Source of the DNA: a virus
Lineage: Duplodnaviria > Caudoviricetes
Length of the DNA: 55,279 bases
Strand: one strand, 5' to 3'
IMG/VR virus record: IMGVR_UViG_3300019768_000001
Coordinates: 1-55,279 of that record
Shown here: positions 1-55,279 of the stretch, piece by piece
Position numbering within the stretch: the stretch's first letter is position 1
Layout: each line of letters begins with the position of its first letter
Notes under the pieces: generated by a model
The model's input: the letters and a program-made list of their open reading frames with translations, nothing else
Told to the model about the DNA's origin: nothing
The model's database searches: none
Translations under genes and position numbers: made by a program

Positions 1-123
1 AGTCAATCTATCCGCTTCAGCAGCAACGGCTTTCTCTGCGTCAGATTTAGCCCTGTCAACTTTAGCCTCGAAATCAAATAATTCAGCGGCGGTTTCTTTC
101 ACTGATTCAGCGATGGTTTCAAC
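1..123. repeat. Terminal direct repeat, left copy (assembly circularity overlap)
   Basis: 1-123 is identical to 55157-55279 and lies inside the tape-measure ORF, which stays in frame across the join; unit genome 55,156 bp. Confidence 0.95.
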
Positions 124-3100
124 GCTATCAACGAATTCATTCACAGACAGTCCAAACCCGTCAGCAAGTGCAGCCAGGTTCTCGGGTGTCTGGTCAATTC
201 CGCTAATCGTAGCCAAAAACTCCTCAATGCCATCAGCAGTTAAATTCAAGTTTTCAAGCGCTCGGTCTTGCTCAGAAACACCGCGCAGAGTGTCGAGCAG
301 ATCACGTAACCGGCTTATATCCCGGTCGTTAAGGCCAATATCTGCAACTGATTGAACTATATCAACAACATCTTTTACAGGCTCAACTGGCGGCGGCGGT
401 AGTTTTGCAATGGCGTCGTATGCGTTGAATGCACCTAGGAGCCCGTCAAACCTGTCTTTTAATGCAGCCTCGTCTGACTCTGTGATAAGGTCAAAGAATT
501 GCTGGAACGATAGCGCACCGCTTTCCAGTTTCCCTTTCCAGTAATCTAGCCCGCCCTGATCCGGCAATCGGCCTAGAACGTCTTGGTAAACCTGTGCAAT
601 CTGAATCCCTGTGTCGCTCAGGGGTTCGACCAGCGTTAAACCCGCAGTTGTCGCTGAATCATAGGCCGCCTCAAGCTCTTCGGCAGATACGCGCATGCCG
701 CCGATGAAATTAATAACACCGCGAAACTCTTCTTTAATACCGGACATTATCCCTTGCAGGTTTTGACCAGACTGAGCGCTATCTACAGTGACAGATGACA
801 CATCGATTGTTTCTTCAAGCTTTGACAGTGAAGACTCAATGATGGCGTTTGAATCTTCAATCGCATTTGCTGCAGCCTCTGACAGCCTGGCCTGATCGGT
901 GATCGCGCTGGAGTATTCAGATAAAGCGTCGGCAGCAGCAAGGTACCTTACCAATCCTTCGTCAGAAAAAGCGTCTGAATCTTTGAATCTCTCGATAGAG
1001 TCCCGCAGCGTTTCAAAACTAGTTTCCGTTGTAACCCCTATACTGCTGAATTTCTCAAGATCAATAACTGCCGATTCAATTGCGGACTCCACCTGCTCAG
1101 AAGCTGAAAAAAAGTTTTCCTCGTAATTTGACGTAAGCCTATTTAACTCCGCCCCGGCATTCTCCATGCCAACCCCAGTTAAATCATCAACTACTGAGAG
1201 CAGGGATTGAGTAAAATCAGCAACAGCCTCGACATCTGCCGTATTAAATCTTGACGTGAACTCTGACAGCTCATCGTCTAGCGCTGCCGCCTCTTTGAAT
1301 AGCGATCTTAGCTCACCTTTAATGCCTTTAATCGCGACGATATCAATACTGGCATTAAGAACCTCAAGCTCTGACTTTAACGATTCGTCTAGCTCGGCAA
1401 TCTCTTCTCTTCTGGAAAACAATGCATCAAACTGGTCAGTGTATAACTGTTTGAGCTCCTGTGTCTGCGCATCTATTTTGCTCGTGGATTTAGATGAAAG
1501 ATCGATAGAGTCTAATGCTGAAAGAACCTCTTTTGCATCATCCGACAGCCTGATAAACGTCTGTACAGACTGCTCGCCAATCCTGCCAAAATCCTCAAGA
1601 GCTCCGAAAGCCGCTTCCGACGCTTGGTTAGAAAAATCAGAGATAACGGTATTAAGGTCCCCGTTTTTTACTTTTATCTCGCCAGTAAACTCATCTATAC
1701 CCGCACCCAGGGATTTTGCTGTATCGGATAGGCTGCCTGATACGGAATCAAACGTATTTTGTATGACCCCTATCGTCGCATCATCTACAGCATTTCTGTA
1801 CGTGGTCGTCCGCTTATTCCATAGACTCGTCTTCTTGATCGTTTTTGTACTGAACGCTTGCGCGATGGTGTCGCTAACAATATTTACATCAAAGCCTTCT
1901 CCGACCTTCTGTTTTGAAGTGGTTAGCAATCCACCAATAGCACCACCTGCCTGCGCCCCCTGTGAGGCTCCTTTAGCGCCGCCAAAATAAGCGCCGATTG
2001 CCGTACCGATCACCGTACCTGCTTTCTGTAGATCGCTTTGATTGTCGCTGGCAAGAGATCCAATTGCTGCGCCAATAGCGGAACCGACTTCACCTCCTAT
2101 CTGCTCACCGATCATTGCACCCACAGATGTAAAATCTTGACGCCCAAGAGAGCTGCTTAGCGCCTCTGCAAACTCAAACCCGGTTTTCTCTCCAGCGACA
2201 CCGGCCTCGTCACCTAGCCCTCCAAGCTCTGCCGCCAATTCCCCAAGTCGTTTCTTGTTAGCGTCAAATACCTCCTGCGACATCAAGCCGAGGTCAAATA
2301 AACGTTTTGCCTCGTCGTATTCTCTGATAATAACGCGAACAGGTTTAGCTAAGTCCTTAAATCGTTCTGCTGCGGCTTTGTTTTTGTCGTTTAGCTTATT
2401 CTGGGCATTTAATAGCTTTAACGCCTCTGCTCCAGACTTCCTATACGACTCCTCCTTCTTTTTCTCTGCGCTCGATACACCAAGAGACGCCTTTCTTTCT
2501 TTCTCGTCAGCAATAGCCTTGGCTTCGATCTCTTTTCGAATGGCTTTTAATTTGGCCTTGAACTGTTCAGAGTAAGCCGGGCTATCTGCAAGATCATCAA
2601 GCGCCTGAATCTGCTCTTGTAATGATTTGTTTACAGATTCATTGGCATCTTTTATGTCGCCCGATGTCACTGTGAAATTTGCAACTTGATCACTAAAGGA
2701 GGCAAGCGATTCAGATGCAGCCCTGAACCCATCTGATACTGAGCCGGGAGTTATGTCAGCTAACGCACCAGTAATGATGCTCCAGCCCTCAGCGACATTC
2801 TCAAGCACGACAAGTAATGGTTTCAGTGCAAAGTTGACAAGCCCTGCCACAGCGTCGGCAGATTCTGCCATGGCACCAGTGGCTAGGGATGCAATCTGAG
2901 TCCATCCTATACCAACTAACCGCAGGCCCATTTCTAAGGTTTGCACTACATCAAGCAAGACCCCAATGGCATCAATGCCAAATTTAACAAATGACTCAAT
3001 ATCGCCTTTATCGAACGAGTTAATCATCTGTTCTATTTTTTCTTGAACAAGGATGACGGCCGGGGATAAGTTGGCAGCAAGCAACCTGGTTGCTCCGCCA

Positions 3101-3774
3101 ATAGCGCTGCCCATGCGCTCGAAACTTTCGGACGCTTCGATTAATGCGGTATTGTCGAAAGAGGATAGGGCCTGTCCGGTCTCCAGTGATTTATCTAAAA
3201 GCCTGTCTAGTTCTTCTGTGTTATCCGTTATCAACGGCAACATAAGGGATAGGTCGTTAGCCAAAGACTCAGCAAAGAATACTTGCTCGCCTCTACTTTC
3301 AACCTCCTTTAATGCCTCGCCAATTTTACGAAGCTGATCAGCTGGGTCTAGGTTTTGCAGGTCTTTTGCGCTTACCGAAAGCTGCTCGAATATATCCGCG
3401 CCTTCACCTCCACCTGTGGTTAAAAAATCACCAACTTTATCCGACACATCTTTTAGTGCTTGACCCATATCATCAGCAGAGATGCCAACTGTTTTAGCTG
3501 CCGCTTGGAATTGCTGCAGCTTGGTTGTACTGATGCCCAGAGATTTTGCAAGATCGTCGTTTTCTTTTACCTGCTGACCAACGACAGCAACTAGACCTGC
3601 AACAGCGGCGGCAGCGGTTGCGGCCACTTGTGCAACTTTACCGACACCTTTAGCAAGTGAAGCAAGCTGCGGCTCAGACTTTGCCCCAGCCTTTCCGAGC
3701 CCTTCTAGCCGTTTTATCCCTTGCTCAACCCCTGCCGAGTTAATCCGTATCCCAAGCTCTGCAATATCTACCAT
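1..3774 (-). CDS. Tail tape measure protein, 5' part (continues across the join to 54023; ~1635 aa)
   Basis: Not in ORF track because it runs off the end. ATG at 3774 (MVDIAELGIRINSAGVEQG...), open to base 1, in frame with 54023..55258; Ala/Gly-rich helical protein downstream of tail chaperones. Confidence 0.9.
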   Translation of the reverse strand, partial: MVDIAELGIRINSAGVEQGIKRLEGLGKAGAKSEPQLASLAKGVGKVAQVAATAAAAVAGLVAVVGQQVKENDDLAKSLGISTTKLQQFQAAAKTVGISADDMGQALKDVSDKVGDFLTTGGGEGADIFEQLSVSAKDLQNLDPADQLRKIGEALKEVESRGEQVFFAESLANDLSLMLPLITDNTEELDRLLDKSLETGQALSSFDNTALIEASESFERMGSAIGGATRLLAANLSPAVILVQEKIEQMINSFDKGDIESFVKFGIDAIGVLLDVVQTLEMGLRLVGIGWTQIASLATGAMAESADAVAGLVNFALKPLLVVLENVAEGWSIITGALADITPGSVSDGFRAASESLASFSDQVANFTVTSGDIKDANESVNKSLQEQIQALDDLADSPAYSEQFKAKLKAIRKEIEAKAIADEKERKASLGVSSAEKKKEESYRKSGAEALKLLNAQNKLNDKNKAAAERFKDLAKPVRVIIREYDEAKRLFDLGLMSQEVFDANKKRLGELAAELGGLGDEAGVAGEKTGFEFAEALSSSLGRQDFTSVGAMIGEQIGGEVGSAIGAAIGSLASDNQSDLQKAGTVIGTAIGAYFGGAKGASQGAQAGGAIGGLLTTSKQKVGEGFDVNIVSDTIAQAFSTKTIKKTSLWNKRTTTYRNAVDDATIGVIQNTFDSVSGSLSDTAKSLGAGIDEFTGEIKVKNGDLNTVISDFSNQASEAAFGALEDFGRIGEQSVQTFIRLSDDAKEVLSALDSIDLSSKSTSKIDAQTQELKQLYTDQFDALFSRREEIAELDESLKSELEVLNASIDIVAIKGIKGELRSLFKEAAALDDELSEFTSRFNTADVEAVADFTQSLLSVVDDLTGVGMENAGAELNRLTSNYEENFFSASEQVESAIESAVIDLEKFSSIGVTTETSFETLRDSIERFKDSDAFSDEGLVRYLAAADALSEYSSAITDQARLSEAAANAIEDSNAIIESSLSKLEETIDVSSVTVDSAQSGQNLQGIMSGIKEEFRGVINFIGGMRVSAEELEAAYDSATTAGLTLVEPLSDTGIQIAQVYQDVLGRLPDQGGLDYWKGKLESGALSFQQFFDLITESDEAALKDRFDGLLGAFNAYDAIAKLPPPPVEPVKDVVDIVQSVADIGLNDRDISRLRDLLDTLRGVSEQDRALENLNLTADGIEEFLATISGIDQTPENLAALADGFGLSVNEFVDSVETIAESVKETAAELFDFEAKVDRAKSDAEKAVAAEADRLT

Positions 3775-3811
3775 TTTAAGCCCTCAAATAGACTTCTAAA
3801 ACTTTGGTCTA

Positions 3812-3820
3812 ATTGTAGCA
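3812..3820 (-). promoter_or_regulatory. Extended -10 promoter TGCTACAAT upstream of tape measure gene
   Basis: Same 9-mer at 7389, 17360 and 27373, each upstream of a late-type gene. Confidence 0.55.
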
Positions 3821-3846
3821 TTGTTGTTTATGATGTTGCAGGCGTA

Positions 3847-3868
3847 AAAAAGCCCGGTAATTCCGGGT
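3847..3868 (-). terminator. Rho-independent terminator after tail chaperone
   Basis: CCCGG-aatta-CCGGG hairpin followed by T run on minus strand. Confidence 0.65.
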
Positions 3869-4295
3869 TATCTTGATGCCATCATGTATTCATTCATGTA
3901 TTCCCTGTCCAGCTCGTCACCGTTAACTGCTGCTGGCGGAACCTCTAAAGGATTGGATGACTTGTTATGCATGGCGCAGAACTCGCATGATAAATTCTTT
4001 ATTATCTCAAGCTCACCTGGAGTTAGCTCTATACCGTTTGCAGACTGCCATGAATGCAGGTCAGACCATTCAAGAGGTGATAGTCCAGACATTCCAGATT
4101 TGTATATCCCGATCCTTTGCAGGATACCAAAAAGATAGCTATACCCATCCATTTCCGGAAGCTTTGCAACAACCGTATCCCTAAACCTGTCTATTCTGGT
4201 TCGCTGTCGCTTACTGTTTTTATCCTTGTAATCTGGATCAGGTGATTGCTGAAGCCATGCAAGGTGCCGTATAGCAGGGGTAAGCCCTGCTAAGG
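3868..4295 (-). CDS. Tail assembly chaperone frameshift extension (gpT-like)
   Basis: Track ORF 3868..4152 is open upstream past the gpG-like stop in the -1 frame (ALAGLTPAIRHLAWLQQSP...); lies between chaperone and TMP. Confidence 0.65.
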
Positions 4296-4718
4296 CTTTA
4301 CCGCCCAGTTTTCACTGTTGTAAATAAACTTTGACAGCTCATCTCGGTTATGTGGTTTAAGCCTGTCAATAACTTGCCCAAAATTACCTTTTGTTATTTT
4401 CTTGCCTGCCAGTTCTATGCCGACAGACGACTTAAACATCATGATCAACGCCTCTTTTAGCGTGGCCCTTTGATGCATGACAGTCTCTAGCAGCTTTTTA
4501 TCTGCATCATCAATACCTGATGTTTTATCTATCAATGCAGCCTTTGCTCGCTCCTGAGAAATCTGAGCTTGAAGCCCTTGCCTGCTGTCGGGGTTGTAGA
4601 ACTCAAAACCAACCTTGTCGCCGTTCTCGTCTGTCAAATACTCGTTATTCTCATCTGTAAGATAACAAACAGACGAACCGCGCATCTCGCTCAAGCCAAT
4701 AACTTCAAAATCTAGCAT
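4290..4718 (-). CDS. Tail assembly chaperone (gpG-like)
   Basis: Position between major tail gene and TMP; GGTAAAG slippery-like site at its 3' end. Confidence 0.7.
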   Translation of the reverse strand: MLDFEVIGLSEMRGSSVCYLTDENNEYLTDENGDKVGFEFYNPDSRQGLQAQISQERAKAALIDKTSGIDDADKKLLETVMHQRATLKEALIMMFKSSVGIELAGKKITKGNFGQVIDRLKPHNRDELSKFIYNSENWAVKP

Positions 4719-4811
4719 AATTCCACCAAAATCATAGGCACCCTATAGGATGCTGGAAAGGCGCGGGTGAATCGCCCTTTCGGTGATCAACCTATCCAGC
4801 AAAAAAAACAA

Positions 4812-5267
4812 TTAAGGCGCGGCTTTAGTTAGAACCTTATTATCACGGCGCAGATCGCACGACGCACGAATAAACGCTGTAGCAGTGCTGTCTTCGTCGT
4901 AGGATTTGATCTTACAGGTGCCGTAACGGATCTGACCATCTGGGTATGTGATTTTATAGGAGTGACGAGCGCGCGCGTTAGCGCCGTCAAAACCTTCTTT
5001 TAGTAGTGTTTGGCCTGCATCGGTCAAATCTGCACCCAAGGCCAATGTTTGCGTACCATAATCAATAGTGGTAATCGCAACATCAATAACACCGGTCTCA
5101 AGGTCTGCAAACGTGTCTTCATTTGCAGCGCCGCCTGCAGCTGGAAGGCCCTCCACAAAACCAACCTGTGTCCAAGGCGTGATAGCGTCAAAACCGCCAA
5201 TGTCGTAAGAACCTGGCTCCCCAAGGTACATTTCAAGGGTAGTACCAATACCGGTTTGCTTGGCCAT
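4812..5267 (-). CDS. Major tail (tube) protein
   Basis: G-T-T-L...P-x-Y-D-x-x-G-F...W-T-x-V-G and D-x-G-Q-x-L-L...K-I-T-Y-P-D-G motifs of siphovirus tube proteins; synteny. Confidence 0.8.
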   Translation of the reverse strand: MAKQTGIGTTLEMYLGEPGSYDIGGFDAITPWTQVGFVEGLPAAGGAANEDTFADLETGVIDVAITTIDYGTQTLALGADLTDAGQTLLKEGFDGANARARHSYKITYPDGQIRYGTCKIKSYDEDSTATAFIRASCDLRRDNKVLTKAAP

Positions 5268-5270
5268 AGA

Positions 5271-5618
5271 TTAAAACTCCATAAGTTGTGCTTCGATGCC
5301 GTCAGCACCGGTAATTGTTACAACACCCTGCAGGTAAGCAGAGATGCTGTTGAGCGGGATTGCAACTGTAGCGCCAGCACCAATTGACTGCATGATTAGA
5401 CCGGCAGACACATCAACTTGACCTACACCAGGGCATGAGACGGTTGTTCCGCCGTCGCCGTCAATAAGTGGCGTTAGCGCACCGACAGTTACGTTATTAA
5501 AAACAAGCACTTGGTTTTTTGATTGATTATAAGTGATCGTGTCTGATGCCCCGAGCGTGGTAACAGTTACCGCTCGCTCACCTAGACCCGTCATATCGGT
5601 AGCTGTAATCGCTGCCAT
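5271..5618 (-). CDS. Putative virion structural protein
   Basis: Beta-rich 115 aa in tail operon with GAGG RBS. Confidence 0.55.
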   Translation of the reverse strand: MAAITATDMTGLGERAVTVTTLGASDTITYNQSKNQVLVFNNVTVGALTPLIDGDGGTTVSCPGVGQVDVSAGLIMQSIGAGATVAIPLNSISAYLQGVVTITGADGIEAQLMEF

Positions 5619-5649
5619 GATGAAAACCTCTATTTAGTCAATATCGACA

Positions 5650-6084
5650 TTATAAAACAACTTGATATGAGATACGAACATCAGCCTTAAACCAGCCATT
5701 ACTAGGGCCTTCAAAGTTAGCTATATCTGCAAATTCAAGAATTTTAAATCCTGTTGTTCCGTGAGAAACGGTTGTTCCTGGTTTAAACCAGTCGGAAACA
5801 TTGACCGCGATAGACCCCGCTTGATTTCTACCAGCCCCCGCAGGGGTGAATACGCTTACCTGATACACTCCAGAATAAACAGGTTCCTCATTAAAGCTGT
5901 TAGTAACCCTGTCGGTGGATGCTGGCAAAAGATACTCGGCTAGATACGGGCTTCCTGACACAGGCTCGAACGACCCCTTATCAACACCGTCACCGTAGTT
6001 CTCCCAGTCAACGCGCGGTCTATTCGGCATAGAGTCAAGGTGCGACGCTAAAGCGATACTGATTTCTCTAGTTCTGTCGCTCAT
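5650..6084 (-). CDS. Tail terminator-like protein (DUF4128-like)
   Basis: W-E-N...P-Y-L...G-V-Y-Q-V-S-V-F-x-P-x-G-x-G motif; synteny. Confidence 0.7.
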   Translation of the reverse strand: MSDRTREISIALASHLDSMPNRPRVDWENYGDGVDKGSFEPVSGSPYLAEYLLPASTDRVTNSFNEEPVYSGVYQVSVFTPAGAGRNQAGSIAVNVSDWFKPGTTVSHGTTGFKILEFADIANFEGPSNGWFKADVRISYQVVL

Positions 6085-6511
6085 CTATCACCGCCTGTCT
6101 TACTGCCCGTTTAAATTCTGTCACTGTCACGCCAACCATTCCAGCCGGAGCCTGGGCACTGAACCCGTTAACCGTTTTCTCTGTGCCGGGCTGAGGGTAT
6201 CCGCCGTATTCTAATTTGCGGATGTGAGGCATCCCGTTGACCAGGGTGAAAGAATCGCCTAATTCAAGCTGTGCGGCCATCTGCCTTACCGCTTGAATAG
6301 CTTCTTGCTCGCTTCTTGATTCGTTTACAGAGCCGTCGAGAGTATTTAATGCTGCATTCCAGTTTCCGCGAGTCCTGCCCTCGTCAACCGGCGTTCTCTC
6401 TATGACTTTTTCAAATATACCGAGACCTGTGCCTGCAACAACATCACGACTCGGACGAGCAACCTTGTTATCTATAAAATCCTGCATCTGTTGAGCAAAT
6501 GATCTGGCCAT
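6068..6511 (-). CDS. Neck/tail completion protein (HK97 gp10-like)
   Basis: TPVDEGRTRGNW, LEYG and SAQAPAGMV motifs. Confidence 0.75.
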   Translation of the reverse strand: MARSFAQQMQDFIDNKVARPSRDVVAGTGLGIFEKVIERTPVDEGRTRGNWNAALNTLDGSVNESRSEQEAIQAVRQMAAQLELGDSFTLVNGMPHIRKLEYGGYPQPGTEKTVNGFSAQAPAGMVGVTVTEFKRAVRQAVIDERQN

Positions 6512-6873
6512 TAGATTCGTACCTGTAAAGTATAAATTACAGTGGTTCCGGCTGGCTCTAGCGGCATAACATCCATAACTCGAAATGTTTTACCCTGAAT
6601 CGGAACCGTCATTTCAATCTCTGGTGCATCAGCAGTGGCCTCAAGGATTAACTTCTGATCGCCCATTACGATATTAGTACCGTCAATCTCGGCGCGTTTA
6701 TATTCAAGCGCAACGCCTTTACCTGTAACGGTTAGCTCAGTAGTACCGGGTAGCGGATTGCCAAATTGATCTTGGCCGCCTGAAACACTGGCTTTGGTAA
6801 AAGTTAAATCCTGTCCAAAGTTGGTTAGCAGCTTTTTGGCTGTCGCGGCTGACTTTGTGTAATTAAAGGCCAT
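6511..6873 (-). CDS. Head-tail joining/closure protein
   Basis: EIDGT-I-GD-K and P-G-x-x-V-I-Y-x-L-Q-V-R motifs; synteny. Confidence 0.7.
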   Translation of the reverse strand: MAFNYTKSAATAKKLLTNFGQDLTFTKASVSGGQDQFGNPLPGTTELTVTGKGVALEYKRAEIDGTNIVMGDQKLILEATADAPEIEMTVPIQGKTFRVMDVMPLEPAGTTVIYTLQVRI

Positions 6874-7364
6874 TAAGCACGTACCACGCTGATTTGATTG
6901 CCGCCACCTGATCCGGTAACTAGCTTGGAATATGCCCGGTTGATCTCAGGGTTGTAAGAGCTAGAACTTGCACCGTCTTGGTATTCAACCTCTAGCACAT
7001 CAACTTTTTCCCGCTTAACCGCAGGCTCAACTGTTGCCAGTGGATCAAGGCCGGCATCAATCGAAAGCGCCGTAACGTACTGGGCTGTAATCATCTCAAT
7101 AGCAATGGAGTCAGAAGGTACTGTGTAACCGTCAATTACCAAGCCTGATCTAGGATGCTGTAGAGGCTGTACACCGGGCTGAACTTTCGAGCCCTTGTAA
7201 TCTAGTGTCTCTGCGTAATCCATCGCTCTAATGAGCAACTGAGATAGATCACCGGCAATCACAGTGCCCCGTGCATCTGCATAAGTCTGCAATCCTGTTT
7301 CATCTCCGTAGCTATTAGCCAGAGGGTTGCTACCCGTTCCATCTTCAACAATTACAGCCATCAA
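6873..7364 (-). CDS. Head-tail adaptor (DnaT-like phage family)
   Basis: IVEDGTG...ANSY...LIRAMDY...REKVDVLEVEY pattern. Confidence 0.75.
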   Translation of the reverse strand: MMAVIVEDGTGSNPLANSYGDETGLQTYADARGTVIAGDLSQLLIRAMDYAETLDYKGSKVQPGVQPLQHPRSGLVIDGYTVPSDSIAIEMITAQYVTALSIDAGLDPLATVEPAVKREKVDVLEVEYQDGASSSSYNPEINRAYSKLVTGSGGGNQISVVRA

Positions 7365-7419
7365 TCAAGCTCCCAATACTTTGGTCTAATTGTAGCACGA
7401 CTGGTGGTAAAGGTAAGCT

Positions 7420-8061
7420 GTGGGAAATTCAAGCAAGCAAGGCGACAAGAGAATGGGAACATGCAACTTAACAGCAGTATATTTAAACGGTGAATTAAAA
7501 ATAGCTCAGTACGGGCAGTTTGATGGATATCCATCGGGGCAAGGTGTAACAGCCCTATCGTTTCTTTCTAGTAAAAATAATGTTGAATCGCTAAAAGAAT
7601 CTCTTGCTAGGGTTCGTTTTATTGAATTCGAAGGTCGAGATAAAGAGTTTATCCAGAGCTATGACAGAAATTCGCCAGAGTTCATGTCATCTCCTGACAA
7701 TAGATCACCACAGCAAAAGCACTGGCATGATACATTTATCCATAGAAGCCGAGCCGCAGGAATACTTGCCAATGTTGCAGACTCGAATGACGGAGAAATA
7801 CTTCTAAAAAATAGTATTGATTTTGCATACGAAGGACTGTTCTGCGAATGGGCATACATTATAGACCTTGATTCAAACACCTTTGAAGCTTTCAAAGGGT
7901 ACAATAAGACGCCTGTTACAGAAGGCCGCTTCCTGTCTTCAGGAATAAAGGAAGAAAATGGTTACCATCCTGTTGTAATCAAAAAATCTTACAGTCTTGA
8001 CCAGCTTCCATCTGAGAAGGAGTTTCTTGCAGAGCTTGAGCCGGAATTGGAGTTGAAATAA
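7420..8061 (+). CDS. Conserved hypothetical phage protein (likely start ~7453, MGT...)
   Basis: QYGQFDGYPSGQG and CEWAYIIDLD motifs typical of a widespread phage family. Confidence 0.65.
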   Translation: MGNSSKQGDKRMGTCNLTAVYLNGELKIAQYGQFDGYPSGQGVTALSFLSSKNNVESLKESLARVRFIEFEGRDKEFIQSYDRNSPEFMSSPDNRSPQQKHWHDTFIHRSRAAGILANVADSNDGEILLKNSIDFAYEGLFCEWAYIIDLDSNTFEAFKGYNKTPVTEGRFLSSGIKEENGYHPVVIKKSYSLDQLPSEKEFLAELEPELELK

Positions 8062-8209
8062 ATGATAGATACAAGAGTGCAGAGCAAGGTGCATTTAATA
8101 CCGTTGCCGCCTGCCTTTCTATGATAGAAAACAAGATCTGATCGCTATAAAAGTGAGAAAACTTACAGATCAAAAACTACGACCATCTGAAAGAAATCAT
8201 TAGCAAAAT

Positions 8210-8440
8210 GTGAGGTGTGGCATGACGATTTATTTCAATACTCCATTTAACGTAGAACCTGACGACGAAGATGTGCTTTTTGTATCAACCCTACCGGGAA
8301 ACAACGAAGGTGGGCTGTATATCTGCGAATTTAAAGGACGATTTTACTGGTCTATAAGCTATTGTGGGGAAATGGATTGGCATGAGATAAACCGCGATCT
8401 TTACAGCGAAATAAAAAAACTCCAAGAACAAAATGGGTAG
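8210..8440 (+). CDS. Hypothetical protein
   Basis: GAGG RBS; coupled to next gene. Confidence 0.5.
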   Translation: MRCGMTIYFNTPFNVEPDDEDVLFVSTLPGNNEGGLYICEFKGRFYWSISYCGEMDWHEINRDLYSEIKKLQEQNG

Positions 8441-9146
8441 GAATATGAATGTATTAAGCTATGGAGCAGGAACAAACAGTGTTGCAATGCTAGTAGGTTT
8501 TAAGCAAAAGGGAATTAAGCCTGATGTTATTTTATTTGCAGACACGGGGGGGGAGAAGCCTGAAACCTACGCGCATTTAGAAATTATGCAGAAATGGTGC
8601 AAGGGTAACGGGTTTCCTGAAATATCAATTTGCTCAGAAAAACAGACGTTAGAGCAAGACTGCCTGAACAGAAACGCGTTGCCTGGTCTAGCTTACGGGT
8701 TTAAAAGCTGTAGCGAGCATTTCAAAATCAGGCCGCAAAAAAGATGGCTAAAGCAGCAAGGGATTAAGGCCGATGTGTTTTTTGTCGGTATAGATGCAGA
8801 TGAAAGCCACCGAGTCAAAGATGATGCCAAAACAGAATACCCGCTTTACGACTGGGGATGGGGTCGAAAAAAGTGTATAGAGGCAATAAATGACGAAGGC
8901 TTGCTGCTACCAGGAAAGAGCAGTTGTTTTTTCTGTCCTGCCATGAAAGCTCATGAAATTAGAGCGCTATCAGTACAGCACCCAGATTTAATGGATCGGG
9001 CAATAGCAATGGAGAAAAACGCCGACTTAACAGTTAACAAGGGGCTAGGGCGAACTTATGCGTGGTCTTCACTTATAGCTACAGATGATATGTTCCCAGA
9101 TATGTATTTAGAAACAGATATAATTTGCGGGTGCTATGACGGCTAG
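8433..9146 (+). CDS. PAPS-reductase / adenine-nucleotide alpha-hydrolase family protein
   Basis: SYGAGTNS PP-loop-like motif, FADTGGE, GIDADE, KSSCFFCP. Confidence 0.75.
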   Translation: MGRNMNVLSYGAGTNSVAMLVGFKQKGIKPDVILFADTGGEKPETYAHLEIMQKWCKGNGFPEISICSEKQTLEQDCLNRNALPGLAYGFKSCSEHFKIRPQKRWLKQQGIKADVFFVGIDADESHRVKDDAKTEYPLYDWGWGRKKCIEAINDEGLLLPGKSSCFFCPAMKAHEIRALSVQHPDLMDRAIAMEKNADLTVNKGLGRTYAWSSLIATDDMFPDMYLETDIICGCYDG

Positions 9147-9201
9147 CCAAAGAGCAGGTTAGCGTTTATGCGGAAGCGGTTAGGGTTCCGATGATAGGAG
9201 A

Positions 9202-9567
9202 GTGATTGTGGGTTATTTTTTACACGTTGAAAGCACTATATCTAAAAATACCTACAGGTGCGCGTGCTGCGGTAGGTATCAAGAATGCATATCAACTGAA
9301 TACTGGGTTCCTGTGAATATGGTGGATATCTTCAAGCATCCTATTATTTTCAATAGGCCGAATGACGAGATAGTACAGCAAATGCTCAAAGAGCTATCAG
9401 GAAAAACTGGAGTTCAAAGGACGGCTTTTTGCGAAAAATGCCGCCCTGCAACGAGGGGTTTAAGCAAACCTATAATAAGAGCGATAAATACAGCTATCGT
9501 TTTCGGATTTGCAGTTATCGGTATTGTTAATTCTATTGGCTATCTGATAAAGCTGATCGGAAATTAA
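9202..9567 (+). CDS. Hypothetical Zn-finger protein with C-terminal TM segment
   Basis: CxxC pairs; hydrophobic C-terminus. Confidence 0.5.
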   Translation: MIVGYFLHVESTISKNTYRCACCGRYQECISTEYWVPVNMVDIFKHPIIFNRPNDEIVQQMLKELSGKTGVQRTAFCEKCRPATRGLSKPIIRAINTAIVFGFAVIGIVNSIGYLIKLIGN

Positions 9568-9598
9568 ACCAAGGTCGAACAATGATAGGGGAAGCGAA

Positions 9599-9820
9599 GT
9601 GAGTAAGCATGAGTTATGCCCGTGTATAAGCGTTGCAGAGGAAAAGATAACGGTACTGAAAATTGAGTATGATCTATTTGATGGTGATGCTCTTAAAAAG
9701 ATATACGCCTATCTTGATCTGGCGTATCCAGGCTTATGGAGCAGAAGCGGACTAATTGGCAATATGGGCGGCCTGATAAAGCCGCCCACAAGAACCTTGA
9801 TAGTCCATGTAAAACAATAA
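9599..9820 (+). CDS. Hypothetical protein
   Basis: ORF with purine-rich RBS in plus-strand accessory block. Confidence 0.5.
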   Translation: MSKHELCPCISVAEEKITVLKIEYDLFDGDALKKIYAYLDLAYPGLWSRSGLIGNMGGLIKPPTRTLIVHVKQ

Positions 9821-9916
9821 ACCAAAGTCGAATGTCTAGCTAATGTCTAAAGGCGGATAATAGTAAGTCTAGGCTTAATAATAAAGATTCTTAATAATTA
9901 GAATTAACGGTAAATT

Positions 9917-10210
9917 GTGAGGTTAGGTATGGCAGATTCACACAGCATTATTAATGATCAGGTTGTTCCGTATTCCGGCGGAAGAATGAATACAGACACG
10001 TCATCATGGCGTGAAGTAACAGACCTAGAGCTTGAGCAGCAGGAGCGCATAAACGAGCTTGAGTCCGACGCAGAGGATCTTGAGTGCGTGATAATGTTCT
10101 TAGATTCAAACGATGTTCCTACTCATGAAGATAGTGAGGAGCTATCAACCGTGGGCCGTATAGAGGCTTATGCAAAAATGCAGCAAGACGCCCAAGCCGA
10201 ACACCAATGA
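9917..10210 (+). CDS. Hypothetical coiled-coil protein
   Basis: ORF with GAGG RBS. Confidence 0.55.
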   Translation: MRLGMADSHSIINDQVVPYSGGRMNTDTSSWREVTDLELEQQERINELESDAEDLECVIMFLDSNDVPTHEDSEELSTVGRIEAYAKMQQDAQAEHQ

Positions 10211-10418
10211 TAGGGGAAGGATAAAAATGGAAAGAGGACGATGCAAGGCAAAAGGTTTTCGACTGGCTTGATAGCCAATACGGGGAAACTGGCTGGAAGG
10301 GTCTTGGTCTGGCCCGTTAGAAGGAAGTATCGGACTAGTTATCGCGGAAGTAAAACGGTAGCAACAATTCACACGGAATCTGCAAGGGTTCCGGTTTAAG
10401 TGGGGTAAGGGGTGATTT

Positions 10419-10733
10419 ATGGTAGATCAATGCAAACACTGCGATTTACGCGGGGATATTAATGCGTGTCTTTTCTCTGAGTGCTTCCATCATGAAAACT
10501 GGATGGCAAAACAGCAGGCTGAAAGGATCAAAGCTCTAGAGGATAAGGTGCAATCGCTAACAACATTAATTAGCGTAAAAGAACATCCGCCTGAAAGAAT
10601 TCAAGGCAATAAGGTTCTAGGGTTCGGAGAAGGATATTTTTTCGAGTGTGAGTATGATGATGGCTACTGGTGCAATTTATGCGGTGTAGATATGACTCAT
10701 TATATACTGTTACCTGAATCACCGGAAAGCTAG
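10419..10733 (+). CDS. DUF551-like protein
   Basis: ISVKEHPPE...THYILLPESP pattern. Confidence 0.55.
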   Translation: MVDQCKHCDLRGDINACLFSECFHHENWMAKQQAERIKALEDKVQSLTTLISVKEHPPERIQGNKVLGFGEGYFFECEYDDGYWCNLCGVDMTHYILLPESPES

Positions 10734-10750
10734 AAGCAACAGATAGAGGG

Positions 10751-10954
10751 TTGGTTATGAGTGGTTTAGCAGGATTTATCCCAGTGCTTGCAGCTATGGT
10801 ATTGATTGGTGTCTGTTTTTTTTATTGCAAGCATGAGAAAGATAAATATTTTGAAGATTTTTCACCAAAAAAAGAAGATATCGAAGCAGAAGAAAAACGG
10901 TTTATATGCATCCTTGATGAAATAAGCATTTCCCATAGTGAAGTATCAAAATAA
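10751..10954 (+). CDS. Small membrane protein
   Basis: Single N-terminal hydrophobic segment. Confidence 0.5.
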   Translation: MVMSGLAGFIPVLAAMVLIGVCFFYCKHEKDKYFEDFSPKKEDIEAEEKRFICILDEISISHSEVSK

Positions 10955-10988
10955 ACAACACTTGCAGCGGCAGGGTAAGGGGTAGGGT

Positions 10989-11408
10989 ATGAGAGAGATT
11001 AGTTTTCGTGGTCGTTCGATCATTAATTGCAAGTATTCAGGTATCAAGGTTGGTGGCTGGATTTTCGGTAGTTTTATTCATTCAGGTGTAGATGCGCCTT
11101 GTATTATTTTCGGTGATGGCGAGCAGTGTGAAATAGATATAAAAACACTCGGCCAATACACCGGACTGAAAGACTGCGAGGGCAAGAAGATATTCGAGGG
11201 GGATATTATAGCAGGCGCCAACGTTCAGTATGCTGGATTGGTATTTTTTGACGATTCAGCGGCAATTTATAGCGTTAAGATTTACGAGGATGGAGAACAC
11301 ATAGAAACAATGGGGCTAGCCAGATTTATCATGCACGCCGGTAGAGTTTACGATTACTCAAAGATCATCGGAAACGAGCACGAAAATCCTGGGCTACTAA
11401 ACGCCTAG
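10989..11408 (+). CDS. YopX family protein
   Basis: MREISFRG...GQYTGLKD..GKKIFEGDI...IIGNEHENP. Confidence 0.85.
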   Translation: MREISFRGRSIINCKYSGIKVGGWIFGSFIHSGVDAPCIIFGDGEQCEIDIKTLGQYTGLKDCEGKKIFEGDIIAGANVQYAGLVFFDDSAAIYSVKIYEDGEHIETMGLARFIMHAGRVYDYSKIIGNEHENPGLLNA

Positions 11409-11483
11409 CCAAAAGTCCAATACCATCCCGCAGAGATTGCGGGATAATCAGCAAGGTTTAAGCAGATCAATAAAGGGAAAGTT

Positions 11484-11720
11484 ATGTATTTAGTTAAATA
11501 TCAAGACGGAATGTTTATCGATGCAAAAGAAATAGATTGGCTGGAAATTAAGCCGGGAATCGTGAAGTTCAGCATTAAATCAGATCCCTGTGGCCGATAT
11601 AACGTAGCCGAACAGTATCATGTTTCATTTTTAAACAAAATGCAGTTGATAAACGCGAATGGATGTTGTGATCTTATGGCAGAGTACAGTGAAAAGGAGG
11701 CAGGAGATGAGCGAGACTAA
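11484..11720 (+). CDS. Hypothetical protein
   Basis: ORF with RBS. Confidence 0.5.
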   Translation: MYLVKYQDGMFIDAKEIDWLEIKPGIVKFSIKSDPCGRYNVAEQYHVSFLNKMQLINANGCCDLMAEYSEKEAGDERD

Positions 11721-12000
11721 ATTTACATCGGGGACTTGGGCGATAGAATATTTTAGCTCGGGAAATAAGATTAGAGTCTACAGCGAAGATTTAACTAAAA
11801 CTCTGCATGAGAATGAAAAGTTTTTTGGCGTCAAACTGACACAAGAAGAGATGGCAAACGCCAATCTGATTGCCGCCGCTCCTGATCTTTACGAATCATG
11901 CGAGAGCGCACTGATATTGCTATCAAAGATGGGCATGGAGTCCAGCGACGAATATCAGGCAATGCTTTACGCAACAAAGAAAGCCAGAGGTGAATCATGA
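11659..12000 (+). CDS. Conserved phage hypothetical protein (likely start MSETKFT)
   Basis: ANANLIAAAPDLY motif common in phage accessory genes. Confidence 0.65.
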   Translation: MDVVILWQSTVKRRQEMSETKFTSGTWAIEYFSSGNKIRVYSEDLTKTLHENEKFFGVKLTQEEMANANLIAAAPDLYESCESALILLSKMGMESSDEYQAMLYATKKARGES

Positions 12001-12173
12001 GCTTAGGCGCGATTATATCCGAATGGATCAGAGACAATAACATCCAGCAGCCAAGCCAAGAGCAGTTAAAAAAGGCTTCAGAGCAGGTAAGAAATGAGGC
12101 GCTGTCTCGTAGGCCAATCGTACCGATCGAGCGTTATTCTTTTTACAGGAATTTAAACAGAGGTGAATCATGA
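11997..12173 (+). CDS. Small hypothetical protein (58 aa, not in track)
   Basis: GAGGTG RBS, ATGA overlaps at both ends. Confidence 0.45.
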   Translation: MSLGAIISEWIRDNNIQQPSQEQLKKASEQVRNEALSRRPIVPIERYSFYRNLNRGES

Positions 12174-12388
12174 GCGGATGGAAAAACGTGCTCTGGGAAG
12201 ATCCAGAAGAGGGTCAGGTTTATGATGTATGGGTGGTTGCGAAAGACTGCCAGTTTAGAGCTACAGATTTTAAATTCATACATGAAAAATGGGAAAGCGA
12301 GAGTGGTCATGAGTTAGATGTTGTTTATGGAAATGTAGATATGCAGATCACCCACTTCATGCCGTCGCCTGATGCGCCAAAGGATTAA
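12170..12388 (+). CDS. DUF551-like small protein
   Basis: MSGWK...ITHFMPSPDAP pattern. Confidence 0.55.
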   Translation: MSGWKNVLWEDPEEGQVYDVWVVAKDCQFRATDFKFIHEKWESESGHELDVVYGNVDMQITHFMPSPDAPKD

Positions 12389-12413
12389 AAGAAGCCCCGT
12401 TAAGGGGCTTTTT
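12387..12413. terminator. Bidirectional terminator between convergent blocks
   Basis: AAGCCCC-gttaa-GGGGCTT flanked by A and T runs. Confidence 0.7.
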
Positions 12414-12583
12414 CTATACTGCATCCCAAAGCGCAATAAAGTCATTGCGCGATAACTCGGAATCTTGGATAGTCTCGTGATTGCCCCCCATGTAGATAGT
12501 GTATCGACCGTCATATATTGGTGATACAGACGATACAAGGCTAAGCTTTACATCAACGCCACTCGGCAGTGTTAATATAGGCA

Positions 12584-13897
12584 TTATATTTCCTCCGCAA
12601 ACTCAAAAGTACAGCCAGCCAGCGCGACACCGGCATTTTCTCTATGCATAGTAAATATCAGCATATCGCCAGGGGTTATATAAATATCAGTTCTACCTTC
12701 AAACAGTGCTGATGTTGCGTAAGTGCTATCCTGTGCAGCTCTAGCGCTAAAGATTATATTGGCCTTTGCTGTGTCAAATGACATTTGAGAGCCGACAGGA
12801 GGCACATCATAAGCAATGTACTCTAAATGCCCGTCCCTAAAATCAGTCCATGATTGATCATTTTCTGTGATCGCTGTAAAGTCCCTTGTAGCCCAGACTC
12901 TAGCAACAGATTTCTGGTCAGAGTAAAAGCTTGCTAGCAAAGCTAGCGTATCACGGGTGTTTATCAGGCCGCCTACAGTGGATTTTGATCTTATCGCTAT
13001 CATGGGCTGATTTAGGCCGGATATAGATACTTGTCCACTATCATTTTCAATAGATACCGAACCGTAACTTGCTCCTTCGACTCCTCCACCTTCACTGGAT
13101 ACATCAACACAGCCGCCTCTGAGCTCTACGTTATCGCCAAGATTTATACATCGGTATGCAATAGGGTTTGCTGGGTTGTATGTCGAAAGTCCTGATAATT
13201 TCCCGAGCATATCCATCGTATGAACAAGCGTTGATATACCTGTATCGGGATCGCCAACCCAGAATAGATAATTACCAACACCTCGCCACTGAACTTGTAT
13301 GTCGTAAATATTACCTTTTTCAGGGTCGTAGCTTGCAGGTAGCCCGGTTATTAACTCCTCTTTGACAGCGAATACAGGCCCGGTAGTTCGCTCAACTCGA
13401 CAAGCATAAAGCCCGTCTGATTTTTGCCGAAAGAAGAAGCCTGACTCACCCGTAAAACACCCAAAATCTCTAACCCCTGCAGCCGTTGGATTAGGTATAA
13501 ACATTGAACTACTGTAAAGGTGTCCACGGTTCGGCTGATAACGTGGATTTCTGAATGTTCTCAGGACAGTCTCGTCGTTTAACGTGCCGCCGGAAATTAT
13601 AGACAACTCTCCATCAATCGACTGAGAGTTTATAGGAGGGGTTTCTACGCCGTTGAATGTTTCGTACCATTTGTCAGCAGGGACGTTATACGTAAACATG
13701 CCGTGAAGAATCGACGTAGCTATAGAAACTTTCTGAGCGCCCCACGCATCAAGGGCGATTCCCTTTCCTAATCCGTTTGTTAGATTTAAAGGCTCGGACG
13801 CACCCTCTGTTTGAACTTTTAGCCGCCTTTCTCCGATCTCGTCAGAGGACATTAAGTCGCTAGGAGTACCGGAAAGCATGTAGTAATCTTCGGCCAT
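12584..13897 (-). CDS. Putative virion-associated beta-rich protein
   Basis: 437 aa downstream of capsid gene; RYQPNRG...QWRGVG motifs seen in phage structural proteins. Confidence 0.55.
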   Translation of the reverse strand: MAEDYYMLSGTPSDLMSSDEIGERRLKVQTEGASEPLNLTNGLGKGIALDAWGAQKVSIATSILHGMFTYNVPADKWYETFNGVETPPINSQSIDGELSIISGGTLNDETVLRTFRNPRYQPNRGHLYSSSMFIPNPTAAGVRDFGCFTGESGFFFRQKSDGLYACRVERTTGPVFAVKEELITGLPASYDPEKGNIYDIQVQWRGVGNYLFWVGDPDTGISTLVHTMDMLGKLSGLSTYNPANPIAYRCINLGDNVELRGGCVDVSSEGGGVEGASYGSVSIENDSGQVSISGLNQPMIAIRSKSTVGGLINTRDTLALLASFYSDQKSVARVWATRDFTAITENDQSWTDFRDGHLEYIAYDVPPVGSQMSFDTAKANIIFSARAAQDSTYATSALFEGRTDIYITPGDMLIFTMHRENAGVALAGCTFEFAEEI

Positions 13898-13921
13898 TAC
13901 AATTCCTCTCTACGCTTTCGG

Positions 13922-14101
13922 TTATTCTTCTGCTGAAGCCTCAGAAACTCCTGATCCGCTATCCGCTTCTTCTGTTCTTCGCTTACGGGGGCGCTTGGCT
14001 GGAACGGCATTTTCTTTCTCCCGGTTTTTCTTGCGCAATTCAACCTGCTCGTCAATCGTCAGGATCTTTCCGCCTTCAAAGCCATCTTTATTTAGAGACA
14101 T
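13922..14101 (-). CDS. Small protein after capsid gene (MSLNKDGFEGGK...)
   Basis: GAGG RBS before ATG at 14101; upstream extension in the track overlaps the capsid gene. Confidence 0.55.
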   Translation of the reverse strand: MSLNKDGFEGGKILTIDEQVELRKKNREKENAVPAKRPRKRRTEEADSGSGVSEASAEE

Positions 14102-14141
14102 ATAAACCTCAAAAGGGCGACCTAAGCCGCCCGAATCAATA

Positions 14142-15155
14142 CTAGTTGTGCACGAAGAAAGCAATACCGACGTTCTCACGCTCGAACTGGCGATCCCAGT
14201 TTGCCGCCAATGCCGTCTCTGCCGCTGTTGGTGACTCGCCAGCAACGGACGCAGCAAGCCATTTGTAACCCTCAGGGTGAACGATCCACTGCTTGCGCTC
14301 TACAAGTGTCTCAACGCCTGCGCCATTACCGGCCAGCTCGTCCCATTCAGTAGCAACAGGGCGCTTAGGACTACCTTCTGCATAACCAATAGCACCCATC
14401 TTGTACAGGACAGACACATAGCGAGAGCCAGAGGTGGTACCAGCTATAACAGGCAGCTTCTTATCTACGACAACTCGCTTACCGTTGTAAGTAGGGATCA
14501 TCAGGCCGGTATTTGAATCCTGAATGAAATCAATATCCTGTTGCTTACGCATCTGGGCCATTGTCTGAGGATGAACGGCAAGCATTGCAAGCTGGTCGTC
14601 GGATTCACCCATTGTCGCAACGGTATCAACGAAGCCGCCGAAAGACCATTTGTTTGCAGCCGTGGCGGTATTGCCATCTTCGGTCGATACATCAAAAATC
14701 ATATCTGATGAGTCGTTGGCGATATTCTCAAGGTAAACACCCAAAGTCGTAGCCTGCACCCGCGCGGCAAAGCGCTGCTCCCAGTATGCAGCGGTACGGC
14801 TTGCAATTTGACGCATAGGATCGTCAGAGCCAAGCACGGAAGCAACCAGGTTGGCAGACTGCCATGCATTGTTGATATGCAGACGGTATGCGGTCATTTT
14901 GCCAGTGCCAATCTTCTCAGGTGTGGCGCTTACAGCTGGATCGTCAGAAGAAATATTCTCGTTAGACGAGTTTAAATCTTTCCAGTACGGAATTGACGTA
15001 ATATCACCGTCACCATTTGCGCGACCGGCAAGCGTGGCGTTAGTAACCGCGACTCCAGAGGCAATATAAGCGTTGCGGTCTGTTCGGTTTTCCTGCACAT
15101 AAGACAGGTAAACATCTGGGTCAAATTGAACATCGGATAGGCGTACAGCAGCCAT
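14142..15155 (-). CDS. Major capsid protein
   Basis: 337 aa after scaffold; IPYWKDL, PTYNGKRVVVD, LVERKQWIVHPEG motifs. Confidence 0.85.
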   Translation of the reverse strand: MAAVRLSDVQFDPDVYLSYVQENRTDRNAYIASGVAVTNATLAGRANGDGDITSIPYWKDLNSSNENISSDDPAVSATPEKIGTGKMTAYRLHINNAWQSANLVASVLGSDDPMRQIASRTAAYWEQRFAARVQATTLGVYLENIANDSSDMIFDVSTEDGNTATAANKWSFGGFVDTVATMGESDDQLAMLAVHPQTMAQMRKQQDIDFIQDSNTGLMIPTYNGKRVVVDKKLPVIAGTTSGSRYVSVLYKMGAIGYAEGSPKRPVATEWDELAGNGAGVETLVERKQWIVHPEGYKWLAASVAGESPTAAETALAANWDRQFERENVGIAFFVHN

Positions 15156-15166
15156 GATAAAACCTC

Positions 15167-15850
15167 TTAATTACTTAATGCGGCGCGGAATCCTTCTGGA
15201 TCTCGCTCTTTAAATTGAATTCTCTCTAAGTCGTTCATATCAGAGAGCTTCTTGTTCTGTACGGCCCCGCCGCTTGTGTTTCCGGTAGCCCTGCCACCTG
15301 AACTCTGATTGCCCTTCCACAACGAATCGTAATCACCGCTTGCCTCCATTATCTGCACCATTGCAGCAATAGACGGGTAGTTCTTAGCTACCGGCTCACC
15401 GTCTTCGTTAACACTTAGCTCGTCTTTAAATAGTCGAGTCAGAATCTTTGCGTTAACCGGACTATTGGCGTGAGTATTACCAAGCTCTGAAGCTTTGGCA
15501 GTCAATGCTGATTGCTTGATCTGCTCTTTAAGCTGATTCAACTCTTTCTCTACATTGGTTTTATTCTCACCTTCAAGCCGCGCAAGCTCTTTCCAGTTCT
15601 CTTCCTGCTGAAGCTTTTCACGCTCGACTCTGGCCTTTTCTTCTTTGGCCAGCCGCGCAGCCTCACGGTTTTCTTTATTGGTTTCACGCTCTTTGCGCAA
15701 GGCCTCTTTTAACTCGTCAGCAGGATCTAAACCATCAACCTGCAAACGATAAAAACCTGAGCCACTTTCCCCGAACTCTGAATACATGCCCTGCACGGAT
15801 TCATCGAGAGAATTAAACTCTTCAGCATCGATCTCAAACTTTAAAGCCAT
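15167..15850 (-). CDS. Head scaffolding protein
   Basis: MALKFEID...coiled coil...SSGGRA; directly upstream of capsid gene. Confidence 0.8.
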   Translation of the reverse strand: MALKFEIDAEEFNSLDESVQGMYSEFGESGSGFYRLQVDGLDPADELKEALRKERETNKENREAARLAKEEKARVEREKLQQEENWKELARLEGENKTNVEKELNQLKEQIKQSALTAKASELGNTHANSPVNAKILTRLFKDELSVNEDGEPVAKNYPSIAAMVQIMEASGDYDSLWKGNQSSGGRATGNTSGGAVQNKKLSDMNDLERIQFKERDPEGFRAALSN

Positions 15851-15935
15851 GATTACAACCCCTGTTGTATTTTATTGCGCCCACCCTGGAGCGCTTAAAC
15901 TAATTGTACACTATTTGTACAATGTAACGAAAACT

Positions 15936-17345
15936 TTACAATAACGGAGATTGTTCGCCAATCTCAGAATCTATAATCTCATCCGTTCGCTCTGGATCGA
16001 CCAGACCAGATCTGCGACCGTAATTCCTGACATCTTGAATAGCCCACGCACCACGATCTGAGCCTTGGAACATGGCCATCAACACCTGAGGGTCTGCGTC
16101 TTCAGGGTAGAAGTTATCGGATAGCTTGAACTTAACCTCGTCAGGATTCGCTCCCATGAACAAGGCCGCATCTCTCAGCCGATTCTCGAAAGCCTGTGAC
16201 ACGTTAGCGGTGATAGTAGTCAGGATAGAAGTTTCAGCGCTAGCTCTTATCTTTGCGGCCTCAGCAGTTTCAACACCTGATCTAGGCTGGATGATTTGAG
16301 CGCCAAGCATAACCATCTGTTCTTCTTTTCGAACCATAGCCTCGTTTGCTGCGCTGTTTGACTCAGCCTGTACCAGCTTCATATCACCTTTTTGTGTAAC
16401 AACAGCTCTACTACTACCAAGCTGTATCCCGTTTGGGTTTAGATCGTTAAAGTCTCTTGCACTGGTATCACCTGAATTAACATGTAGTGTTGGCTGCCCA
16501 GTAATATAAACCCCTTCCTCGTAATCTGCGCTATTACGGTAATGGGCAACATTAAGAGCTGCAATATCAGAAATTGGCGGTTGATCGGGATAAGGATTAT
16601 TGTCTACGGCACCAATAATATCAGCCGGTATTTTTTCGGCCATTGATCCGTCCGAGTACTTAATATCAAATACAAGGCCTGCAGAATCCTCTTTGTAATG
16701 CTGGACAGTAACACCAGAGTCAGTCACGCGATAAACAAGGTTTTTCGTTACTTCCTCAGATCCAAAGCCATCACTACCGCGATCAAGTACAATCTCTTTC
16801 AGGTTCAGCATCTGCAATGCATTACCGTTGTCGTCCCAGTTAATTGCGTTTTCAGCAAAGTAACTAACAATTTTGGCCTGTACTTGAGCGGATGATTTTT
16901 TTGACGGGACAGTATCAGGTGACAGCTCCTCGATTTCCTGCTCACCACCAACTGACGTGACAACGATATATCGCCCCTTGGCTTGAGCCTGCCTTACAGC
17001 ATCATAGGCCATTGATATAAGCGTTAGACCGTTACCGTCTGCGTTATCGCGCATATACTCAAGCTGAGCGGGAAGCTCTATAATCGGGTCTTCTCGGAAA
17101 ACTAGCCCGGTAAGACCCGAAACGGTTCTACCGGTAAAGTTGGTATAAACAGCACGATTCTTATAGGACTGGTATCTTTTAGATGCTTCATTATTAACAT
17201 CTGGATCTGGAATAGGGAGATAAGCAGGGCCGCGCTTCTTTACCTTGCGCTCACCGTCAATGGCATCTTGATTTCTCAGCCATTCGGTTTTGAACTCATC
17301 ATAAAGCGGGTGGGTTTCTGAAACAGGCATACTTACATCCGTCAA
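15936..17345 (-). CDS. Portal protein (DUF4055-like)
   Basis: RY..YK.RAVY.NFT.RT..GL.G.VFR..P, NADGNG, LNVAHYRNSADYE, ETAEAA motifs. Confidence 0.85.
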   Translation of the reverse strand: MTDVSMPVSETHPLYDEFKTEWLRNQDAIDGERKVKKRGPAYLPIPDPDVNNEASKRYQSYKNRAVYTNFTGRTVSGLTGLVFREDPIIELPAQLEYMRDNADGNGLTLISMAYDAVRQAQAKGRYIVVTSVGGEQEIEELSPDTVPSKKSSAQVQAKIVSYFAENAINWDDNGNALQMLNLKEIVLDRGSDGFGSEEVTKNLVYRVTDSGVTVQHYKEDSAGLVFDIKYSDGSMAEKIPADIIGAVDNNPYPDQPPISDIAALNVAHYRNSADYEEGVYITGQPTLHVNSGDTSARDFNDLNPNGIQLGSSRAVVTQKGDMKLVQAESNSAANEAMVRKEEQMVMLGAQIIQPRSGVETAEAAKIRASAETSILTTITANVSQAFENRLRDAALFMGANPDEVKFKLSDNFYPEDADPQVLMAMFQGSDRGAWAIQDVRNYGRRSGLVDPERTDEIIDSEIGEQSPLL

Positions 17346-17380
17346 TTAGACTTTCGGATATTGTAGCACATGGCAGGTGT

Positions 17381-17408
17381 AAAAAAACCCGGACAGTGCC
17401 GGGTCTTT
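17381..17408 (-). terminator. Rho-independent terminator
   Basis: ACCCGG hairpin followed by T7 on minus strand. Confidence 0.65.
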
Positions 17409-17422
17409 GGTTGGCGTGTAAA

Positions 17423-17749
17423 TTACGTAGTAAGCTTTATGCTCAGGCCTTTGTTTTCTTCGTAACTTACATCTAGCTTATCGTAAATCCACTTAATCAG
17501 CTCTACAGTTTTGGGGTCGTGATAAATCTCAATTCCCTCGTAGTCGCCCTCATAATCTCTTAGAACCGTATGATTATCCTGCCAGTCATCCTGATCAATA
17601 TCAGGGCACCCTTTAAGAAACTCATTTATACGATCAGGAAGGCCCCTGTTAGATGAATTAAAACTGACATTGTAAAATGCCGTTACTATCTTTTTATGTT
17701 TAATATCACACATCACTTCCACCCCTTCATCATCAGATAACTTACTCAT
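17423..17749 (-). CDS. Hypothetical protein (MSKLSDDEG...)
   Basis: RBS GAGGGTGAG; adjacent to attC-like site H. Confidence 0.55.
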   Translation of the reverse strand: MSKLSDDEGVEVMCDIKHKKIVTAFYNVSFNSSNRGLPDRINEFLKGCPDIDQDDWQDNHTVLRDYEGDYEGIEIYHDPKTVELIKWIYDKLDVSYEENKGLSIKLTT

Positions 17750-17776
17750 CTCTCTCACCCTCACAATTAAACTATT

Positions 17777-17827
17777 AGATAACACTGCAATCACAGGGCC
17801 GTTCCGCCCTGTATTTCTTTGTTATGT
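17777..17827 (+). mobile_element. attC-like recombination site H (solo)
   Basis: AGATAAC-actgc-AAT(C)ACAGGGC-cgttcc-GCCCTGTATT-tcttt-GTTATGT: R boxes, 5-nt unpaired spacers, bulged C in L''; 44/51 identical to site G. Confidence 0.75.
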
Positions 17828-17828
17828 G

Positions 17829-18074
17829 TCAATACTTACAGGTTGAAATAGTGCCGTCTGCTTCAATTTTTGTTGTTATCCCACCTCGATACCTCGCCAG
17901 AAACATTATGTATTCAACTCCATCAATACATACCACCTCGTATTTACCGTCACCGCCTTGTATCGCGCGCCCAGTTTTTCCTATGTCGCTTCTTTCGCAG
18001 CCCGTCACACATAACAAAGCAATTAAAACGGACAAAGCAAACGCTCTTCGTTTCTTGTTTTTCATAATCTTCAA
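17829..18074 (-). CDS. Small putative lipoprotein
   Basis: Basic N-terminus, hydrophobic core, VTG-C lipobox-like motif; CIDGVEY. Confidence 0.55.
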   Translation of the reverse strand: MKIMKNKKRRAFALSVLIALLCVTGCERSDIGKTGRAIQGGDGKYEVVCIDGVEYIMFLARYRGGITTKIEADGTISTCKY

Positions 18075-18133
18075 TTCCTGCTCAGTTAATTAATTGGTGC
18101 TTTTCCTTTTATCGCAAGGTTACCACCATACCA

Positions 18134-18322
18134 TCACGCCGGTTTATTGGTATTCGACGTTAGTTGTGCTTTGTACAGCACGGCCATCTCGCACAGCAGG
18201 TTGAATCGCTCAGGATCAGACTTAAACATATGCTCAAGCTTTCTCTTGCTGGTCTTTGTTATCTCGACCAGCTCGGCAAGGCCCTTAAGCCCTGCCTGCT
18301 TTGCTATTACTGCCGGGGTCAT
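18134..18322 (-). CDS. Small HTH-like protein (paralog of 36394..36555)
   Basis: MTPAVIAKQAGLKGLAELVEIT...W/F-x-x-x-P-E-x-F pattern. Confidence 0.55.
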   Translation of the reverse strand: MTPAVIAKQAGLKGLAELVEITKTSKRKLEHMFKSDPERFNLLCEMAVLYKAQLTSNTNKPA

Positions 18323-18324
18323 GC

Positions 18325-18609
18325 TCAACTCCAATGCGTGCTTACACCAAATTGCTCTAGCGCATCGATAAACAATCGCCCGTTACCGCTATCTATACGA
18401 TCCTTCCATTCCTCAAAATGCTCGCTTGAATCCAATAAGATTGGCTTTATCCCGCGAACCTTTGCGCCGTTTGATTCAACCTGGATTGTTACCATGTCAT
18501 GGTTCATATATGCAGCGCAATTTACATTATGACCAATTCTATTGCCGCAAAAGCTTGCCGTAGTGCTAGCGTTACCGATATTTTCAATAAATACTTTACT
18601 CATGATCAA
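18325..18609 (-). CDS. Hypothetical protein
   Basis: ORF in minus-strand accessory operon. Confidence 0.5.
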   Translation of the reverse strand: MIMSKVFIENIGNASTTASFCGNRIGHNVNCAAYMNHDMVTIQVESNGAKVRGIKPILLDSSEHFEEWKDRIDSGNGRLFIDALEQFGVSTHWS

Positions 18610-18613
18610 ACCC

Positions 18614-19018
18614 TTAAAAAGAAATAATAAATTGCTTGTTGTATGCGCACTCTACTTTTCTAGATGACTCGATTATCTTCTTGCTATTTATTTTCTTACC
18701 ACCATCTACCATTGACATAATCTTTTCTAATCGAGACTTCTCAAAAGACAAAACCCTTGCAACCTTTGGCTTGCTCTGGTCTTTTGATTCGTATCGAGCA
18801 ATAACATCTTTGCAGTAGTTGACACCGCCGATAATAATGTCACGCGCATACTCCTTCTGAGCGGGTGTTCCAGTAAAGCGATCTGTAGCAATCATACGTC
18901 CACCTTTTTTAATTGCCCATGCCATGCGCAATGCTTCAGCGAAGAACTCAGAAGCTTTGCCGCCAAACTTAACGACTGCTTCTTTTGCGATTTTCCAAGC
19001 TTCAGTAAATACGTTCAT
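18614..19018 (-). CDS. Hypothetical protein with conserved phage N-terminal domain
   Basis: F..AW.IAK...FA.AL.MAW motif. Confidence 0.6.
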   Translation of the reverse strand: MNVFTEAWKIAKEAVVKFGGKASEFFAEALRMAWAIKKGGRMIATDRFTGTPAQKEYARDIIIGGVNYCKDVIARYESKDQSKPKVARVLSFEKSRLEKIMSMVDGGKKINSKKIIESSRKVECAYNKQFIISF

Positions 19019-19257
19019 GGCTGAGTTCTCTTTGCTGTTCGTTGTTGGTATGGATACATAATATACCCTATGCGTGCTCTAATCAATAAAAATATACTAC
19101 ATTTGTGCTTTTATTTACCTAGACGTTAGTAGCAGACACAAAAAAGCCCGCGCTAACGGGCTTGGTGGTGTCGATTACGGTTATATCTTGCTGGCCATGT
19201 ACACTTGATGGGCGATCATTGCCAGCTGAGAGCCGATGATAAATAGTTCAAGCATAA

Positions 19258-20134
19258 TCAACCCAACCCTTGAACATAGCGCGCATGGTATGCAGCTGCA
19301 ACACCAATGGAGAAGCAGAACGCAGCCACCGGAACAATGAACACTAAGTCGCACACCTCGAAGTTTTTACGCATAGACTCACCCTGATACAGCCAATATA
19401 TGAAGCTATTCCAAATACCGCCCGACATAAGGAAGGCGATAACAACCAATGCAAAATCAATAGTAGGCATAATCAACCCTCCAGGCCTTTATCTTCGCCG
19501 TCGGTAATAATCTTTATTGTATTTCTAAGGTTCTTGTTTTCACTATTAAGTATTGCAATCATTTGGTCGCGCTCAAACCGAATCTTTTCGGATTCCTCGT
19601 ATAAAGCCTCAAAAGAAAACGCATCAGCAGCCCTTGCCTTAGCTATAGCCTTGCGCTTTGCGTGACGGACGGACGGAGCGTTATTGATAAGCCAATCTCT
19701 ATCCCTCGTTAAGCTCGACATCGCTGACACCAGAATATTCTGAGCGCTATTAGGCATAAAGGTAAGCGTAATCAGCCCAACCCGAAGAGTCTTAAGCTCG
19801 TATTGCTTTGTATCCCCGAAAATAATATCCGCCTTCCATGAGAAGTTAGTAACACCGAAATCTATAATAATCATGCTGCACCGCCTTCGATACCTAGACG
19901 CTCTTTCTGCTTTTCATTTAGATCTTGCAGGATCTCATCAGCCTTATAAGTCCACTTATCTCCATGCTTCCCATACAAATCCATAGCCCAGTGTATAAAA
20001 ACCGCCTGCTCGTATTCTGCTTTTTTAGCCTTATCTTCATACAGACCAGAAGATATGAGTAATTTAGCCATACGTGCGCATGCAAAGTTAGGGCGGCCAA
20101 GGATGAATATTTCTTGCTCGTTGAGATGAATCAT
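19258..20134 (-). CDS. Three coupled hypothetical genes (19871..20134, 19473..19874, 19258..19476)
   Basis: ATGA-type overlaps; first has ILGRPNF..A...KAEYEQA motif, last is a two-TM protein. Confidence 0.55.
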
Positions 20135-20248
20135 AAATACCTCGTCATCGGTATTGTCGCCTGTGAAGTGATGCGGCGAACCTGTCAGACGTTACAGGTG
20201 TTCGGGTTGCATGCCCTAGCCGCAAATACAGTGTATCAGATTAAAAAA

Positions 20249-20625
20249 CTATCCAGCAATATAAAGACCGGTAAACAACCCGGTAGCAAAGAAAGCCAAG
20301 AGCAATAAGAAGTTATTTACATTGAACGCTTTATTTACATTTACATTCTTTTTGCTTTTAGCATCTAAAAAAACTTCTTCATCTTTTAATAGCCAGCAAT
20401 GCTGATGCCATTTACCTGTATAGCTTAAGACTTTTTCCCCGCACTCAAGGCAAGGGGCAGATTCATGCATATCACAATAATACGCTCTATAACCGCAGTG
20501 CGAGCATACATTAACACGGCCCCATTTTTTATACGGACTGACTAGCCTTACGTACAATGAAGGCGGCATTGATTTTTCTTTCTTTGCTTTATTATCACAA
20601 TTAAAAAACGGGATGGAAGGCATAT
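20249..20625 (-). CDS. Zn-ribbon protein with C-terminal TM segment
   Basis: CSHCG...CLECG; GAGG RBS before MPSIPF. Confidence 0.5.
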
Positions 20626-20732
20626 ACAAACCTCGTAGCAGGTAATCGTAGAAGTAGGAAGCGGCAACACGGTCTACGTTCCATGCTTTCTCCCCGTCGG
20701 GATAGCCGCAAATCAATTATACCACTATCAGT

Positions 20733-20942
20733 CTAAACCGCCATTGCTGCAGCGTATCGCTTACCGTATTCGCCGCCTGCGTACTGTTCGCAGTACTCAA
20801 CAGGCTTGCGGCTAGGGACTTCAAACTCGTCAACCAAAACGTTTTCTTTATTTCTCGGGCTAACGTAATTAGACCAGATGCGAATCATTGGGTTTTTGTG
20901 GCTAGTGTTACGGTTCGGATTGGTTACGGTTACAGTTTTCAT
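20733..20942 (-). CDS. Hypothetical protein
   Basis: ORF preceded by palindromic operator-like site. Confidence 0.5.
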   Translation of the reverse strand: MKTVTVTNPNRNTSHKNPMIRIWSNYVSPRNKENVLVDEFEVPSRKPVEYCEQYAGGEYGKRYAAAMAV

Positions 20943-20968
20943 GGTGTCTGCCTTGTTTGTTTGTTTAT

Positions 20969-20988
20969 TTAAGATGAGTTCATCTTAA
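20969..20988. promoter_or_regulatory. Palindromic operator-like site
   Basis: TTAAGATGA-gt-TCATCTTAA between a TATAAT-like -10 and the start of 20733..20942. Confidence 0.4.
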
Positions 20989-21028
20989 TGTATTAAGCGG
21001 AACAAGTACAGCTTAATATAATTATACC

Positions 21029-22081
21029 TTAGTCTAAACCGGCACGCTCGAATGCTAACGGCTCAAGGGCCCGAAGCTCATCAAGGGTTAATGTTGCGCC
21101 TCTTGCGTCTGTGAATTTGCCTATGCTTAGACTGCCTTGACTGAACAGCTTGTACCGCTCATCACCATCTGGAAATTTAGAAAAATATTCCTTCTGGAAT
21201 GATGCCGGTTGCTTTTTAAGGAATGAATTAAACGTTGTTCGGCTTGATGTAGTGCCCGGGCCATCTGCGCCAACTTCTGGGCGCTCACCTTCAAAGCCGG
21301 GGATTTGTAGATCTTCGCGCAACACTGGAGTTCTCAGGCTTCGACAATTCCAATGAAGAGGCGGAATAGGGCCTGAGCCAACCGGGTATACTTTTCCGTC
21401 AAAACCACTACAAATTAAAGTTGTTCTGGAATCTAGCGTCGCAAGAAACCTTTCGCCCTGGAGGAATTCAGCGTTAGTACGGTAAAACTCCGTCTTAGCC
21501 TCGTTTGCAGCCGATATAGCCGATGTTCTGATTAGAGCGTCTGCCTGATTGCCTAAGCCCGGGGCTAAATCAAGTAAATCCTTTGATATCTGGCTATTTG
21601 TTTTCTGTCCAACGATACCGTCACGAATAACTTGCATCATTTGAGCAGACTTTTTAGAGTCGAACTGATCTAAGGCTTGCTTGATCGATATAGATTGGCC
21701 TGAATTAACGTCATCTATCGTAGGATTAAAAGTTACAGCCTGAGCCAACTGAACCGCAGCAGGAGCGGCAAAGTCAACGGTAGCCACACCGATCAACAAC
21801 CTCTCCTGAAACCCTGCCTCATAAGCAGCAAGCTCTAACGACTCTTGAAGCACCTCGTCTGACCATTCTGACACTGAAGCCAATAGAAAGGCCTCAATCT
21901 CCTGAATCACCGCGCGCTGCCGAAGCTGAGCATCTGGAGTAGTGGCAATCTGACCGGCTACACTGCGCAATATTTCCTGAAGCGCTGGCACCAGATCCTT
22001 GACCATACCCCCGCCACGACGCAATAGGAATATTTGGTGCCGAACTTGTGACTCGATTAAGAACTGGTTTGCGCTCATCAT
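21029..22081 (-). CDS. Head morphogenesis protein (Mu gpF / SPP1 gp7 family)
   Basis: ATLDSRTT.IC...DG...PPLHWNCRS motif. Confidence 0.85.
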   Translation of the reverse strand: MMSANQFLIESQVRHQIFLLRRGGGMVKDLVPALQEILRSVAGQIATTPDAQLRQRAVIQEIEAFLLASVSEWSDEVLQESLELAAYEAGFQERLLIGVATVDFAAPAAVQLAQAVTFNPTIDDVNSGQSISIKQALDQFDSKKSAQMMQVIRDGIVGQKTNSQISKDLLDLAPGLGNQADALIRTSAISAANEAKTEFYRTNAEFLQGERFLATLDSRTTLICSGFDGKVYPVGSGPIPPLHWNCRSLRTPVLREDLQIPGFEGERPEVGADGPGTTSSRTTFNSFLKKQPASFQKEYFSKFPDGDERYKLFSQGSLSIGKFTDARGATLTLDELRALEPLAFERAGLD

Positions 22082-23682
22082 CTCACCCAGGAAACGTTAA
22101 TATTGGTTATAGGAGTAAATCGCTTGTGCATGCAGCGATACCTGAAAGCGTCGTAATCGTGATCTTCTTGATCTGTATCAACGTCATCAGGGTTCTTACT
22201 GTCACGCGAAAGAATAGGGAATCGAGATATAAACCCCCGGCAGTTTTCGAATATATAAACACCAGGTCTATCACCTACGCCCGACTCTGACTCTTTGGCC
22301 TCAACAGCCCCTTCTAGCAGCTCACAAATCAACTGAGCACCATTAACCCTTGACCCCGGCTTCTTGTTTGCCGGTAGCCATTCGACACCCTGAGCACTCA
22401 TCTTATCACCGATAGAAACCTGATCATCGTCAGTGTTGTAAATCGCAGAATCAGCAGGGCCAGCTTTAACGGATTCGCATATCGTGCCGGGAATCATATT
22501 AATCTGACCATCTATCTTGCCTTCTATGCCGCTACCGGACAGCAAAGACTGATCTATCAGCTTAACAACCTTGGCAACATTGGTAGAGGACATAGACAGC
22601 CCTTTGTTCACCTCATCAGGCTGACAACCGTAGTACTCAGCAATCATAAATATACTGCCACGGGCAAACTCTCTTGATTTACCGTCAATAACAACAGGTG
22701 AACCGTCTGACTCAGCAAACCATAGGTTGGAAAATGGCTTTGATTCACCCCAATCATGCGACCTGTCAACAATCCAGCCCTTCGGCACTTTAAACGGTTT
22801 AACGATATGGACAGACTCTTTCCACAACCAATCAAATCTACCGCCAGAGGTTACAGACCAATCACCGTCAACCCAAGCCTTGCGCTTATTTGGGTCTTTG
22901 ATGCTCATCAGGAAGGCGATATAGGTTCTATCAAGGTATGGATTTTCTCTCCAGCTACCATGGATGGCGACACGTGTCAGCTCGATTTCTTCAGGATCGT
23001 TACCGTCCTGCATATCAACAAGGATTTTTTCGCGCTGAATCCTACCTCTTGGCACCGGGTCAATAAATCGACGCTTAACCCATGAATGCCCAACACCAAA
23101 AGGATTTGTCGTGCTGAAACATTCAAGAGGTATAGGAGGTAACAGGCTTCCATTAGGGAGCGGGTAGTCTTCAGGCCTGAATGATGACCGCATACAAGAG
23201 AACATAGACTCATAAAACTCAGAATCAGCCCTCTTTGTCAGCTCGTTATGACCGACAAAAGGGAACTCTTGACCATGGTAGTTCCAATAGCCGTCAGCTT
23301 TCTGCTCATACCGAAACAGTAGTTCTTCGCCAGTAGGCCAAACCCATTTTAACTCAGAGTTAGACGATAGGAATCTAGCGCCATCACCAAACTTAGAGTA
23401 AAGCTTCTTTGATTGAGCAATAATATCAGCAAGGTTTTTATACTCAATATCGAATATAACCCCTTTCCAGAAAGCACCGTAACCACGACCAACAAGGCGG
23501 CGAAACCTCATTAGCTGGGCCGCTGTTTTACCTGGCCCTCTTGTCCCGCAATACAGTATTTCGTTGCACGGGCATGATATAGCCAAAGACTGAGATCCAG
23601 GCAATGGCTTTACAACCGCATTATAACTACCCACCGAAAAGCTCGTCTTGATTTTTGGCCGCCATAGCCTCCCAGTCTTCAA
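22078..23682 (-). CDS. terL: Terminase large subunit (true start probably ~23637)
   Basis: Walker A GTRGPGKT, HNELT, TTNPFGVGH, RNase-H-like DWG and DHDYDAFRY. Confidence 0.9.
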   Translation of the reverse strand: MKTGRLWRPKIKTSFSVGSYNAVVKPLPGSQSLAISCPCNEILYCGTRGPGKTAAQLMRFRRLVGRGYGAFWKGVIFDIEYKNLADIIAQSKKLYSKFGDGARFLSSNSELKWVWPTGEELLFRYEQKADGYWNYHGQEFPFVGHNELTKRADSEFYESMFSCMRSSFRPEDYPLPNGSLLPPIPLECFSTTNPFGVGHSWVKRRFIDPVPRGRIQREKILVDMQDGNDPEEIELTRVAIHGSWRENPYLDRTYIAFLMSIKDPNKRKAWVDGDWSVTSGGRFDWLWKESVHIVKPFKVPKGWIVDRSHDWGESKPFSNLWFAESDGSPVVIDGKSREFARGSIFMIAEYYGCQPDEVNKGLSMSSTNVAKVVKLIDQSLLSGSGIEGKIDGQINMIPGTICESVKAGPADSAIYNTDDDQVSIGDKMSAQGVEWLPANKKPGSRVNGAQLICELLEGAVEAKESESGVGDRPGVYIFENCRGFISRFPILSRDSKNPDDVDTDQEDHDYDAFRYRCMHKRFTPITNINVSWVR

Positions 23683-24262
23683 CAGAGTCAGCAGTAGGAA
23701 CTGGCATAATATTGTTGGTTACATTGGCGGTTAGCTGCTCCTTCTCCCACGCCTTGACATTAACATGCTTACCGATCAACTCCAGATTCTTAGTCTTATC
23801 CGGCCATTTGATTTTCTTAACCAGCGTCTCAATAGGTTCATCGCCGCCAGACATGATCGAATGCAGGTCTAAACCGGAAATGGAAGTACGCCAAGATTTG
23901 GGCCATTCACTAAGCGGCTTGAATGCGCTTAGGTCGTCTAACATTATATCAATGATATCTAGCTCATCTATTTCTTTTAAACGCCTTAGAACGTAAATAG
24001 CGTCAACCTGAGCCTCTTTTGATGACACTTCTTTCACTGAATTCAAGAATCCGATGACATCAGGATAGCTTAGGATTTCAGTGCCAGATGTTTCTGGGCT
24101 GTTAGATGGCTTTTTGCCCATGATCTTGCAGGCATCTAGATAGGATTGCTTTTTATTCTGATAACCGTTCTTAATATAAGAGATAGCAACTTGACGCCTT
24201 AATTCGCTCCCAAGACCTGCCAATAGTTCTTTTTGATGTTGCGTTAAATCCATCACACTCAC
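23627..24262 (-). CDS. terS: Terminase small subunit
   Basis: KIKWPDK.KNLELIGKHV.V.A motif; immediately upstream of terL. Confidence 0.85.
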   Translation of the reverse strand: MSVMDLTQHQKELLAGLGSELRRQVAISYIKNGYQNKKQSYLDACKIMGKKPSNSPETSGTEILSYPDVIGFLNSVKEVSSKEAQVDAIYVLRRLKEIDELDIIDIMLDDLSAFKPLSEWPKSWRTSISGLDLHSIMSGGDEPIETLVKKIKWPDKTKNLELIGKHVNVKAWEKEQLTANVTNNIMPVPTADSVEDWEAMAAKNQDELFGG

Positions 24263-24327
24263 AGCCCTGCTGTTTATGTTTTGCGCCCTGCGCGTTAGGC
24301 TTTAGTTTAACACAGATAGTCGAGATA

Positions 24328-24357
24328 AAAAAAAGACCTCCGAAGAGGCCTTTTTTT
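24328..24357. terminator. Bidirectional terminator
   Basis: AGACCTC-cgaa-GAGGCCT flanked by A and T runs. Confidence 0.65.
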
Positions 24358-24367
24358 AACCAGGCGA

Positions 24368-25072
24368 TCAGCCTTTTGTTTCTACATCAAAGCAAATCTT
24401 CATAAATCGAGATGCAGCTTCGTTTCCGATCTTATGCCGATCAATACCAGCATCTTCAGGGATCGAGTCAAAACAGGCCGTTGCTATATTACAATGCCAT
24501 CCATGGGCATAGCTACCGGGTTTTTCAGGCTCGTCATTCCTCATGTGAACCTTTAACGCACGCATGCAGTCTTTAACAGAAATAAACTGATGAATACCAA
24601 TATTACGCATGCCTTCGATAATCTCTTCAGGCGTAGCGATACGGAAATCATCAGGATTGCATGTTCCTAGGTATGAAAACGGCTGAGGGTTATCAGTATC
24701 GTAATCAAACGTATACGAACAGCCTTTTTCCTCTCCTAAGCCAAATACCCACACCCCCTCAGGAAATGCATCTTTAACCGCTTGATATCTTGACTTAGAT
24801 TCCTGAGAATCAGGAGCATCAACATAAACGCCGCGACCATTGGACGTTAGCCCATCCCATCGCCTGCCGACATGCTTTGCGCAAAACTTTTGATACCCTT
24901 CATGATTCTGCTTGAACATATCCAGACCGGTATCAATATCATCAATAACCTGAAACAACATCAGAACCTTTTCACGCAAAAACTTAACGTCATTGCAGTT
25001 TTCAATCAGATTCTCTTCTGTAAACTGACTTCTATCCCGGTTTTCATTCTCAATACCTTGCATTTCAATCAC
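24368..25072 (-). CDS. Hypothetical mosaic protein
   Basis: LF.VIDDIDT..D N-terminal and YA.GWHCNIA...AASRFM C-terminal phage motifs. Confidence 0.6.
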   Translation of the reverse strand: MIEMQGIENENRDRSQFTEENLIENCNDVKFLREKVLMLFQVIDDIDTGLDMFKQNHEGYQKFCAKHVGRRWDGLTSNGRGVYVDAPDSQESKSRYQAVKDAFPEGVWVFGLGEEKGCSYTFDYDTDNPQPFSYLGTCNPDDFRIATPEEIIEGMRNIGIHQFISVKDCMRALKVHMRNDEPEKPGSYAHGWHCNIATACFDSIPEDAGIDRHKIGNEAASRFMKICFDVETKG

Positions 25073-25114
25073 TCTATTCTGTTGTTTAAGTTTTGTTACA
25101 GTGTAACTTTTTAA

Positions 25115-25447
25115 TCAATACCGGCTTCGGCCATATGTCTTCTTTCGGATAAAGTCGTCTCGCATCTTGTCGTTAAAATCAAACCCGTGATCGAATTTAT
25201 TTAAGCTCGACATCAGAGCGCCTAACACTCCAGCGCCATCAGAAAAATCCATCTCGCCAGAATCTGTAAACCCGAAAGCTTCAAGTGAGTCTCTTAACTC
25301 ACTATCACCTGAGCTGTTCAATTCTCCTACTATTTCACTCTGATCAAAGCACGCTTCGAACCCCTGTCTATCAAAAGTTTCAGGGGTGTTTTCAGATATA
25401 TGGATAATAGCCCCGGCACTGCAAACAATATTGTCGGCCATAATCAA
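25115..25447 (-). CDS. Hypothetical protein with N-terminus resembling tail tube proteins
   Basis: SAGAIIHISENTPETFDRQGFEA resembles the tube N-terminus of 4812..5267. Confidence 0.5.
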   Translation of the reverse strand: MIMADNIVCSAGAIIHISENTPETFDRQGFEACFDQSEIVGELNSSGDSELRDSLEAFGFTDSGEMDFSDGAGVLGALMSSLNKFDHGFDFNDKMRDDFIRKKTYGRSRY

Positions 25448-25869
25448 TCCTCCGGGTTAGGGTGAGGGTAGCGCCAGTGTTGAATAAAAGGGTTTATTTC
25501 TGTGATAACGCCAGAATCAACTTGTACCTTCGGGTCATCTGAATGAAGGTATATAGCAAAAAACTGAATACCACCGCTTCTCTTAAAAACAACCCTTTCC
25601 CCCTCTTCAGGCATAGGGCACCCTTCATTAATCTTTACCCACTCTTTGCGTGGGTCTGGTTGTACAATATGCAGCCTATATTTCACAATGTCATATGAAT
25701 TATACGGAGATCCGTTATCTTCCGCGCCGCATAACGACTCCCAGCTCCAAAATTCTGTTCCTGCAAAAATACCGGTCTCGATATCCCCGCATCTAAATTC
25801 AACATCGACAACATCTTTAACGCCAACAGGACAATCCCCGCCTTCCCAGTCTATCCATTTATTTTCCAT
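25444..25869 (-). CDS. Hypothetical protein (MENKWIDWEGGDCPV...)
   Basis: WI.W.GG.CPV...V.V.FR.G...DIV.YR family plus DUF551-like tail. Confidence 0.6.
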   Translation of the reverse strand: MENKWIDWEGGDCPVGVKDVVDVEFRCGDIETGIFAGTEFWSWESLCGAEDNGSPYNSYDIVKYRLHIVQPDPRKEWVKINEGCPMPEEGERVVFKRSGGIQFFAIYLHSDDPKVQVDSGVITEINPFIQHWRYPHPNPED

Positions 25870-25889
25870 ACCATCACCCTCAGTTAAAG

Positions 25890-26210
25890 CTAGATTATGC
25901 CGCATAGCGCAGAAATGTAGAATACGACGAAAGTTGAAGATGTTGTTATGGAGTAAACAATCCGCCTTGACCAATCAAAATCTTTCATTACCGGCAACAT
26001 AGATATTGGTATCAAAGCAACAAATCCGGCCAAGCCAAATACCCATAACAAAAAGTCACCCAAGCCATAAACGGTATCATCTATACCGAAAACCAAAGCG
26101 AACAATACCAAAAGTATCAAGCCAAAAATAACAAACATGGAATACATGCCAGCAAAGTTAATCAGCTGCTCTAGCGTAGGGTATGGGATGGATAGTGTTA
26201 GAGTGTTCAT
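25890..26210 (-). CDS. Membrane protein (3 TM)
   Basis: Hydrophobic segments. Confidence 0.5.
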   Translation of the reverse strand: MNTLTLSIPYPTLEQLINFAGMYSMFVIFGLILLVLFALVFGIDDTVYGLGDFLLWVFGLAGFVALIPISMLPVMKDFDWSRRIVYSITTSSTFVVFYISALCGII

Positions 26211-26761
26211 TCTGATTGATCCATTCCTTCGTTTAGCACCTGCACGGCAATACGCTTGCCTTCTCTGTATGCTTTTTGCTCTGGAGTGTCATCCCTATAA
26301 ATCAGCTGATCAACAGCATGCTGAAGGCCGCACTCTAGGCGATCTATCCTTTTCTTATACCGGCTTAGCGTTTCGGATTCTAGGTCTTCACGGATATTAT
26401 CCAGAGCTTCAGCAAGAACAAAAGATGCGGACATCTCATCGCCCATTGGATTATGATCAAGGTCGTAATCATCAAGGCCTGAGTTTTCTATCTGGAAGTT
26501 ATAATCAAGGTCGTCACACTCTTGATCGCTAAGAACCGATAGCGGGGAAACGTCATCGCCAGCGCTCCAGTCTTGGCAGATGCGGCAACCTGCAATCTCT
26601 GCATGCATGCGTAGAATAGTTGACGCCAGCTGTAATACTTTTAACTCTGTTTCACGGGAAATATTGCGCTTTTTCATCTTTGAAACCTCAAACAAGGTGA
26701 ACTGAAAGGAAGCGGCTGGCAGGCGTTCATCTCTGCCGGGGCTTGCAATCCCCTGCCGCAC
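26207..26761 (-). CDS. Hypothetical protein (likely start MKKRNIS)
   Basis: GAGG RBS; coupled to next gene. Confidence 0.55.
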   Translation of the reverse strand: MRQGIASPGRDERLPAASFQFTLFEVSKMKKRNISRETELKVLQLASTILRMHAEIAGCRICQDWSAGDDVSPLSVLSDQECDDLDYNFQIENSGLDDYDLDHNPMGDEMSASFVLAEALDNIREDLESETLSRYKKRIDRLECGLQHAVDQLIYRDDTPEQKAYREGKRIAVQVLNEGMDQSE

Positions 26762-26771
26762 ATTGATTATA

Positions 26772-27374
26772 TCACGCCTCTTTCCTGTTTTCCCTAACTT
26801 CGCGCATCTGGATCACCTGGCTTTCTATCCCTTTTGCTGCCTCTTCGTGTGCCTGATCGCCCTTTCCCATGGCTTCTACCACCTTTCGTGTTATCGCTAG
26901 ATCATACAAGGCCAAGTCTTTATCTACCGTTTCTTTTTCCGCTAACCCCTTGTAGTAGGCTGCTTTTTCCTCACTCTCTCTAAGCCTTGCTTCGCCTTCC
27001 TTGATTCTTACCTGGCTCTCTTCGTGCTCTCGTTTCTTTTTGGATCGAAAGGATTGGATGGTGTAATAATTAACCACTAAAACGGTGATCATTACCAGAG
27101 CACCGCCGTATAGGCTTATTTGGTCAATTATTGAATCTAGGTTTAGCGCAGTAGCCGCAGAGGTAACAGATGTCCCAGCCGTCCCAGCCGTCCCTGTCAG
27201 TTTATCTTGTATAAGATGCTTTACAGTGTCAGACATAATTGGGATTGCCTCGGAAGTTAGCCAGATAACAATATAAAAAATAGCGGCAGATCGAATTCTA
27301 ATCGCAACTGGGCGCAGCTTTATCCAAATCCATCTGGTTATTGACATAGCCCACACCCCGCGCGTTACCTGCAT
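26772..27374 (-). CDS. Membrane protein, possible holin/antiholin
   Basis: TM segment(s) plus charged C-terminal tail; preceded by terminator and TGCTACAAT promoter. Confidence 0.4.
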   Translation of the reverse strand: MQVTRGVWAMSITRWIWIKLRPVAIRIRSAAIFYIVIWLTSEAIPIMSDTVKHLIQDKLTGTAGTAGTSVTSAATALNLDSIIDQISLYGGALVMITVLVVNYYTIQSFRSKKKREHEESQVRIKEGEARLRESEEKAAYYKGLAEKETVDKDLALYDLAITRKVVEAMGKGDQAHEEAAKGIESQVIQMREVRENRKEA

Positions 27375-27507
27375 TGTAGCATCAAATCGTAGGCATTAAA
27401 AAACCCGCTACCGTAAGGGGTCGGGAGCGGGTTTCAACATGGCACATCAACAAAGGAGTAACGTATCAAGCGAGAGAGCAATTGATAGCCTTACTTTACC
27501 TTTTATT

Positions 27508-29100
27508 TTATAGGACGGCAACTTTTCCAAGTAATTTTCCAGCCAGAATGTCAGCATCAAAGAACTCATCGCCCTCCATAGCTTCGCTGATTAACTTCGA
27601 TAGCTCACTAGACTTTGCGGCATTAAAAAGAACGTCTTCAGCAATAGCATCAACGTGAACTTGCTCAATATCAAAGCCAGCAGGATAAAGGCAGCCAGTA
27701 AAACCCTTTTTATCACGACTGTAAATCAAGCATCCAAGGCCTTCTAGATCATTCCTAAAAGTAACTACATTATCTCCCCCGCCTTTTGATACGCCCAAAA
27801 CAGTTACAACCTTGCCATTGAAGCTGTTAAACCGACTGTAATCTTCATGATATAAAACCACTAATTCAGCGCCAACAGGTGGCATATCACCGTTACGGAA
27901 CCAGTCAGATTCTACGACCTCCACATTAATCGTATTCTGATCAATACTCAGATCACCGATAGAGCCTTCAGCAACAACAGTAAGCCCCGCTATATCCGCC
28001 TCTGCCTGCTTTACACCATCATCAACCCACTCACCGGCATCTAATATGCTAGCTAGCTTTTCGGCTTGAGCGGCGCGAGTATTTTCTCTAGCATCAGCAG
28101 CATAAGCAGCAGCAGCAGCAGCATCAGCAGCAGCATAAGCAGCAGCAGCATAAGCAGCAGCAGCAGATCTTGCCTTAATTAACTCGTCTCTTGTCGCTTT
28201 ACCGTCAATATAATCAATCGTGACTTTCAAGCATTCTGAAACACGATCATCGTTAGACAGATGAGCCACTTGACACGCACACCACCACGCAAAACGCTTC
28301 CAGATATCGGAATACTCAGGCAGCGCACGAAACGTATAAATACAGCCTTTAACTCCAGGTTCAGATTTTATGATATCCGACATATTAAACTGATCATCGT
28401 CAGCTGTTGATTTTCCGCAGTATGCCAGCATGTTTTTCAGTAACTGCTTATTTCCGGTTTCTTTGATCTGATTTAGCGTAATTTTAATGGGCTTCATTTT
28501 ATCAATGCTCTCACCGCTGTCCGTATCGCCAAAGTTTTCCTCATAAGCTTCTTTCATAGACTGCCCCGGCTTGATTGGCGCTTTCTTCTCACCACCAAAA
28601 GCAATACGTTCGCGCTCCAAGGCTTCTTCTCTAGACATGATAATGCAAAACCCATCCATTTTTTCACCTTGACCGTAAAATACGTTCTCTTGCCTATATG
28701 CATCATAAGAAAGCCACTCGCCATTAGCCGTGTATCTAATCTCATGGGTATTATTATTCCAACTCTCAACCTTCGGCCTTCCGGTCATCTGCATCAGGCA
28801 TCTCTCGAACTCTGGTCGCTGACAAATAAACTGGCAATTGCCAGATATAACGCCCTCCATATTATGCCATGTGACCTCTTTTCCCATGTAAAGAGCGGCG
28901 TAATTAGACTCTTTATGCCATTTACCACAAGAAATACGCACAATCTGCTTTAACTCTTCGCTGAACCGTTCCATGCCATCACCCCTATACTGATTTAATT
29001 TATCTTGTTTCTTTCTTTGTTGAATACGGGAGAACAATCTCTTGGCCTCCCAGTCCCAGTTGTTAATATTTGATTTCAACGTTACGAACTTCTTTCGCAT
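27508..29100 (-). CDS. Mosaic multi-domain protein with Imm5-like/Ala-repeat module (likely start ~28974)
   Basis: FAWWCACQV...GKAT.DEL..ARSAAAAYAAAA; C-terminal W...G..PPVG module. Confidence 0.55.
   Translation of the reverse strand: MRKKFVTLKSNINNWDWEAKRLFSRIQQRKKQDKLNQYRGDGMERFSEELKQIVRISCGKWHKESNYAALYMGKEVTWHNMEGVISGNCQFICQRPEFERCLMQMTGRPKVESWNNNTHEIRYTANGEWLSYDAYRQENVFYGQGEKMDGFCIIMSREEALERERIAFGGEKKAPIKPGQSMKEAYEENFGDTDSGESIDKMKPIKITLNQIKETGNKQLLKNMLAYCGKSTADDDQFNMSDIIKSEPGVKGCIYTFRALPEYSDIWKRFAWWCACQVAHLSNDDRVSECLKVTIDYIDGKATRDELIKARSAAAAYAAAAYAAADAAAAAAYAADARENTRAAQAEKLASILDAGEWVDDGVKQAEADIAGLTVVAEGSIGDLSIDQNTINVEVVESDWFRNGDMPPVGAELVVLYHEDYSRFNSFNGKVVTVLGVSKGGGDNVVTFRNDLEGLGCLIYSRDKKGFTGCLYPAGFDIEQVHVDAIAEDVLFNAAKSSELSKLISEAMEGDEFFDADILAGKLLGKVAVL
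28086..28170 (-). repeat. GCT-based poly-Ala coding repeat
   Basis: (GCA)n on plus strand with periodic ATA/TCA interruptions. Confidence 0.85.
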
Positions 29101-30100
29101 TGATCTTTAATACAATGGCCTTTGCGATTTCTTCAGTTACGCCAGCAATCTGCATTAGATCCTCTTTTGCCGCTTTGCGAATAGAGCCTACATGGCGTTT
29201 ATTTGCTTCTCGCTGCTCCTGATCCTGCTTGACCCGTGCAGCTTCTGCATTCTGCCGGTCGATTTCGTCTTGCTTAGCTTTTTCTGCAGCAATCGCCTGA
29301 TCACGCTTAGCCTTTGCTTCAGCCTCAATTCTGGCTTTTTCTACTCGCTCAGCCTCTTCTTTTCGTCGCTGCTCTGCCAATTCCGCTTGAGCCTTAGCCT
29401 GTTCTTCTGCAGCTATACGGTTGCGCTCGGCTTGTGCAGCCTGCTCTTCTGCGCGAAATTTTGCCTGCTCAGCCTCCTGCTTTTCACGCTCAATACGGTC
29501 TTTTTCTTCTTGTGCCTTACGATCAGCCTCAAGACGTGCCTGCTCAGCAGCTTCTTTCTTTAACCGATCGTCACGCTCAGCCTTTTCCTTAGCTTCACGC
29601 TCAATACGTAGCCGTTCAGCCTCGGCAGCTTCTTTGCGCGCTTCTTCGGCAAGACGATCATGCTCTTTGTTCATCAAATCACCAAGCTCATGATCTCGGT
29701 CAATTTGTTCTTTACGCTCAACTTCAAGACGTTCAGCTTCTTCTTTGGCCTTAATTTCTTTCTGATCTTCTTCGTATTCAGTCAATGGCGCCCGAACTTC
29801 TTCTTGCAGGTCAGTTAGAAACTGTTTTGTTAAACGGCCAGTTTCATCGATCTTTTTAGGGATCGCTTTGTATTAATCCGCTAAAGTTTTGCGCTGCTTT
29901 TCAAGAAAAGTCTTCGATTTTGTTACAAACGTAACATTGGCCTTAATGGCCTTTCGACCTTTATCCGTAGAGACATCAGGTACATGCTGCCGGGCTTTCT
30001 CAGCAATCGCTGCAAGCACATCATCAACTTTATCGCCTTTGGTGAAAAATGGCACCAGATCCAGATTCTCAACTACCGCTAATTCATTGCTCATTTCCAT
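29063..30100 (-). pseudogene. Conserved phage coiled-coil gene split by one in-frame TAA (29873-29875)
   Basis: Track ORFs 29873..30100 and 29063..29785 are in frame; read-through gives LAD*YKAIPKKIDE...EVRAPLTEYE. Confidence 0.7.
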
Positions 30101-30624
30101 TACCCCTTAGTGCTACTTGCTATTGTTGATTTAACTTCCGCTTCTCGCTCTGGATCAATATCAGGTATCAACCCGAAGTGCTTGGCCAAAGCTATTGCGT
30201 CGTCTTTATTAAAATCTATCTCATCAGCCCCATTATCAATTTCTATTCTAACAACGAAATCATTTTTACCCGTCAGAACTGCACGACCAATATCCACGTC
30301 TTCAAACTCATGATTCTCAATACTCATAACCTACCCCTTAAAACTTCACGATTAACCGTTAATAGCTCGTTCTGCCGCACCTTGGCCATTATCACGATCA
30401 AAACCAAATACACTAAGCTGATCACCCTCAAGATTTACCTTCATTACACGGCCCTTGAGGTAGTCAAACCGAAGCCCTTCCTTATCGATAATTTCTTGCG
30501 CCTGATCTACCGTCATCTCTGAAGGATCAAAGTGAAGTATACCCATACCTAAAGGCTTGCTTGCGTTATAAAGATTCGCTAAAACTTCAGCTTTATTCTT
30601 TCCTGTGATATTTAATTTTGACAT
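30100..30624 (-). CDS. Two hypothetical genes (30352..30624, 30100..30327)
   Basis: First has VLA.LYN.S.P.GMG...FDYL.GRVMKV...DRDNG.GAA conserved phage motif. Confidence 0.6.
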
Positions 30625-30840
30625 CTCTATTACCCCTCAAAATGAATCCCCAGCTTATCACCTGGGATTTTAATTGGTATTAGACGTTAGTCTTTTTATC
30701 TCGCTTAAACTCAGTACACCGGACGATATTTGTACCGTCCTTCTCTCGACTGATCATCGGCATTTCATCAAACTTTAAACCGCTACAGTCTTTGTGCTTA
30801 TTGACGCATACGGCGCACATGCCGCCCTTGGGTTGGTGGC

Positions 30841-31563
30841 TCACTTGTCGCCCTCCAGATAATAACTTTCGTGCTTAGACCATTGCTCAGACACCCATGT
30901 AACACCTTTAGGTGTGAACTTGGCTTGCTTGTATGCGTGGCCGGTATCACCTGCATCAGTGACACCTGTTTTTACTTCAAATCGACCTGCATCAATATGG
31001 TTTTGATATGGCACCCAGTCACCGGCCAGCTTATACATGATTTTCTGATCGGTTAGGAATCGACGGAATACAGGCTCTTTTACAAATAGCAGCTTACAGA
31101 CTTCACGAAACCCCATTAGGCCAGTGGCTTCGACATACTTTTCTTTGAACTCGATAGCCGGTTTAGCCTCTTCCAGTTTTTCAAGGGCGATCTGTTTTTG
31201 CTCAGCTTCATCAGCCCAAGCACGGGCAGCAGCAACAGGGTCTGAGAAGTCTGGTAAAGTAGGTTTATCATTATTCTGAAGGCTAGACACCCACTCACGA
31301 ACGCGACGCCTTACGGTCTTGGATTCTCGCATACCAACCTGTAGAGCCTGATCTCTATCAATTAGCGCACATTTCGACTCTGTATTGTTCATATTTTGAA
31401 CAACGAAAGTTTCGTAGTGTTCACCTTCAAGCTCGTCCTCTACTTTTGCGATAAAATCCGCAGGTCTTACCGGTTTCTCGCTAGCCTCTTTTCGGAAAAC
31501 GTTTATCACGTTAAGTAAATCAACAGTACTAATTAAACCGTCACTTACAACTAAGTCATTCAT
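30841..31563 (-). CDS. Antirepressor, KilA-C domain
   Basis: LPDFSDPVAAARAWADE linker; PYQ.HID.GRFEVK...FTPKG. Confidence 0.85.
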   Translation of the reverse strand: MNDLVVSDGLISTVDLLNVINVFRKEASEKPVRPADFIAKVEDELEGEHYETFVVQNMNNTESKCALIDRDQALQVGMRESKTVRRRVREWVSSLQNNDKPTLPDFSDPVAAARAWADEAEQKQIALEKLEEAKPAIEFKEKYVEATGLMGFREVCKLLFVKEPVFRRFLTDQKIMYKLAGDWVPYQNHIDAGRFEVKTGVTDAGDTGHAYKQAKFTPKGVTWVSEQWSKHESYYLEGDK

Positions 31564-31567
31564 AATA

Positions 31568-31690
31568 AAATTCCATAAAAAAAGTCAGAGCAATCTCCCG
31601 GGTCGAAGAGGGTATACAGGAACCCACCGGAAAAATACTCTGACTATTTGTACCTGTATTTCAAATCACCACAGGCTTCGACACCATTTT
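31568..31690 (-). ncRNA. C4-antisense-like leader RNA of antirepressor 1
   Basis: Upstream GTCGAAG and TACAGG have complements CCTGTA and CTTCGAC in the loops of a long AGTCAGAG/CTCTGACT stem ending in a T run. Confidence 0.55.
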
Positions 31691-31924
31691 GCGATAACTC
31701 GAATTGAACTTAAATTATACCATCGTCTTAACCGGCTAACTATTCGACTTTATCGACAGGTTTACCGGGGTTTCTTTCGATTTTAGCACAGTGAAAGGTA
31801 TTCTTGCCGACGTAGAACCGGCCAAGCCTAATACATTCGTTAGCTATTGTGTTGTGCGCGATCACATACCCGATTACAGTACCGACAAATACCCACCAAA
31901 ACGCTTCATACCCCATATAACCAC

Positions 31925-32164
31925 CTAAATATTATCCCGAACTTTTAAACTATTTCCGCACAAATATAAACTTGGATGAGATTTCTTTAGCCTGCAAGCA
32001 ACTTTCCATGCCCTGCCTGCATTATTCCTTGCCTGCTGCTTTGGATTTATTGGTAATCCAAGGTGAAACAATCCCGAACGGTAAAAACTTTGGTTAAAGT
32101 AAGCTTTATGATTATTACTGCCGTCTTTCCACCACGTATTCCACAGATCATCTAAATTACTCAT
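31925..32164 (-). CDS. Hypothetical protein
   Basis: GGAG RBS. Confidence 0.45.
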   Translation of the reverse strand: MSNLDDLWNTWWKDGSNNHKAYFNQSFYRSGLFHLGLPINPKQQARNNAGRAWKVACRLKKSHPSLYLCGNSLKVRDNI

Positions 32165-32357
32165 ATCTCCACCCCTTCAAGCTCTACAGGCCCATAAAAC
32201 TTACCCTTTAACTCTTTTCGATTCAAACAGTCGTCCAACTCGTCGATGATACCCGGATGGTCTTTATTAACCCATACAACACGGGGCTAACCGTCCGGCA
32301 TTTTCCAGATATACATCATATCCGGTTCAAGATCTTCTTTGCTTACTTGTGGTAGCT

Positions 32358-32588
32358 TCATTGCTTTACTCTCCCCTCTTCTAGCTCAATTGCCCGCGCT
32401 ATCGCGTCGCGCGCCTCGTTTAAATCCTGCATCGTATCGCCTTTTCCGCGAATACCAGAACACAGCAGCTTCTTAATGGCGTGCTGCCGCGCAGGGCAGC
32501 TAACTTTGAACGCTTCCAGCACACAATAAACGTCAACCTTGCCGTCGATTAGTTGGATTTCTCTGTGGTACTTGTTTCCGCTTGTCAT
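32358..32588 (-). CDS. Conserved phage protein (DUF3310-related)
   Basis: VDVY.VL.AF.V..PA.QHA.KKLLC.G.RG..D..QDL.EA motif. Confidence 0.7.
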   Translation of the reverse strand: MTSGNKYHREIQLIDGKVDVYCVLEAFKVSCPARQHAIKKLLCSGIRGKGDTMQDLNEARDAIARAIELEEGRVKQ

Positions 32589-32831
32589 TTAAAACCCGCC
32601 CTTGTAGTGAAGATACAACAACCGACTCAGCACGCGGCCAGACCTCCCTGTTACTTTCTTTTCCATTTTCTCAGCGTGATTAATGGTCAGATTTGGATCG
32701 TATGCGGGGCACCCAAAAAAGCTATCTTCACCTAGAAACCGTTTATCACCGCCTTCATTATTCCAAGTGGGATCTACCTTGGCTTTTACATGGTCACAGT
32801 GACGCTCGCTTAACTCTAAAATTGTACTCAT
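32589..32831 (-). CDS. Hypothetical protein
   Basis: ORF abutting downstream gene. Confidence 0.45.
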   Translation of the reverse strand: MSTILELSERHCDHVKAKVDPTWNNEGGDKRFLGEDSFFGCPAYDPNLTINHAEKMEKKVTGRSGRVLSRLLYLHYKGGF

Positions 32832-32886
32832 TGCTTAACCCTATATGACTATTGGTGGATTATCTGAGTAAAAGGTGTAAGAACCC

Positions 32887-33315
32887 CTATCTCCAGTCTG
32901 TATCGTCCTTGTTTGATTTGCCTATATTGCAGTCATCACAAAGAATTTGCAGGTTATCAATATCAAGCTCTAACTCAGGTCTAAGCGATCTAGGCTTTAT
33001 GTGATCGACATGAATAACTACGCCATCTTTAGCGCCCCTCCCGCACAACATGCATTTTCCGCCGTGATTCGACAGAACTTTATATCGAAGCTCTCGCCAG
33101 TCTCTACTTTTGAAAAAATCAGAACCAGACGATCCGTAGGTAAATGGAACTGGATTCTTCTCACCGGTAAGACGGTTAAGATTCCTGGTAAGTTGGCGCA
33201 GAGAATCCTTTACACCCCTTGGATTGTCGTAAAATCCAGATTCAAGCAGCTTTGTTTTCTGCTCTATCTTGAACCTTAACGTCTTCGCTCGTTCTTCTTT
33301 GCTTTTTCTTGCCAT
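32887..33315 (-). CDS. HNH endonuclease
   Basis: WRELRY.VL...CMLCG...HVDHIKPRS..PELEL...NLQILC..CN.GKSN. Confidence 0.9.
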   Translation of the reverse strand: MARKSKEERAKTLRFKIEQKTKLLESGFYDNPRGVKDSLRQLTRNLNRLTGEKNPVPFTYGSSGSDFFKSRDWRELRYKVLSNHGGKCMLCGRGAKDGVVIHVDHIKPRSLRPELELDIDNLQILCDDCNIGKSNKDDTDWR

Positions 33316-33716
33316 TTCAGACCACCTTTATTTTCTTGTTTATATATATCCAGAGTAGGTTTCTAGGTTTAGATAGGCATAACAACTCTAAGGAAACCAA
33401 TATTAATCAGTTAACCTTAGCTGTTATACCTGATATATCCGTCGTAGTGTGTCTTAGGATATCAAGGCAGTCTATTCGATCATGGTCTAATAAACTTAGG
33501 TCAGTATGGTCAATGAACCACCAGAGTCATGCGCTAGACCTACACCTGTTAAGGCAACTCTTAGGCGCTCCCGCTTGCTCTCTGTGCCATGTAGCGGGAT
33601 TGTCACCAGTACGCACCGGTTTTAACCGACATACTGGTCTAGCTGATTACGTGGGATTGCTCGGAGTAATCCCTTTAACCGTTTCTGGCTTCGGGACGTG
33701 GGGCGGGATTTCAGGC

Positions 33717-33815
33717 ATAAAAAAAGGTCTTTTAGGTGTGCCCCTGTGAGAGGAAGCGGAATTAACCGCAAAGACACACTTAAAAAACCTTTCTCGCTAT
33801 CTGGCTCTCACCCCA
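33717..33815 (-). ncRNA. C4-antisense-like element
   Basis: GTGAGAG/CTCTCAC and AGCG/CGCT complements around a long stem ending in a T run. Confidence 0.45.
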
Positions 33816-34007
33816 ATCAGCACTAACAATTATACTTTATGGTTAGATTTAATCAACAAATCTTTGAAGCACACCCTGCGGGGTTAATTGCCACCGGCGG
33901 TGCTTGGCCCCGATAGCAAAAACAGGATGCGCCCCAAAGCCCCTAAGAATCTTCATTATGAACCGCAATAGTTACTTTGCAATTAGCCTTTGGTATAATT
34001 GATAAAT

Positions 34008-34115
34008 CGGCTTCGCACCCGTATATTTCAACAGTTAAAAATAGGAATTGCATTCTAGCTTTGGGCTACTGTTGGCCGTGCGAACAAAGCTTTGATTGCA
34101 ATTCCTTTTTTTTTG
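34008..34115 (+). ncRNA. C4-antisense-like leader RNA of antirepressor 2
   Basis: TTCGCAC/GTGCGAA and CAACAGT/ACTGTTG complements; AGGAATTGCA/TGCAATTCCT stem plus T run. Confidence 0.55.
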
Positions 34116-34125
34116 GAGTTTTTCC

Positions 34126-34815
34126 ATGAACGATTTAGTTTTACCCGCCAATACACAGACAATGACCAGCCTAGAGCTGCGCGATATTATCAATAGCTCT
34201 CGCCAGAGCAGCAATGAACCCAAGGTTCGCAATGATCAGCTTATTGATAGAATTAAAGATGAGCTTGAAGGTGAATTAGGGGTATGCAAAAAAATTGCAC
34301 ACCCCCAAAGCGGCGTTGAAATGAAATACTACGACCTGACGATTGATCAATGCACCCTGGTTGGTATGCGTGAATCTAAGTCTGTCCGCCGTAACGTGCT
34401 GGCAAAGCTTAAAGAGCTGGAATCAGGCCAGAAAAAGATACCTCAGTCTTTCGCAGAGGCTCTACAACTTGCAGCAGACCAAGCCCTTCAGATTGAGCAG
34501 CAGGAGCAACAACTCGCCATTGCAGCCCCGAAGGTGGACTTTTACGATACTGTTACAGGGTCAGATGATACCGTTGACATGCTTGGAGCGGTGAAAGTGC
34601 TTAACCTTGGCTACGGACGCACTACCCTATTCAAAAAACTGCGCGAGAAAAAGGTTCTGCGTAAGAGCAATCAGCCGTACCAGCGGTATATTGATTCTGG
34701 ATATTTCCGAGTTGTCGAGTCAACTTGGACTGATGATAAAGGCGATTCTCACGTACACTTTAAAACAGTGGTATACCAGAAGGGCTTAGACTACATCAAA
34801 AAGATTCTGGCCTAG
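34126..34815 (+). CDS. Antirepressor, KilA-C domain (start MNDLVLP)
   Basis: MTSLEL N-terminus, PQSFAEALQLAAD linker, APKVDFYD...PYQRYIDSGYF..KG. Confidence 0.85.
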   Translation: MNDLVLPANTQTMTSLELRDIINSSRQSSNEPKVRNDQLIDRIKDELEGELGVCKKIAHPQSGVEMKYYDLTIDQCTLVGMRESKSVRRNVLAKLKELESGQKKIPQSFAEALQLAADQALQIEQQEQQLAIAAPKVDFYDTVTGSDDTVDMLGAVKVLNLGYGRTTLFKKLREKKVLRKSNQPYQRYIDSGYFRVVESTWTDDKGDSHVHFKTVVYQKGLDYIKKILA

Positions 34816-34861
34816 TAGAAACAAAGAAGCCCTACAAGTGAGGGCTTTTTATACTTTATGG

Positions 34862-35104
34862 CTAGACTTTTTCAACAAGTTCGAATGTTTTTATTGTTTC
34901 TGCAATATGGAAGTGGCCATCATACTTGTAACCTGGCGTTTTATGGTCAGCCAAAACCTTATCAGGGAATCTACGCATAAACTCTTTCGTTGAATAATCA
35001 TGGCCTGACACCACTTCACCTGTAAGCCTTGTTTCTTCAGTGTACTTAACCTCAAACCCAAGCTTCTCACATAGCGCAATTAACAACTTCATTTCATCGC
35101 TCAC
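34862..35104 (-). CDS. Hypothetical protein
   Basis: ORF with RBS. Confidence 0.5.
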   Translation of the reverse strand: MSDEMKLLIALCEKLGFEVKYTEETRLTGEVVSGHDYSTKEFMRRFPDKVLADHKTPGYKYDGHFHIAETIKTFELVEKV

Positions 35105-35124
35105 AATACACCCCTTATTTATGG

Positions 35125-35349
35125 CTAGCCTTTGGCAAGCTCTTCAGCTAACCATTTGGAATAATTTGCCGCCTTCTCTGCGTCACGCACAGGGTTGTCG
35201 GGCGTTTTATGCATCATTCGACACTGATATTTAAGCGCATTGCCCAGCAAATAACCCTGATACTGCTCTGGTGTCAGCTTGGCCTTAATCACATCAAGCG
35301 TTTCGATACCACCTGCATCGTAGTAGCTGCTTTTTACGTCTTTGCTCAT
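35125..35349 (-). CDS. DUF3310 protein
   Basis: Y..GGIETLDVI...GYL.GNALKY..R..HK...D.EKA..Y. Confidence 0.8.
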   Translation of the reverse strand: MSKDVKSSYYDAGGIETLDVIKAKLTPEQYQGYLLGNALKYQCRMMHKTPDNPVRDAEKAANYSKWLAEELAKG

Positions 35350-35672
35350 ATCAATCTTTTCCTTCCTTGATTACCACAACAGTTGGCGCTGGAGGCTCAG
35401 GCTTCGCTTTAAATATGAAGTACAAAATAATATTAATCAGGATCAGAGGCGGAAACAGAAACAGCTCAATGATACCGGTAAAAATCAACAACAAATTCCA
35501 TAAAATACGCATCACTTTTCCACCTTTTCAACTGGATTTCTTGCTCGAGGCAATCGCTTGTCTATAAAGTTCATCCATATATCACCAATACACCCAATAA
35601 AAAGAAGAGGCACTATTGGCGCTATAAGAATAAATCTTATAGCCCACCAGCCAACTACGATTTTACCACTGC

Positions 35673-35876
35673 TCATTTTTCCACCATTTCACATTTTGCC
35701 GTGCTTGTTACTGACTCAACACCTAGCAGCCTGGACACATCAACAGAAGGCCAATATAGGAAGTTTTCCGCCACCCTTTGGCATTTATCAAGATCATAGT
35801 AAACGGTCTTGCTGATCGATGGAGAGTTGATATAGCCGGTTAAATTAAGCGTTAGAGTCAGGGCTAGTATTATCAT
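35673..35876 (-). CDS. Small exported/membrane protein
   Basis: Signal-like N-terminus, two Cys; its GAGG RBS lies inside attC-like site D. Confidence 0.5.
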   Translation of the reverse strand: MIILALTLTLNLTGYINSPSISKTVYYDLDKCQRVAENFLYWPSVDVSRLLGVESVTSTAKCEMVEK

Positions 35877-35878
35877 TG

Positions 35879-35929
35879 CAATAACACCTCAATAACATAG
35901 ACCTTCGGCTATGTATTTCTCTGTTATAT
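35879..35929 (+). mobile_element. attC-like site D
   Basis: CAATAAC-acctc-AAT(A)ACATAG(A)CC-ttc-GGCTATGTATT-tctct-GTTATAT; two bulged bases on the L'' arm. Confidence 0.8.
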
Positions 35930-35931
35930 TG

Positions 35932-36057
35932 TTAAAACTCTAACATGGTATATTTTCTGCACTCCCAGAATCCTGGCGGTGTAGTCCAGTCGGCCCAGCG
36001 TCTGCGGACAAAAACTTTAAATTTAACGCCTTTATGTGTTCTGTATACAAGCTCCAT
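35932..36057 (-). CDS. Cassette ORF, 41 aa (MELVYRTHKGVKFKVFVRRRWADW...)
   Basis: Fills the segment between sites C and D; not in track. Confidence 0.45.
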   Translation of the reverse strand: MELVYRTHKGVKFKVFVRRRWADWTTPPGFWECRKYTMLEF

Positions 36058-36068
36058 GACAACCCTAA

Positions 36069-36130
36069 ATATAACAATGCAATCAAACAGATAACTCGTA
36101 ACCTCGTTACTCGTTATCGCCGGGTTATGT
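36069..36130 (+). mobile_element. attC-like site C
   Basis: ATATAAC-aatgc-AATCAAAC...GATAAC/GTTATC and GTAAC/GTTAC inner stems...GTTATGT; L pairing imperfect. Confidence 0.7.
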
Positions 36131-36313
36131 TACCTTTTTAATATTTAGTGTAATTTCCACCAGTTCAGTGTTTTCTCTATCATGCTTGTCTGCTACTTTT
36201 TTTAGGTATCGCCTAGCTGGTGTAGCGCTATCAAATATAAGCATGTTTTGGTTTTCTCCATCAACTCTAATCTGTTTCGTTTTACTATCAATCAGTACAA
36301 ATGAACTTTTCAT
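36125..36313 (-). CDS. Cassette ORF, 62 aa (MKSSFVLIDSK...)
   Basis: GAGG RBS; stop TAA lies within the R box of site C. Confidence 0.55.
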   Translation of the reverse strand: MKSSFVLIDSKTKQIRVDGENQNMLIFDSATPARRYLKKVADKHDRENTELVEITLNIKKVT

Positions 36314-36340
36314 TTTTTTAAGCCTCTTGTGTTTTCGGTA

Positions 36341-36399
36341 ACATAACAAGTAAAATCAAAGCTGACGCGCTACGCTTGAAGTTTATTTGGTGGTTATGC
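36341..36399 (+). mobile_element. attC-like site B
   Basis: ACATAAC-aagtaa-AAT(C)AAAG...GCG-tac/cta-CGC...GTTTATT-tggtg-GTTATGC; resembles site F. Confidence 0.75.
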
Positions 36400-36555
36400 G
36401 CCAAGCTCGGCAATACACCCAAGCAGCACAATTCTAAACAGCTCTGGTTTATCTCTATGCCAGTTGCCTAGTGTTTGTAGGCTTTGTCCTGTTAGCTCAG
36501 ATACTTGCGACAGGCTTTTAAGGCCAGCCGCTTTTGCTTGCTGTGATGGGGTCAT
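36394..36555 (-). CDS. Cassette ORF, 53-aa HTH-like protein (MTPSQQAKAAGLKSLSQVSELTG...)
   Basis: Not in track; ATGA-coupled to upstream ORF; stop in R box of site B; paralog of 18134..18322. Confidence 0.6.
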   Translation of the reverse strand: MTPSQQAKAAGLKSLSQVSELTGQSLQTLGNWHRDKPELFRIVLLGCIAELGA

Positions 36556-36764
36556 AGCAACCCCCGCTTCTCAGCATCTTTTAAAAATTCGTCTTGCTGC
36601 TCGACTGTCATGTGGCCAGCTATAGCAAGCTGCACTAATGCCATTAGGCGGTCGTCTTCCAGCTCACCTGCAAATTCTTTAAACATACCGTTTAGTTTGT
36701 TTGATCTTACTAGGCCGTCATTAATCATTTTATTTTGCTCCGTTGCGTTAGTTAGTAAGTACAT
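36552..36764 (-). CDS. Cassette ORF (likely start 36728, MINDGLVRSN...)
   Basis: GGAG RBS before ATG at 36728. Confidence 0.5.
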   Translation of the reverse strand: MYLLTNATEQNKMINDGLVRSNKLNGMFKEFAGELEDDRLMALVQLAIAGHMTVEQQDEFLKDAEKRGLL

Positions 36765-36829
36765 TGTTACAAACTATTTGCTCCTTGCCTAGTCTTTTTG
36801 CAAATTACTTTAAATTAATTGTAGAAAGC

Positions 36830-36882
36830 GCATAACAAAGCAAGGCAATCGGATGCAAGCACCGTTGCTCGCAAAGATTATT
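36830..36882 (+). mobile_element. attC-like site A (degenerate R')
   Basis: GCATAAC-aaagc-AAGGCAATCGG(A)TGC-aa-GCACCGTTGCTC-gcaaa-GATTATT; shares AACGGTGC..TCCGATT core with site E. Confidence 0.65.
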
Positions 36883-37312
36883 TGCTCTATTTGATGCGCC
36901 GACTATTTACCAATCAGCACATCGAATAAAACGCCCTGCCGCAGGAATCCGGGCCAGACCATGAAAAGAGGAAAAATATCAAAACCCCTTGCCTGCTTGC
37001 ACATTGATTCGGCTCTGTGTGCTCCACTGGAGATTCCGCGCATCATGTAAATCCAATGGACGGCAGCTTCAAAGCTACACAAAGCTAATTATCGCGGACA
37101 TAATGCCAGATCCGCGCCCTGATATAGGGTATTAATGTGACTGTTAGCGCCACCCTCCCCGCTGTGACAATATTGTCGGAAAGGTGACGCTAAGGAATGC
37201 GCTCTGTCGTTCCCATAATTTTATACACAACCACAATGCAATTTATTGAACAAACACACTTTGGTTAATGTTTAAGTTATGGCAAAGCGCATTATTTAGC
37301 GCAACTAACAGT

Positions 37313-37531
37313 CTACGGCAAGCTATCTTCGAGCTCCTTTTTTTCATCTTCGTCTATCAATCCTTTTTCGTACATTTCAACAATAAAACCATTAAACCCG
37401 CTGACAATATTGGTAAAATAACGACTTGAAACATGCGGGCCTAAACAAACCACTACAGGAATAAGAATCGCCGCTAAAATAGCGAATACAGCAAGATTAA
37501 AAAATAACCATGCCCCTATTATATTTTTGAT
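37313..37531 (-). CDS. 72-codon membrane protein ORF with ATC at the start position
   Basis: AAGGAGG RBS, then ATC-AAA-AAT..., TM helix, acidic tail, TAG. Confidence 0.45.
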   Translation of the reverse strand: MKNIIGAWLFFNLAVFAILAAILIPVVVCLGPHVSSRYFTNIVSGFNGFIVEMYEKGLIDEDEKKELEDSLP

Positions 37532-37549
37532 ACCGCCTCCTTGTTTAAT

Positions 37550-37620
37550 TGGCAGCCCTATCAGGAATCGAACCTGAATCGTTACAAATCAGCCACACTG
37601 ATACAGATGACGGCGCTCGT
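37550..37620 (-). ncRNA. tRNA-derived fragment (T arm + acceptor 3' strand + CCA)
   Basis: TCAGG-TTCGATT-CCTGA-TAGGGCT-G-CCA; no recognisable D or anticodon arm. Confidence 0.45.
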
Positions 37621-37732
37621 ACACCGCGAAATAACGACACAACCAGGATGGCAATTGATCTTATATGCTAATTTTTCAGACGAGCATAATTAATGATTGA
37701 TCATTGCCGCCCTATAATGTTCGGGCTTTAAA

Positions 37733-37809
37733 TGGGGCCACAAACGGGACTCGAACCTGCGACCTCTCGCTTAGGAGTCGAGCGTTCTATCCAACTGAAC
37801 TAATAGCGC
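37733..37809 (-). tRNA. tRNA-Arg(CCT)-like, acceptor stem poorly paired (possible pseudo-tRNA)
   Basis: GTTC-AGTTGGATA-GAAC D arm, CTCCTAA anticodon loop, GGTTCGAGTCC T loop, encoded CCA; about 3 acceptor mismatches. Confidence 0.6.
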
Positions 37810-37814
37810 TTAAG

Positions 37815-37888
37815 AGCTGAAGGCCGGATTCGAACCGACGCAATACCAATGCGAACAAAGGCGGGTTTTCCAGTTTCCCCACTTCAGC
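37815..37888 (-). ncRNA. tRNA-like element with aberrant anticodon arm
   Basis: Perfect GCTGAAG/CTTCAGC acceptor, GGG/CCC D stem, GTCGG-TTCGAAT-CCGGC T arm; anticodon stem does not pair; no CCA. Confidence 0.55.
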
Positions 37889-38230
37889 TTAAATTGACCA
37901 GACTCTTCTCAGAGTGTAGAGGAATGTTAGATAACCCCTAACCGGGTAGATTATCACCTCCTTACTTCGCCCCGTGATATTAGAATTAAAACGGTTACAG
38001 CTTTTCGGTTGGCTAAATACAGTAAAATTATGAGGCTGCACCTATCATCTTTTCAGACCTGATGGATAGCCAGGAGTCTTTCCATGTAAGATTTTTGGCG
38101 ACTCTTTAACGTGCTATTTCCTTCCCGTTGCCCTTCACTGTATTGGTGTAGGCACCTGCCAAATTGATCCAGTTAGGAGCGTCCATCAGCAGAAACCTAC
38201 CCAATACACACCGCTTAGCCGGTGAATCTA

Positions 38231-38392
38231 TGCATTAAAAATCAAGCTGAAGACCAAATTCCCAACCGATGATCGCGTCTACCTAATGACGCCTACTCAG
38301 GCTGCAGCCTGCTTATAGCCCACCCCGTCGACTAGGAGGGTGCCAGCGCCATGTATACTCACAACACTGAAAACAGCTTGATTTTTAATGCA
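38231..38392. repeat. 19-bp perfect inverted repeat enclosing a structured interior
   Basis: TGCATTAAAAATCAAGCTG ... CAGCTTGATTTTTAATGCA. Confidence 0.8.
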
Positions 38393-38742
38393 CACTGGTT
38401 ACGCCAGTGAATCGGATTTACTCTTATCTGATTGTGCTTTATTGGCCCGCACTTACCGCCGTAGTGGTCTAACGTTATCCTAACCATATTCAACCTGTTC
38501 AACTGCACCAGGCTTATGAATAGGCATCCAACTTTTTGACATTGGATCAGGTCTTTCTCTATGGCGATTCATACAGGCAAGTTGCAATAAAAATAATAAC
38601 ATCTCACCTTCCTTGTTAAGTCTGCCAGATTAACCGCTGGCAGCTCCGGTTTTGTCGGGTAACTCCGGCAACGAATGGCAACCCGCTGCCTGCAAAACAA
38701 TAATAGCAAATTAATTTAAACAGGTGGTATTAGACGTTGGTA

Positions 38743-38919
38743 TTAGTCCGGCTTAAACCTTTCTTTTCCGGTGCCATCACAGCCGCCACAAGGCGGGCTT
38801 CCATTGTGGTCATAAACACCTGATCCGCTACAAGCAGAACAAGGCCTCAACTTCCATCCCTTTACGTTTTTTTCATAGTATTCAGTACGCCGCTTCTTTC
38901 TCTCTTTGAATGTCGCCAT
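38743..38919 (-). CDS. Small Zn-finger protein (DnaJ-type CxxCxGxG repeats)
   Basis: CSACSGSG...CGGCDGTG. Confidence 0.65.
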   Translation of the reverse strand: MATFKERKKRRTEYYEKNVKGWKLRPCSACSGSGVYDHNGSPPCGGCDGTGKERFKPD

Positions 38920-38920
38920 C

Positions 38921-39388
38921 TCACCACCTCGCCTTATACTGTTCATAAAAATCTAAATACGGCTCTGACCACGTTACGTTATGCTCAACGCCCCATGCGT
39001 ACAGAAACGCTATAAAATCGCCAGCCTCACCTTTTCTAAACTCGGTAGTGCTAGCGCTCATGGTGACAGCCCTTTTGCCGTCTAGGCTTATTACAGTACG
39101 GCTTGGATGGCTTAGTTTCTGACCTTGGTTGTTTATTTCCATTTCAAACTGATCAACCAGCAGCCTTTTCCAGATATCGGCACCGTACTGCCTGCCTTCA
39201 ACCTCAACCTGACCCGCAATATCCCGAAACATCGCGTGGTACTTCTTTTCCATCAGCCGGGATTTCTTAACATCACGAATCAGGATCTCAACAGGCCCGC
39301 CAGTGACGTATGTTTTAACTACCTCCCAAACCTTACCCATCTGAGGCCGTAGATTGTCCAGCGATACCACAATTGTTATCGGCTTCAT
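38921..39388 (-). CDS. ninB: NinB-family recombination protein
   Basis: YHAM..DIA.QV...WK.LL...S.DG..V....STT.F...E..DFI.FLYAWG.E..V.WS. Confidence 0.75.
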   Translation of the reverse strand: MKPITIVVSLDNLRPQMGKVWEVVKTYVTGGPVEILIRDVKKSRLMEKKYHAMFRDIAGQVEVEGRQYGADIWKRLLVDQFEMEINNQGQKLSHPSRTVISLDGKRAVTMSASTTEFRKGEAGDFIAFLYAWGVEHNVTWSEPYLDFYEQYKARW

Positions 39389-39389
39389 A

Positions 39390-39740
39390 TTACCGCCACG
39401 TTCGATAGTTGATCACATCGTCAACAGATTGCACGGCAACACCATTAACGGCAGCCGCGAAAGTTTTTATCTTCCCCGCCCTATAGCCAGCGTCATCTAA
39501 CACTCTCATCATTTCAACATGCTCAGCCGTCAACTTAGCATTTGGATGATTCTCGCCCTGTCGCTTTTTAGTGTTTTTCATGTAGCTTAGCTTTTGGCAT
39601 ACCGAGTTGTAAGACCTCTGTAAAAACTCAGCCATTTCTTTCCTGCTCATCAACGGGTTTTCTTCTAAAAAAGAAACCTCTTCATCGCTCCATATTTTCT
39701 GCGCCATACTCTCACCTATTTTTTGATTATTGTTAGCCAT
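39390..39740 (-). CDS. Small DNA-binding protein
   Basis: WS.EE..FL myb-like start; GENHPNAKLT...RTWR motif. Confidence 0.6.
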   Translation of the reverse strand: MANNNQKIGESMAQKIWSDEEVSFLEENPLMSRKEMAEFLQRSYNSVCQKLSYMKNTKKRQGENHPNAKLTAEHVEMMRVLDDAGYRAGKIKTFAAAVNGVAVQSVDDVINYRTWR

Positions 39741-39770
39741 CCTTGGCAGGTTGTTAATTAGACTTTTTGG

Positions 39771-39992
39771 TTAAGCCTTCTCACCTCTACCGACAAACCA
39801 GTCGATAGCATCACAGATAAGCGGATCTTCCAACCAATTTTCCAGTTCACGATTCATCGCTCTATCCAGATAAACAACAGGGCCGCAGTAGTGGTGCCAC
39901 TCAAGAAACACCCTCCGGCCATCAGCCAGCCTTAACCTGTAATGCATTGAGTTTGTGCAGATAATACCGCCATGAAATACCGTACACGTCAT
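39771..39992 (-). CDS. Hypothetical protein
   Basis: EWH.YCGP motif; RBS. Confidence 0.55.
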   Translation of the reverse strand: MTCTVFHGGIICTNSMHYRLRLADGRRVFLEWHHYCGPVVYLDRAMNRELENWLEDPLICDAIDWFVGRGEKA

Positions 39993-39996
39993 ACTC

Positions 39997-40764
39997 TCAC
40001 CCCTTTAACATTGCTTTCATACGGTCAATTGCGTCTTGACCCTTGATACCTTCAAAACCTTGATCCTTTGCCTGCTTGTTACCGTCGCGGATCATTTTAT
40101 CGGCCATAGCGCGGCCCTGATTGTGCTGTGCGTCGTTTTCTAGCAGAGTCTGGCCGTTAGCCATAGCTTTTGCCAAAGAGTTGTACTCAGTAGCAAAGCG
40201 GGCCTTTACGGTCTTTTGCTCTGACTGGCTTGATGCCCTCGCAATATCGTATGACCCAACTCGTTTTACAGCTTCTCTGATAGCTGGATGACTCCATTTT
40301 CCGGCGCTAGGCATTCCAGCCTTCTTTTGAGCCTCTAAGAACGCCTCGTCAAGAGAAGGAAGTCCAAGCTCTTCTGCATCTACGTCACACAAAGAAACAA
40401 ACTCAGGAATCGTAGGCGGCCACTTAGGATGTCGTCGAATACTTTTCCCTATAGCAACCTGTATTCTATTTCTCTCCTGCTTGCCAATGGCTATCATCCA
40501 GAGAGAGTGCGGGTCTGTCGGCGGCATATCCCCGTGATCCCTGCTCCACTTGTCCCCGTATATCTCCATCATGCGGCCCCAGAACATCTTGGCATTGCTG
40601 GCTACTTCCTGAGAGCATTTGTCGCTCCCATTCGTCAAGTTTGGCTTGCCGTTCTGCATGCTTATCGCCTTGGTGCTGGCTATTGCCGCTCTGCCTATTT
40701 CCGCTGCTGATTTCATCGCTCCACCGCTCCTGATTGAAATATGTTGTCGGGTGCATTTCAGCAA
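39997..40764 (-). CDS. Replication protein P-like helicase loader (likely start MKSAAEI)
   Basis: WPPT.PEF..LC...LGLPS..EA..EA...WSHPA; overlaps initiator gene as in lambda O/P. Confidence 0.75.
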   Translation of the reverse strand: MLKCTRQHISIRSGGAMKSAAEIGRAAIASTKAISMQNGKPNLTNGSDKCSQEVASNAKMFWGRMMEIYGDKWSRDHGDMPPTDPHSLWMIAIGKQERNRIQVAIGKSIRRHPKWPPTIPEFVSLCDVDAEELGLPSLDEAFLEAQKKAGMPSAGKWSHPAIREAVKRVGSYDIARASSQSEQKTVKARFATEYNSLAKAMANGQTLLENDAQHNQGRAMADKMIRDGNKQAKDQGFEGIKGQDAIDRMKAMLKG

Positions 40765-41365
40765 AACCCCTTTGCCCAGACTTCAACCGGGCCTGAACAT
40801 CAATGAATAGTTTTCCAGCAAAGTCCACAGGGTCTAACTTGTTATTCTTTGCGTAAGATTTGAACTTGGCCAAAGCTGGCTTCTTGCCGACTTTCTTCAT
40901 GCCAGCACACCAATAAGTTTCAAATGCTTCAGCGCACACATCATCGAATGATGATGAATTATCTTTATATAACTCTTTGTTATCTTCTTTGTTATATAAG
41001 GGCACTTTATGACCCTTGCCAGATGTCGTTTCCGACCCTTGCGCAAGGGCGCTTTCCGACCCTTGCTGAACAACGTTGTAATACTTAGCTTTATTTACGG
41101 TCATCATCCTTTTTTTCCCGTAATTCGTTACTTTGGTATCCCGAAAAATCCAACCTTTATCGCTAAGCGACTTTAGAACCGACTTAACACGACGCTCAGA
41201 TAAATCAAAAAACTCAGCAAGATACTGATCACTGGCAAAGCACGGGCCTGTTCTTGAAAGAGCATCGATCTCAGCAAGAAATAAAACCTCCTGCTTAGTG
41301 ATCTCCGTTGAGCTCCAAAGCTCTACTGGTATCCAGATTCCTGTAAACCCCCTTTCATCGCTCAT
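40466..41365 (-). CDS. Replication initiator (lambda O-like, N-terminal HTH)
   Basis: FTGIWIP...CFASD.YLA.F; KKVGKK.A...HPTTYFNQERW; internal iterons. Confidence 0.8.
   Translation of the reverse strand: MSDERGFTGIWIPVELWSSTEITKQEVLFLAEIDALSRTGPCFASDQYLAEFFDLSERRVKSVLKSLSDKGWIFRDTKVTNYGKKRMMTVNKAKYYNVVQQGSESALAQGSETTSGKGHKVPLYNKEDNKELYKDNSSSFDDVCAEAFETYWCAGMKKVGKKPALAKFKSYAKNNKLDPVDFAGKLFIDVQARLKSGQRGFAEMHPTTYFNQERWSDEISSGNRQSGNSQHQGDKHAERQAKLDEWERQMLSGSSQQCQDVLGPHDGDIRGQVEQGSRGYAADRPALSLDDSHWQAGEK
41011..41066. repeat. Probable origin iterons
   Basis: GACCCTTGC at 41011, 41034 and 41058 inside the initiator gene, next to an AT-rich tract. Confidence 0.6.
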
Positions 41366-41856
41366 TTCATATGCTCCATTGTGTATTCTGCAAAATGCTC
41401 AATATCCACGTCTTTAAACTTTTTGATATCAAATAAATCAAAATACCTTCTGGCCACGTGAAGAAATCGGCCTTTATTCTCCATGCATAGATAAAAGAAA
41501 TAATTATTTGAAGGCTCACATAACGGGCTATGCGAACACATAGATGCTACAAATGAAGGCCATGGAACAAAGAAGTTTCTTTCTCCAATATAGTTCGCGG
41601 CATCAAGGGCCTCTTGCGGCGAAACGGAAAACATCTCACCATGAACAACCCTATCCTGAAAGAATCGCTTCAGCATGCTCTCCCTTTGTGATGGGTTTGT
41701 TACCTCTAAGCTCCAAAACAATGAGAACGTATAGCCTTTGTAGCACCGCTTTAGCTCTGAAACCCGATCTTCTGGACGCTTTCTTGTGAACCCGATCTTG
41801 CACCAGTTAGGATTTTGATCTACCGATGCTATGTAGATATTTCCGGTAAATATCAT
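41362..41856 (-). CDS. T5orf172/GIY-YIG-type nuclease domain protein
   Basis: GNIYI...KIGFT.K.PE.R..EL...GE.F. Confidence 0.75.
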   Translation of the reverse strand: MIFTGNIYIASVDQNPNWCKIGFTRKRPEDRVSELKRCYKGYTFSLFWSLEVTNPSQRESMLKRFFQDRVVHGEMFSVSPQEALDAANYIGERNFFVPWPSFVASMCSHSPLCEPSNNYFFYLCMENKGRFLHVARRYFDLFDIKKFKDVDIEHFAEYTMEHMK

Positions 41857-41903
41857 ATATAATTACTCGTATGTGTTTTGGCCCGGTTCGCCGGGTTTCT
41901 TTT

Positions 41904-42182
41904 TTATGCAATGCAAATATCTTCAATAAATCCAGATAATCGCTTCATCTCAAAACCAGTCTTCAGCTTGTAATAAATTACAGTTGACTCTCTTCTAGTC
42001 TCGACCATATCCGAGTCACGAAACACCTTTAAATGCTGTGACAAGGAGCTCTGAGACAGCGTAGGAACCAGCTTGTTTATATCCCCTGCCGAAATCTCAC
42101 CCGCATTTTTAATGGCAATAAAAATCTGTCTACGCGCTTTATTCGACATGCATCCGAACATTTTAGATACGTTCATAATCAA
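41904..42182 (-). CDS. ArsR/SmtB-family HTH regulator
   Basis: R..I...LSQSSLSQHLKV.R....V..RRE...IYY.L. Confidence 0.8.
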   Translation of the reverse strand: MIMNVSKMFGCMSNKARRQIFIAIKNAGEISAGDINKLVPTLSQSSLSQHLKVFRDSDMVETRRESTVIYYKLKTGFEMKRLSGFIEDICIA

Positions 42183-42274
42183 CCTCTCCTGTGTTTAAAT
42201 ATACTTTACTAAATATTAATCTATACGTCAAACAAAAACCGGCGCTAACCGGTTTGGGTGTTAGGGTTTTCTGT

Positions 42275-42466
42275 CTACTGCTTTACGCAAACAGCAGTGC
42301 TATACACGTCAATCATATTGCTTTTATTTATCTGCTGCTGCAAAAGCGCAGATCTCGCTGCAAGGCATGACTCATAACTACTGAATCCGTTTATAGATTC
42401 AGTTGATACAGATGCAGGATCACCAAAAACTCTAACTATAACCACTAACACAAGCGCAAAACTCAT
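42275..42466 (-). CDS. Small exported/membrane protein
   Basis: Hydrophobic N-terminus; F.SYESC..A...AVCV motif. Confidence 0.55.
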   Translation of the reverse strand: MSFALVLVVIVRVFGDPASVSTESINGFSSYESCLAARSALLQQQINKSNMIDVYSTAVCVKQ

Positions 42467-42612
42467 AAATCACCACAGTTTCAATTGTTCTTCCCGGTAG
42501 CCGGGCTGTTTGTTTTTCTTTGGTACCCTTACAGGTGAGGGCACCAAATCAGGATCAGCGCCACGCATCCAGTCACGGAACGCGCGGCGTTTCTGCTCAA
42601 GACTTCGCGAAT

Positions 42613-42816
42613 TCAATCTAGAAGCCCTCGCTCTCTTCTCGATTCATGCCAGCCAGCAAGCCACCAGTGGCGTTTGCATAGCTGGGACTTTTCGCGCAAA
42701 TAAGCGCCGTCTCCGACTTTTGAAACCTGATCACCGAACGGGCAAGACTTAATGTCTGCGCCTTCTTCGCTTGCTTGATGGCCTTTGTAGTACGGCTCCG
42801 GGTAATTATTCATCAT
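42613..42816 (-). CDS. Rmf/CrpP-like small protein (start MMNNYPEP)
   Basis: Y.KG.QA...G.....CPF...W.AGW pattern. Confidence 0.5.
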   Translation of the reverse strand: MMNNYPEPYYKGHQASEEGADIKSCPFGDQVSKVGDGAYLREKSQLCKRHWWLAGWHESRRERGLLD

Positions 42817-43072
42817 GAATAGAAATATCCTGTTCATCGATCCGCTTAAGCTCAAGGCGCGCCAAAATTTCATCTGTTCGTTTTTTAATCGCCAGCGCAT
42901 CAGCGTCAGGTTTGCCGGGCTGGCCTTTATGACATTTAACGCAACGGTCAGAAGACAAATAACGGTACAAAGTGTCGCACTTACTGCATTTAACGTTATG
43001 CGCGTACTGGCCTGAAGGTCGAAGGATTGCCGCGTGGAACCGCTGAAAGTCGCTCTAATTAGTAGTTGCCAT
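42806..43072 (-). pseudogene. Zn-finger gene with in-frame TAG at codon 6
   Basis: AAGGTG RBS; MATTN*SDFQRF...CSKCDTLYRYLSSDRCVKC...; stop overlaps next start. Confidence 0.55.
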
Positions 43073-43712
43073 TGTGATCACCTTGAAGTTTTGTTGTTTG
43101 ATTGACTTGCTGAAAGAATAGAGTGATTACAGGGATTAGACCGTAATGCGTCATATGCCTAAACATCATTCCGTTGTAGCCTTTATTGCCTAATGCCGCT
43201 GCACAATAAAAATACGTAGACAGTAACAATAGTATTCCGAATAGAAGCTCTAAACTGTTCATTTTAATTCCTCTGCGTGCTCTTTCCGGTACTTCTCAAA
43301 GGCATTAAAAACCTCTGAAGTGTCTAGCGGCTCATGTATCTCATTACCGTCTGAGTCATAGGCAATAAACTCAATCTCGCCGCCCTCAGCCTCATGATGA
43401 AAGGTTGCAGGAATTACTTTCTCGTAGTGCGTTACTTCTATAGTGAATCCGTTAAATCGAAACATTCTCCACCTCCCCTATAAGCTTCTGAACTTTTTTA
43501 CTAGAAATACTGGTTCTTTTCCCCTTGTACATCACGGTTCCTGTTGACGGCCAATAGTCCATTTTCTTTCCATCAACAAACCGACTCCAGTGGTAAGGAG
43601 TGTGCTTGTCCCACCCTTTACTACATGCGCCTTCAAGTCGATTTTTCTTTTTTTCTTTCCGGTCTTCTTTTAAGGCCTTAAAGGCAAGTGCAATATCTGA
43701 ATCAGAGCTCAT
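43059..43712 (-). CDS. Three coupled early hypothetical genes (43452..43712, 43259..43465, 43059..43262)
   Basis: Overlapping stops/starts; first has DYWPSTG motif. Confidence 0.55.
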
Positions 43713-43763
43713 TTGTTTATCGTCCCGTTGTTTGCGTCCTATTAAATTAACGTAAAATTAAAC

Positions 43764-43800
43764 TTGATGCAACGTTATTTTAACGTTATAGTGACGTTAT
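43764..43800 (+). promoter_or_regulatory. Divergent control region: TTGATG/TATAGT promoter overlapped by three ACGTTAT repeats
   Basis: ACGTTAT at 43772, 43783, 43794 (11-bp period). Confidence 0.55.
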
Positions 43801-43819
43801 CAAATCACGAGGCAGAAAC

Positions 43820-43975
43820 ATGGCTATAAAGAAAAACAACCCGTCCTCTTATATGAATGACGAGCAGCTGAGGCTGGCAACAGAAGCCTCAGTTAAAGAA
43901 GGTAGAAGTCTGTCATCTTTTATTCGTATGGCAGTAGAAGAAAAAACAAACAAGGTGTTAGGGGTGAAAAAATGA
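43820..43975 (+). CDS. Ribbon-helix-helix-like regulator, 51 aa (not in track)
   Basis: GAGG RBS; A..EGRSLSSFIRMAV.E pattern; ATGA overlap with next gene. Confidence 0.65.
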   Translation: MAIKKNNPSSYMNDEQLRLATEASVKEGRSLSSFIRMAVEEKTNKVLGVKK

Positions 43976-44322
43976 GCAGGGCTTACACTGTGTACAAGGG
44001 TGAAATTAAAGGTAGGCTGGTTTACATAGGAACAACAATACAAAAGCCAAGCAATAGATTTAGATGGCATAAAAATAATGGTAAACCATTCGATTTTACT
44101 GTTTTGAGTCAGCATGAAACATCAGAAGAGATGCTAGAAGAAGAGTTAAGGTTGATAAAAAAACACAAGCCAAAATACAACAAGATAAGACACAGAAAGC
44201 AAAATCTAAATGTTAAATTATCAAAGGAGGATCTAGATAAAAGAGTGGGAGATAGCGAGTGGTGTCAAAGCTGCTTAAAGCGTCGAGTAAATAATGGTTA
44301 CTCTAAGTGTTATTACTGTTAA
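43972..44322 (+). CDS. GIY-YIG family nuclease
   Basis: YTVY...VYIGTT....R.RWH...E..LI....PKYN. Confidence 0.7.
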   Translation: MSRAYTVYKGEIKGRLVYIGTTIQKPSNRFRWHKNNGKPFDFTVLSQHETSEEMLEEELRLIKKHKPKYNKIRHRKQNLNVKLSKEDLDKRVGDSEWCQSCLKRRVNNGYSKCYYC

Positions 44323-44334
44323 AAAGGATTAAAA

Positions 44335-45165
44335 ATGAGTCAGTTATTTATTGCAGAGATGAGCAACGAGGAATACCACGGCGGCCATGGTGTTTCAAAA
44401 TCAACATTGGACTTAGTGCATAGAGATCTGTTTGCACCAGAATGGTCTAAGAAGTGCCCGCAAGACAAGGACAAGCTTAAGACTTTGGATTTTGGCGATG
44501 CAATGCACGCAATATGCTTGGAGCCTGACCGTCTAGAATCAGAGTTCGTTGTAATGCCAGCATTCAACCTTAGAGCTAATGACGGCAAGGCATCAAAAAA
44601 GGCGTTTGAAGCCGAGCATGACGGCCATAAGATTCTAACCGCAGACGAACACTTTAAGCTGAAACTGATGTTTGAATCGGTAATGGCGCACCCTCAAGCA
44701 AGACGACTAATTGAGGCCGAAGGTATTGCAGAGGGCTCTTACTTTTGGGATGACGAGCAAACAGGGATCACCTGCAAGTGCCGACCAGATAAGCACATTG
44801 TAAAAGAAGGGCTCCTGGTTGACGTGAAGACTACGCCAGATCTCAAAAAGTTCTGTTACTCGGTAGATGATTACCGCTACCACGTACAAGATCCATGGTA
44901 CTGCGACGGAATAAGCCGGTTTCACGGCGAAACCAGAATGGAATTCCTTGCTATCCAGAAAACAATAGAGCTTGGTAAGTACCCGGTCATGGTTGTAAAG
45001 CTTCCTCAAGAGGCTATTGAATATGGTAGGGCCTTGTACCGAGAAGACTTAAATCGTTACGCTGATTTTATTAATAGCGACAAGCAAGCCGGAACCAAAG
45101 AGCTGGCAATGCATTACAATTTCCTTGATCGGGCATACGAGAAGATAACAGAGGTTGAGCTATGA
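44335..45165 (+). CDS. RecE/Exonuclease VIII-like PD-(D/E)XK nuclease (DUF3799-like)
   Basis: SNEEYH...SKS.L; G.A.H...LEP; CKCRPD...DVKTT; YHVQ..WY. Confidence 0.85.
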   Translation: MSQLFIAEMSNEEYHGGHGVSKSTLDLVHRDLFAPEWSKKCPQDKDKLKTLDFGDAMHAICLEPDRLESEFVVMPAFNLRANDGKASKKAFEAEHDGHKILTADEHFKLKLMFESVMAHPQARRLIEAEGIAEGSYFWDDEQTGITCKCRPDKHIVKEGLLVDVKTTPDLKKFCYSVDDYRYHVQDPWYCDGISRFHGETRMEFLAIQKTIELGKYPVMVVKLPQEAIEYGRALYREDLNRYADFINSDKQAGTKELAMHYNFLDRAYEKITEVEL

Positions 45166-45689
45166 GTGACGTTACAAATCTTGCTGACACGGTAGCACCA
45201 AAAAGCGATCAACTTAATGCTGACGACCTGCTAACAGGGCCAATTACTGTAACCGTTATCGATGTTAAGCGCGGCCCTAAAGATCAGCCTGTCTGGATCG
45301 TGATAGATGGCGGTCGACAGCCATACAAGCCGTGCAAGTCAATGCGTCGCGTAATGATCCAAGCTTGGGGGGCTAATGGTAAGGACTGGGTAGGTCGATC
45401 TATGACCTTGTTCTGTGATCCTAGTGTTAAGTTTGGCGGCGTGGCTCTTGGAGGTATTCGCATCAGTCACATGAGCCATATTACCGGAACGCTTGATATG
45501 ATGCTGACAGTAACAAGAGGCCGTAAAAATCAGTTCAAAGTTCACCCGTTGAAAACTGTTGATTATTCAAAACTGATAGCAGGTTATTCAGCGATGAACC
45601 AAGAAGATAGAAATAAAGCGTGGGCAACATACACGCCAGATCAGCAGATGGCTATCAGTAACGCAATGAACAGTGGAGTAAGCAATTAA
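45162..45689 (+). CDS. Conserved phage protein partnering RecE-like nuclease (putative ssDNA-binding/annealing)
   Basis: PKSDQLNADDL..GP...PYKPCKSMRRV...GGIRISHMSHI family; function inferred from synteny. Confidence 0.6.
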   Translation: MSDVTNLADTVAPKSDQLNADDLLTGPITVTVIDVKRGPKDQPVWIVIDGGRQPYKPCKSMRRVMIQAWGANGKDWVGRSMTLFCDPSVKFGGVALGGIRISHMSHITGTLDMMLTVTRGRKNQFKVHPLKTVDYSKLIAGYSAMNQEDRNKAWATYTPDQQMAISNAMNSGVSN

Positions 45690-45727
45690 TGTCTCGCGGA
45701 ATAAATAAAGTAATTATTGCCGTATAA
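45689..45727 (+). pseudogene. Orphaned ssb 5' remnant (MSRGINKVIIAV*)
   Basis: Matches canonical SSB N-terminus MASRGVNKVIL; GGAG RBS; followed by HNH gene. Confidence 0.7.
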
Positions 45728-45769
45728 TCGTTTTTTCGTTACTATATTTAACATATAGAAGGGGCTTAT

Positions 45770-46273
45770 ATGGATGAATATGATTTATATAACAACGGAA
45801 AAAGCATACCAGAGGTAAGCGATGAGACAGGGATACCAAGATCAACACTGAGATTCAGGTTTAAAAAAGCAGGAATATTAAGGTCTAGGGCTGATGGCAT
45901 TAAAAACGCATCAAAAAACGGTCGATTAGGTTCAGGTCTTAGAGGTAAGAAAAGGGTTTTCACAGAAGAGTGGAAGAATAATATTTCAAAAGGAAAAACC
46001 GGAAAGGGGCTTGGTGTATCTGTAAAGCCTAGTGGATATATAGAGATAACGATGGGAGAAAACAAGGGTAGGTTGGAGCATGTTGTAATAATGGAGTTGA
46101 TAATAGGAAGAAGGCTTGCGTCAAACGAGTGCGTTCATCATAAAGATGAAAACAGGGCCAACAACGACCCTGAAAACCTTCAGTTAATGACAAGAAGCGA
46201 GCATGCATCTTTGCATGCTAAGCAAAATATAAGCAAAAGAAATAGAGATAAGAGAGGTCGTCTTTGTGGCTAA
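45770..46273 (+). CDS. HNH homing endonuclease
   Basis: N-terminal HTH/NUMOD-like; EH.VIME..IGR.L...E.VHHKDE.R.NN..ENL.LMT.SEH..LH. Confidence 0.85.
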   Translation: MDEYDLYNNGKSIPEVSDETGIPRSTLRFRFKKAGILRSRADGIKNASKNGRLGSGLRGKKRVFTEEWKNNISKGKTGKGLGVSVKPSGYIEITMGENKGRLEHVVIMELIIGRRLASNECVHHKDENRANNDPENLQLMTRSEHASLHAKQNISKRNRDKRGRLCG

Positions 46274-46850
46274 CGATTTAAATCAGTGTCAATTTATTGG
46301 ACGTTTAGGGAAAGACCCTGAAACAAAATTTCTTCCAAACGGTGGGCAGGTTACTAACATATCGATAGCCTGCGGAAGCTCTTGGACTGACAAATCGTCT
46401 GGCCAGAAGCAAGAGAAAACCGATTGGATACCAGTGGTTTTTTTTGGAAAACTTGCAGAAATAGCAGGCCAGTACTTAACGAAGGGGTCAAAAATATTTG
46501 TATCCGGTAATTTTAAAACACGCAAATGGCAGGATCAATCTGGCCAGGATCGCTACACAACAGAGATCGTTGTCGATGGCTTTGGCGGTGTAATGCAGAT
46601 GTTGGATAGCAAGAGTGACGGGCAAGGCGGCGGGCAAAATAATGCTCCACCACAACAGGCACCAGCACCAGTACCGGCACCAACGCCACAAAAAGACTAT
46701 GCAGCTGAATACATGGCTATGACCCGCGAACAGCAAACACAGATGTGGCCGAGCTATACCGATGCACAGCGCCAATTGATCACCGACGCTGTAATGTCTC
46801 AGAAACAACCTGAAAGCAATCTGCCTCAGCCAGACGACATACCTTTTTAG
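46266..46850 (+). CDS. ssb: Single-stranded DNA-binding protein
   Basis: IGRLGKDPE...TRKWQDQSGQDRYTTEIV; acidic DDIPF tail. Confidence 0.95.
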   Translation: MANDLNQCQFIGRLGKDPETKFLPNGGQVTNISIACGSSWTDKSSGQKQEKTDWIPVVFFGKLAEIAGQYLTKGSKIFVSGNFKTRKWQDQSGQDRYTTEIVVDGFGGVMQMLDSKSDGQGGGQNNAPPQQAPAPVPAPTPQKDYAAEYMAMTREQQTQMWPSYTDAQRQLITDAVMSQKQPESNLPQPDDIPF

Positions 46851-46968
46851 CAACAGCAGCCCGGCTTCGGTCGGGCGATAGGGTGATTTATGAACAAAAC
46901 ACCAAAGCAGCGCCGTCACTCGCTATTAATGATGGATAACCACCGGAAGAGACTGGAGGCTGAGCGGG

Positions 46969-47595
46969 ATGGGAAACAGCAAAAAACGCTGTAAGCAGTG
47001 CAAGAAATACGTTCCGGCTGAATCTGGAATTAAGGTGCCAGCCGGTTTCTTTTGCTCCCATGATCATGCTATTGAGTTTGCCAAAGCAAAGCAGGCTCAA
47101 TCGTCGCTTAAACAGCGCAAGGAGCGCGAACGCATAAAGTCGATGACTGTTAAGGATTTGGACAGAGAAAGCCTTCCTTGGCAGCACAAGCAGACCCAGA
47201 AGGCTTTTAACAGAATGAGGGTCTTGCAAGAGCTGTATTATTATCAATCGAACGGTCTAGAGCCCGTTTGTATTAGCTGCCAGAAACCGCTAGGCGGTGA
47301 TCAGTGGTGCTGCGGTCATTATAAAACCGTAGGCGCTCACCCAGAGCTGAGGTATGACCCTCTAAACACTCACTTGCAGCATAACCGTAATTGCAATATG
47401 GGATTATCGGGTGACATAAAAGGCTATACGTTCGGGCTCGTTGATCGCCACGGCAAGGACAAAGCTGCAGAGATATACGATTATCTGGCGGTAGATAATG
47501 GGCCAAAAAAATACACTTGTGATGAGCTGGAAAAAAACCGAGCAGAGTACCGAAAAGAAATTAGGCAACTAGAGAAAATTGTAACTATCGTCTAA
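46969..47595 (+). CDS. ninG: NinG/Rap-family recombination nuclease
   Basis: CKQCK...FCS..HA; CISCQ...CCGHYKTVGAHPELR.D..N.H.Q...CN..LSG. Confidence 0.85.
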   Translation: MGNSKKRCKQCKKYVPAESGIKVPAGFFCSHDHAIEFAKAKQAQSSLKQRKERERIKSMTVKDLDRESLPWQHKQTQKAFNRMRVLQELYYYQSNGLEPVCISCQKPLGGDQWCCGHYKTVGAHPELRYDPLNTHLQHNRNCNMGLSGDIKGYTFGLVDRHGKDKAAEIYDYLAVDNGPKKYTCDELEKNRAEYRKEIRQLEKIVTIV

Positions 47596-47657
47596 TACCG
47601 GCCAATCCTGATAACCGGTAAATTACAGATTCAAACAATAGCAAGCAAGGGGATAAC

Positions 47658-47870
47658 ATGAGCAAGATAGCAAGCGTTTACGATAAGAATTCAAAGTCAG
47701 TGATTTTAGATATGCGCCATCCGAACAAAGATGTGCCTAGACCTGAAATTGTGATCGACACAGAAACAGAGAAGTACGCCGTTCCGGGCGGGAAGACATT
47801 TGAGCTGCTTCGAGATGCGCGTGTTGTAGCAACTGAGATGTTTAGTAAGGCGGGTTTTGTTTGCCAGTAA
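47658..47870 (+). CDS. Hypothetical protein
   Basis: RBS; stop TAA lies in the R' box of site E. Confidence 0.5.
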   Translation: MSKIASVYDKNSKSVILDMRHPNKDVPRPEIVIDTETEKYAVPGGKTFELLRDARVVATEMFSKAGFVCQ

Positions 47871-47924
47871 CCATATAAATAAACGGTGCAGCGCAGCAAG
47901 TCCGATTTAATTTGCTTGTTATGC
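47865..47924 (-). mobile_element. attC-like site E
   Basis: Minus: GCATAAC-aagca-AAT(T)AAA(T)CGG...CCGTTTATT-tatatg-GTTACTG. Confidence 0.7.
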
Positions 47925-47946
47925 TGCGAATAGATAGGGGGGGAAT

Positions 47947-48120
47947 ATGGGCGTTAGAATGAAAAAGACAGATCGAGAATGGCACGAGTACCCATTAGGG
48001 ACTAAAGCTCACGCCGTTATGGGTGGTTATTGGGAAAGAGTTAAGGGTGGCTGGAAATGGTGTACAGGTTCTACCTTTCCTACTCCCGGTGCTGACTGGC
48101 GAGTAATAGAATTACCATAG
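47947..48120 (+). CDS. Cassette ORF, 57-aa Trp/Gly-rich protein (MGVRMKKTDREWHEYPLGTKA...)
   Basis: Not in track; G-rich RBS; fills the segment between sites E and F. Confidence 0.55.
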   Translation: MGVRMKKTDREWHEYPLGTKAHAVMGGYWERVKGGWKWCTGSTFPTPGADWRVIELP

Positions 48121-48122
48121 CA

Positions 48123-48182
48123 ACATAACCCCTTAAACAAACGCAGAGCGTAGCGATGTAGCTTTGCTTTAAATTGTTATAT
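48123..48182 (-). mobile_element. attC-like site F
   Basis: Minus: ATATAAC-aattt-AAA(G)CAAA...TTTGTTT-aaggg-GTTATGT; resembles site B. Confidence 0.75.
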
Positions 48183-48194
48183 TACGGAGACATT

Positions 48195-48629
48195 ATGGAT
48201 TACTTAAAACTATTGCAAGAAAGCTACAGAGAAACAGCAGAGAATAGGGATGACCCAACTTTAGAAAAACTAGAGTTCTTGGCTGAGGGTATTTTCGGAT
48301 TCACGACATACGAGAATGTGGTTTCTTCTACGATGGCGCAAAAGGCACTAGAAGTATGCAAGGCGATAAGTGACAAAAAGACATTTGATTACATTGCCAG
48401 TGAAGAGGGAAATCTTTGGTATCTGGTAATGGTTAATATGCCGTTTTTTGAAAACAGGCTTAATTGGGGTACTTCTATTCGTGGTGCTTGGTGGGATCTG
48501 TGGGGCAATAAAGAATTCACCATTGAGAGTTGCGAACTGTTTGGCGGTGAACAGATACTAGAGCTTAAATTGAATGACAGTGAATGGGTTAAGTTTATAG
48601 AAGCTATGATTAAGTTCGCGGAAGAGTAA
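48195..48629 (+). CDS. Cassette ORF, 144-aa hypothetical protein (MDYLKLLQESY...)
   Basis: GGAG RBS just after site F; stop abuts site G; WGTSIRGAW motif. Confidence 0.65.
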   Translation: MDYLKLLQESYRETAENRDDPTLEKLEFLAEGIFGFTTYENVVSSTMAQKALEVCKAISDKKTFDYIASEEGNLWYLVMVNMPFFENRLNWGTSIRGAWWDLWGNKEFTIESCELFGGEQILELKLNDSEWVKFIEAMIKFAEE

Positions 48630-48679
48630 TATAACAAAGAAATACAGGGCGGAACGTCCCTGTTATTGATGTGTTATGC
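48629..48679 (-). mobile_element. attC-like site G
   Basis: Minus: GCATAAC-acatc-AAT(A)ACAGGG(A)CG-ttc-CGCCCTGTATT-tcttt-GTTATAT. Confidence 0.8.
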
Positions 48680-48883
48680 CAAAGTCTAATACCGCACCGA
48701 CTAAGTAAGGCGCACAATAAGAAAAAACGGAGGGTCGAACATGCGCAGAAAGTCAGCGGTAACATCGGTTATCAGGCATAAAATCAAAGACCCTCAAAAA
48801 CTAGCAGATGCGGAAGTGTCAGCCATCAATTATTTAAATCTGGGTGATACAGCTCACCGGGCGATTAAAAAGGCGCTTAATCT

Positions 48884-49394
48884 ATGAAAGCTCACATGCA
48901 TGACGCTAGCATATCGTCAAGCTCTGTCTCTGAATCTCGAAACAGGGCGTACAGCTGTATAACGCTAACAGATAGTACGGGGTCAGAGCTGGAGTTATTT
49001 ATGCACGATCCTGACGCAATGAAAGAGATTGCGATAAAGATTAATGCGGAGGCCGAAAAGCTGAAGCGTAAGATTGAGGATATGGAGCAATCAGAGCATG
49101 AGTAATGCAATTGTTATAGAAAAGTGCATTGGTGACAGAGGTAAACACTATGCAGAGCAATATCTTATTGCAAAAGGGCTTGCAGTTGCCTCTGCAATGT
49201 ATAACGGGCTCTGGTTTATTGTTGGGTCGGACGCTATAGAAACGTCTGATCAGATCATAAAAGCTGTAGTTACATGTGAGGCTTTTAATCAGTCCGATGA
49301 TAAAAACATGACTGATAAGACCGAGGAGTTTAACAAGGCAATAAATACATACAGCACCCTAACAGTGCTGCAGTTTTCAGAGATAGGGGCTTAA
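48884..49394 (+). CDS. Two coupled hypothetical genes (48884..49105 and ~49098..49394)
   Basis: Overlapping ORFs ending at a convergent hairpin. Confidence 0.45.
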
Positions 49395-49405
49395 CGCCCC
49401 TTTGA

Positions 49406-49648
49406 TCACCCCAGTAAATCGGACAGCTCTGCCTCGATCATCATTCTTACCTGTTTTTTACCTGCATTAACAAAAGCTGCGGGGGATTCTTTTCTAACCG
49501 CCTCAATAGCCCCTTTCATTTTATCTGCACCGTTTTTATCTGCGCCTTCCTGATTCGAAACCGCTTTAACAACGGCGGCACGAAGGTTTTTATCTGTCGC
49601 TGCTTTGAATGCGATTTTTAGCAGCAACTTAACAATCCAAGACTTCAT
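49406..49648 (-). CDS. Small lysis-module protein, possibly holin-like
   Basis: Follows endolysin; AV...E....G..K...A...MIEA pattern reminiscent of LL-H-type holins. Confidence 0.4.
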   Translation of the reverse strand: MKSWIVKLLLKIAFKAATDKNLRAAVVKAVSNQEGADKNGADKMKGAIEAVRKESPAAFVNAGKKQVRMMIEAELSDLLG

Positions 49649-50058
49649 TACACGTCCTCCAATAGTTCAAAGTGTGGCATATCCTGCCAGTCCCACAGAC
49701 CGCCCCAGCCAAGCTTATACCCAAGCATTGCAGCAGATTGAAGCATTGCAGTAGCTACCATGGCTAAGTGATACTCTCGCCAGCTTGCGGCACCGTTAAC
49801 ATATGCGTAAACGTCCAAAGCTAAACCTGACTGGTGATTGCTTGGCTTGTTGTAGCCGTCACATTTAGATTTGCCATCTCTGAATAATTCGAATTGCTCG
49901 CCAGCGGTACGGATTCCGCCGTGCTCGGGGATGCCAAAATCAAACTTTGTTAGCTTTAGCGCAAGATTGGCAATCTCTATTAAACGGGGATCGACTCCGG
50001 CCATTCGCTCTAATGATGTACTGCTGAATTTAAAACTACTCATAAATATCTTGTCCAT
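49648..50058 (-). CDS. Endolysin, M15 family L-Ala-D-Glu peptidase
   Basis: S..R..GV.P.L...DF.I..G.RT..EQ..L...GKS...S.HQ.G.A.D...WGG.W...D.PHFEL. Confidence 0.9.
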   Translation of the reverse strand: MDKIFMSSFKFSSTSLERMAGVDPRLIEIANLALKLTKFDFGIPEHGGIRTAGEQFELFRDGKSKCDGYNKPSNHQSGLALDVYAYVNGAASWREYHLAMVATAMLQSAAMLGYKLGWGGLWDWQDMPHFELLEDV

Positions 50059-50363
50059 CCAAAAGCCCGAACACCGGCATAAATCGGCCTAACATGTCGC
50101 ATCTCAACCCCTTCGTCAATCATGCACAGCTTGAATTGATTATCAGCATCGGCCCTGTCATGTTTGATATGATAAAGATAATCGTGCAAAAGCGCGGCAC
50201 ATCTTGTGCGCCCTTTAAGCCATGCATGTATACCCGGTATTGGCGGAATACTGTCAAGATTTGACTCAAATCCCATTGGCACAACGAACCCGTGCCATTC
50301 CCAGTCCTCTAGCACCAGCCATAAGTCGGCTCCCGGTATTGGCTGAAGCTTTGGACCAATCAT
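50040..50363 (-). CDS. DUF1353 protein
   Basis: VP.GF...L.SIP...AALLHDYLY...R..AD..F...IYAGVRAFG. Confidence 0.8.
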   Translation of the reverse strand: MIGPKLQPIPGADLWLVLEDWEWHGFVVPMGFESNLDSIPPIPGIHAWLKGRTRCAALLHDYLYHIKHDRADADNQFKLCMIDEGVEMRHVRPIYAGVRAFGWTRYL

Positions 50364-50740
50364 AGGGATTCAATCTCAATCAGCAAATCGTCTAATGATT
50401 CATTATCTGTATCTGCAATTTTGGATTCATAATTTCTACGCAGCTGAACAATACCCCCGGCATACGCTGACCATGCCGCGTTGTTTGTAGAGATCAGAGT
50501 GGCGTACTGATGCACGGTTTCATCTGCATTTAAAGCCGCTGATATGAACGGCGTAGGCGTCGAATTATCTTTAAGATAAGCCTCGGCTTCTTTGGACTGA
50601 GCGTCCCAAGTTAGCACCTCACGTTCAGGGTACCCTTCCTGCAATGACTTTAATTTTTCATCACATTTTGAATGTAACAAAGTAAGCAATTGAGGTCGTA
50701 GTACTTGATCCAATAGTTCTTGTTCGGTCCGTTTAGCCAT
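50360..50740 (-). CDS. Tail fibre assembly/chaperone-like protein
   Basis: YP..E..TW..Q..EA.AY..D....TP motif; follows fibre gene. Confidence 0.65.
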   Translation of the reverse strand: MAKRTEQELLDQVLRPQLLTLLHSKCDEKLKSLQEGYPEREVLTWDAQSKEAEAYLKDNSTPTPFISAALNADETVHQYATLISTNNAAWSAYAGGIVQLRRNYESKIADTDNESLDDLLIEIESL

Positions 50741-53106
50741 TACAACACCCTCACTTTGAGATTCTGTTTTTTCAGAGATTTAATTCTAACAGTGTTAGAA
50801 TCTGGCTGATCAAACGTATAATCAGCACCGTTCACCGCACCTTCGTTCAACACGTTTGCGTCATAGTTTATAGTCACACCTGATGACGAGGGTATTTGAG
50901 ATGAGTTATTAGTGAACAGTATTATAGCTAGATCGATTGTATTGGTTAGGGCAGGGAAATCTGCATCACCAACCAAAGATAACTTTGTAGAGTCCATTTG
51001 ATTTTGAGGCCCAACCATTGCCTCGGATAGCGCGCCGAACATACTATTTACAGACGAAGCAGCCCACGTTTCAGATAAATAAGCAGCGTTAGAGTTGTAC
51101 TCCCAGGTACCGAGATTATACCTTGCTATAGTACGCTGACCATCTGTTTGCTTTAGAACGTAGAACGAACGTCTATCGTCCTGTGAGAATGCGTAATTCA
51201 CAGGCTGACCGTTTAGTGTTTCATTAGCGGATTTTGAGTTAATATCAATCCAGTAGGTACTATCTATTTGCCCTGAATTATTGGTTATAACAGGGATATT
51301 AGAGTTAACAACGCTAGTGTATGCGCCGCTGGAATACTGATAAACAGTGTTTGCAGTATCATCCACAACAAACAACCTATCACCTCCGTCTTTTACGCTG
51401 GCTGTGGCTCCGTTTGTCGTTTCTGCTGTAAAGCTATAGCTATCGGTATCATATGAAATTGTTGATATATCAAATGGTGTTGATAACGTGTACCTGAATA
51501 CAGCGGCGGCACTATTTAGTGTAAGCGTCGCTCCGTCGCTAGAAATACCTAGACCTTTTATCGGGCTTGCTTCCGAAACGACTGCTTGAGTTCCAGAGTA
51601 AACTATTGTTGTTAGGTCGTAATTAGTGCTCATATTGTATCTGAATAGTTTGGACGCGCTCACATCAACGGTTACTACAAAATCACCCGATGGCGATAAG
51701 AAAAACCCTCTAGGTGTTGATCCTGTTAAATCATAAAAATTACTATTGTAGCTGCCTGTTGATACATCGAATGGTATGGATAGGTCATATTTTAATATTG
51801 ATTTATCATTTGATGACACCATGAAGAGTTCCGTTCCGTCAGGTTTAAGCCTAATTGAGTCAATAGTTGACATTACACCTGATGTGCTGAGCGTTTGACC
51901 GGAAGGCGACATGGTGCTGATATCATATGGAGTGCTAAGCTGATGATGCGTCACCAAAGAGTTTCCAGATATTAGAGCGTCAGATCCGTTATTAAAGAAA
52001 AGGATATGGGAGGCTACCGCAGGGACTCCAGACGTATAACTATTACCCGAGTACGACGATGATCCTAGATCGTAACCATTCGACAGGTTGGATATCTCAA
52101 CCCCGTTAACACCAAACACAGCAGACTCCATAGTCCACTCACCAGAAGCGATTGGATTAGTGTCCGTGAAATCTGTCACAGTAGTAGCTGCACCGCTGGC
52201 ATCTGCCAGTACAGCAGAACCACCATTCCCCGTGATTGTTTTGCCAACATCCGAGACCGTGAATGATCCAGTTCCAAGCGTTAATGTCACATTACCGCTC
52301 ACTGCACTGGGCGTTAGAGTTGTAGCGTATGCGGTATCCTCTACGTCAAAATTAGAACCGTCAACAGCTACATCCCAATGATCTGAGCTAATACCTGTTT
52401 GAGGAATTTCCTTTGTTGCTGTCACTACCACTGCATCGATTGACGAGGATGTCAGGTTTATAGTGGATTGCTGGTTAGCAATAAAGCTCTGAGTAAGTGT
52501 TCCTTTTGTACCAGAAGCTGCAAGCTCGTCGGTTATTTTTTGAGATGACCAAGCCTTGTCAAGCGCCACTAGTCCGTCGTTTATGGTTCCTGCCGGGAGG
52601 GTAGCAACCGCTGATTTTGCTTTTGCAGCCCAGTGCAGTGACGAGTAGTTTATCCCATCAACCAGAACATCTTCAGCCGTACTAGCCCAAGATTTTGATG
52701 ATCCTGTTGGTACTGTTGTTCCAATGGCGTGCTCTTCTGATGAGTACTGACCAGTGACCACCTCCGCACCAGTCAGCGTAGCCCACTGCTCAGATGAACC
52801 GTTTCCTGCACCGGTTCCGTTGGCGTAGTCTATGGACGCATCTCTAGCCGATTCAGATAAGCCCTGAGCTGTTTGGGCAGCCACCGCAGAGGCGGCAGAC
52901 TCTAGAGCGTTATTATATGCAACGTCAGCATTAGTGCTGACGTTAGCGTCAAGATTGATTAGAGATGTATTCCATAGCGGTAGGTTATTATCTGCAACAC
53001 CCGTATCAATAACATATTGAGTCTCACCTCCTGGGGCTATGCTATTGCGGTCCGGGTAAATAGGGACATTTGTTGTTGGTGATGGTGGTAGTGCTGGATC
53101 TGCCAT
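50740..53106 (-). CDS. Tail fibre / receptor-binding protein with beta-propeller-like repeats
   Basis: YSSLHWAAKA N-terminal repeats; repeated Y.LSTP.D.ST / PDGT..F units. Confidence 0.75.
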   Translation of the reverse strand: MADPALPPSPTTNVPIYPDRNSIAPGGETQYVIDTGVADNNLPLWNTSLINLDANVSTNADVAYNNALESAASAVAAQTAQGLSESARDASIDYANGTGAGNGSSEQWATLTGAEVVTGQYSSEEHAIGTTVPTGSSKSWASTAEDVLVDGINYSSLHWAAKAKSAVATLPAGTINDGLVALDKAWSSQKITDELAASGTKGTLTQSFIANQQSTINLTSSSIDAVVVTATKEIPQTGISSDHWDVAVDGSNFDVEDTAYATTLTPSAVSGNVTLTLGTGSFTVSDVGKTITGNGGSAVLADASGAATTVTDFTDTNPIASGEWTMESAVFGVNGVEISNLSNGYDLGSSSYSGNSYTSGVPAVASHILFFNNGSDALISGNSLVTHHQLSTPYDISTMSPSGQTLSTSGVMSTIDSIRLKPDGTELFMVSSNDKSILKYDLSIPFDVSTGSYNSNFYDLTGSTPRGFFLSPSGDFVVTVDVSASKLFRYNMSTNYDLTTIVYSGTQAVVSEASPIKGLGISSDGATLTLNSAAAVFRYTLSTPFDISTISYDTDSYSFTAETTNGATASVKDGGDRLFVVDDTANTVYQYSSGAYTSVVNSNIPVITNNSGQIDSTYWIDINSKSANETLNGQPVNYAFSQDDRRSFYVLKQTDGQRTIARYNLGTWEYNSNAAYLSETWAASSVNSMFGALSEAMVGPQNQMDSTKLSLVGDADFPALTNTIDLAIILFTNNSSQIPSSSGVTINYDANVLNEGAVNGADYTFDQPDSNTVRIKSLKKQNLKVRVL

Positions 53107-54023
53107 TATTCCGAACCCTCAAGGGAAACTGCTTTTACTGATACCCGCTGTGCTGTTTGCGGGTTCCAGCTGTGCTTTGTACTGACGATTCCATACGTTT
53201 GCAGGACGTCATATCTATCATCAAACGAGAATGCAACGGGGTTTGCGCCTACTTTTCGACCTATTGCAGACGCGACCACACCAGAATCAACGGTTTCTAT
53301 TTTCACTTGACCTCGTATCGTCTGCTGAACTGACTCAGTTATGTATTCTGTTTTTCCGTTGGTTACAATTGTCCTGCCTGTAACTTTCGGCTCATAAGTA
53401 ACGCCTGCAAGTGCCGATCCTAGATTTAGATTCTCCCCTATAACCACCTTGCCAGCCTTGGCGGTTCCGCCCGTGTTTTTTATCCTCACGGTAACAAGCG
53501 TGTCACTGTAGCTGGTAAAAACAGAGCCAAACCCATTAACTCTGAAGATAAAAGGCGCATATCGGTATTGAAATCTATTAATAATAGGAGAGTTATCAGT
53601 TAGAGATATTGTCTCGTTTAAAAACTCGCCGCCAAACGTTGCTGACGTTGCTATTATTTGTATTTCGTTTGCCTCCATGCCAAATATAGCCACAGAGTTT
53701 ACAAATCCTATAGACCCGCTACTGTCATATGTGTTCTCAATAAGGTCTGCGAATGCTGTCTGCTCCTGTATTACGTCGCTATACATGGCGTGTCGATTGG
53801 TCGGTCTTGCTACCGTCCATGTTGGCGGATCGGCAATAACGCCAATCTCAGGGTCGTCGTTGTTTGCATCTATGGCAGATTTATAAACAAGATGGGTGTT
53901 GGCGCTCCACGCCTCCTCACCGGTATTAAACGGCCCTGAAACCCATTCTGTGCCGGGGTCTTCTGGGTTTATGTTTGTCGTAGAGCCGGTTATATCCTCC
54001 GGCAAGATCACTCTAACATCCAT
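53106..54023 (-). CDS. Tail tip protein
   Basis: H.VY.S....N.D.P....W....PTNR.AM..D motif; directly downstream of TMP. Confidence 0.65.
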   Translation of the reverse strand: MDVRVILPEDITGSTTNINPEDPGTEWVSGPFNTGEEAWSANTHLVYKSAIDANNDDPEIGVIADPPTWTVARPTNRHAMYSDVIQEQTAFADLIENTYDSSGSIGFVNSVAIFGMEANEIQIIATSATFGGEFLNETISLTDNSPIINRFQYRYAPFIFRVNGFGSVFTSYSDTLVTVRIKNTGGTAKAGKVVIGENLNLGSALAGVTYEPKVTGRTIVTNGKTEYITESVQQTIRGQVKIETVDSGVVASAIGRKVGANPVAFSFDDRYDVLQTYGIVSTKHSWNPQTAQRVSVKAVSLEGSE

Positions 54024-55279
54024 TAGGCCACCTGCTGCCTTACGTTGAATCCTGCGCCATTAAACGCCTCTGTAATCGCCTCATGAACCTCATCTTGTCG
54101 GTCAATCATGCGATCAAATCCAGCGGTCACAACTGAGTTAACCCCCATAACCGCATTCACAATACTACTAACGTCTATTGTAACAGGCTGACGGAATAAA
54201 TCCGCAGGGTTCATACCTGAGTTAAGCGCGTTTACAGCAGATCCACCCATGTTTGATGTAGCCATCGGATTTAAAACCGCCTCTTGACCATGAACTATTC
54301 CCCGAACCTCTCCGATACTACCTCCGGTTAGTCCGCCTGAATTAAACCCTGGAAGACCTAATACTGCCGCTATCTCGGCGGGAGTCAAATCAACACCGCT
54401 GGCTTGAGCTGACGCAGTTTCTAGCGGCTGATTGAATGCCCCGGTATCAATAACGCCGGTAGATCCAGACGGGCCAGTAAACGTAGTTGCTACCCCTGTG
54501 CTGCTACCTACCTGACTAATAATTGAACCGCCAGAAGGAACGCTTGCCGCCCCAGCTTGAGATGCGGGAAGTTGAGACAGAGAGTTAGACAGTGCAAGGA
54601 GCGCATCAGCAACGGACATTACAGAATTATCGATTCCTAGTAGCGCGTCAAGCTGTGCCTGATTTGCAGAAATGGCATTATCACGCTCTTCTATCAGCAG
54701 TTCAATTTGCCGGTCTGCGGCCTCATTTGCCTCTGACCTGCCGTCTTCCAGCTCTAGCAGCGTTTTTTCTTCAACAGATAGTTGCTGCCCGGCTTTTTGC
54801 TCTAATGCCTTAATCTGGTTTGCGGCCACGGCCTGAGCAAAAGCGAAATCTTCCTGCGTTCTAAATTGATCTTCGGAGATATTGGTTAGATCTCCAAGCA
54901 ATGATTCCAGTTCATCACTACCTGGAAGCGTACTACCTGCGATAATAGCCCCAATCCTTGAGCTGGCCGCTTGCTGTCTAGCTATATCTATTTCTAGCGA
55001 TGACGCGCGAACAGCCGAGGCGGAAGATTTAAGTAGTCGCTGGATGTCCTTTAGGTTTGATATCGTGCTTTTTGCCGCTTCTTTTCGCTGGTCAGAAAGA
55101 TCATCTTCATCTTCCTGCGTGCTTCTAATCGCGTCAATCTGATCTTGATATCTATCAGTCAATCTATCCGCTTCAGCAGCAACGGCTTTCTCTGCGTCAG
55201 ATTTAGCCCTGTCAACTTTAGCCTCGAAATCAAATAATTCAGCGGCGGTTTCTTTCACTGATTCAGCGATGGTTTCAAC
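54023..55279 (-). CDS. Tail tape measure protein, 3' part
   Basis: In frame with 1..3774 across the join; GF..GG.TGG...GIVHGQE.VL TMP C-terminal motif. Confidence 0.9.
   Translation of the reverse strand, partial: VETIAESVKETAAELFDFEAKVDRAKSDAEKAVAAEADRLTDRYQDQIDAIRSTQEDEDDLSDQRKEAAKSTISNLKDIQRLLKSSASAVRASSLEIDIARQQAASSRIGAIIAGSTLPGSDELESLLGDLTNISEDQFRTQEDFAFAQAVAANQIKALEQKAGQQLSVEEKTLLELEDGRSEANEAADRQIELLIEERDNAISANQAQLDALLGIDNSVMSVADALLALSNSLSQLPASQAGAASVPSGGSIISQVGSSTGVATTFTGPSGSTGVIDTGAFNQPLETASAQASGVDLTPAEIAAVLGLPGFNSGGLTGGSIGEVRGIVHGQEAVLNPMATSNMGGSAVNALNSGMNPADLFRQPVTIDVSSIVNAVMGVNSVVTAGFDRMIDRQDEVHEAITEAFNGAGFNVRQQVA
55157..55279. repeat. Terminal direct repeat, right copy
   Basis: Identical to 1-123. 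Confidence 0.95.

Follow-up and report, generated by a model that had tools for sequence, protein, structure and literature searches.

The window, the whole 55,279-nt stretch of DNA analysed here, belongs to an uncultured phage and carries about ten short attC-like hairpin sites between small accessory genes. A sequence-only reading of the same DNA had listed eight such sites (A to H), and a check of the window located every one of them where that reading had placed it; two candidates outside that list were also found, one of them long and the other weak (site I). The sites were scored with two covariance models that serve as proxies, built from genuine attCs and distinct from IntegronFinder's own model: R1, derived from 15 attCs of the Vibrio anguillarum integron only, and R2, derived from 34 genuine attCs of the V. 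anguillarum and Shewanella integrons and phage PH101. E-values from both models are rough because the calibration was shortened. The sites and the cassette ORFs between them are as follows, with fold z-scores relative to shuffles.
17777..17827, strand ambiguous: site H, 47-nt core, G/H/D family; fold z −3.79; R2 22.0 bits (E 0.0091) on the minus strand and 14.7 bits on the plus strand.
18010..18125, plus strand: candidate long attC of 116 nt, not in the earlier list; top window match of both R1 (19.8 bits) and R2 (31.2 bits, E 4.9e-5).
33377..33429, plus strand: site I, weak candidate, not in the earlier list; strict pattern at 33379-33427; fold z −3.2/−4.5; R2 just 11.3 bits (E 3.8, marginal).
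35879..35929, strand ambiguous: site D, G/H/D family, 39 of 47 bases identical to G with compensatory stem changes; unmatched by R1 or R2 (for R2, no match at E≤5).
35940..36728, minus strand: cassette ORFs between D, C, B and A, of 39, 62, 53 and 58 aa.
36069..36130, plus strand (attC top strand; genes on minus): site C; R2 23.4 bits (E 0.0041), R1 15.1 bits.
36341..36399, plus strand: site B; R2 20.2 bits (E 0.025).
36830..36883, plus strand: site A, with a degenerate R' (GATTAT); R2 26.9 bits (E 5.7e-4).
47865..47924, minus strand (attC top strand; genes on plus): site E; R1 18.5 bits, R2 27.9 bits (E 3.3e-4).
47947..48629, plus strand: cassette ORFs between E, F and G, of 57 aa (47947-48120) and 144 aa (48195-48629).
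48123..48182, minus strand: site F; R1 16.8 bits, R2 25.5 bits (E 0.0012).
48629..48679, strand ambiguous: site G, G/H/D family; fold z −3.32; R2 15.3 bits (minus) and 14.2 bits (plus), weak at E 0.4-0.8.

Apart from the 116-nt candidate, the sites are 47-62 nt long. Ends of the form xTAAC...GTTAx are present in seven of the eight listed sites, the exception being site A, whose GATTAT end is degenerate as had been claimed. A strict pattern, ATAAC-N33-60-GTTAT, matches the window seven times, compared with a mean of 1.71 and a maximum of 6 in 100 dinucleotide shuffles of the window, so that seven matches were reached in none of the 100. Six of these matches are listed sites (H, D, C, B, F and G) and the seventh is site I; E and A fall outside the pattern because E has GTAAC and A has GATTAT. 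The placement at ORF boundaries was also borne out, as the sites lie 0-12 nt past stop codons and the stop is frequently within TAAC. The GTTAT/ATAAC of site C contains the stop of ORF 36125-36313, the end of site B contains that of ORF 36394-36555, and the GTAAC of site E contains that of ORF 47658-47870. The candidate at 18010..18125 covers the first 56 nt of a lipoprotein ORF (17829-18065, minus strand) and its end is 8 nt away from the stop of ORF 18134-18322, while site I is positioned upstream of an HNH endonuclease gene (32887-33315, minus strand).

The covariance models, which contain genuine attCs only, recognize most of these sites. Run with filters off, R1 gave nine window matches at E<1; six listed sites (E, F, H on both strands, C, A and B) account for seven of these. 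R2 gave 12 matches at E<1, nine of which are on seven of the eight listed sites, with E, A, F, C, H and B scoring 20-28 bits, all six at E≤0.025. No R2 match at E≤1 was found in 93,363 bases from nine other phage loci, and in 175 kb R1 matched nothing at E≤1 beyond the true array. Under R1, genuine Shewanella attCs scored 14-34 bits, with 16 of 17 matches at E≤0.13 inside the integron or a CALIN; these heterologous attCs and the window sites thus occupy the same score range. The sequence-only reading had described the sites as having attC architecture and had named a covariance-model search as a check. The description agrees with matches to seven of the eight listed sites at E<1 and none in control phage DNA, and the check, made here with the proxy models, supports it with the exception of site D. 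Two further R2 matches, at 27272-27325 and 50673-50800, were not counted as sites because they overlap coding sequence and lack clean TAAC/GTTA ends.

In attC sites, an unpaired central spacer is combined with extrahelical bases in the L stem of one arm, and that arm sets the strand choice. By minimum free energy, and as a correction to the earlier description, a clear advantage over shuffles is seen only in the folds of G, H, D and I (z −2.5 to −4.5) and is absent from those of C, B, E, F and A (z +0.2 to −1.35). Folds combined with manual parsing place the spacers and bulges at AAT(x)ACAGGG in G/H/D, AAAT(T)AAA(T)CGG in E and AAA(G)CAAA(G)C in F. The spacers measure 4-5 nt rather than the 5-6 nt stated earlier, and the single bulged base ascribed to each site does not hold for E and F, which carry two (in E, two bulged T on the R''-L'' arm). 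The layout of spacer and extrahelical bases is that of the RNAalifold structure of real Vibrio attCs, and is less clear in C, B and A. MAFFT alignments of all elements (A1, A3 and A4) and of the short genuine attCs (A6) were inconsistent with the structure and for this reason were dropped from modelling.

Sequence features common to the sites and real attCs include the CATAACAA.. and ..GTTATG ends, CGGAY after L'' and the loop motif GCTACGC, which site B shares with the PH101 attCs; site A has the CGGAT...CACCG motifs known in Vibrio attCs. The attC core is inverted R''/R' with invariant AAC...GTT and the consensus RYYYAAC / GTTRRRY, the latter being given as G|TTRRRY in Qi et al. 2023 (PMC9892861). 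The 7-mers of the window sites are one position off RYYYAAC, as they are in genuine Vibrio, Shewanella and PH101 sites. Within the G/H/D family, H and G are inverted copies identical at 43 of 47 bases, with the 60-nt arms around them 85% complementary, and D is less close to H (36/47) than to G. Among five sequences only (H, D, G and two metagenomic members), 4 of 15 stem pairs show compensatory changes, and 94.7% of cells are paired, compared with 32-58% when the partner is slid. The orientation of this family is ambiguous, with site H scoring higher in the gene sense. Of the eight window sites with covariance-model support, six have an attC top strand that runs clearly antisense to the genes on either side. 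Read in the gene sense, a cassette consists of an attC and then an ORF, the TAA stop of which is often within the TAA|C of the next site.

The same element families are found in a 55.9-kb relative (G001) and in several metagenomic contigs, and gene content between the sites varies among these relatives instead of staying constant, in keeping with the gain, loss or shuffling of genes proposed in the sequence-only reading. In G001 the block at 35877-36928 is replaced by ~290 bp with one ORF and no elements, a copy of D that is 100% identical over 49 nt is present at a different locus, and a variant of site I is found at the equivalent place. Site G belongs with the upstream variable block: homology to G001 restarts directly past it, at the junction GTTATG|CCAAAGTCTAA, the right part of which is the end of rusA in G001. 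At site H, homology ends at the other box, and it picks up again at 18124, by the candidate site at 18010..18125. The break points between the window and G001 are within a few nucleotides of elements and are not demonstrably at G|TT. A sharper case is provided by two metagenomic contigs (L023 and L024), which have conserved flanks with one versus two different units inside. The two part company right after the TAAC of the first element and reunite at the ATAAC of the last, swapping units of an element plus its downstream gene, and both junctions are compatible with TAA|C. Near-identical elements also occur with different genes on both sides, as observed for D and its G001 copy, for elements g1a and m23a, and for site F, the same element being present in a contig of run X2 with both flanks different. 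This is not predicted by one-ended IntI exchange alone.

Another 11 IMG/VR contigs carry these element families; in them, 21 of 22 R1 matches are antisense to genes, and one locus among them has eight sites in 4.5 kb scoring up to 34 bits. Contigs of three read runs, which are blind to rare excision, contain no joint inside the arrays for the window's phage. A megablast search of 12 kb against the phage collection gave no match, the protein downstream of H used as a query found no relative, and 9 of 11 NinG-region loci of other phages were without elements. Judged by portal, tail and exonuclease proteins, the closest cultured phages are only distantly related, and their hosts are mixed. A scan of genome_contigs with the pattern returned a single match, in a Clostridia MAG, which was treated as chance because ~0.25 chance matches are expected by our own estimate.

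The earlier statement that no recombinase is visible agrees with domain searches, which detected no tyrosine recombinase (PF00589) in the 55-kb genome at E≤1, the positive control being detected in 14 of 14 genomes. The window likewise gave no serine recombinase (PF00239) and no Y1 transposase (PF01797), and G001 has no tyrosine recombinase either. With no tyrosine recombinase in the window, the arrangement of a complete integron, intI with attI and Pc beside the array, is not present. The sites are instead grouped as in a CALIN, with C, B and A on the plus strand within 0.8 kb, and E and F on the minus strand within 0.3 kb with G adjoining. The phage is a lambdoid-like siphovirus, and the clusters occupy two or three of its accessory loci. 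We think it reasonably likely that the sites are integron-type attCs of a miniature Vibrio/Shewanella type in integrase-less clusters, and infer that a host IntI is used in trans. Each site would then comprise four parts: ATAAC/GTTAT ends that pair as R boxes, an unpaired spacer of 4-5 nt, an L stem that has one or two extrahelical bases, and a top that varies. Single-stranded phage DNA would fold inside a host having an integron integrase and IntI would recombine the folded sites in trans, so that small accessory genes may be gained, lost or exchanged between co-infecting phages.

T4-type phages provide one comparison. In their PeSLs, an early promoter is reportedly paired with a terminator, and recombination is homology-based. 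Like the window sites, PeSL cassettes are repeated intergenic stem-loops found on either side of small accessory ORFs in hyperplastic regions, at the borders of segments that are gained, lost or replaced (PMC2839356, PMC4122927); the window sites differ in matching the attC models and in having no promoter or terminator signature in the gene sense. The attC sites of the sedentary chromosomal integrons of Vibrio and Shewanella, read from MK672802 and MZ568829, share with the window R boxes of the form xxTAACAA.. / ..GTTAT(G), the GGAY motif, an unpaired spacer (3-5 nt) and an L stem whose R''-L'' arm bears two extrahelical bases. Vibrio sites, however, are ~125 nt long, and they are next to intI and share the strand of the cassette genes, whereas the window sites are mostly 47-62 nt, antisense to genes and without intI.

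The closest likeness is to the marine Pseudoalteromonas phage PH101, which gave four matches on the plus strand with 8 of 8 annotated genes on the minus strand. Its attCs are also short (56-76 nt) with ATAAC/GTTAT ends, share the AACGGACT motif as well as the GCTACGC loop motif, and are in one orientation, antisense to the intervening small ORFs of a phage without IntI. PH101 differs in being a 132-kb cultured virulent phage with one cluster, in contrast to two or three clusters in an uncultured 55-kb phage, and its sites score 35-41 bits under R1 against 10-20 for those of the window, which also include the divergent G/H/D sub-family. Qi et al. 2023 (PMC9892861) assayed two PH101 sites with IntI1 and report that both integrated into attI1. 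The same paper describes integrase-less attC clusters in 17 phages, and because such clusters, including the short, gene-antisense sites of PH101, are already published, the kind is known and the novelty claimed for phage attC arrays was overstated.

The phage encodes exonuclease VIII, SSB, NinB and NinG/Rap, and the sites might instead be attC-derived but no longer used by IntI, with shuffling carried out by this general recombination machinery acting on short shared ends or extruded cruciforms, as for PeSLs. The junctions with G001 beside elements and not at G|TT, and the identical elements with different neighbours on both sides, would fit such a process, and PeSL-mediated shuffling is documented (PMC2839356, PMC4122927). 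However, the mere 5-7 nt common to different element types would not suffice for homologous exchange, conservation of the bulges, spacer and R boxes follows the requirements of IntI recognition exactly, and the gene sense carries no promoter or terminator signature; we regard this explanation as unlikely.

A position in short intergenic spacers within operons, together with co-varying stems, would also suit elements acting mainly on RNA or transcription, such as mRNA-stabilising or processing hairpins or antisense terminators, with a convergent likeness to attC. On the antisense strand, G, H and D present a GC stem followed by ATTTCTTTGTT, and a terminator scan flags G. Yet that scan finds none in the gene sense at the sites, where a U-tract is lacking, promoter counts in the window are no higher than in shuffles, and no Rfam family matches the arrays at E≤1. 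Sequence conservation extends to the unpaired spacers and ends, which match those of real attCs, and gene-content breaks as sharp as those of L023 and L024 are unexpected of plain hairpins, which makes such a role improbable. The recurrence of the same 47-60-nt element in many contexts, with both flanks different and conservation ending sharply, and the complete identity of D at different loci in two phages, could further point to miniature non-autonomous mobile elements with ATAACA/TGTTAT inverted ends inserted by an enzyme supplied in trans. Their internal architecture, though, is that of attC, neither a target duplication nor a filled-versus-empty site pair was seen, and the window has no detected transposase; we consider this highly improbable.

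Beyond the published clusters, the window adds to the integrase-less attC arrays the spread of the same short families over at least 13 uncultured phage contigs, a mostly antisense arrangement in common with the experimentally validated PH101 cluster, and natural variants that differ by whole units of attC plus gene. Literature searches found no paper on the antisense arrangement or on these element families, which is not proof of absence. If a host IntI truly acts here, phages would draw on the integron cassette pool and also supply it, with a bearing on the movement of accessory, defence and counter-defence genes between phages and bacteria. A broader proposal, which we advance only tentatively, is that marine phages keep their own pool of inverted cassettes, traded via a borrowed host integrase as a general engine of accessory-gene turnover. 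The attC would be upstream of, and antisense to, its ORF, so that the recombinogenic bottom strand would be the gene-sense strand, itself the lagging-strand template if replication proceeds outward from an O/P-type origin region. Turnover might extend even to int-xis modules, as in locus L040.

None of the six cassette ORFs, of 57 and 144 aa between E, F and G and of 39, 62, 53 and 58 aa between D, C, B and A, has a Pfam match. The 144-aa protein matches phrog_18399; of the 53 phage records with a homolog, 47 are Vibrio phages. In Vibrio myoviruses the homolog is an ordinary moron that has its own terminator and no elements, and the same applies to locus L043. The 53-aa ORF matches phrog_409, a transcriptional regulator.

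All eight attC-like sites proposed in the sequence-only reading are present in the window at their coordinates, and the motif ATAAC-N33-60-GTTAT occurs seven times against 1.71 expected, a count reached in 0 of 100 shuffles. Six of the seven matches are among the eight sites, and the seventh is a new site, I (33379-33427). A stop codon is positioned 0-12 nt before every site, and a TAA stop frequently lies within the TAAC of the site. Judged solely on folding energy, G, H, D and I are distinctive and C, B, E, F and A are not. Site G repeats H in inverted orientation, with 43 of 47 positions identical; D also belongs to their family, and a pattern search turned up two metagenomic members, one at L022 and one in contigs L023 and L024. 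Among these five sequences only, the ends, lower stem and spacers are invariant, and compensatory changes affect 4 of the 15 upper-stem pairs.

The attC models used were proxies built from sites of real integrons, not IntegronFinder's own model. The first, R1, was built from 15 attCs of phage record MK672802 alone, which holds part of the Vibrio anguillarum chromosomal integron together with its intI. The consensus fold of these attCs is composed of TAAC/GTTA, a 3-nt spacer, 5 bp, a bulge, 3 bp, a bulge and 3 bp; they start CATAACAAAG.. and finish ..GCGTTATG, ends identical to those of the window sites. R1 gave nine window matches at E<1, including E, F, H, C, A and B, with G at E of about 3, and 175 kb of other phage DNA yielded no match at E≤1 beyond the true array. 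In another genus (the Shewanella M16-3 record), 16 of 17 matches at E≤0.13 fell within the integron or its CALIN (an attC cluster without integrase), scoring 14-34 bits, and the four attCs of the cultured Pseudoalteromonas phage PH101 were found at 35-41 bits. Model R2 was rebuilt from 34 genuine sites of V. anguillarum, Shewanella and PH101, and across 93 kb of control loci it matched nothing at E≤1.

R2 scores of sites in the window.
18010-18125, candidate outside the original eight: 31.2 bits, E 4.9e-5
47865-47924, site E: 27.9 bits
36830-36882, site A: 26.9 bits
48123-48182, site F: 25.5 bits
36069-36130, site C: 23.4 bits
17777-17827, site H: 22.0 bits
36341-36399, site B: 20.2 bits
48629-48679, site G: 15.3 bits
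33379-33427, site I: 11.3 bits
35879-35929, site D: no match at E≤5

The proposed integron attC architecture is supported, with both models matching most of the eight sites and controls empty at E≤1. Model alignments also show sequence shared with genuine attCs beyond structure, CGGAY after the L arm and CACCG before its partner, and the loops of both F and B contain GCTACGC, a motif also present in PH101 attCs. By structure, model and sequence kinship we interpret the window sites as attC sites; they form integrase-less clusters like that of PH101. A 78-aa ORF (17829-18065, minus strand; phrog_7772) with a lipoprotein-like signal peptide has its first 56 nt inside the 116-nt candidate at 18010-18125, so that signal peptide and R''-L'' arm would be specified by the same DNA.

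With R2, the modelled top strand runs antisense to the neighbouring genes at E, F, C, B, A and 18010-18125, and marginally so at G; H scores higher in the gene sense. In true integrons (Vibrio, Shewanella) the matches lie on the cassette-gene strand, unlike most window sites. PH101 resembles the window, with four R1 matches on the plus strand and all eight annotated genes of that region on the minus strand, and 21 of 22 R1 matches at nine further phage loci are antisense to genes; the antisense layout is therefore a trait common to these phage clusters. A cassette in the gene sense reads "attC, then ORF".

At 55,279 bp and with direct terminal repeats of 123 bp, the window is a complete virus record in IMG/VR. 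Its PHROG matches mark it as a lambdoid-like siphovirus and include large and small terminase, portal, major head and tape-measure-like proteins; O-like and P-like replication proteins, exonuclease VIII, SSB, NinB and NinG/Rap; two Ant proteins and three HNH or GIY-type nucleases. The reported lack of a tyrosine recombinase was borne out, as six-frame profile searches found no tyrosine recombinase, serine recombinase or Y1 transposase at E≤1 (searches positive in 14, 13 and 10 of 14 control genomes, respectively), and Pfam found no recombinase among ten further unassigned ORFs.

The sole close relative, G001 (55,858 bp), is a mosaic of the window and has no tyrosine recombinase. After SSB the window carries NinG, three small genes and sites E, F and G, whereas G001 has other genes there, interspersed with elements of its own (a, b, c and a copy of D that is 100% identical); in G001 one ORF without elements stands in place of the window D-A block. 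Homology restarts directly after G, but the first common bases are the end of G001 rusA, so a clean G↓TT exchange does not describe this junction; at H, homology ends at the opposite-side box. The bases directly after G (48679-48690, CCAAAGTCTAA) match the last codons and stop of the RusA-like gene. In the window, NinG/Rap occupies the place that a Ref-like HNH protein and RusA have in G001 (Ref and RusA names from reading translations, not profile search), which looks like functional replacement of a junction resolvase. At 566-653 of the G001 reverse complement, a pair of elements meets head to head, GTTATAAC, one within the 3' end of a 198-aa ORF and the other the D copy.

Contigs L023 and L024 have identical flanks around one versus two unrelated units, diverging right after the TAAC in which the conserved left gene has its stop codon, and rejoining at the ATAAC of an identical last element. 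This fits a swap of "attC + downstream gene" units at TAA↓C, equivalent to G↓TTA on the top strand as modelled. This pair is compatible with the predicted breaks in gene content at G↓TT; the imprecise window/G001 junctions fall within a few nt of the elements, not demonstrably at G↓TT. The a-type element occurs in 12 IMG/VR contigs with neighbours varying on both sides almost everywhere, and at 9 of 13 loci the ORF upstream terminates on the TAA of TAAC. A contig from run X2 has the F element with both flanks different from the window. At locus L040, eight model matches fall within 4.5 kb, and a lambda-type int-xis pair is located among them; the 375-aa integrase and Xis-like ORF lie between attC-like sites (1654-5329), and an identical site and Xis-like paralog recur 2.85 kb further on.

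IntI1 integrated the tested PH101 attC sites into attI1 (Qi et al. 2023, PMC9892861), and by analogy a host IntI may act on the sites of the window phage. Caution on this attC/IntI reading comes from D, G and I, weak or missed by the models, from the imprecise junctions with G001, for which exchange by the phage's own recombination functions is a possible, less probable account, and from identical elements between unrelated genes on both sides. A self-mobile element would produce this last pattern, and a miniature mobile element is a possible reading at lower probability; the pattern also resembles the uniform attCs of chromosomal integrons. An RNA-level role for the sites is likewise possible but less probable than the attC/IntI reading.

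Integrase-less attC clusters in phages are a known kind. What may be new is that these element families recur across many uncultured phages, the presence of more than one attC cluster per phage genome, the consistent antisense layout and the natural unit-wise variants, no description of which was found in the literature covered (the supplements of Qi et al. excepted).

Elsewhere in the window, the exact terminal repeat spans 1-123 and 55157-55279, and G001 likewise has a 123-bp terminal repeat. Two adjacent minus-strand tRNA genes (37736-37809 and 37815-37888; Rfam, gathering threshold) lie near a gene-poor stretch with a perfect 19-nt inverted repeat (38231-38249/38374-38392, arms 124 nt apart). 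A repeat of ~30 nt (TTATACTTTATGG...) in three copies (33830-33859, 34849-34878 and 35118-35138) around the Ant gene at 34126-34815 may be an operator or promoter repeat. AGC/CAG-rich periodic repeats of 9 and 12 nt (28069-28178) lie within a 530-aa ORF (27508-29100).

Follow-up and report, generated by a model that had tools for sequence, protein, structure and literature searches.

Arrays of attC sites without an integrase (CALINs) are already in print for phages. In the part of the study by Qi et al. (2023, PMC9892861) on which we draw, they are described as rows of at least two attC sites with small ORFs of unknown function and no phage integron integrase, typically as arrays running in the same direction. 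Phage attC sites are proven substrates of IntI1 according to the same part of that study, as five of the six tested recombined with attI1. Our literature search returned no further paper centred on integrase-less attC arrays of phages, and the supplementary CALIN list of the one named here lies outside our comparison.

The two sedentary chromosomal integrons compared here, those of Vibrio anguillarum and Shewanella fodinae, have an adjacent intI and attI, mostly sense genes and sites of 56–125 nt. Integron integrases can also use secondary targets, termed attG, which are not att sites and have the consensus G|WT, as stated in the portion of the preprint by Loot et al. used here (bioRxiv 10.1101/2022.09.11.507474). 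In T4-type phages, PeSL cassettes are promoter plus terminator units whose small stem-loops flank non-essential genes and which undergo modular shuffling by homologous recombination between near-identical copies; they also form mini-circles (Arbiol et al. 2010, PMC2839356, likewise drawn on in part).

We analysed the whole of a 55,279-bp viral record, referred to below as the window, and found two arrays of short hairpin sites with small genes between them. It is probable, in our judgement, that these are attC sites with integron-style cassettes; since attC-type sites then occur in a lambdoid-like phage that has no integrase, each array is a CALIN.

The arrays resemble the phage CALINs, as far as the consulted part of PMC9892861 describes them, in that small ORFs stand among attC sites without a phage integrase. 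They differ from that description in having genes antisense to the top-like strand at all eight loci, two arrays plus solo sites in one genome, site families common to unrelated phages, and sites of only 43–60 nt. With the sedentary integrons they have in common the TAAC/GTTA boxes, 5-nt spacers, the bulge register, complementary cassette ends, mismatched own-site ends and the reuse of one attC family with many unrelated genes, whereas the phage sites have no significant sequence match to those of the integrons. The PeSL cassettes, in the portion of their description considered here, have the same role in phage genome plasticity, but the present sites are dissimilar, have no promoter or terminator signal, and place the exchange point inside a core of 4–5 nt. 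What is new here is the uniform reversed polarity, the very short sites, a type I hairpin at the attI-like position, the presence of several arrays per genome, the sharing between unrelated phages and the phage-derived cargo.

Anatomy of the arrays and fold of their sites

The window is a complete viral record, with 123-bp direct terminal repeats at its ends. Its content is lambdoid (NinB, NinG, a lambda-P-like protein, a PDDEXK exonuclease and SSB), and it carries several homing-endonuclease-like genes (GIY-YIG, T5orf172, HNH_3). The genes between about 42.9 kb and 12.6 kb point leftward, and those between about 44.0 kb and 49.4 kb point rightward.

Comparison of positions 30000–42000 with named phages (megablast) gave no match, and a search with NinB peptides found no relatives. 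As for the host, tblastn with the 530-aa ORF at 27508..29100 gave only partial matches (23–33%) and no clue, and NinG in the Protein Atlas is listed under 'viruses' only. Among bacterial genomes, the best counterpart of the SSB is that of Shewanella fodinae, which at 51% identity is too weak a match for naming a host.

Relatives were found with a structural pattern built from sites S1, D and S9 (Table 1), which recovered three other viral contigs (G1, G2 and G3) and five further contigs in metagenomes. Among 185,579 bacterial and archaeal species, each represented by a single genome, the same pattern had no exact match, and a type II-like pattern in 151 Shewanellaceae genomes stayed at background level; both results count against the attC reading. 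G1 (55.9 kb) is related to the window in mosaic fashion, while G2 and G3 have almost no proteins in common with it.

Array 1 (35881–36880) consists of four sites that enclose three segments within 1 kb. Array 2 (47867–48677) has three sites within 0.8 kb and lies on the opposite strand. In the window, ATAAC followed after 30–60 nt by GTTAT occurs 9 times against 1.89 expected, a count that none of 100 shuffles reached.

Table 1. Positions of sites and cassettes in the window
Feature	Position	Strand	Description
Site S1	17779..17825	+	type I site standing alone, flanked by a lipoprotein gene and the following - strand gene
S2	33379..33427	.	hairpin with mutually paired ATAAC/GTTAT ends (8/9); possible solo site, polarity unclear
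Site D	35881..35927	+	type I hairpin; first in array 1 on the attC-top-like (+) strand; predicted cut between G35923 and T35924; same family as S1 and S9
Cassette 1	35924..36124	+	201 bp; 41-aa ORF on - strand (35932..36057); site C at its end
Site C	36071..36128	+	attC-like; predicted cut between G36124 and T36125
Cassette 2	36125..36393	+	269 bp; 62-aa ORF on - strand (36125..36313), its stop the TAA of the box; site B at its end
Site B	36343..36397	+	attC-like; predicted cut between G36393 and T36394; resembles S8 of array 2 read on the opposite strand
Cassette 3	36394..36875	+	482 bp; two overlapping - strand ORFs of 53 aa (36394..36555, HTH-like) and 70 aa (36552..36764); site A at its end
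Site A	36832..36880	+	last site of array 1; attC-like fold intact up to G36875; 3' box G|ATTAT
Site S8'	47867..47922	-	top-like strand is -; 3' box GTTAC there (GTAAC on + strand)
Site S8	48125..48180	-	middle site of array 2
Site S9	48631..48677	-	type I site of array 2

Two integrons served for comparison with real attC sites: that of Vibrio anguillarum, which phage MK672802 carries, and that of Shewanella fodinae, whose integrase scores 434.7 bits, above the cut-off of the integron-integrase model. Phage sites and real attCs were folded alike, with the TAAC/GTTA pairs forced. Both the phage sites and the top strands of real attCs follow one layout: a 4-bp box, an internal loop of 3–4 nt, 4–5 bp, a bulge at position 14, 3 bp, often a second bulge at position 18, and a variable stem-loop. 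The unpaired spacer of the phage sites measures 3–5 nt. The 5' arm of the top-like strand has more unpaired bases in 15 of 18 phage sites (one reverse, two equal) and in 13 of 20 real attC top strands (one reverse, six equal). The phage sites thus have the unpaired central spacer and the one-armed extrahelical bases of an attC, and also its inverted R''/R' boxes with AAC and GTT: all 19 sites start with xTAAC and 18 of the 19 end in GTTAx, the exception being site A with GATTA. The usual length of an attC is about 57–141 nt, so that the phage sites, with their 43–60 nt, fall near or under the short end of this range.

Loops and inner stems vary, and the two sides of a stem change together (ACAGGG/CCCTGT, ACATAG/CTATGT, ATGCGG/CCGCAT). 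Inner-stem co-variation comprises two pairs changed on both sides, which was found in 18 of 500 shuffles. Across the aligned sites the mean column identity is 57% and only the cores are invariant. RNAalifold predicted no pairs from a MAFFT alignment of 18 sites, because the middle parts of the sites do not align.

An energy-only hairpin scan did not discriminate (5 vs 1.6, 4 vs 2.4, 5 vs 0.9 and 3 vs 1.1 in shuffles). HMMs made from both ends of genuine Vibrio attCs ranked a G2 site and S8' first, but with non-significant E values of 1.2 and 2.2, which speaks against attC membership. Rfam returned no attC match. Given the attC assignment, the window has what defines a CALIN, at least two attC sites in a row with no integrase nearby; none is encoded in the 55 kb.

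Complementary cassette ends and predicted circles

The preliminary description had reported extended inverted repeats at the ends of every segment between the sites of array 1. All three are present and exact. They are GTTATGCGC (36393–36401) and GCGCATAAC (36828–36836) in cassette 3, between sites A and B (9/9); GTTATGTTACC (36124–36134) and GGTAACATAAC (36337–36347) in cassette 2, between B and C (11/11); and GTTATATT (35923–35930) and AATATAAC (36068–36075) in cassette 1, between C and D (8/8). The two ORF stops said to fall inside R boxes are the TTA of GTTAT boxes at 36125–36127 and 36394–36396.

Array 2 shows the same arrangement. The cassette between S8' and S8, with a 57-aa ORF (47947..48120), has ends GTTATGCTGC and GCAACATAAC (9/10 matching), and the one between S8 and S9, with a 144-aa ORF (48195..48629), has GTTATATTAC and GTAATATAAC (10/10).

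We tabulated 19 sites and 12 cassettes from the window, G1 and G2. Complementarity beyond GTTA between the two ends of one cassette runs for 4, 7, 5, 6, 2, 2, 5, 1, 4, 5, 4 and 5 nt (mean 4.2 nt; at least 4 nt in 9 of 12). As had been claimed, the two ends of one site match less well than the two ends of one segment: their runs are only 0–2 nt (mean 0.9 nt, n = 18). For non-cognate ends the mean is 1.12 nt (n = 312), and 3.2% of them reach at least 4 nt. Drawing 12 non-cognate pairs at random 100,000 times never gave the observed sum of 50, and chance is excluded as the source of the end repeats. The rule is seen in five arrays of three phage genomes; one G2 cassette (a4–a3) breaks it and two others match only with a mismatch or gap. 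A thirteenth cassette, in the array of contig L062, has an 11-nt end repeat (GTTATATTTTC).

It is worth stressing that GTTA...TAAC inverted repeats, counted genome-wide, show no excess (17 vs 12.6 in shuffles); the signal is the coupling of repeats to sites and not the repeat count alone. The integrons chosen as positive controls behave in the same way. In that of Vibrio phage MK672802, cassette-end runs are 5, 5, 4, 1, 6, 0, 5, 6, 7, 7, 4 and 4, and own-site runs do not exceed 1; in that of Shewanella fodinae, cassette-end runs are 2, 5, 6, 0, 0 and 6.

Two G2 sites have the variant cores CTAAC and GTTAG, which co-vary across the cassette and not across the site. This places the exchange point inside the box and is compatible with a cut at G|TT, the position within GTTA that we infer. 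One strand would fold into the R box (TAAC with GTTA), an unpaired spacer of 3–5 nt, an L stem from which one or two bases flip out, and a loop that varies. The infected cell would provide a tyrosine recombinase of the integron-integrase type, which would cut between G and TT of the 3' box. With such a cut, the sequence after the G would belong to the next cassette. Cassette starts are complementary to R'' of their own sites, as a cut at G|TT would lead one to expect, and excision as a circle would rejoin the two complementary ends.

Circles built and folded in silico are more stable than the corresponding array site in 11 of 12 cassettes and equal in one, with summed dG values of -133.1 kcal/mol for circle-joined sites and -96.6 kcal/mol for array sites. 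A long R stem, of up to 10 bp, is restored in 11 of 12. For cassette 2, dG changes from -5.4 in the array to -11.2 in the predicted circle. The R box of site A is unpaired inside the array, and the site folds completely once joined to TTATGCGC (dG -15.4), forming an R stem of 9 bp and an L stem that contains a bulge.

The predicted circles, the G2 core co-variation, the two real integron arrays and the attC fold register all support the earlier view that the segments are true cassettes whose circles restore a paired R box. The lengths that a G|TT cut predicts (Table 1) also agree with the circle sizes of about 200, 270 and 490 bp given before. Contigs assembled from two runs, possibly of the source samples, contained neither a circle junction nor a joint at array 1 or array 2, and such contigs cannot show rare circles; the two joints listed there are both S9/S1 cross-matches.

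The GATTATT terminus described for site A is present at 36875–36881. The G|ATTAT junction after this site fits the G|WT consensus of attG, as given in the portion of the preprint mentioned above. However, an insert placed at attG would be expected to lack a complete site at its far end, whereas array 1 begins with site D, which is intact. A change of one base in GTTAT would account for the junction just as well.

Gene polarity and cargo

Genes lie antisense to the strand that resembles an attC top strand at S1, both arrays of the window, the G1 array, both G2 arrays, one G3 locus and the L062 array. Thus, the order expected of an integron cassette, an ORF in top-strand sense followed by its site, was not found. 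Most cassette genes of the two real integrons follow the sense of the top strand, whereas the coding strand of a phage cassette reads site, ribosome-binding site, ORF. By our own count, 13 of 18 ORFs that precede a site have the TAA inside the box as their stop; the stop of a 70-aa ORF at 47658..47870 lies inside the S8' box. The polarity of type I sites was assigned by the bulge rule, and in our comparison the rule of spacer purine-richness gives these sites the opposite polarity.

In the proposed mechanism, the recombining bottom-like strand would be the coding strand, unlike in bacterial integrons. With a replication region at about 40–41 kb between divergent operons, both arrays would present their bottom-like strand as the template for lagging-strand synthesis, and in transcription this strand would be the non-template one. 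Either state could favour its folding. The strict reversed polarity offers a direct test of strand choice, with replication and transcription as the two ways of exposing the coding strand.

At least two of the antisense cassette ORFs are real genes, with homologues elsewhere. A 137-kb phage contig encodes a homologue of the 144-aa protein at 59% identity, with no flanking sites there, and another phage contig encodes one of the 53-aa HTH protein at 72% identity, again without sites. The cargo of the cassettes is phage genes. None of the cassette proteins, the 41-aa product of cassette 1 included, matches a Pfam family, save one HD_4 protein in G2. Phage genes that have attC sites here and none elsewhere offer material for the question of cassette birth. 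To our knowledge, the origin of cassettes is an unsolved step of integron biology.

Relatives, site families and the candidate recombinase

The preliminary description had proposed aligning relatives in search of empty sites. None was found: in G1, the only close relative, the stretch between the homologues of 35876 and 36929 holds an unrelated 290-bp gene and no sites. The junctions with G1, one touching the outer edge of site D and the other 52 nt past site A, do not fall at G|TT. At array 2, homology with G1 returns 4 nt after the GTTAT of S9, beside an 11-nt remnant of the end of a G1 RusA-like gene. These junctions indicate that whole arrays came and went by ordinary mosaic replacement, and what speaks for site-specific exchange comes from within the arrays.

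Individual sites occur in changing surroundings. A 49-nt stretch that holds site D (35880–35928) is identical at all 49 positions at a different G1 locus, with unrelated DNA on both sides. One cut at one box does not yield a site with foreign flanks on both sides, and this case counts against the preferred reading. Low-depth contigs of the same samples contain S8'-like and S8-like sites with other flanks.

The type I sites (S1, D, S9 and their kin) are conserved across unrelated phages and also occur alone, and the other sites are diverse. In all six arrays the type I site lies at the 5' end of the top strand, where attI sits in an integron. It is nearly identical in the window, G2, G3 and contig L066 despite almost no common proteins, which points to a factor acting in trans. 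The type I hairpin is likely a landing pad for circles; circles would re-enter at another site, with this hairpin at the attI-like end as their docking place.

Profile searches of the window, G1, G2 and G3 gave no match to Phage_integrase, integron integrase, resolvase or Y1_Tnp (TIGR02249, PF00589 and PF01797 among the models). A complete integron, with intI, attI and a cassette promoter, is therefore not what these genomes carry. Hairpin elements of the REP/RAYT or IS200/IS605 kind were rejected, as they go with a Y1 (HUH) transposase in the genome. The arrays are probably a reversed and miniaturised form of CALIN recombined by a host integron integrase, and phages without an integrase may in this way swap genes by means of a bacterial gene-capture system. 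If a host integrase does shuffle the cassettes, integron recombination would be a route of gene exchange between phages besides a tool of bacterial adaptation, and some sharp mosaic joints around small phage accessory genes would be explained.

More tentatively, and with considerable doubt, one may picture the phages of a community as running their own 'reverse integron'. There would be a common pool of miniature attC-flanked cassettes of phage genes, with the coding strand recombining and the type I hairpin serving as attI, and the integrase of whatever cell is infected would pass the cassettes from one integrase-less phage to another, unrelated one. Under that picture, the homologues of cassette genes that lack sites in other phages would mean that these genomes show cassettes being made.

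We consider it unlikely that enzymes of the phages themselves made the exchanges with no integron integrase involved, NinG/Rap or RusA cutting the extruded hairpins, and phage annealing protein and exonuclease rejoining the ends at the short cores. Candidates for such a pathway are at hand: NinB, NinG and the PDDEXK exonuclease are encoded in the window, RusA-like ORFs (recognised by eye) adjoin arrays in G1 and G2, and G1 has a RecA-dependent nuclease. We also reason that any exchange within the cores gives complementary cassette ends, whichever box is used, and the foreign flanks on both sides of site D fit an exchange at both boxes. However, neither the fixed polarity nor the flipped-out base in attC register serves any purpose in the cutting of a cruciform, 5 nt is a very short core to anneal on, and no such protein is common to the window and G2 or G3 at an E value of 1e-4.

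There is also a small chance that the arrays are fossils, assembled once by an integron system, then inherited and now immobile, their hairpins being kept for RNA structure, as translation signals or to block antisense transcription. Damage to the 3' box of site A would suit this, as would the lack of joints in contigs and the replacement of whole modules in G1. So would the type I hairpins, which are terminator-like on the antisense strand and, in the window and G1, carry GAGG just upstream of the ATG of the next gene. An array long at rest is harder to reconcile with end repeats that are still exact over up to 11 nt. The site families with other flanks in the same samples, and the identical site at different loci of the window and G1, argue for recent exchange; on our reading the cassettes would still be mobile today.

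It is very improbable that the boxes are dif-like half-sites at which host XerC/XerD moves the modules in the manner of pdif modules on plasmids. The flanks GCGCATAA and TTATGTTA do resemble what we take to be the two arms of dif, but beyond TAAC/GTTA the flanks differ in every cassette (TATT, TGTTACC, TGCGC, TTCGG, GCTG, TTTTT and others), which leaves no conserved Xer arms. The boxes also lie 30–50 nt apart with no short spacer between them, and a module with conserved XerC and XerD arms around a short spacer was rejected.

Hardly any credit can be given to ordinary intergenic terminators, chance repeats or PeSL-type promoter/terminator cassettes shuffled by homologous recombination: the hairpins are intergenic and the mini-circles of the T4-type phages, in the part of their description cited above, offer a parallel, but promoter-like and terminator-like matches show no enrichment (4 vs 5.1 and 3 vs 1.4 expected in one region, 2 vs 3.5 and 3 vs 1.9 in the other), and the sites of one array have only their cores in common, too little for homologous exchange and at odds with the near-identical copies and strong sigma-70 promoter plus terminator of a PeSL cassette.

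Three further hairpins were set aside as sites: S7 (42959–42999), which is without TAACA/GGTTA features; S10 (48959–48998), inside a gene conserved in G1; and a 43-nt stretch of G1 (55251–55293) through which a 198-aa ORF reads. At the position of S2, G1 has a hairpin with a different inner stem (G1 14222–14263).

Hairpins and their neighbouring genes

Type I sites are the conserved class of attC-like hairpins. Both in the window (35895-35880, minus strand) and in G1, its 55.9-kb mosaic relative (after 55206-55252), a GAGG motif lies within the type I hairpin, 9-10 nt 5′ of the following gene's ATG. The antisense strand looks like an intrinsic terminator, with the hairpin followed by ATTTCTTTGT.

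A lipoprotein ORF (Table) lies beside S1, a solo type I site, and its signal peptide is encoded at 18007-18060. Read on the plus strand, opposite to the ORF, this stretch resembles a type II site's 5′ half (ATAACAAAGCAATTAAAACGGAC), and its flank ACACATAAC is complementary at 9/9 positions to GTTATGTGT, located 3′ of S1. One possibility is that a site decayed here and was overprinted when the protein gained an N-terminal extension.

A further hairpin, a single site in L029 and a gene remnant

A hairpin with TAACAAC...TGTTAT ends keeps its position in both phages (33379-33427 in the window, 14222-14263 in G1), within conserved non-coding DNA 5′ of an HNH gene. The inner stems of the two copies are not alike. 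In L029, another viral contig with a related SSB, a single site built like the attC-like sites of the window (7181-7243, minus strand; ATAACAACACG...AAGGGTTAT) lies downstream of ssb, at a distance of about 0.8 kb.

The sequence GTCTAATACCG occurs twice in the window, once where the NinG gene ends (47591-47601) and once (48685-48695) just beyond S9, the type I site of array 2. The latter copy is what remains of a RusA-like gene, its final 11 nt; G1 retains this gene.

Small proteins, tRNAs and homing endonucleases

One of two paralogous genes for small HTH-like proteins is located in cassette 3 of array 1, and the other about 300 nt from S1. Homologues are present in two other viral contigs, G3 and L028; in L028, as in the window, the HTH-like gene overlaps its upstream partner gene.

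Both tRNA genes recognized by Rfam, which are absent from the ARAGORN output, fall within a region at 36.9-38.7 kb, about 1.8 kb long, that is poor in ORFs and partly conserved in G1. The 55-kb genome also holds four homing-endonuclease-like genes: three with Pfam matches (T5orf172/MUG113, GIY-YIG and HNH_3) and one HNH-like ORF recognized by eye only.

Table. Genes of the window discussed in the text
Feature	Position	Strand	Rfam score (bits)
Lipoprotein ORF	17829..18074	-	
HTH-like gene	18134..18334	-	
HTH-like gene	36394..36555	-	
tRNA gene	37736-37809	-	38
tRNA gene	37815-37888	-	35.7
Homing-endonuclease-like gene	32887..33315	-	
Homing-endonuclease-like gene	41362..41856	-	
Homing-endonuclease-like gene	43972..44322	+	
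Homing-endonuclease-like gene	45770..46273	+

Follow-up and report, generated by a model that had tools for sequence, protein, structure and literature searches.

The working of integron cassettes is commonly explained by the integrase's choice of strand, which orients promoterless genes correctly behind the Pc promoter. Toxin-antitoxin cassettes that carry their own promoter are often reverse-oriented. Clusters of attC sites lacking an integrase are termed CALINs, and the description of such clusters (Cury et al. 2016, PMC4889954) includes imperfect hairpins with AAC...GTT boxes, an unpaired spacer and bulges on one arm, as well as two or more same-strand sites lying within 4 kb, separated by one or two small ORFs and with intI not nearby. 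In phages, Qi 2023 (PMC9892861) reported attC clusters that lack an integrase and are situated amid small accessory genes: sites of PH101 (Pseudoalteromonas phage H101) and P12002L recombine with IntI1, the strand that the paper itself designates 'bottom' doing so better than the top strand, and the arrays of PH101 and TJE1 are called typical, the words 'antisense' and 'opposite' being absent from the main text. In sedentary chromosomal integrons, toxin-antitoxin cassettes with their own promoters are expressed independently of Pc and form a minority within canonical arrays, and excision increases when bottom strands lie on the lagging-strand template (Richard et al. 2024, PMC13108822, PMC11023631); recombination is likewise raised when the bottom strand is the lagging-strand template (Loot 2017, PMC5371416).

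The window analysed here is the whole of a complete phage record of 55,279 bp. As described for CALINs, it carries four attC-like sites within 1.1 kb on the plus strand and three within 0.8 kb on the minus strand, sharing the imperfect hairpins, boxes, spacer and one-arm bulges listed above. As in the phage CALINs of Qi 2023, these integrase-less sites lie among small accessory genes; in contrast to them, the window sites are shorter, belong to another sequence family and were found only in metagenome phages. Unlike natural arrays, those of the window are phage-borne and come as two sets that mirror each other on either side of a divergent control region. The window shares Pc-independent expression with the toxin-antitoxin cassettes, its array probably being expressed through read-through from phage promoters, but here the entire array is reversed.

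attC-like elements of the phage genome

Eight imperfect palindromes of 50–73 nt with the outer boxes ATAAC...GTTAT were found between small ORFs (Table 1), four of them in the leftward early arm (35879–36900), three in the rightward arm (47865–48679) and a solitary one at 17777. With 11 occurrences, the pattern ATAAC-N25-55-GTTAT is well above the 1.8 expected, and 0 of 100 shuffles reached that number. The initial annotation had counted eight elements between 35879 and 48679; seven of these were found, the fifth of its left-hand elements was not identified with confidence, and the eighth element of our set (17777) lies outside that interval. Both outer boxes (AAC at the 5' and GTT at the 3' end of the top strand) are present in seven of the eight, the exception being 36830, which lacks the GTT box, and ATAAC/GTTAT is conserved although stems and loops are otherwise unrelated between elements. 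No recombinase gene was found in the 55,279-bp window: TIGR02249 and PF00589 gave no match across the whole genome, nor did PF00589, PF00239 or PF01797 in four related phage records.

Table 1. Position, strand and main properties of the attC-like elements and neighbouring features. Scores are bits of the covariance model R2 on the plus (+) or minus (-) strand.
Feature	Coordinates	Strand	Remarks
attC-like element, short type	17777..17827	top +	Between minus-strand genes of the structural region; single C bulge on AAC arm; tip TTC, GAA on bottom strand; R2 + 19.8, - 18.6 (marginal, 1.2 bits apart)
attC-like element, short type (H of the initial annotation)	35879..35929	top +	Strand from geometry: 6-bp R box, 4x4 spacer, short stem, single-base bulge (AAC arm), further stem; second single-base bulge parsed by hand, 1x1 loop in the fold; R2 + 4.8, - 6.0 (no strand preference)
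attC-like element	36069..36130	top +	AAC arm 9 nt longer; R2 + 15.7; an inner sub-hairpin scores 8.2 on -
attC-like element	36341..36399	top +	CTACG loop motif in top orientation; bulge arms ambiguous in MFE fold; R2 + 16.7, - 6.3
Degenerate attC-like element	36830..36900	top +	Outer 3' box not GTT; arm asymmetry 0; R2 + 6.2 only, at 36830–36883 (weak)
attC-like element	47865..47924	top -	Two single-T bulges on AAC arm; GGAC in top orientation; R2 - 16.9
attC-like element, best match to natural attC	48123..48182	top -	CTACG motif; fold with 5-6-bp stem, G bulge, then 3-bp stem; R2 - 25.6 (E 0.0015), no + match listed at E ≤ 10
attC-like element, short type	48629..48679	top -	Two A bulges on AAC arm; GAA at bottom-strand tip; R2 - 19.0, + 11.4
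Six small ORFs beside or between left-arm elements	35673–35876, 35932–36057, 36125–36349, 36394–36555, 36552–36764, 36903–37082	-	
Four small ORFs beside or between right-arm elements	47658–47870, 47947–48120, 48174–48629, 48741–48887	+	
Replication-initiator gene	40466..41365	-	phrog_270, 1.6e-31; iteron-like direct repeats (D15) inside, about 40968–41080
Divergent control region between early arms	43720..43830		Three AACGTTAT repeats (direct reading); GC skew changes sign here

Strand assignment of the elements

For strand calls, a covariance model (R1) was built from nine attC sites of one integron, with the orientation taken from its intI. When 12 further integron arrays were searched, 10 gave matches, and 41 of the 41 non-training matches (E ≤ 0.1) lay on the strand predicted from intI. 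The resulting 50 natural attC sites, all from one bacterial order, made up model R2, which was built for the present analysis. R2 matched six of the eight window elements, all of them antisense to the local genes, with E-values of 0.0015–0.3 (81 kb, both strands) that are modest and come from a rough calibration. A candidate for the fifth left-hand element of the initial annotation, at 42959–42999, has the ATAAC/GTTAT boxes but no R2 match and an ambiguous fold.

The same polarity was obtained with other criteria. Extrahelical bases mark the AAC arm of the attC top strand (Nivina 2016, PMC5027507), and constrained DNA folds placed an excess of unpaired bases on this arm, read on the top strand of the initial annotation, in seven of the eight elements, with zero for 36830 and negative values for none. 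The rule was checked on the 50 natural sites, where the excess was positive in 30, negative in 5 and zero in 15. Asymmetry in such crude folds is noisy, being negative for three of the four strongly scored H101 sites and zero for the fourth. Clean single-base bulges are present in 17777, 35879, 47865, 48123 and 48629, and in 36069 the surplus on this arm is larger. Among the natural sites, GGAC occurs in 45 of 50 top strands but in just 4 of the 50 bottom strands, while CTACG was seen in 12 top strands and no bottom strand; one or the other motif was found in top orientation in four of the eight window elements, and in bottom orientation in none. The three short elements carry GAA at the bottom-strand tip, and purines make up 33 of their 39 unpaired bases when these are read on that strand (11 of 13 in 35879), in agreement with bottom strands as described by Nivina 2016 (PMC5027507). 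Phage sense strands are purine-rich, which could bias the purine criterion and the weak R2 scores towards antisense calls without any integrase.

Gene strand and proposed mechanism

Codon log-likelihoods were positive for all six minus-strand ORFs of the left arm (+2.4 to +20.5) and negative for all five plus-strand alternatives; in the right arm, the four plus-strand ORFs were positive (+2.8 to +47.8) and the five minus-strand alternatives negative. In line with this, 48174–48629 (plus) matches phrog_18399 (8e-39), 36394–36555 (minus) matches phrog_409, a transcriptional regulator (2.5e-6), and 17829–18074 (minus), the neighbour of the 17777 element, matches phrog_7772 (9e-9). The attC bottom strand carries the longest ORF in all five window segments and in nine of nine inter-site segments when relatives are counted, as opposed to 5 of 35 cassettes (one tie) of natural integrons (Fisher p = 2.8e-6). 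The window segments thus depart from the canonical cassette, in which the ORF occupies the attC top strand and its attC comes after it. Read in the direction of transcription, an ORF stop is followed within about 8 nt by a site and, after a further 3–65 nt, by the next ORF; three of the stops coincide with the TAA of the box where an integrase would cut, and direct reading of the sequence places the stop of ORF 36125–36349 (minus) in the outer box of 36069–36130. The initial annotation had proposed that all cassette ORFs are antisense to canonical attC polarity, and six R2 strand calls, the bulge arm, the loop motifs, codon usage and the PHROG matches agree on this; comparison of the R2 strand calls with gene strand likewise bears out its claim that the recombinogenic bottom strand is the mRNA-like strand.

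An orientation that follows transcription in both arms and at 17777, together with the intergenic position of all elements, would also be expected of hairpins that act in RNA as processing, stability or attenuation signals in early mRNAs, their likeness to attC being convergent. The purine-rich spacer (GAGG) of 35879, which in the window and in the related phage G001 alike lies 8–10 nt upstream of the following start codon, fits such a role, and phage intrinsic terminators and processing hairpins are similarly short, intergenic and fixed in orientation relative to transcription. The elements differ from these, however, in lacking a sense-strand U-run and in having conserved outer boxes and one-arm bulges. 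A scan for Rho-independent terminators, defined as G+C-rich hairpins with a T-run behind them on the transcribed strand, flagged only 48644–48663, within the 48629 element and antisense to the genes, plus a weak plus-strand site in the same element. Retention of ATAAC/GTTAT despite unrelated stems and loops points to a protein that reads the boxes, the elements were found with a model trained solely on natural DNA attC sites, the natural loop motifs GGAC and CTACG are present, and IntI1 reportedly recombines sites of H101 and P12002L, which share this arrangement (Qi 2023, PMC9892861). We regard a function in RNA as improbable.

The elements are most likely integrase-less attC arrays in which the recombinogenic strand is the sense strand. 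Our preferred explanation, to which we assign a probability of roughly 0.55, is that they are integron-type attC sites with reversed polarity, forming two CALINs and the solitary site 17777, and are shuffled by a host integrase. The two arrays would occupy the accessory-gene stretches of two divergent early operons, and the recombinogenic bottom strand, which is the one with the extrahelical bases opposite the AAC triplet, would be the sense strand of the phage genes. The reversed polarity implies that a cassette excised by an integrase would consist of a site and the ORF downstream of it. During infection, an SOS-induced host integron integrase may recombine the sites, so that small accessory genes could be shuffled among co-infecting phages. 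The initiator gene and its repeats suggest an origin of replication at 40466–41365. With forks leaving such a central origin, the reversal would keep the bottom strand both non-template strand and lagging-strand template, on which single-stranded folding should be easiest, and the genes would stay co-directional with phage transcription. Transcription and the presumed bidirectional replication run in the same direction in both arms, so the two causes are inseparable here. By its geometry, a phage cassette that inserts at a host attI would point towards the Pc promoter, and silencing of phage genes behind a host Pc would be a logical consequence of this arrangement; a canonical host cassette entering a phage array would conversely lie antisense to phage transcription.

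Reversed arrays in other phages

R2 matched two elements in the relative G001, three in G002 (E 0.0005–0.018) and two in L045; the inversion is present in G001 and G002 as well as in a metagenome contig. A search of 185,579 species genomes for the exact short-type pattern found none. Among four published phage attC clusters searched with R2, three showed reversed polarity: Pseudoalteromonas phage H101 has four plus-strand matches (33–41 bits) among minus-strand CDS, Polaribacter phage P12002L one plus-strand match (20.1 bits) flanked by two minus-strand methyltransferase genes (PHROG 7e-77 and 2e-55), and Myoviridae sp. MW202573 two minus-strand matches (34.8 and 18.6 bits) among plus-strand CDS. 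The fourth, Tetrasphaera phage TJE1, has the canonical arrangement. PF00589 gave no match in H101, P12002L or TJE1. The suggestion of the initial annotation that this is a distinct, selected class was supported in part: the inversion is mirrored in the divergent arms and recurs in unrelated phages, which fits a distinct class, whereas selection for it is conjectural. As TJE1 shows, the inversion is not universal.

The recurrence in three unrelated published phages, G002 and L045 bears on the view that the elements are inert attC relics, each array having been acquired once and inherited, with its antisense polarity a historical accident rather than a product of selection. Common descent of polarity within an array does reduce the observations to at most a few independent events, 36830 is degenerate, and neither an integrase nor a host integron could be linked to the phage. 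Yet the polarity is mirrored in two arms and a distant solitary site, the cassettes enclosed by like sites differ between the window and G001, and structural preservation is good, five of the eight elements retaining clean boxes and bulges. An origin as relics is unlikely on this evidence.

Taken further, the preferred reading of recombining attC sites would mean that many phages keep a pool of reverse-polarity cassettes (site upstream, bottom strand as sense strand) that host integrases shuffle in the course of infection, and that reversal is the rule of phage attC arrays, set by which strand becomes single-stranded as phage DNA is replicated and transcribed and acting as a one-way expression barrier between the cassette pools of phage and host. 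We put this forward tentatively, and as a rule it is doubtful. What the comparison provides is several unrelated phages in which gene-to-site polarity is reversed throughout the array, and for two of these phages others have shown that sites recombine with IntI1. If this holds, phages would constitute a separate cassette reservoir that standard pipelines would annotate as ordinary CALINs, access to single-stranded DNA, rather than Pc, would set the polarity of phage sites, and phage arrays would offer a direct test of how replication or transcription feeds integron recombination.

Possible exchange at element boundaries

Comparison with relatives suggested exchange at the elements. A 49/49 identical copy of the 35879 element is located, inverted, in the opposite arm of G001 with unrelated flanks; as neither flank is shared, movement of a simple 'site + ORF' unit is not seen here. 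Other contigs of the same metagenomes contain like elements between unrelated flanks, those like 47865 in runs X1 and X3 and those like 48123 in runs X2 and X3. Of the four points at which the window's homology to G001 breaks off, three lie no more than 4 nt from the edge of an element; two adjoin the R'' end, which is not an integrase cleavage point, and homology picks up again at 48679.

Another exchange process, in which integron integrases had no share, could leave such junctions, for example a XerCD-type host recombinase acting on folded DNA, short homologous recombination (phage RecE-like protein, SSB, NinG/Rap) or palindromic mobile elements. The phage has exonuclease VIII-like and NinG/Rap genes, and 46266–46850 reads as a putative SSB from its sequence, without a family call; the identical 49-nt element between unrelated flanks, the breakpoints at element edges, R'' end included, and the elements with foreign flanks in the same community all suit this process. 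A mobile element is less well matched by the 49-nt copy, at which no target-site duplication is visible, and a search for a Y1 transposase found none. The anatomy and motifs are specifically attC-like, and homologous recombination alone does not explain why bulges are conserved on one arm. We regard such a process as unlikely. Within the window, the degenerate element 36830–36900 resembles 47865–47924 of the opposite arm in inverted orientation (repeat I20).

Phage genome and attC-like elements

At 55,279 bp, with ends that overlap by 123 nt, the window covers an entire virus record. It encodes a portal protein, a major head protein and the large terminase; the plus strand also carries a NinG/Rap gene and another that is exonuclease VIII-like. 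Its early genes diverge: the leftward set begins near 43720 and the rightward set near 43820, and the GC skew switches sign at the control region between them. Imperfect palindromes of 50–73 nt lie between small ORFs toward the distal ends of both early arms and on one strand, the top strand, start with ATAAC(A) and finish with GTTAT or GTTAC; this box pair is enriched in the window (11 matches against 1.8 expected). Three short elements (17777, 35879 and 48629) form a close family: an outer stem of 6 bp is followed by an unpaired 4x4 spacer, a stem of 3–4 bp, a single bulged base and a stem of 5–7 bp, and a small loop closes the hairpin. Only the computed fold of 48629 contains a further single-base bulge and a triloop-closed stem of 2 bp; in 17777 and 35879 this layout was parsed by hand and is absent from the computed folds. 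On the bottom strand, the proposed recombinogenic strand, the short elements carry a GAA tip and have purines at 33 of 39 unpaired positions. A MAFFT alignment of 14 phage elements left the 3' arms unaligned, and no third covariance model was built.

Elements of the window and the replication-initiator gene, with scores of the R2 covariance model (elements: top strand)
Feature	Position	Strand	R2 result or remark
Element	35879–35929	+	+ 4.8 vs − 6.0 bits; strand call unsettled
Element	36069–36130	+	+ 15.7 vs − 8.2 bits (− match is an inner sub-hairpin)
Element	36341–36399	+	+ 16.7 vs − 6.3 bits
Element	36830–36900	+	6.2 bits
Element	47865–47924	−	− 16.9 bits; no + match listed
Element	48123–48182	−	− 25.6 bits, E 0.0015; no + match listed
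Element	48629–48679	−	− 19.0 vs + 11.4 bits
Element, structural region	17777–17827	+	+ 19.8 vs − 18.6 bits
Replication-initiator gene	40466–41365	−	internal repeats

Canonical polarity measured in natural attC arrays

Covariance models took over from palindrome scanners, which were too noisy for detecting sites. A portal protein search of genome contigs gave a single match (36% identity) in an Oleispira MAG; this MAG was used to obtain natural attC sites and not to assign a host. This marine Oleispira genome carries an integron integrase, and the adjoining array yielded nine attC sites, whose top strand was set by the side of intI and from which a first model, R1, was built. R1 was then applied to 12 more arrays from this genome's bacterial order, the intI of each array giving its orientation. 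All 41 non-training matches at E <= 0.1 fell on the intI-predicted strand, with matches in 10 of the 12 arrays. The second model, R2, was built from 50 natural sites of a single bacterial order. Of 35 cassettes in these natural arrays, counted without four site pairs more than 1.5 kb apart, 29 had the longest ORF between neighbouring sites on the top strand, 5 had it on the bottom strand and 1 was a tie, which makes canonical polarity a measured quantity here. In the order of the Oleispira MAG (L017, G004:C81), integron integrases scored above the curated cut-off in 106 of 201 sampled genomes, which is a very high frequency.

The elements are antisense to their genes

R2 was run with filters off on the window and 26 kb of a related phage record, G001. 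It matched six of the eight window elements, each on the top strand assigned by the initial annotation, and left 36830 and 35879 without a settled strand. Two further weak matches were not counted as elements: 40967–40997 (12.5 bits), probably spurious and located among the iteron-like repeats of the replication gene, and 38594–38621 (9.7 bits). According to Nivina et al. 2016 (PMC5027507), the top-strand AAC arm carries the extrahelical bases, and in constrained folds seven of eight window elements had their unpaired excess on the AAC arm, and no element had it on the opposite arm. The same measure applied to natural sites gave 30 on the AAC arm, 5 on the other arm and 15 at zero, and it is unreliable for long loops, as the sites of phage H101 (three of four negative, one of four zero) have R2 scores of 33–41 bits. 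Loop motifs gave the same orientation: GGAC occurs in 45 of 50 natural top strands vs 4 of 50 bottom strands, CTACG in 12 top strands vs no bottom strand, and one or other motif is in top orientation in four window elements and in bottom orientation in none. The purine skew of the short elements matches a bottom-strand skew described in the same paper by Nivina et al. (PMC5027507). Because phage sense strands are purine-rich overall, this skew criterion and the weak model scores could be biased; such a bias cannot shift a bulge between arms.

The strand of the genes was assessed by codon usage, with a model that had 20 long phage ORFs as its training set. It preferred the minus frame in each of the six ORFs of the left arm and the plus frame in each of the four of the right arm, and it scored against all ten opposite-strand alternatives. 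PHROG matches support 48174–48629 (+), 36394–36555 (−) and 17829–18074 (−). In a test identical to that used for natural arrays, the longer ORF was on the bottom strand in five of five window segments, and in nine of nine when segments from G001 (1), from a second related phage record, G002 (2), and from a metagenome contig, L045 (1), were added. The difference from natural cassettes (5 of 35) has a Fisher p of 2.8e-6, with fewer than nine independent events behind it because arrays are inherited as blocks. The claim of the initial annotation that the cassette ORFs at 35879–48679 are antisense to canonical attC polarity is confirmed.

Read along the transcript, every ORF stops at, or shortly before, the box whose bottom strand an integrase would cut; for 36125–36349, 36394–36555 and 47658–47870 the TAA of this box is the stop codon. 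Between an element and the start codon downstream of it are 3–65 nt. Excision by cuts at AA|C would therefore yield a cassette made up of an element and its downstream ORF. A less probable explanation of the hairpins is a role as RNA. At 48644–48663 (−), antisense to the genes, a hairpin is followed by a T-rich tail and resembles a terminator, so the three short elements could also hinder antisense transcription.

Reversed polarity in published phage attC clusters

Clusters of attC sites lacking an integrase (CALINs) have been reported in phages by Qi et al. 2023 (PMC9892861), who found that IntI1 recombines sites of TJE1, P12002L and PH101, bottom strands better than top strands. R2 was run on the four phages named in Figure 2 of that paper. 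Three proved reversed: H101 (four matches, +, 33–41 bits; genes on the minus strand), P12002L (one match, +, 20.1 bits; two minus-strand DNA methyltransferases) and MW202573 (two matches, −, 34.8 and 18.6 bits; genes on the plus strand). TJE1 was canonical (three matches, +, 14.3–25.2 bits; plus-strand orf1–3). The main text of Qi et al. 2023 (PMC9892861) terms the PH101 and TJE1 arrays typical and does not contain the words 'antisense' or 'opposite'; a literature search for reversed attC polarity in phages found no such paper. The arrays of the window are read as phage CALINs of reversed gene-to-site polarity, a variation on a type already known. A blastn search with the H101 CALIN returned H101 itself only.

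Recurrence in relatives and microbial mats

G001 is a mosaic relative of 55,858 bp. From its SSB-like gene to the shared right-hand backbone it has different ORFs with like elements between them, in the same polarity. Its copy of 35879–35929 is identical at 49 of 49 positions, lies in the opposite arm between unrelated flanks and is inverted, and is likewise antisense to its genes. G002 gave three R2 matches on the plus strand between minus-strand ORFs. Elements like 47865 and 48123 were found between unrelated flanks in contigs of three microbial-mat runs; in three of these contexts, when the strand reading the bottom strand is followed, the element precedes a ribosome site of GGAG type and an ATG. 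Around the two arrays, three of four homology breakpoints between the window and G001 lie no more than 4 nt from the edge of an element. Of these three, two adjoin the end that integrase does not cut. An exchange mechanism of another kind is a less probable explanation of the elements. No contig of the three runs, when compared with 35000–49500, joins across a single cassette, so an excision junction was not observed; since contigs drop rare variants, this counts in neither direction.

Other shared stretches were also seen. At 36506–36556 and 49035–49067, 33–51 nt are common to other short contigs of one metagenome run (X1) with unrelated flanks; these are not attC-like, and the sharing of short stretches in this community therefore has another cause in some cases. 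The block 45684–46627, which takes in ORF 45770–46273 and the first part of the SSB-like gene, is 99.5% identical to G001 vs 73–96% in neighbouring shared blocks. Judged from its sequence, the ORF is HNH-endonuclease-like, and the block has the look of a homing-type module that was exchanged recently.

Database searches returned little else: megablast of 35000–49500 against isolate phages gave no match, blastn of 47860–48690 gave three short chance-level matches only, and a search for relatives with the 106-aa ORF 49074–49394 returned G001 alone. The exact short-type pattern had 0 matches in 185,579 species genomes, and no host integron with such sites was found there. That the elements are inert relics is less probable than their use by an integrase.

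Proposed use of the elements and genome control regions

No integron integrase, tyrosine or serine recombinase or Y1 transposase was detectable in the window, and the relatives sharing the pattern (G001–G003) gave no matches to tyrosine recombinases, serine recombinases or Y1 transposases. The elements have attC-like anatomy, are reversed relative to their genes and recur in other phages; most probably a host integron integrase would use them during infection. The reading of the inversion as a distinct, selected class is partly supported: polarity and recurrence fit a distinct class, and both selection and use by an integrase are conjectural. Reversal puts the bottom strand on the non-template strand and, for forks that leave the likely central origin, would also put it on the lagging-strand template. 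Folding and excision are raised when the bottom strand is on the lagging-strand template (Loot et al. 2017, PMC5371416; Richard et al. 2024, PMC13108822, PMC11023631), and large chromosomal integrons keep their bottom strands on the leading-strand template (PMC5371416, PMC13108822, PMC11023631). Transcription and inferred replication are co-directional everywhere in this genome, which makes their effects inseparable here.

Within the replication-initiator gene, at 40968–41080, the iteron-like sequence AAGGGC.CTTT..GACCCTTGC is directly repeated, its two copies standing 47 nt apart, and ATAAC/GTTAT words occur as well; this region is the likely origin. The divergent control region contains three AACGTTAT repeats (43770–43800), followed by a small ORF beginning at 43820; they look like the operator set of a repressor-controlled switch, though an integrase is absent. 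An exact 123-nt direct repeat ends both the window (1–123 and 55157–55279) and G001; rather than a physical terminal repeat, it may be an overlap left by the assembly of a genome that is circular or circularly permuted. Two adjoining Rfam tRNA matches (37736–37809 and 37815–37888, −; 38 and 35.7 bits), neither called by ARAGORN, share a T-arm-like GGAATCGAACCTG repeat with a third stretch (37544–37576). The region 37544–37888 is conserved in part in G001, and its stretches may be tRNA genes of the phage that are degenerate or of an unusual kind.

Follow-up and report, generated by a model that had tools for sequence, protein, structure and literature searches.

Bracketed intercistronic spacers of lambda-like phages probably function as folded RNA and gene swap points rather than as integron attC sites

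The genomes of temperate phages are mosaic, and the swapping of small genes at exact boundaries is a matter of debate, with illegitimate recombination and recombination at short shared sequences being the routes under discussion. The question is raised anew by two arrays of small genes in the DNA analysed here (the window, meaning all 55,279 nucleotides of the IMG/VR virus record IMGVR_UViG_3300019768_000001), which represents a complete 55-kb lambda-like phage genome. In both arrays, short related sites separate unrelated open reading frames (ORFs), and an earlier note had taken these sites for integron attC sites whose subtypes recur in the same order. What are the sites, and how do they come to stand between unrelated genes? 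Judged by sequence, sites A–H constitute a family of short spacers not described before, with members in at least four uncultured temperate phages, and the family probably acts as folded RNA and as gene swap points, not as integron attC. The sites, the cargo ORFs and the phage's own recombination genes are located as follows.

36829..36889, minus strand: site A, type I, first of the left-arm array (nhmmer, 37.5 bits)
35932..36764, minus strand: left-array cargo ORFs (the next four ORFs below), with no G001 homologue at the same place
36552-36764, minus strand: ORF of 70 aa
36394-36555, minus strand: ORF of 53 aa, weak match to an HTH regulator
36343..36397, minus strand: site B, type I, with the stop codon of the upstream ORF inside ATAAC
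36125-36349, minus strand: ORF of 74 aa
36071..36128, minus strand: site C, bracketed, with its own inner hairpin (nested ATAAC/GTTAT) and F-like ends
35932-36057, minus strand: ORF of 41 aa
35881..35927, minus strand: site D, type II hairpin, closing the left-arm array
38921-39388, minus strand: NinB/Orf, one of the phage's own recombination genes
44335..47595, plus strand: block of the phage's own recombination genes by the right array (the next three genes below)
44335-45165, plus strand: PDDEXK exonuclease
46266-46850, plus strand: SSB
46969-47595, plus strand: NinG/Rap
47658..48629, plus strand: right-array cargo ORFs (the three ORFs below), all missing in G001
47658-47870, plus strand: ORF of 70 aa
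47868..47922, plus strand: site E, type I, opening the right-arm array and preceded by NinG and one ORF
47947-48120, plus strand: ORF of 57 aa
48125..48180, plus strand: site F, type I
48174-48629, plus strand: ORF of 151 aa, phrog_18399
48631..48677, plus strand: site G, type II hairpin, closing the right-arm array
17779..17825, minus strand: site H, a solitary type II hairpin in the late region, 3′ of an 81-aa ORF
17829..18074, minus strand: the 81-aa ORF upstream of H, gained or lost jointly with H relative to G001
33379..33427, minus strand: a ninth bracketed hairpin (I), with an RNA fold of -24.9 kcal/mol (z -5.3)

Two classes of site can be told apart, type I (A, B, E, F and copies) and type II (D, G, H and copies), with a common bracket, (A)TAAC...TTGTTAT. 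The combination ATAAC..TGTTAT occurs 14 times, against 1.67 ± 1.47 expected in 200 resamples. Of the 13 type I sites, 12 have TAAC (the exception is A, whose 3′ end reads TTGTTATGC), as do 7/7 of type II; TGTTAT is found in all 20 sites, and AAC...GTT cores frame 19 of the 20. The elements are intercistronic and 47–75 nt long; they begin with (A)TAAC at, or no more than 6 nt from, the upstream stop codon and end with an invariant TTGTTAT before the next ribosome-binding site, and they lie between single orphan genes in the distal, hypervariable parts of early operons. The positions and shared motifs (B with F, A with E) reported in the earlier note are all present, and its ungapped identities of 41/51 for D and G and 44/51 for G and H are exact, with D and H matching at 37/51. 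None of 300 shuffles reached the observed score for D–G, G–H, B–F or A–E. Rfam 15 returned two tRNAs only from the whole window at gathering scores and no match at E≤1 from the arrays of the window and G003. One candidate function, with TGTTAT serving as an extended -10 promoter, was rejected, as scans of 35500-37300, 46800-48900 and 17300-18300 gave no sigma-70-like match overlapping any site, and the implied start would fall past the ribosome-binding site.

The genome set for the sites consists of four phage genomes, drawn from a narrow range of samples: the window, G001, G002 and G003. G001 (locus L043) is the window's single close relative, with orthologs 73–93% identical, while G002 and G003 have integrase genes that are 67% identical. 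A megablast search with 35000-49500 gave no match among cultured phages, where the best portal match has 38.7% identity, and two site queries against the same phages gave only partial, chance-level matches (E 0.1–0.8). Eleven loci with NinG relatives (45–50% identity) contained no similar sites, and the A/E and B/F patterns had no matches in viral contigs. Among the matches listed, a 16-nt pattern scan yielded only the G001 locus as real, the others being chance, and a metagenome scan with a NinB alignment yielded only G001's own contig. Likewise, the protein encoded at 49074-49394 has its sole match in G001.

As the earlier note had proposed, the sites persist while their cargo changes. Site D (35880-35928) is identical at 49/49 positions to D′, a site in the right arm of G001, that is, in the other arm and among unrelated neighbours. 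G002 and G003 have one type I site in common (58/59 identical), at different places in the two genomes, and the subtype g1/S5/G2_b (of G001, G003 and G002, respectively) has unrelated ORFs on both flanks. In three genomes the identity begins at TAAC and ends at GTTAT. The note had also asked whether an ORF travels with its left or right site; D/D′ and g1/S5/G2_b are linked to neither neighbour. Its statement that ORFs between equivalent sites are unrelated was borne out, with no pair among 11 flanking ORFs matching at E<0.2. Six of the seven array ORFs of the window have no G001 homologue and the seventh has one 42% match elsewhere in G001, and no array ORF is common to any two of the four genomes, bar one 233-aa gene that lies outside the arrays in the window. 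The 151-aa ORF has a 59% homologue in another phage, L148, where no sites lie around it. There is no need for the ancestral duplicated array suggested in the note, since similarity between the window's two arms is restricted to the sites and the subtypes recur in phages that share hardly any genes.

Homology to G001 resumes at TGTTATC of H, at 48679 after G and, after D, at the start codon 4 nt on. At the H locus, the only place where an ORF and a site come and go jointly, G001 has an ORF with TGTTAT on either flank, and the left edge of that ORF carries the 11-mer with which H terminates, a sequence that occurs once in each genome. Genome-wide, 7 of 88 breakpoints of window/G001 homology lie near GTTAT/ATAAC versus 3.3 expected, a weak enrichment, and phage junctions often fall at gene ends in any case. 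Contigs of three runs contained no alternative joints apart from those that G001 and the G/H repeat account for; run X2 covers array 1 with no differences, and a 63-nt copy of site E with four differences was found on a separate 551-nt contig of run X1.

Sharp ends, short terminal inverted repeats, several copies per genome and near-identical copies in unrelated contexts and phages are also what would be expected of selfish palindromes akin to REPs or MITEs, moved by a host transposase, with position and order a by-product of tolerated insertion. We consider this improbable, given that the copies are all oriented with the genes (7/7 of type II and 13/13 aligned copies of type I) and limited to a few gene arrays with no scatter. 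Moreover, PF01797 (Y1 transposase) has no match in the window or G001, the one pattern tried (D-type) revealed no copies in bacterial genomes, and target duplication is not evident.

In type II sites, ATAACA pairs with TGTTAT as a lower helix; an internal loop separates it from an upper helix that has a single bulged base and ends in a C-S-GAA-S-G tip. A model built from D, G and H recovers seven copies at E<0.01 in the four phage genomes (194.7 kb), scoring 26.3–79.8 bits, against a best score of 23.3 bits in 834 kb of unrelated loci. In the alignment of the seven copies, the outer helix does not vary, and pairing holds for 97.5% of 119 cells. Nine of the 11 upper-helix pairs change on both sides, matched by 0 of 500 shuffles, as counted on an alignment fitted to the same model, which was used because MAFFT misaligned S6. 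This covariation upholds the earlier claim that the hairpin is under selection. Between D and G/H, three of 17 pairs are changed on both sides and none is broken; the paired substitutions that the note described are therefore real as changes on both sides, but its "GGG/CCC to TAG/CTA" amounts to two pairs, the third being constant. The stem of hairpin I is conserved in G001, with the loop replaced. A bracketed sequence in G002 (37036-37088) was tried as a type II site and rejected (fold z -0.04, no model match).

Type I sites are defined by conserved blocks (TAACC, GAGC..AGCGA, GTCCGA and TTGTTAT), and RNAalifold gave no consensus pairs with either 6 or 13 sequences. B and F are identical at 51/65 positions. 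The specific pairing of A with E did not hold up, since the alignment of E with A (31/44) is poorer than its alignments with B (43/58) and with a G001 site (46/66). In the window and G001, the site profiles pick out nothing but the sites; in G003, S1–S4 were called type I from the bracket and aligned blocks, with the six-founder type I profile matching S2 at E 0.099 and leaving S1, S3 and S4 unmatched.

A function at the RNA level is suggested by the orientation of the sites together with an asymmetry of folding, in that sense RNA folds better than antisense in nine of ten bracketed hairpins (13 versus 5 G-U pairs). Could the sites then be purely regulatory RNA that plays no part in recombination and has spread by ordinary horizontal transfer of small blocks, type I being a conserved leader or trailer and type II either a terminator (leaky or bidirectional) or a hairpin processed by RNase? 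The same two observations are in keeping with it, as are the closure of arrays by type II in every case, the A-rich 5′ and T-rich 3′ flanks of the sites, and a terminator pattern (GC-rich stem and T-rich tail) in G and H that is mainly antisense to the genes, with an additional weak match on the sense strand of G. However, no terminator pattern was flagged in D, the next genes follow within 4–63 nt so that read-through would be needed, and a terminator has no need of an invariant outer helix. Moreover, regulation alone leaves unexplained the 49/49 and 58/59 identities amid unrelated flanks and the limits of identity exactly at the bracket, and we regard it as possible though rather unlikely.

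The arrays could conceivably be CALIN-like, that is, lacking an integrase of their own and made up of attC-like sites whose GTT/AAC core is cut by a host integron integrase or some other recombinase. The cores lie at the two ends of the sites, type II resembles a core helix, unpaired spacer, second helix, extrahelical base and variable tip whose structure is kept while the sequence drifts, and the arrays consist of single, promoterless, co-directional orphan ORFs. The G001 ORF between two TGTTAT copies at the H locus, with H's terminal 11-mer at its left edge, also has the look of a cassette, and the sites are common to phages without a shared candidate enzyme, so any enzyme would be the host's. 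Indeed, the genes common to the four genomes amount to the 233-aa gene, a 43% SSB and one 29% match, a comparison that gave no phage-encoded factor common to all four.

On the other hand, the window and G001 contain no tyrosine recombinase (PF00589, no matches), serine recombinase or Y1 transposase, and the integrases of G002 and G003, at 53 bits on PF00589, are far below every Xer/IntI model cut-off and, adjoining DUF4224 and host tRNA genes, are of the ordinary phage type by a tRNA attachment site. In attC sites, according to PMC5027507, the top (coding) strand bears the extrahelical bases in its AAC arm and the bottom strand is the substrate. By contrast, the single bulged base of D, G, H and S6 falls in the coding strand's 3′ (GTT) arm, opposite to that rule, and it is the sense strand that folds better. 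Type I sites are unstructured, the sites are not tied to the upstream ORF, the sites are 47–75 nt in length and located within phage operons, and a scan of 185,579 species genomes with the D-type pattern gave no real match. The reading of the sites as attC in the earlier note is not supported, and CALIN-like arrays are in our judgement very doubtful. Equally doubtful is a phage-borne cassette system without an integrase, in which the ATAAC/TTGTTAT helix would be the core for a host enzyme and type II the terminal site; were it true, single orphan genes would pass from one temperate phage to another, unrelated one within the same host community.

Order within the arrays was the remaining claim. 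The three pairs of the window match in order with a chance of 1 in 6, and fine subtypes have no fixed place, g1 being first of three in G001, second of three in G002 and fifth of six in G003. The suggestion that site type dictates order thus survives for the coarse classes but not for fine subtypes: type II is last in all five arrays that have type I sites and a model-supported type II site.

By analogy, we favor, at a probability of about 0.5, a new family of intercistronic elements that would function in the manner of PeSL cassettes in T4-type phages, both as DNA and as RNA. As DNA, the elements would be short shared stretches for gene exchange by recombination between co-infecting phages, which could be carried out at the sites by the phage exonuclease, SSB, NinB and NinG; Red-type recombination is described as tolerant of short or diverged homology in PMC2327257. 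Recombination at the sites would account for the recurrence of one site between unrelated genes, and even across unrelated phages. As RNA, the hairpin of type II sites would fold in the sense transcript and close each array, where it would probably serve as a signal for processing, stabilisation or attenuation. We infer both the DNA swap and the RNA signal from the observed family, fold, covariation, orientation, limits and turnover.

The family provides a recognisable and searchable mark of gene boundaries in lambda-like phages, one that combines a covarying fold with a positional rule and is common to phages with almost no shared genes. Its model can be used for locating variable islands of accessory genes in uncultured phages, and the spacers offer a concrete, clonable handle on RNA processing and cassette exchange. 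If a dedicated enzyme acts on them, they would represent a new cassette system.

Several known systems invite comparison. Hairpins processed by RNase III in phage T7, with two helices and an internal loop, lie between cistrons of the early polycistronic transcript, and type II sites may resemble them in form. The closest analogue, described in PMC2839356 and PMC4122927, is the PeSL cassette: an intergenic repeat of T4-type phages that extends from the upstream stop codon to the next ribosome-binding site, contains a stem-loop, is concentrated in hyperplastic regions by orphan genes and bounds indels and replacements between close relatives. The present sites likewise span stop codon to ribosome-binding site, are repeated by orphan genes and bound indels between close relatives in hyperplastic regions, and those of type II have a stem-loop. 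PeSLs as described there, however, carry a strong sigma-70-like early promoter and occur in T4-type myoviruses, whereas the sites have no sigma-70 promoter, occur in lambda-like temperate siphophages and prophages, possess an invariant ATAAC/TTGTTAT bracket, two classes and a fixed coarse order, and are common to phages with almost no shared genes. Finally, short conserved boundary (linker) sequences have been proposed for the mosaicism of lambdoid phages (cited in PMC3029335). Like the sites, these are short conserved stretches at gene boundaries of lambda-like phages that could support homologous exchange of modules; linkers are single at module borders, whereas the sites are clustered in arrays and form a repeated family with a defined bracket and, in type II, a covarying fold.

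The window is a complete virus record (55,279 bp, with terminal repeats of 123 bp) that encodes tape-measure, portal, major head and large terminase proteins, together with a lambda-like early region comprising an antirepressor, NinB, O-like and P-like replication proteins, a PDDEXK exonuclease, an HNH endonuclease, SSB and NinG. No cultured phage close to it was found by megablast, and the best portal match was 38.7%. The early region has two divergent arms, a minus-strand left arm and a plus-strand right arm, and each carries an array of short bracketed sites at its distal end; a lone site occurs in the late region. The individual sites are as follows.

Sites in the window
36829-36889, minus strand: site A, left array, type I
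36343-36397, minus strand: site B, left array, type I
36071-36128, minus strand: site C, left array, intermediate in class
35881-35927, minus strand: site D, left array, type II
47868-47922, plus strand: site E, right array, type I
48125-48180, plus strand: site F, right array, type I
48631-48677, plus strand: site G, right array, type II
17779-17825, minus strand: site H, lone late-region site, type II

Searching with the D-type pattern yielded, among the matches listed, one related complete phage, G001 (55,858 bp), which forms a heavy mosaic with the window and whose orthologous genes are 73-93% identical. A pattern from two G001 sites led to two further viral contigs, G002 (37 kb) and G003 (46 kb), each with a phage-type integrase adjoining the same host tRNA flank. 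Because both end in this tRNA-bearing flank, G002 and G003 are prophages at one attachment site of related hosts; the common flank with its tRNA genes is 94% identical between L178 (G003) 1-400 and L177 (G002) 19143-19336. Proteins common to these two contigs and to the window or G001 amounted to three matches, namely one 233-aa gene, SSB at 43% and one match at 29%. A 237-aa gene of the window (8433-9146, plus strand) encodes a protein 79% identical to the product of a cargo gene inside the G003 array, and that homologue had no Pfam or NCBIfam match; the pair counts among the three protein matches that link the two phage lineages. No further member of the family was found in IMG/VR with the D, A/E and B/F patterns or among cultured phages searched for the sites. 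The D pattern, run against 185,579 species genomes, gave six matches, all of them chance, and no Rfam family matched the sites.

An earlier note had read the sites as attC, with subtypes A~E, B~F and D~G ordered alike in both arrays. The identities it gave for D and G (41/51) and for G and H (44/51) were confirmed, D and H agree at 37/51, and the motifs common to A/E and to B/F are both present; 0 of 300 shuffles matched the alignment score for each of D-G, G-H, B-F and A-E. The ATAAC...TGTTAT bracket occurs 14 times in the window (seven loci and one probable chance match) against 1.67±1.47, with a maximum of 6, in 200 Markov resamples, and the same search revealed a ninth bracketed hairpin at 33379-33427. 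On the other hand, A~E fails as a specific subtype pair, since E is a closer match to B (43/58) and to a G001 site (46/66) than to A (31/44). A common order of three pairs would arise by chance 1 time in 6.

The type II sites form two helices: ATAACA pairs with TGTTAT in the lower one, and the upper one, beyond an internal loop, has a single bulged base. Compensatory changes, also proposed previously, are borne out: D, G and H keep all 17 pairs, three of which have changed on both sides. The type I sites share the bracket and can be aligned end to end with no consensus pairs. Folding z-scores accord with this split (G -3.4, H -3.2 and D -1.7 versus -0.1 to -0.7 for A, B, C, E and F). A covariance model from D, G and H recovered seven copies at E<0.01 in the four genomes (194.7 kb), scoring 26.3-79.8 bits versus a best of 23.3 bits across unrelated loci totalling 834 kb, many of which had been chosen for carrying half of the motif. 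In the alignment of the seven copies, whose fitting to the model favours structure, 97.5% of 119 cells are paired and 9/11 pairs of the upper helix show both-sided change, while the lower helix is constant apart from one G-U; 0 of 500 shuffles attain this level. The type I alignment (n=13, four of them being G003 sites S1-S4, placed there by bracket and aligned blocks) has an invariant TTGTTAT, a near-invariant TAACC, central GAGC..AGCGA and GTCCGA blocks, and 0 consensus pairs; a six-site profile gave E 0.099 for S2 and no match to S1, S3 or S4. Every copy, seven of type II and 13 of type I, is oriented with its genes. In 9/10 bracketed hairpins the sense RNA is a better folder than the antisense, and G-U pairs number 13 in sense folds versus 5 in antisense folds. 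The orientation and sense-fold bias point to folding of the transcript, or at the least of the sense strand.

Order is conserved between arrays by class and not by fine subtype. The type I subtype g1 stands first of three in G001, second of three in G002 and fifth of six in G003. Type II comes last in all five arrays that hold type I and a model-supported type II site, namely the left and right arrays of the window, the right array of G001, G002 at 24.3-23.97 kb and G003 at 41.2-43.2 kb. Chance would give this about 1 time in 432 if order were random and the arrays independent, an independence that is not assured. G002 has a sixth array, whose closing bracketed sequence is supported by neither the model nor folding.

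The proposal that sites stay while cargo changes stands, with the same site found beside unrelated genes and complete turnover of array cargo. For example, D (35880-35928) is identical at 49/49 positions to a G001 site in the opposite arm, where the neighbours on both sides are unrelated to its own; the G001 homologue of the gene following D has no site ahead of it. For one type I subtype, the G002 and G003 copies agree at 58/59 positions and are 91-93% identical to that of G001; the copies lie in differing places, with identity running from TAAC to GTTAT in all three. A 551-nt low-depth contig of one sequencing run matches the E site alone (63 nt, 4 differences). As for the cargo, no pair among 11 flanking ORFs beats E 0.2, in agreement with the reported lack of relationship, and 6/7 window array ORFs lack a homologue in G001. 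None is common to two genomes except the 233-aa gene, which lies outside the arrays in the window; a 151-aa cargo gene has a 59% homologue in another phage with no adjoining sites. Homology to G001 restarts at TGTTATC of H, 2 bases past the G bracket and at a start codon 4 nt after D. In G001 the H locus is occupied by a different ORF with TGTTAT on either side, and the 11-mer ending H, unique in each genome, lies at the left edge of that ORF. Genome-wide, 7/88 breakpoints lie near the motif versus 3.3 expected, a weak enrichment, and exchange in progress was not seen in sequencing-run contigs compared with the window.

Type II sites are like attC in their AAC/GTT core helix, unpaired spacer, second helix with an extrahelical base and variable tip, and in retaining structure as sequence drifts. 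These likenesses could suit a cassette system run by a host enzyme, which we consider improbable. No tyrosine recombinase, serine recombinase or Y1 transposase was found in the window or G001, and the integrases of G002 and G003 are ordinary phage integrases. Moreover, by the rule quoted in PMC5027507, attC sites carry their extrahelical bases in the AAC arm of the coding strand, whereas D, G, H and S6 of G003 have the bulge in the GTT arm. Unlike attC, the sense strand is the better folder and type I has no fold, and unlike attC cassettes, the sites move independently of the ORF upstream of them. For these reasons, they are not classed as attC.

Several other features of the window were observed. 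Rfam identified two tRNA genes (37736-37809 and 37815-37888, minus strand), with a third tRNA-like 3' end near 37544-37576 on the same strand; ARAGORN reported no tRNA genes in this region (37544-37888, minus strand). The motif RGTCTAATW occurs eight times (3806, 7383, 17344, 20867, 28902, 33484, 39756 and 48683) versus 1.84±1.33 expected, mainly in intergenic leaders or at stop codons, and the related GTCGAA and GTCCAAT follow stop codons in the plus-strand block at 9.5-11.5 kb; together they may form a second intergenic signal family. The HNH endonuclease gene together with the first part of SSB (45684-46627) matches G001 at 99.5% identity, versus 73-93% for adjoining shared genes, as if a homing-type endonuclease gene had been transferred recently. 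A T5orf172/MUG113 (GIY-YIG-like) domain protein in the replication module (41362-41856, minus strand) is a possible second homing endonuclease. Finally, stretches at 33430-33860 (83%), 36929-37134 (80%) and 38197-38419 (96%) have no convincing ORF, are conserved in G001, and may be non-coding RNAs or replication or regulatory regions.

By analogy, the closest known counterpart of the sites is the PeSL cassette of T4-type phages. In the portions of PMC2839356 and PMC4122927 consulted, PeSLs are repeated intergenic motifs extending from stop codon to ribosome-binding site that cluster beside orphan genes of hyperplastic regions, and PeSL-PeSL recombination shuffles genes; the present sites behave alike in genome comparisons. 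Short conserved boundary sequences are a long-standing proposal for lambdoid mosaicism (PMC3029335, in excerpt), short or diverged homology is efficiently recombined by Red-type systems (PMC2327257, likewise in excerpt), and the window phage encodes an exonuclease, SSB, NinB and NinG beside an array. This combination argues for a reading in which the sites would serve as portable junctions at which genes are exchanged. In the transcript, the type II hairpin may have an additional role, through processing, stabilising or attenuation; a terminator pattern matched G and H mainly on the antisense strand and did not match D. Compared with PeSLs, as described in those portions of the literature, the sites yielded no promoter match and occur in lambda-like temperate phages, and they are set apart by an invariant bracket, two classes with a positional rule, and passage between unrelated phages.

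Follow-up and report, generated by a model that had tools for sequence, protein, structure and literature searches.

Candidate attC sites and single-ORF gene cassettes in three arrays of a marine phage genome

Clusters of attC sites lacking an integrase (CALINs) were described in phages in 2023 and are rare, with 17 in 10,705 genomes (Qi et al., PMC9892861). The same article reports that two sites of the virulent Pseudoalteromonas phage H101 (PH101; NC_029094) recombined with IntI1 (PMC9892861). H101 lacks an integron integrase and carries tandem short attC sites of 57, 57, 57–58 and 77 nt. A Vibrionales-type integron is present in Vibrio phage Va_90-11-286_p16 (MK672802), with attC sites of 93–128 nt located beside intIA and after same-strand ORFs. 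Shewanella phage vB_SspM_M16-3 (MZ568829), which was reported to be an inactive prophage, holds a complete integron, with the integrase in the record, plus a CALIN; its real sites, 74–135 nt long, have GTAAC...GTTAT boxes, and the cassette-end signature is present in 8/8.

The window analyzed here (the whole stretch of 55,279 nucleotides) is the complete 55-kb genome of a marine phage. It is probably a further example of this rare arrangement already known in phages, with several unusual traits: the sites are miniature (47–62 nt), the ORFs are apparently antisense to the attC top strand, and the arrays are three in number. In array 2, located downstream of ninG, we consider it probable that sites E, F, and G are integron-type attC recombination sites, that the two ORF segments between them are gene cassettes, and that, with the two other arrays, they represent CALINs. 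Sites were scored with a covariance model of our own, R1, for which the integron of Vibrio phage Va_90-11-286_p16 supplied 7 genuine attC sites and Shewanella phage M16-3 another 8 (15 in total); because its calibration was shortened, the R1 E-values are rough. The features of array 2 and its surroundings are as follows.

46969–47595, plus strand: ninG, Holliday-junction resolvase family (Pfam PF05766, E = 1.1e-26), backbone gene upstream of array 2
47658–47870, plus strand: 70-aa ORF, stop codon within the outer box (CAGTAAC) of site E
47865–47924, minus strand (the strand matched by the attC model): site E, long-type attC-like; R1 18.4 bits, full length
47947–48120, plus strand: candidate cassette ORF c1, 57 aa
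48123–48182, minus strand: site F, long-type attC-like; R1 27.5 bits, rough E = 2e-4 in the window, top match
48195–48629, plus strand: candidate cassette ORF c2, 144 aa, family phrog_18399 (PHROG E = 9.5e-39)
48629–48679, no strand assigned: site G, short-type, 47-nt core, GC-rich terminator-like hairpin; R1 13.4 bits, plus strand
48680–48699, plus strand: remnant of a RusA-type gene (its 3′ end), immediately 3′ of site G

The earlier note had proposed three sites downstream of ninG enclosing two compact segments of RBS and ORF, and this layout was found: the sites are present at 47865–47924, 48123–48182, and 48629–48679, segment E-F consists of the single c1 ORF preceded by a leader of 24 nt that includes a G-rich RBS, and segment F-G consists of a 14-nt leader (GGAG) and the single c2 ORF, the stop codon of which lies inside the box of site G. 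The pattern said to recur in array 1 on the opposite strand is there as well, with sites Z, A, B, and C at 36883–35879. The 70-aa ORF had no family match in Pfam or PHROG. The relic next to site G matches the last codons, stop, and trailer of a gene of G001, a related phage; the gene that G001 carries at the position of ninG reads as RusA-like from inspection of the ORF, not from a scan. A GTCTAATACCG repeat lies 3′ of both ninG and site G. Arrays 1 and 3 comprise the following features.

35879–36883, minus strand (ORFs): array 1, sites Z, A, B, and C
36830–36883: site Z, degenerate, without a proper second box; R1 12.2 bits, plus strand
36552–36764 and 36394–36555, minus strand: candidate cassette ORFs between Z and A
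36341–36399: site A; R1 21.7 bits, plus strand
36125–36313, minus strand: candidate cassette ORF between A and B
36069–36130: site B; R1 20.4 bits, plus strand
35932–36057, minus strand: candidate cassette ORF between B and C
35879–35929: site C; R1 5.7 bits
17777–18125, minus strand: array 3, sites Y and X, one ORF
18009–18125: site Y, 117 nt, containing an RBS and signal-peptide codons; R1 20.0 bits, plus strand
17829–18065: lipoprotein-like ORF between Y and X
17777–17827: site X; R1 20.9 bits, minus strand

R1 returned nine matches in the window at a (rough) E ≤ 10, the best six of which (27.5–18.4 bits) corresponded to F, A, X, B, Y, and E. All six matches of at least 18 bits thus fell on predicted sites, with exactly the predicted boundaries, so that 6 of the 10 window sites reach this score over the full length of the model; G (13.4 bits), Z (12.2), W (7.8), and C (5.7) were recognized poorly or not at all. 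In control loci totaling 360,203 bases, which included 35 loci picked for containing the ATAACA..GTTAT pattern, R1 found no match of at least 18 bits (best, 14.9). Sites of M16-3 left out of training scored 14.9–62 bits, and phage H101 gave four matches of 35–41 bits in a 2.1-kb stretch, interpreted here as the cluster that Qi et al. described. One G001 site (s2) scored 15.0 bits and another (s1) gave no R1 match. Sites F, A, and E and G001 s2 align end to end with the attC sites of H101 and M16-3 (ATAACAAG..AAA.CGGAC..CGCTACGCT..GGNGTTAT). At gathering thresholds, Rfam placed no family at the sites and gave only two tRNA matches elsewhere. In both sequence and structure, the sites are members of the attC family found in phage H101 and in the integrons of marine gammaproteobacteria.

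No sequence relationship was seen between this phage and H101 themselves. Both lack an integron integrase, the long sites of the window (56–62 nt) are close in size to the H101 sites, the interior motif CGCTACGCT and the ends ATAACAAG and GGNGTTAT are common to both, and neighboring boxes are complementary at 9–10 out of 10 positions in H101, as in the window. In contrast to H101, the sites of the window are distributed over three arrays, and a conserved short site, 47 nt long, GC-rich, and poorly recognized by R1, lies at the close of each (site G is ∼85% identical, by eye, to X and C); its cassettes are single ORFs on one strand, whereas those of H101 have ORFs on both strands. Read on the strand that does not carry the ORFs, Y, Z, A, and E resemble the Vibrio sites of MK672802 in the 5′ end ATAACAAAGCA.TTAA. 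as well as in the interior ..GA..C..AACGCT.., and the R-spacer-L-bulge architecture is likewise common to both sets, but the window sites measure only 47–62 nt (Y, 117 nt), are not accompanied by an integrase, and have antisense ORFs. The record of M16-3 is, like the window, a phage record with attC arrays, and differs from it in prophage state, integrase, and site length.

The orientation of the sites relative to the ORFs is a trait in which the window departs from the usual integron. The five long-type matches of the window, together with Z (12.2 bits) and G001 s2 (15.0 bits), were all on the strand opposite to the ORFs, as is apparent for Z, A, and B, which matched on the plus strand opposite to the ORFs of array 1; site A scored 21.7 bits on the strand opposite to the ORFs and 7.5 on the other. 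The usual layout, an ORF on the attC top strand followed by its site, is thus not seen at the long sites. In F and G, it is the 3′ arm of the coding strand that holds the bulged base; genuine attC top strands have it in the 5′ arm. By the R1 matches and by bulge position, the ORFs of the long sites lie opposite to the strand that corresponds to the canonical attC top strand. On its minus strand, site F has the architecture R(5)-spacer(3)-L(5)-bulge and an internal CGCTACGCTC motif; that of site G is R6-spacer4-L4-bulge, and genuine attC sites show (((((...(((((.(((. For the short sites X and G, the R1 matches are on the coding strand, and model and bulge therefore disagree on their polarity. 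A same-strand ORF is a usual, not a defining, feature of attC cassettes, and reversed cassettes exist in integrons.

This reversed polarity could be taken to mean that another site-specific recombinase of phage or host (e.g., a Xer-like enzyme or a phage nuclease-family protein) acts at the sites, their likeness to attC resulting from convergence on an AAC/GTT hairpin. No IntI is encoded in the window, the short sites have only 47 nt and a bulge in the other arm, and the cargo consists of phage genes, not bacterial cassette genes, all of which would fit such an enzyme. However, the likeness to genuine attC extends beyond the boxes through the interior (the CGGAC and CGCTACGCT motifs). Furthermore, the annotated CDSs of H101 (gp133–gp135) are, like the window ORFs, opposite to the attC matches, although the attC strand there also has unannotated ORFs of 50–82 aa. 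Finally, no recombinase family was found among the 29 distinct ORFs scanned against Pfam, and the tyrosine recombinase family PF00589 had no match in the whole genomes of either the window or G001. We regard this explanation as very unlikely. The integron integrase model TIGR02249 likewise had no match in the window and none in G001. No intI with adjoining attI and Pc accompanies an array, and the elements were therefore filed as CALINs rather than integrons.

Each of the sites, including E, F, and G, has outer boxes of the form (A/G)TAAC...GTTAT, with the AAC...GTT triplets characteristic of attC; site E reads GTAAC...GTTAT in the orientation of the ORFs. Boxes of both kinds (ATAAC/GTTAT and GTAAC/GTTAT) also occur in the genuine attC sites of MK672802, MZ568829, and H101. 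The arrangement ATAAC-N30-60-GTTAT was present nine times in the window versus 1.89 expected (sd 1.43), and none of 100 shuffles reached nine. The box rule for attC is RYYYAAC for R″ and GTTRRRY for R′, and its strict RYYY is not obeyed here (CATAAC). The imperfect hairpin of attC (R box, unpaired spacer, L box, extrahelical base, and variable loop) is formed by F, A, E, Y, G, and X; that of B is irregular, and the second box is missing from Z. The outer boxes of E and G pair at 5/7 positions with a 1-nt shift (by eye), a weak hint that is absent from the other arrays.

The ends of the segments carry another line of evidence. As the earlier note had stated, those of segment E-F, GTTATGCTGC (47918–47927) and GCAACATAAC (48120–48129), are complementary at 9/10 positions, and those of segment F-G, GTTATATTAC (48176–48185) and GTAATATAAC (48626–48635), at 10/10. 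Genome-wide, pairs of GTTATnnnnn and nnnnnATAAC located 80–1,500 nt apart and at least 9/10 complementary amounted to seven distinct ones (14 when counted on both strands; Markov shuffles, mean 2.58 counted, maximum 8), five of which are located at the arrays. When the 6 nt beyond the cores were compared, pairs from neighboring sites (n = 8 cassettes) scored 4, 5, 4, 6, 3, 5, 5, and 2 (mean 4.25 of 6), pairs from the two ends of the same site (n = 11) a mean of 1.18 of 6, and other combinations (n = 113) a mean of 1.53; none of 20,000 permutations reached the observed sum of the neighbor pairs. The start of a cassette is thus complementary to the inner box of its attC rather than to the other end of the same site. 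The same signature is found in genuine integrons and in H101, and two G001 cassettes with different cargo have it as well. The pairing with the neighboring box shows the pattern expected if each cassette was once circular with one complete hairpin site. Transposon-like terminal inverted repeats were considered and rejected because the extensions of the repeat differ between cassettes, only the 5-nt core being common.

It could be argued that ordinary hairpins between genes, serving as terminators or in RNA stability, account for the sites, and that the mosaic borders arose by illegitimate or short-homology recombination, as at lambdoid module junctions. Site G is indeed terminator-like on both strands (GC-rich stem and T-run), sites directly follow stop codons, and the GTCTAATACCG repeat occurs after both ninG and site G. 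By folding energy alone, G was the only one of E, F, and G to stand out from shuffles (z = −3.3 and −3.0 on the two strands); the folding energies of E (z = −0.16 and +0.05) and F (z = −0.37 and −0.75) were no better than those of shuffled sequences, a point against the attC interpretation. In the scan of arrays 1 and 2, G was the only site matching a terminator, none of the array 1 sites doing so, and terminators would leave unexplained both the pairing of boxes with the neighboring, not the own, site and the full-length match to the attC model; we consider this origin highly improbable. Small accessory ORFs bracketed by conserved intergenic stem-loops are also known as promoter-early stem-loop (PeSL) mobile cassettes of T4-type phages and as lambdoid "morons", and their movement is usually attributed to homologous recombination at conserved promoter or stem-loop sequences. 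In contrast, promoter-like matches at the sites of arrays 1 and 2 were not above shuffles, no promoter consensus accompanies these sites, and the sites match attC models. The proposal that attC-like sites flank promoterless single-ORF cassettes is thus supported by four independent lines: R1, full-length alignment with experimentally validated phage attC sites, end complementarity, and the breakpoints relative to G001.

G001 was the only relative of the phage found (anchored on a 136-aa protein adjoining the array); against 50,697 phage records, neither blastn nor tblastn yielded more than short or distant matches. The exact pattern of the short site occurred in three stretches of viral contigs, two of which were chance matches in coding DNA, in 35 stretches of genome contigs, none with a hairpin, and in one stretch of metagenome contigs, the G001 contig; that of the long type had no occurrence in viral contigs. 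Across these three collections, the exact-pattern scans thus located the site types in G001 only, which carries one array of the same site family. The ends of the window arrays coincide with breakpoints of homology to G001. At array 2, homology resumes at 48679, 2 nt past the GTTAT of site G; at array 1, the region of which is absent from G001, it ends 4 nt short of the last box of site C, at 35876; at array 3, it breaks off within the last box of X (17784) and begins again at the outer box of Y (18124). G001 contains a site 100% identical to the 49-bp site C, set between unrelated flanks on both sides. Comparison of the two genome sequences shows that, between these related phages, arrays are either there or missing as whole units, the breakpoints falling at the outer boxes.

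That the differences between the window and G001 concern whole arrays, not single cassettes, would also be expected if the arrays were true attC-derived fossils, captured once and nowadays exchanged between phages only in block form, through homologous or Red-type recombination of flanking sequence, with no integrase-dependent excision today. The phage possesses a general recombination set (a PDDEXK exonuclease-like DUF3799 protein, SSB, NinB, and NinG), and several features of the sites would fit such an origin: no proper second box is present in Z, GTAAC takes the place of ATAAC in E, Y, and G001 s1, and C, W, and Z score low with R1. However, the end complementarity of 9–11 nt is near-perfect in five of the six window cassettes, and this preservation, together with the identity of site C in the window and G001, argues that the events were recent. 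In the assays of PMC9892861, moreover, phage attC sites of this type recombine with IntI1. A fossil origin therefore seems unlikely to us.

The cargo consists of widespread phage ORFs, not bacterial cassette genes. Homologs of c1 formed 39 protein clusters at E ≤ 0.001 and were present in nine phage records (six Bacteroides, two Tenacibaculum, and one Vibrio), and those of c2 formed 696 clusters and were present in 53 phage records, 47 of which are Vibrio phages. Among 401 bacterial genomes (from the order of a Psychromonas genome), c2 had one marginal match only (E = 8.9e-4). The AF2 model of c2 has a pLDDT of 92.4; it had no match in the PDB at E ≤ 0.001 by Foldseek, the best VIA-align hits were winged-helix regulators with Z 4.2, which is below the noise level stated for the tool, and a protein atlas gave no usable match. 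The check put forward by the earlier note, whether cargo homologs are attC-flanked elsewhere, turned out negative at the four phage contexts covered, none of which has a complete site: three are those of c2 homologs (Vibrio phages 217E38-1 and 1.161.O, and locus L001) and one is that of a c1 homolog (Vibrio phage 13VT501A). In 1.161.O, TAATATAAC and a hairpin follow the stop codon of c2, without a GTTAT box.

If the sites of the window are indeed attC, a host integron integrase would act in trans to insert, and may still excise, cassettes on folded single strands. Such an enzyme, which neither the phage nor G001 encodes, would presumably be supplied by the host. The cut would be made within the AAC/GTT triplet of one box. 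From bulge position and model, the ORF-coding strand of the long sites would be the recombinogenic "bottom" strand, each long site would belong to the ORF that follows it, and cleavage (ATAA|C) would take place beside the preceding stop codon. In ORF orientation, several breakpoints (those at G, C, and X, and those of the G001 insert, which has TGTTAT at either side) agree better with crossover in the GTTAT box than in the ATAAC box, and either box may therefore be the point of crossover. Ordinary phage transcription would read the cassette ORFs, and the short GC-rich site closing each array may be the resident phage site that receives cassettes and may double as a terminator. One might extend this, tentatively and with considerable doubt, to a scheme in which the phage lineage keeps several short hairpins, doubling as terminators, as resident landing pads where a host integrase inserts phage-gene cassettes, each with a miniaturized attC upstream of and antisense to the ORF, which would leave their expression to phage transcription instead of an integron promoter. 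If that were true, integron machinery would be a regular route by which phages swap accessory genes, with a cassette pool separate from that of bacterial integrons.

The genome pair provides comparative evidence that arrays at three loci come and go between two related phages exactly at the boxes of the sites. The sites themselves, with 47–62 nt and a reversed bulge, would be compact natural substrates for studying how attC polarity is read. If a host integrase truly acts on them, integrons would have a part in shaping phage mosaicism and in moving small accessory genes of phages.

The three sites and two single-ORF segments that the earlier note had placed downstream of ninG (47865-48679, array 2) are present in the sequence as claimed. 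The segments are compact and hold an RBS and an ORF alone: each ORF has a short RBS leader and a stop codon at or within the box of the next site. The ends of segments E-F and F-G are complementary at 9/10 and 10/10 positions, respectively, as had been counted. The array-1 pattern said to exist on the opposite strand was likewise found when the minus strand was read. The arrays and one further hairpin are located as follows.

47867-47922: site E, long type, bounded by (A/G)TAAC...GTTAT
47947-48120: cassette ORF c1 (57 aa), between E and F
48125-48180: site F, long type, bounded by (A/G)TAAC...GTTAT
48195-48629: cassette ORF c2 (144 aa), between F and G
48631-48677: site G, short type, bounded by (A/G)TAAC...GTTAT
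36883-35879, minus strand: array 1, sites Z, A, B, and C with four small ORFs
18125-17777, minus strand: array 3, sites Y and X with one lipoprotein-like ORF
33377-33429: hairpin W, with ATAACA...TGTTAT boxes as in the sites and no cassette context

Long sites (E, F, A, B, Y, and Z) measure 56-62 nt, or 117 nt in the case of Y; the short ones (G, C, and X) measure 47 nt, are GC-rich and, judged by eye, ∼85% alike. Every array is closed by one short-type site. The lipoprotein-like ORF (MKNKKRRAFALSVLIALLCVTGC...) has its RBS, start codon, and signal-peptide codons within site Y (18009-18125, minus strand), whose T-rich arm encodes the hydrophobic core of the signal peptide. Site B (36069-36130, minus strand) is composite, with a small inner palindrome that has its own ATAAC...GTTAT bounds (∼36117-36091) and a 3′ part resembling the 3′ arm of site X.

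The bounded pattern occurs nine times in the window, versus 1.89 expected, and none of 100 shuffles reached nine. Complementary long-range GTTATn5/n5ATAAC pairs number 14 on both strands (shuffle mean 2.58, maximum 8), and five of the seven distinct pairs are located at the arrays. Folding energy was exceptional for G alone (z about −3) and not for E and F. When the 6 nt outside the 5-nt cores were compared and complementarity was counted per pair of ends, neighboring sites (n = 8) shared 4, 5, 4, 6, 3, 5, 5, and 2 complementary positions (mean 4.25); the mean was 1.18 for the two ends of one and the same site (11 sites) and 1.53 for the remaining 113 combinations, and the observed sum was reached by none of 20,000 permutations. 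Interior stems pair well within sites and are not alike between sites, so the exchange point must be located in or beside one of the two boxes, as predicted for cassettes that pass through a circular form carrying one hairpin site. The same signature was also read in genuine integrons and in Pseudoalteromonas phage H101.

Rfam contains no family matching the sites. A covariance model (R1) was built from 15 genuine attC sites of two integrons in phage records, those of Vibrio phage Va_90-11-286_p16 (MK672802, beside intIA) and Shewanella phage M16-3 (MZ568829, beside an annotated integron integrase), on an alignment with the R5-spacer3-L5-bulge-3bp structure seen in the folds of the training sites. 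R1 matched the window nine times at E ≤ 10. The six best matches were all full-length and at the predicted coordinates (F 27.5, A 21.7, X 20.9, B 20.4, Y 20.0, and E 18.4 bits); site G scored 13.4 bits, and two further matches (15.8 and 13.1 bits) were noise-like. With filters off, Z, W, and C reached 12.2, 7.8, and 5.7 bits. As E-values of R1 are rough, the case is built on bit scores, co-location, and controls. M16-3 sites left out of training scored 14.9-62 bits, and the negative control, 53 loci that together span 360,203 bases and include 35 picked for the box pattern, peaked at 14.9 bits. In H101, R1 found four sites of 57-77 nt (35-41 bits) in one 2.1-kb stretch, taken to be the published attC cluster of that phage. 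The long sites align end to end, interior motifs included, with those of H101 and M16-3.

The window spans one complete, 55,279-bp virus record that has direct terminal repeats, and the phage is of the lambdoid style. Scans identified NinG, NinB, SSB, a PDDEXK-like exonuclease (DUF3799), and a lambda-P-like replication protein, and also a KilAC antirepressor, a portal-associated domain (DUF4055), and a Mu-F-like protein; the closest database matches are short or distant, chiefly from Vibrio and Shewanella phages. Three homing-endonuclease-like genes are present, T5orf172/MUG113 (41362-41856), GIY-YIG (43972-44322), and HNH_3 (45770-46273), the HNH gene lying between the SSB and recombination genes.

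The scan for short sites uncovered a second complete phage, G001 (55,858 bp), collinear and mosaic with the window. After its SSB gene, it carries an array of site s1, a ∼110-aa ORF, s2, a 198-aa ORF, and s3, with cargo entirely unlike that of the window. R1 scored s2 at 15.0 bits and gave no match to s1. The cassette ends are again complementary (GTTATTCGG versus CCGAATAAC, 9/9; the second pair matched bar one indel). Site C and s3 are identical over 49 bp (100%), and their flanks differ on both sides. G001 lacks array 1 and the entire stretch from ninG to G. With respect to the last box of the site, homology breaks 2 nt past it in G (48679), 4 nt from it in C (35876), and inside it in X (17784); in Y, it breaks at the outer box (18124). 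Just past G, the window retains the final codons of a RusA-type gene; G001 has this gene intact, in the position that ninG takes in the window. GTCTAATACCG follows the ninG stop codon (47592-47604) and recurs after site G (48685-48697), the latter copy belonging to the 3′-end relic of the RusA-type gene; it is also found in L031 (∼14300-14320). Hairpin W is conserved in both phages (G001 14222-14263), and the attC model does not recognize it (7.8 and 6.5 bits). A 17.8-bit R1 match with mismatched L pairs lies in G001 at L029 14972-15018, outside the described arrays. Rfam gave two tandem tRNA matches (37736-37888, minus strand; 38.0 and 35.7 bits against a gathering score of 29), but ARAGORN called no tRNA in 37000-38500; G001 is 94% identical over part of the matched stretch.

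All R1 matches of the long type (F, A, B, Y, E, Z, and s2 of G001) are opposite to the ORF strand; site A, for example, scored 21.7 bits there versus 7.5 on the other strand. On genuine attC top strands, one base bulges out of the 5′ arm; on the coding strand of F and G, and likewise of A and C when read by hand, it bulges out of the 3′ arm. In integrons, the strand that recombines is the "bottom" one, which has its extrahelical bases in the 3′ arm and is cut in the 5′ box. Here, the coding strand would take that role and be cleaved at ATAA|C adjoining the preceding stop codon, and each site would go with the ORF after it. Cleavage at ATAA|C would leave the lipoprotein ORF, with the RBS and signal peptide that Y contains, in one cassette, and it agrees with the outer-box breakpoint of Y. 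Three observations speak against it: X and G, both short, have their scores on the coding strand; the breakpoints that close the arrays are at the GTTAT box; and one insert in G001 has TGTTAT on both flanks. Integron logic holds with either crossover box. Reversed ORFs are not unique to this phage, as the annotated CDSs gp133-gp135 of H101 are opposite to its attC strand; unannotated ORFs of 50-82 aa are also present on that strand. In H101, a ∼90-nt near-identical stretch ending in an RBS follows two attC sites (L082 ∼674-760 and 2082-2166); the ORF after the first copy is broken by a stop, and an 82-aa ORF is open after the second.

The cassettes carry phage accessory genes. Relatives of c1 fall into 39 protein clusters and occur in nine phage records (six Bacteroides, two Tenacibaculum, and one Vibrio). 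c2 belongs to phrog_18399, a family of about 145 aa with invariant W/G/R/S positions (696 clusters; 53 phage records, 47 from Vibrio phages); among 401 sampled bacterial genomes, it was not found, bar one marginal match. Its fold is predicted with high confidence (pLDDT 92.4) and has no convincing match among solved structures. The idea that cargo homologs are attC-flanked in other phages was not borne out, no complete site being found in the four contexts read.

Neither the window phage nor G001 contains a match to the integron-integrase family or the tyrosine-recombinase domain, to which the control genomes all respond, and the 29 distinct ORFs scanned against Pfam include no other site-specific recombinase. 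We infer that a host integrase may act on the sites in trans. This is supported by the finding (PMC9892861) that phage-borne attC sites, two from H101 included, recombine with IntI1.

The interpretation as attC-type cassettes is supported by the R1 matches and controls, the complementarity of ends, and the breakpoints relative to G001. attC sites are reportedly mentioned in an Acinetobacter-phage paper (PMC13676570). In the literature searched, the dedicated study of phage attC clusters is that of Qi et al, 2023 (PMC9892861), which counted 3 integrons, 1 lone integrase, and 17 integrase-less attC clusters (CALINs) in 10,705 phage genomes; the kind is thus known, and the present phage adds one more. 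A relative of this phage may be among the 17. The phage is marked by three arrays in one genome, miniature sites, a conserved short site ending each array, and comparative evidence of turnover at the boxes. The arrays probably consist of integron-type cassettes put together by an integrase acting in trans.
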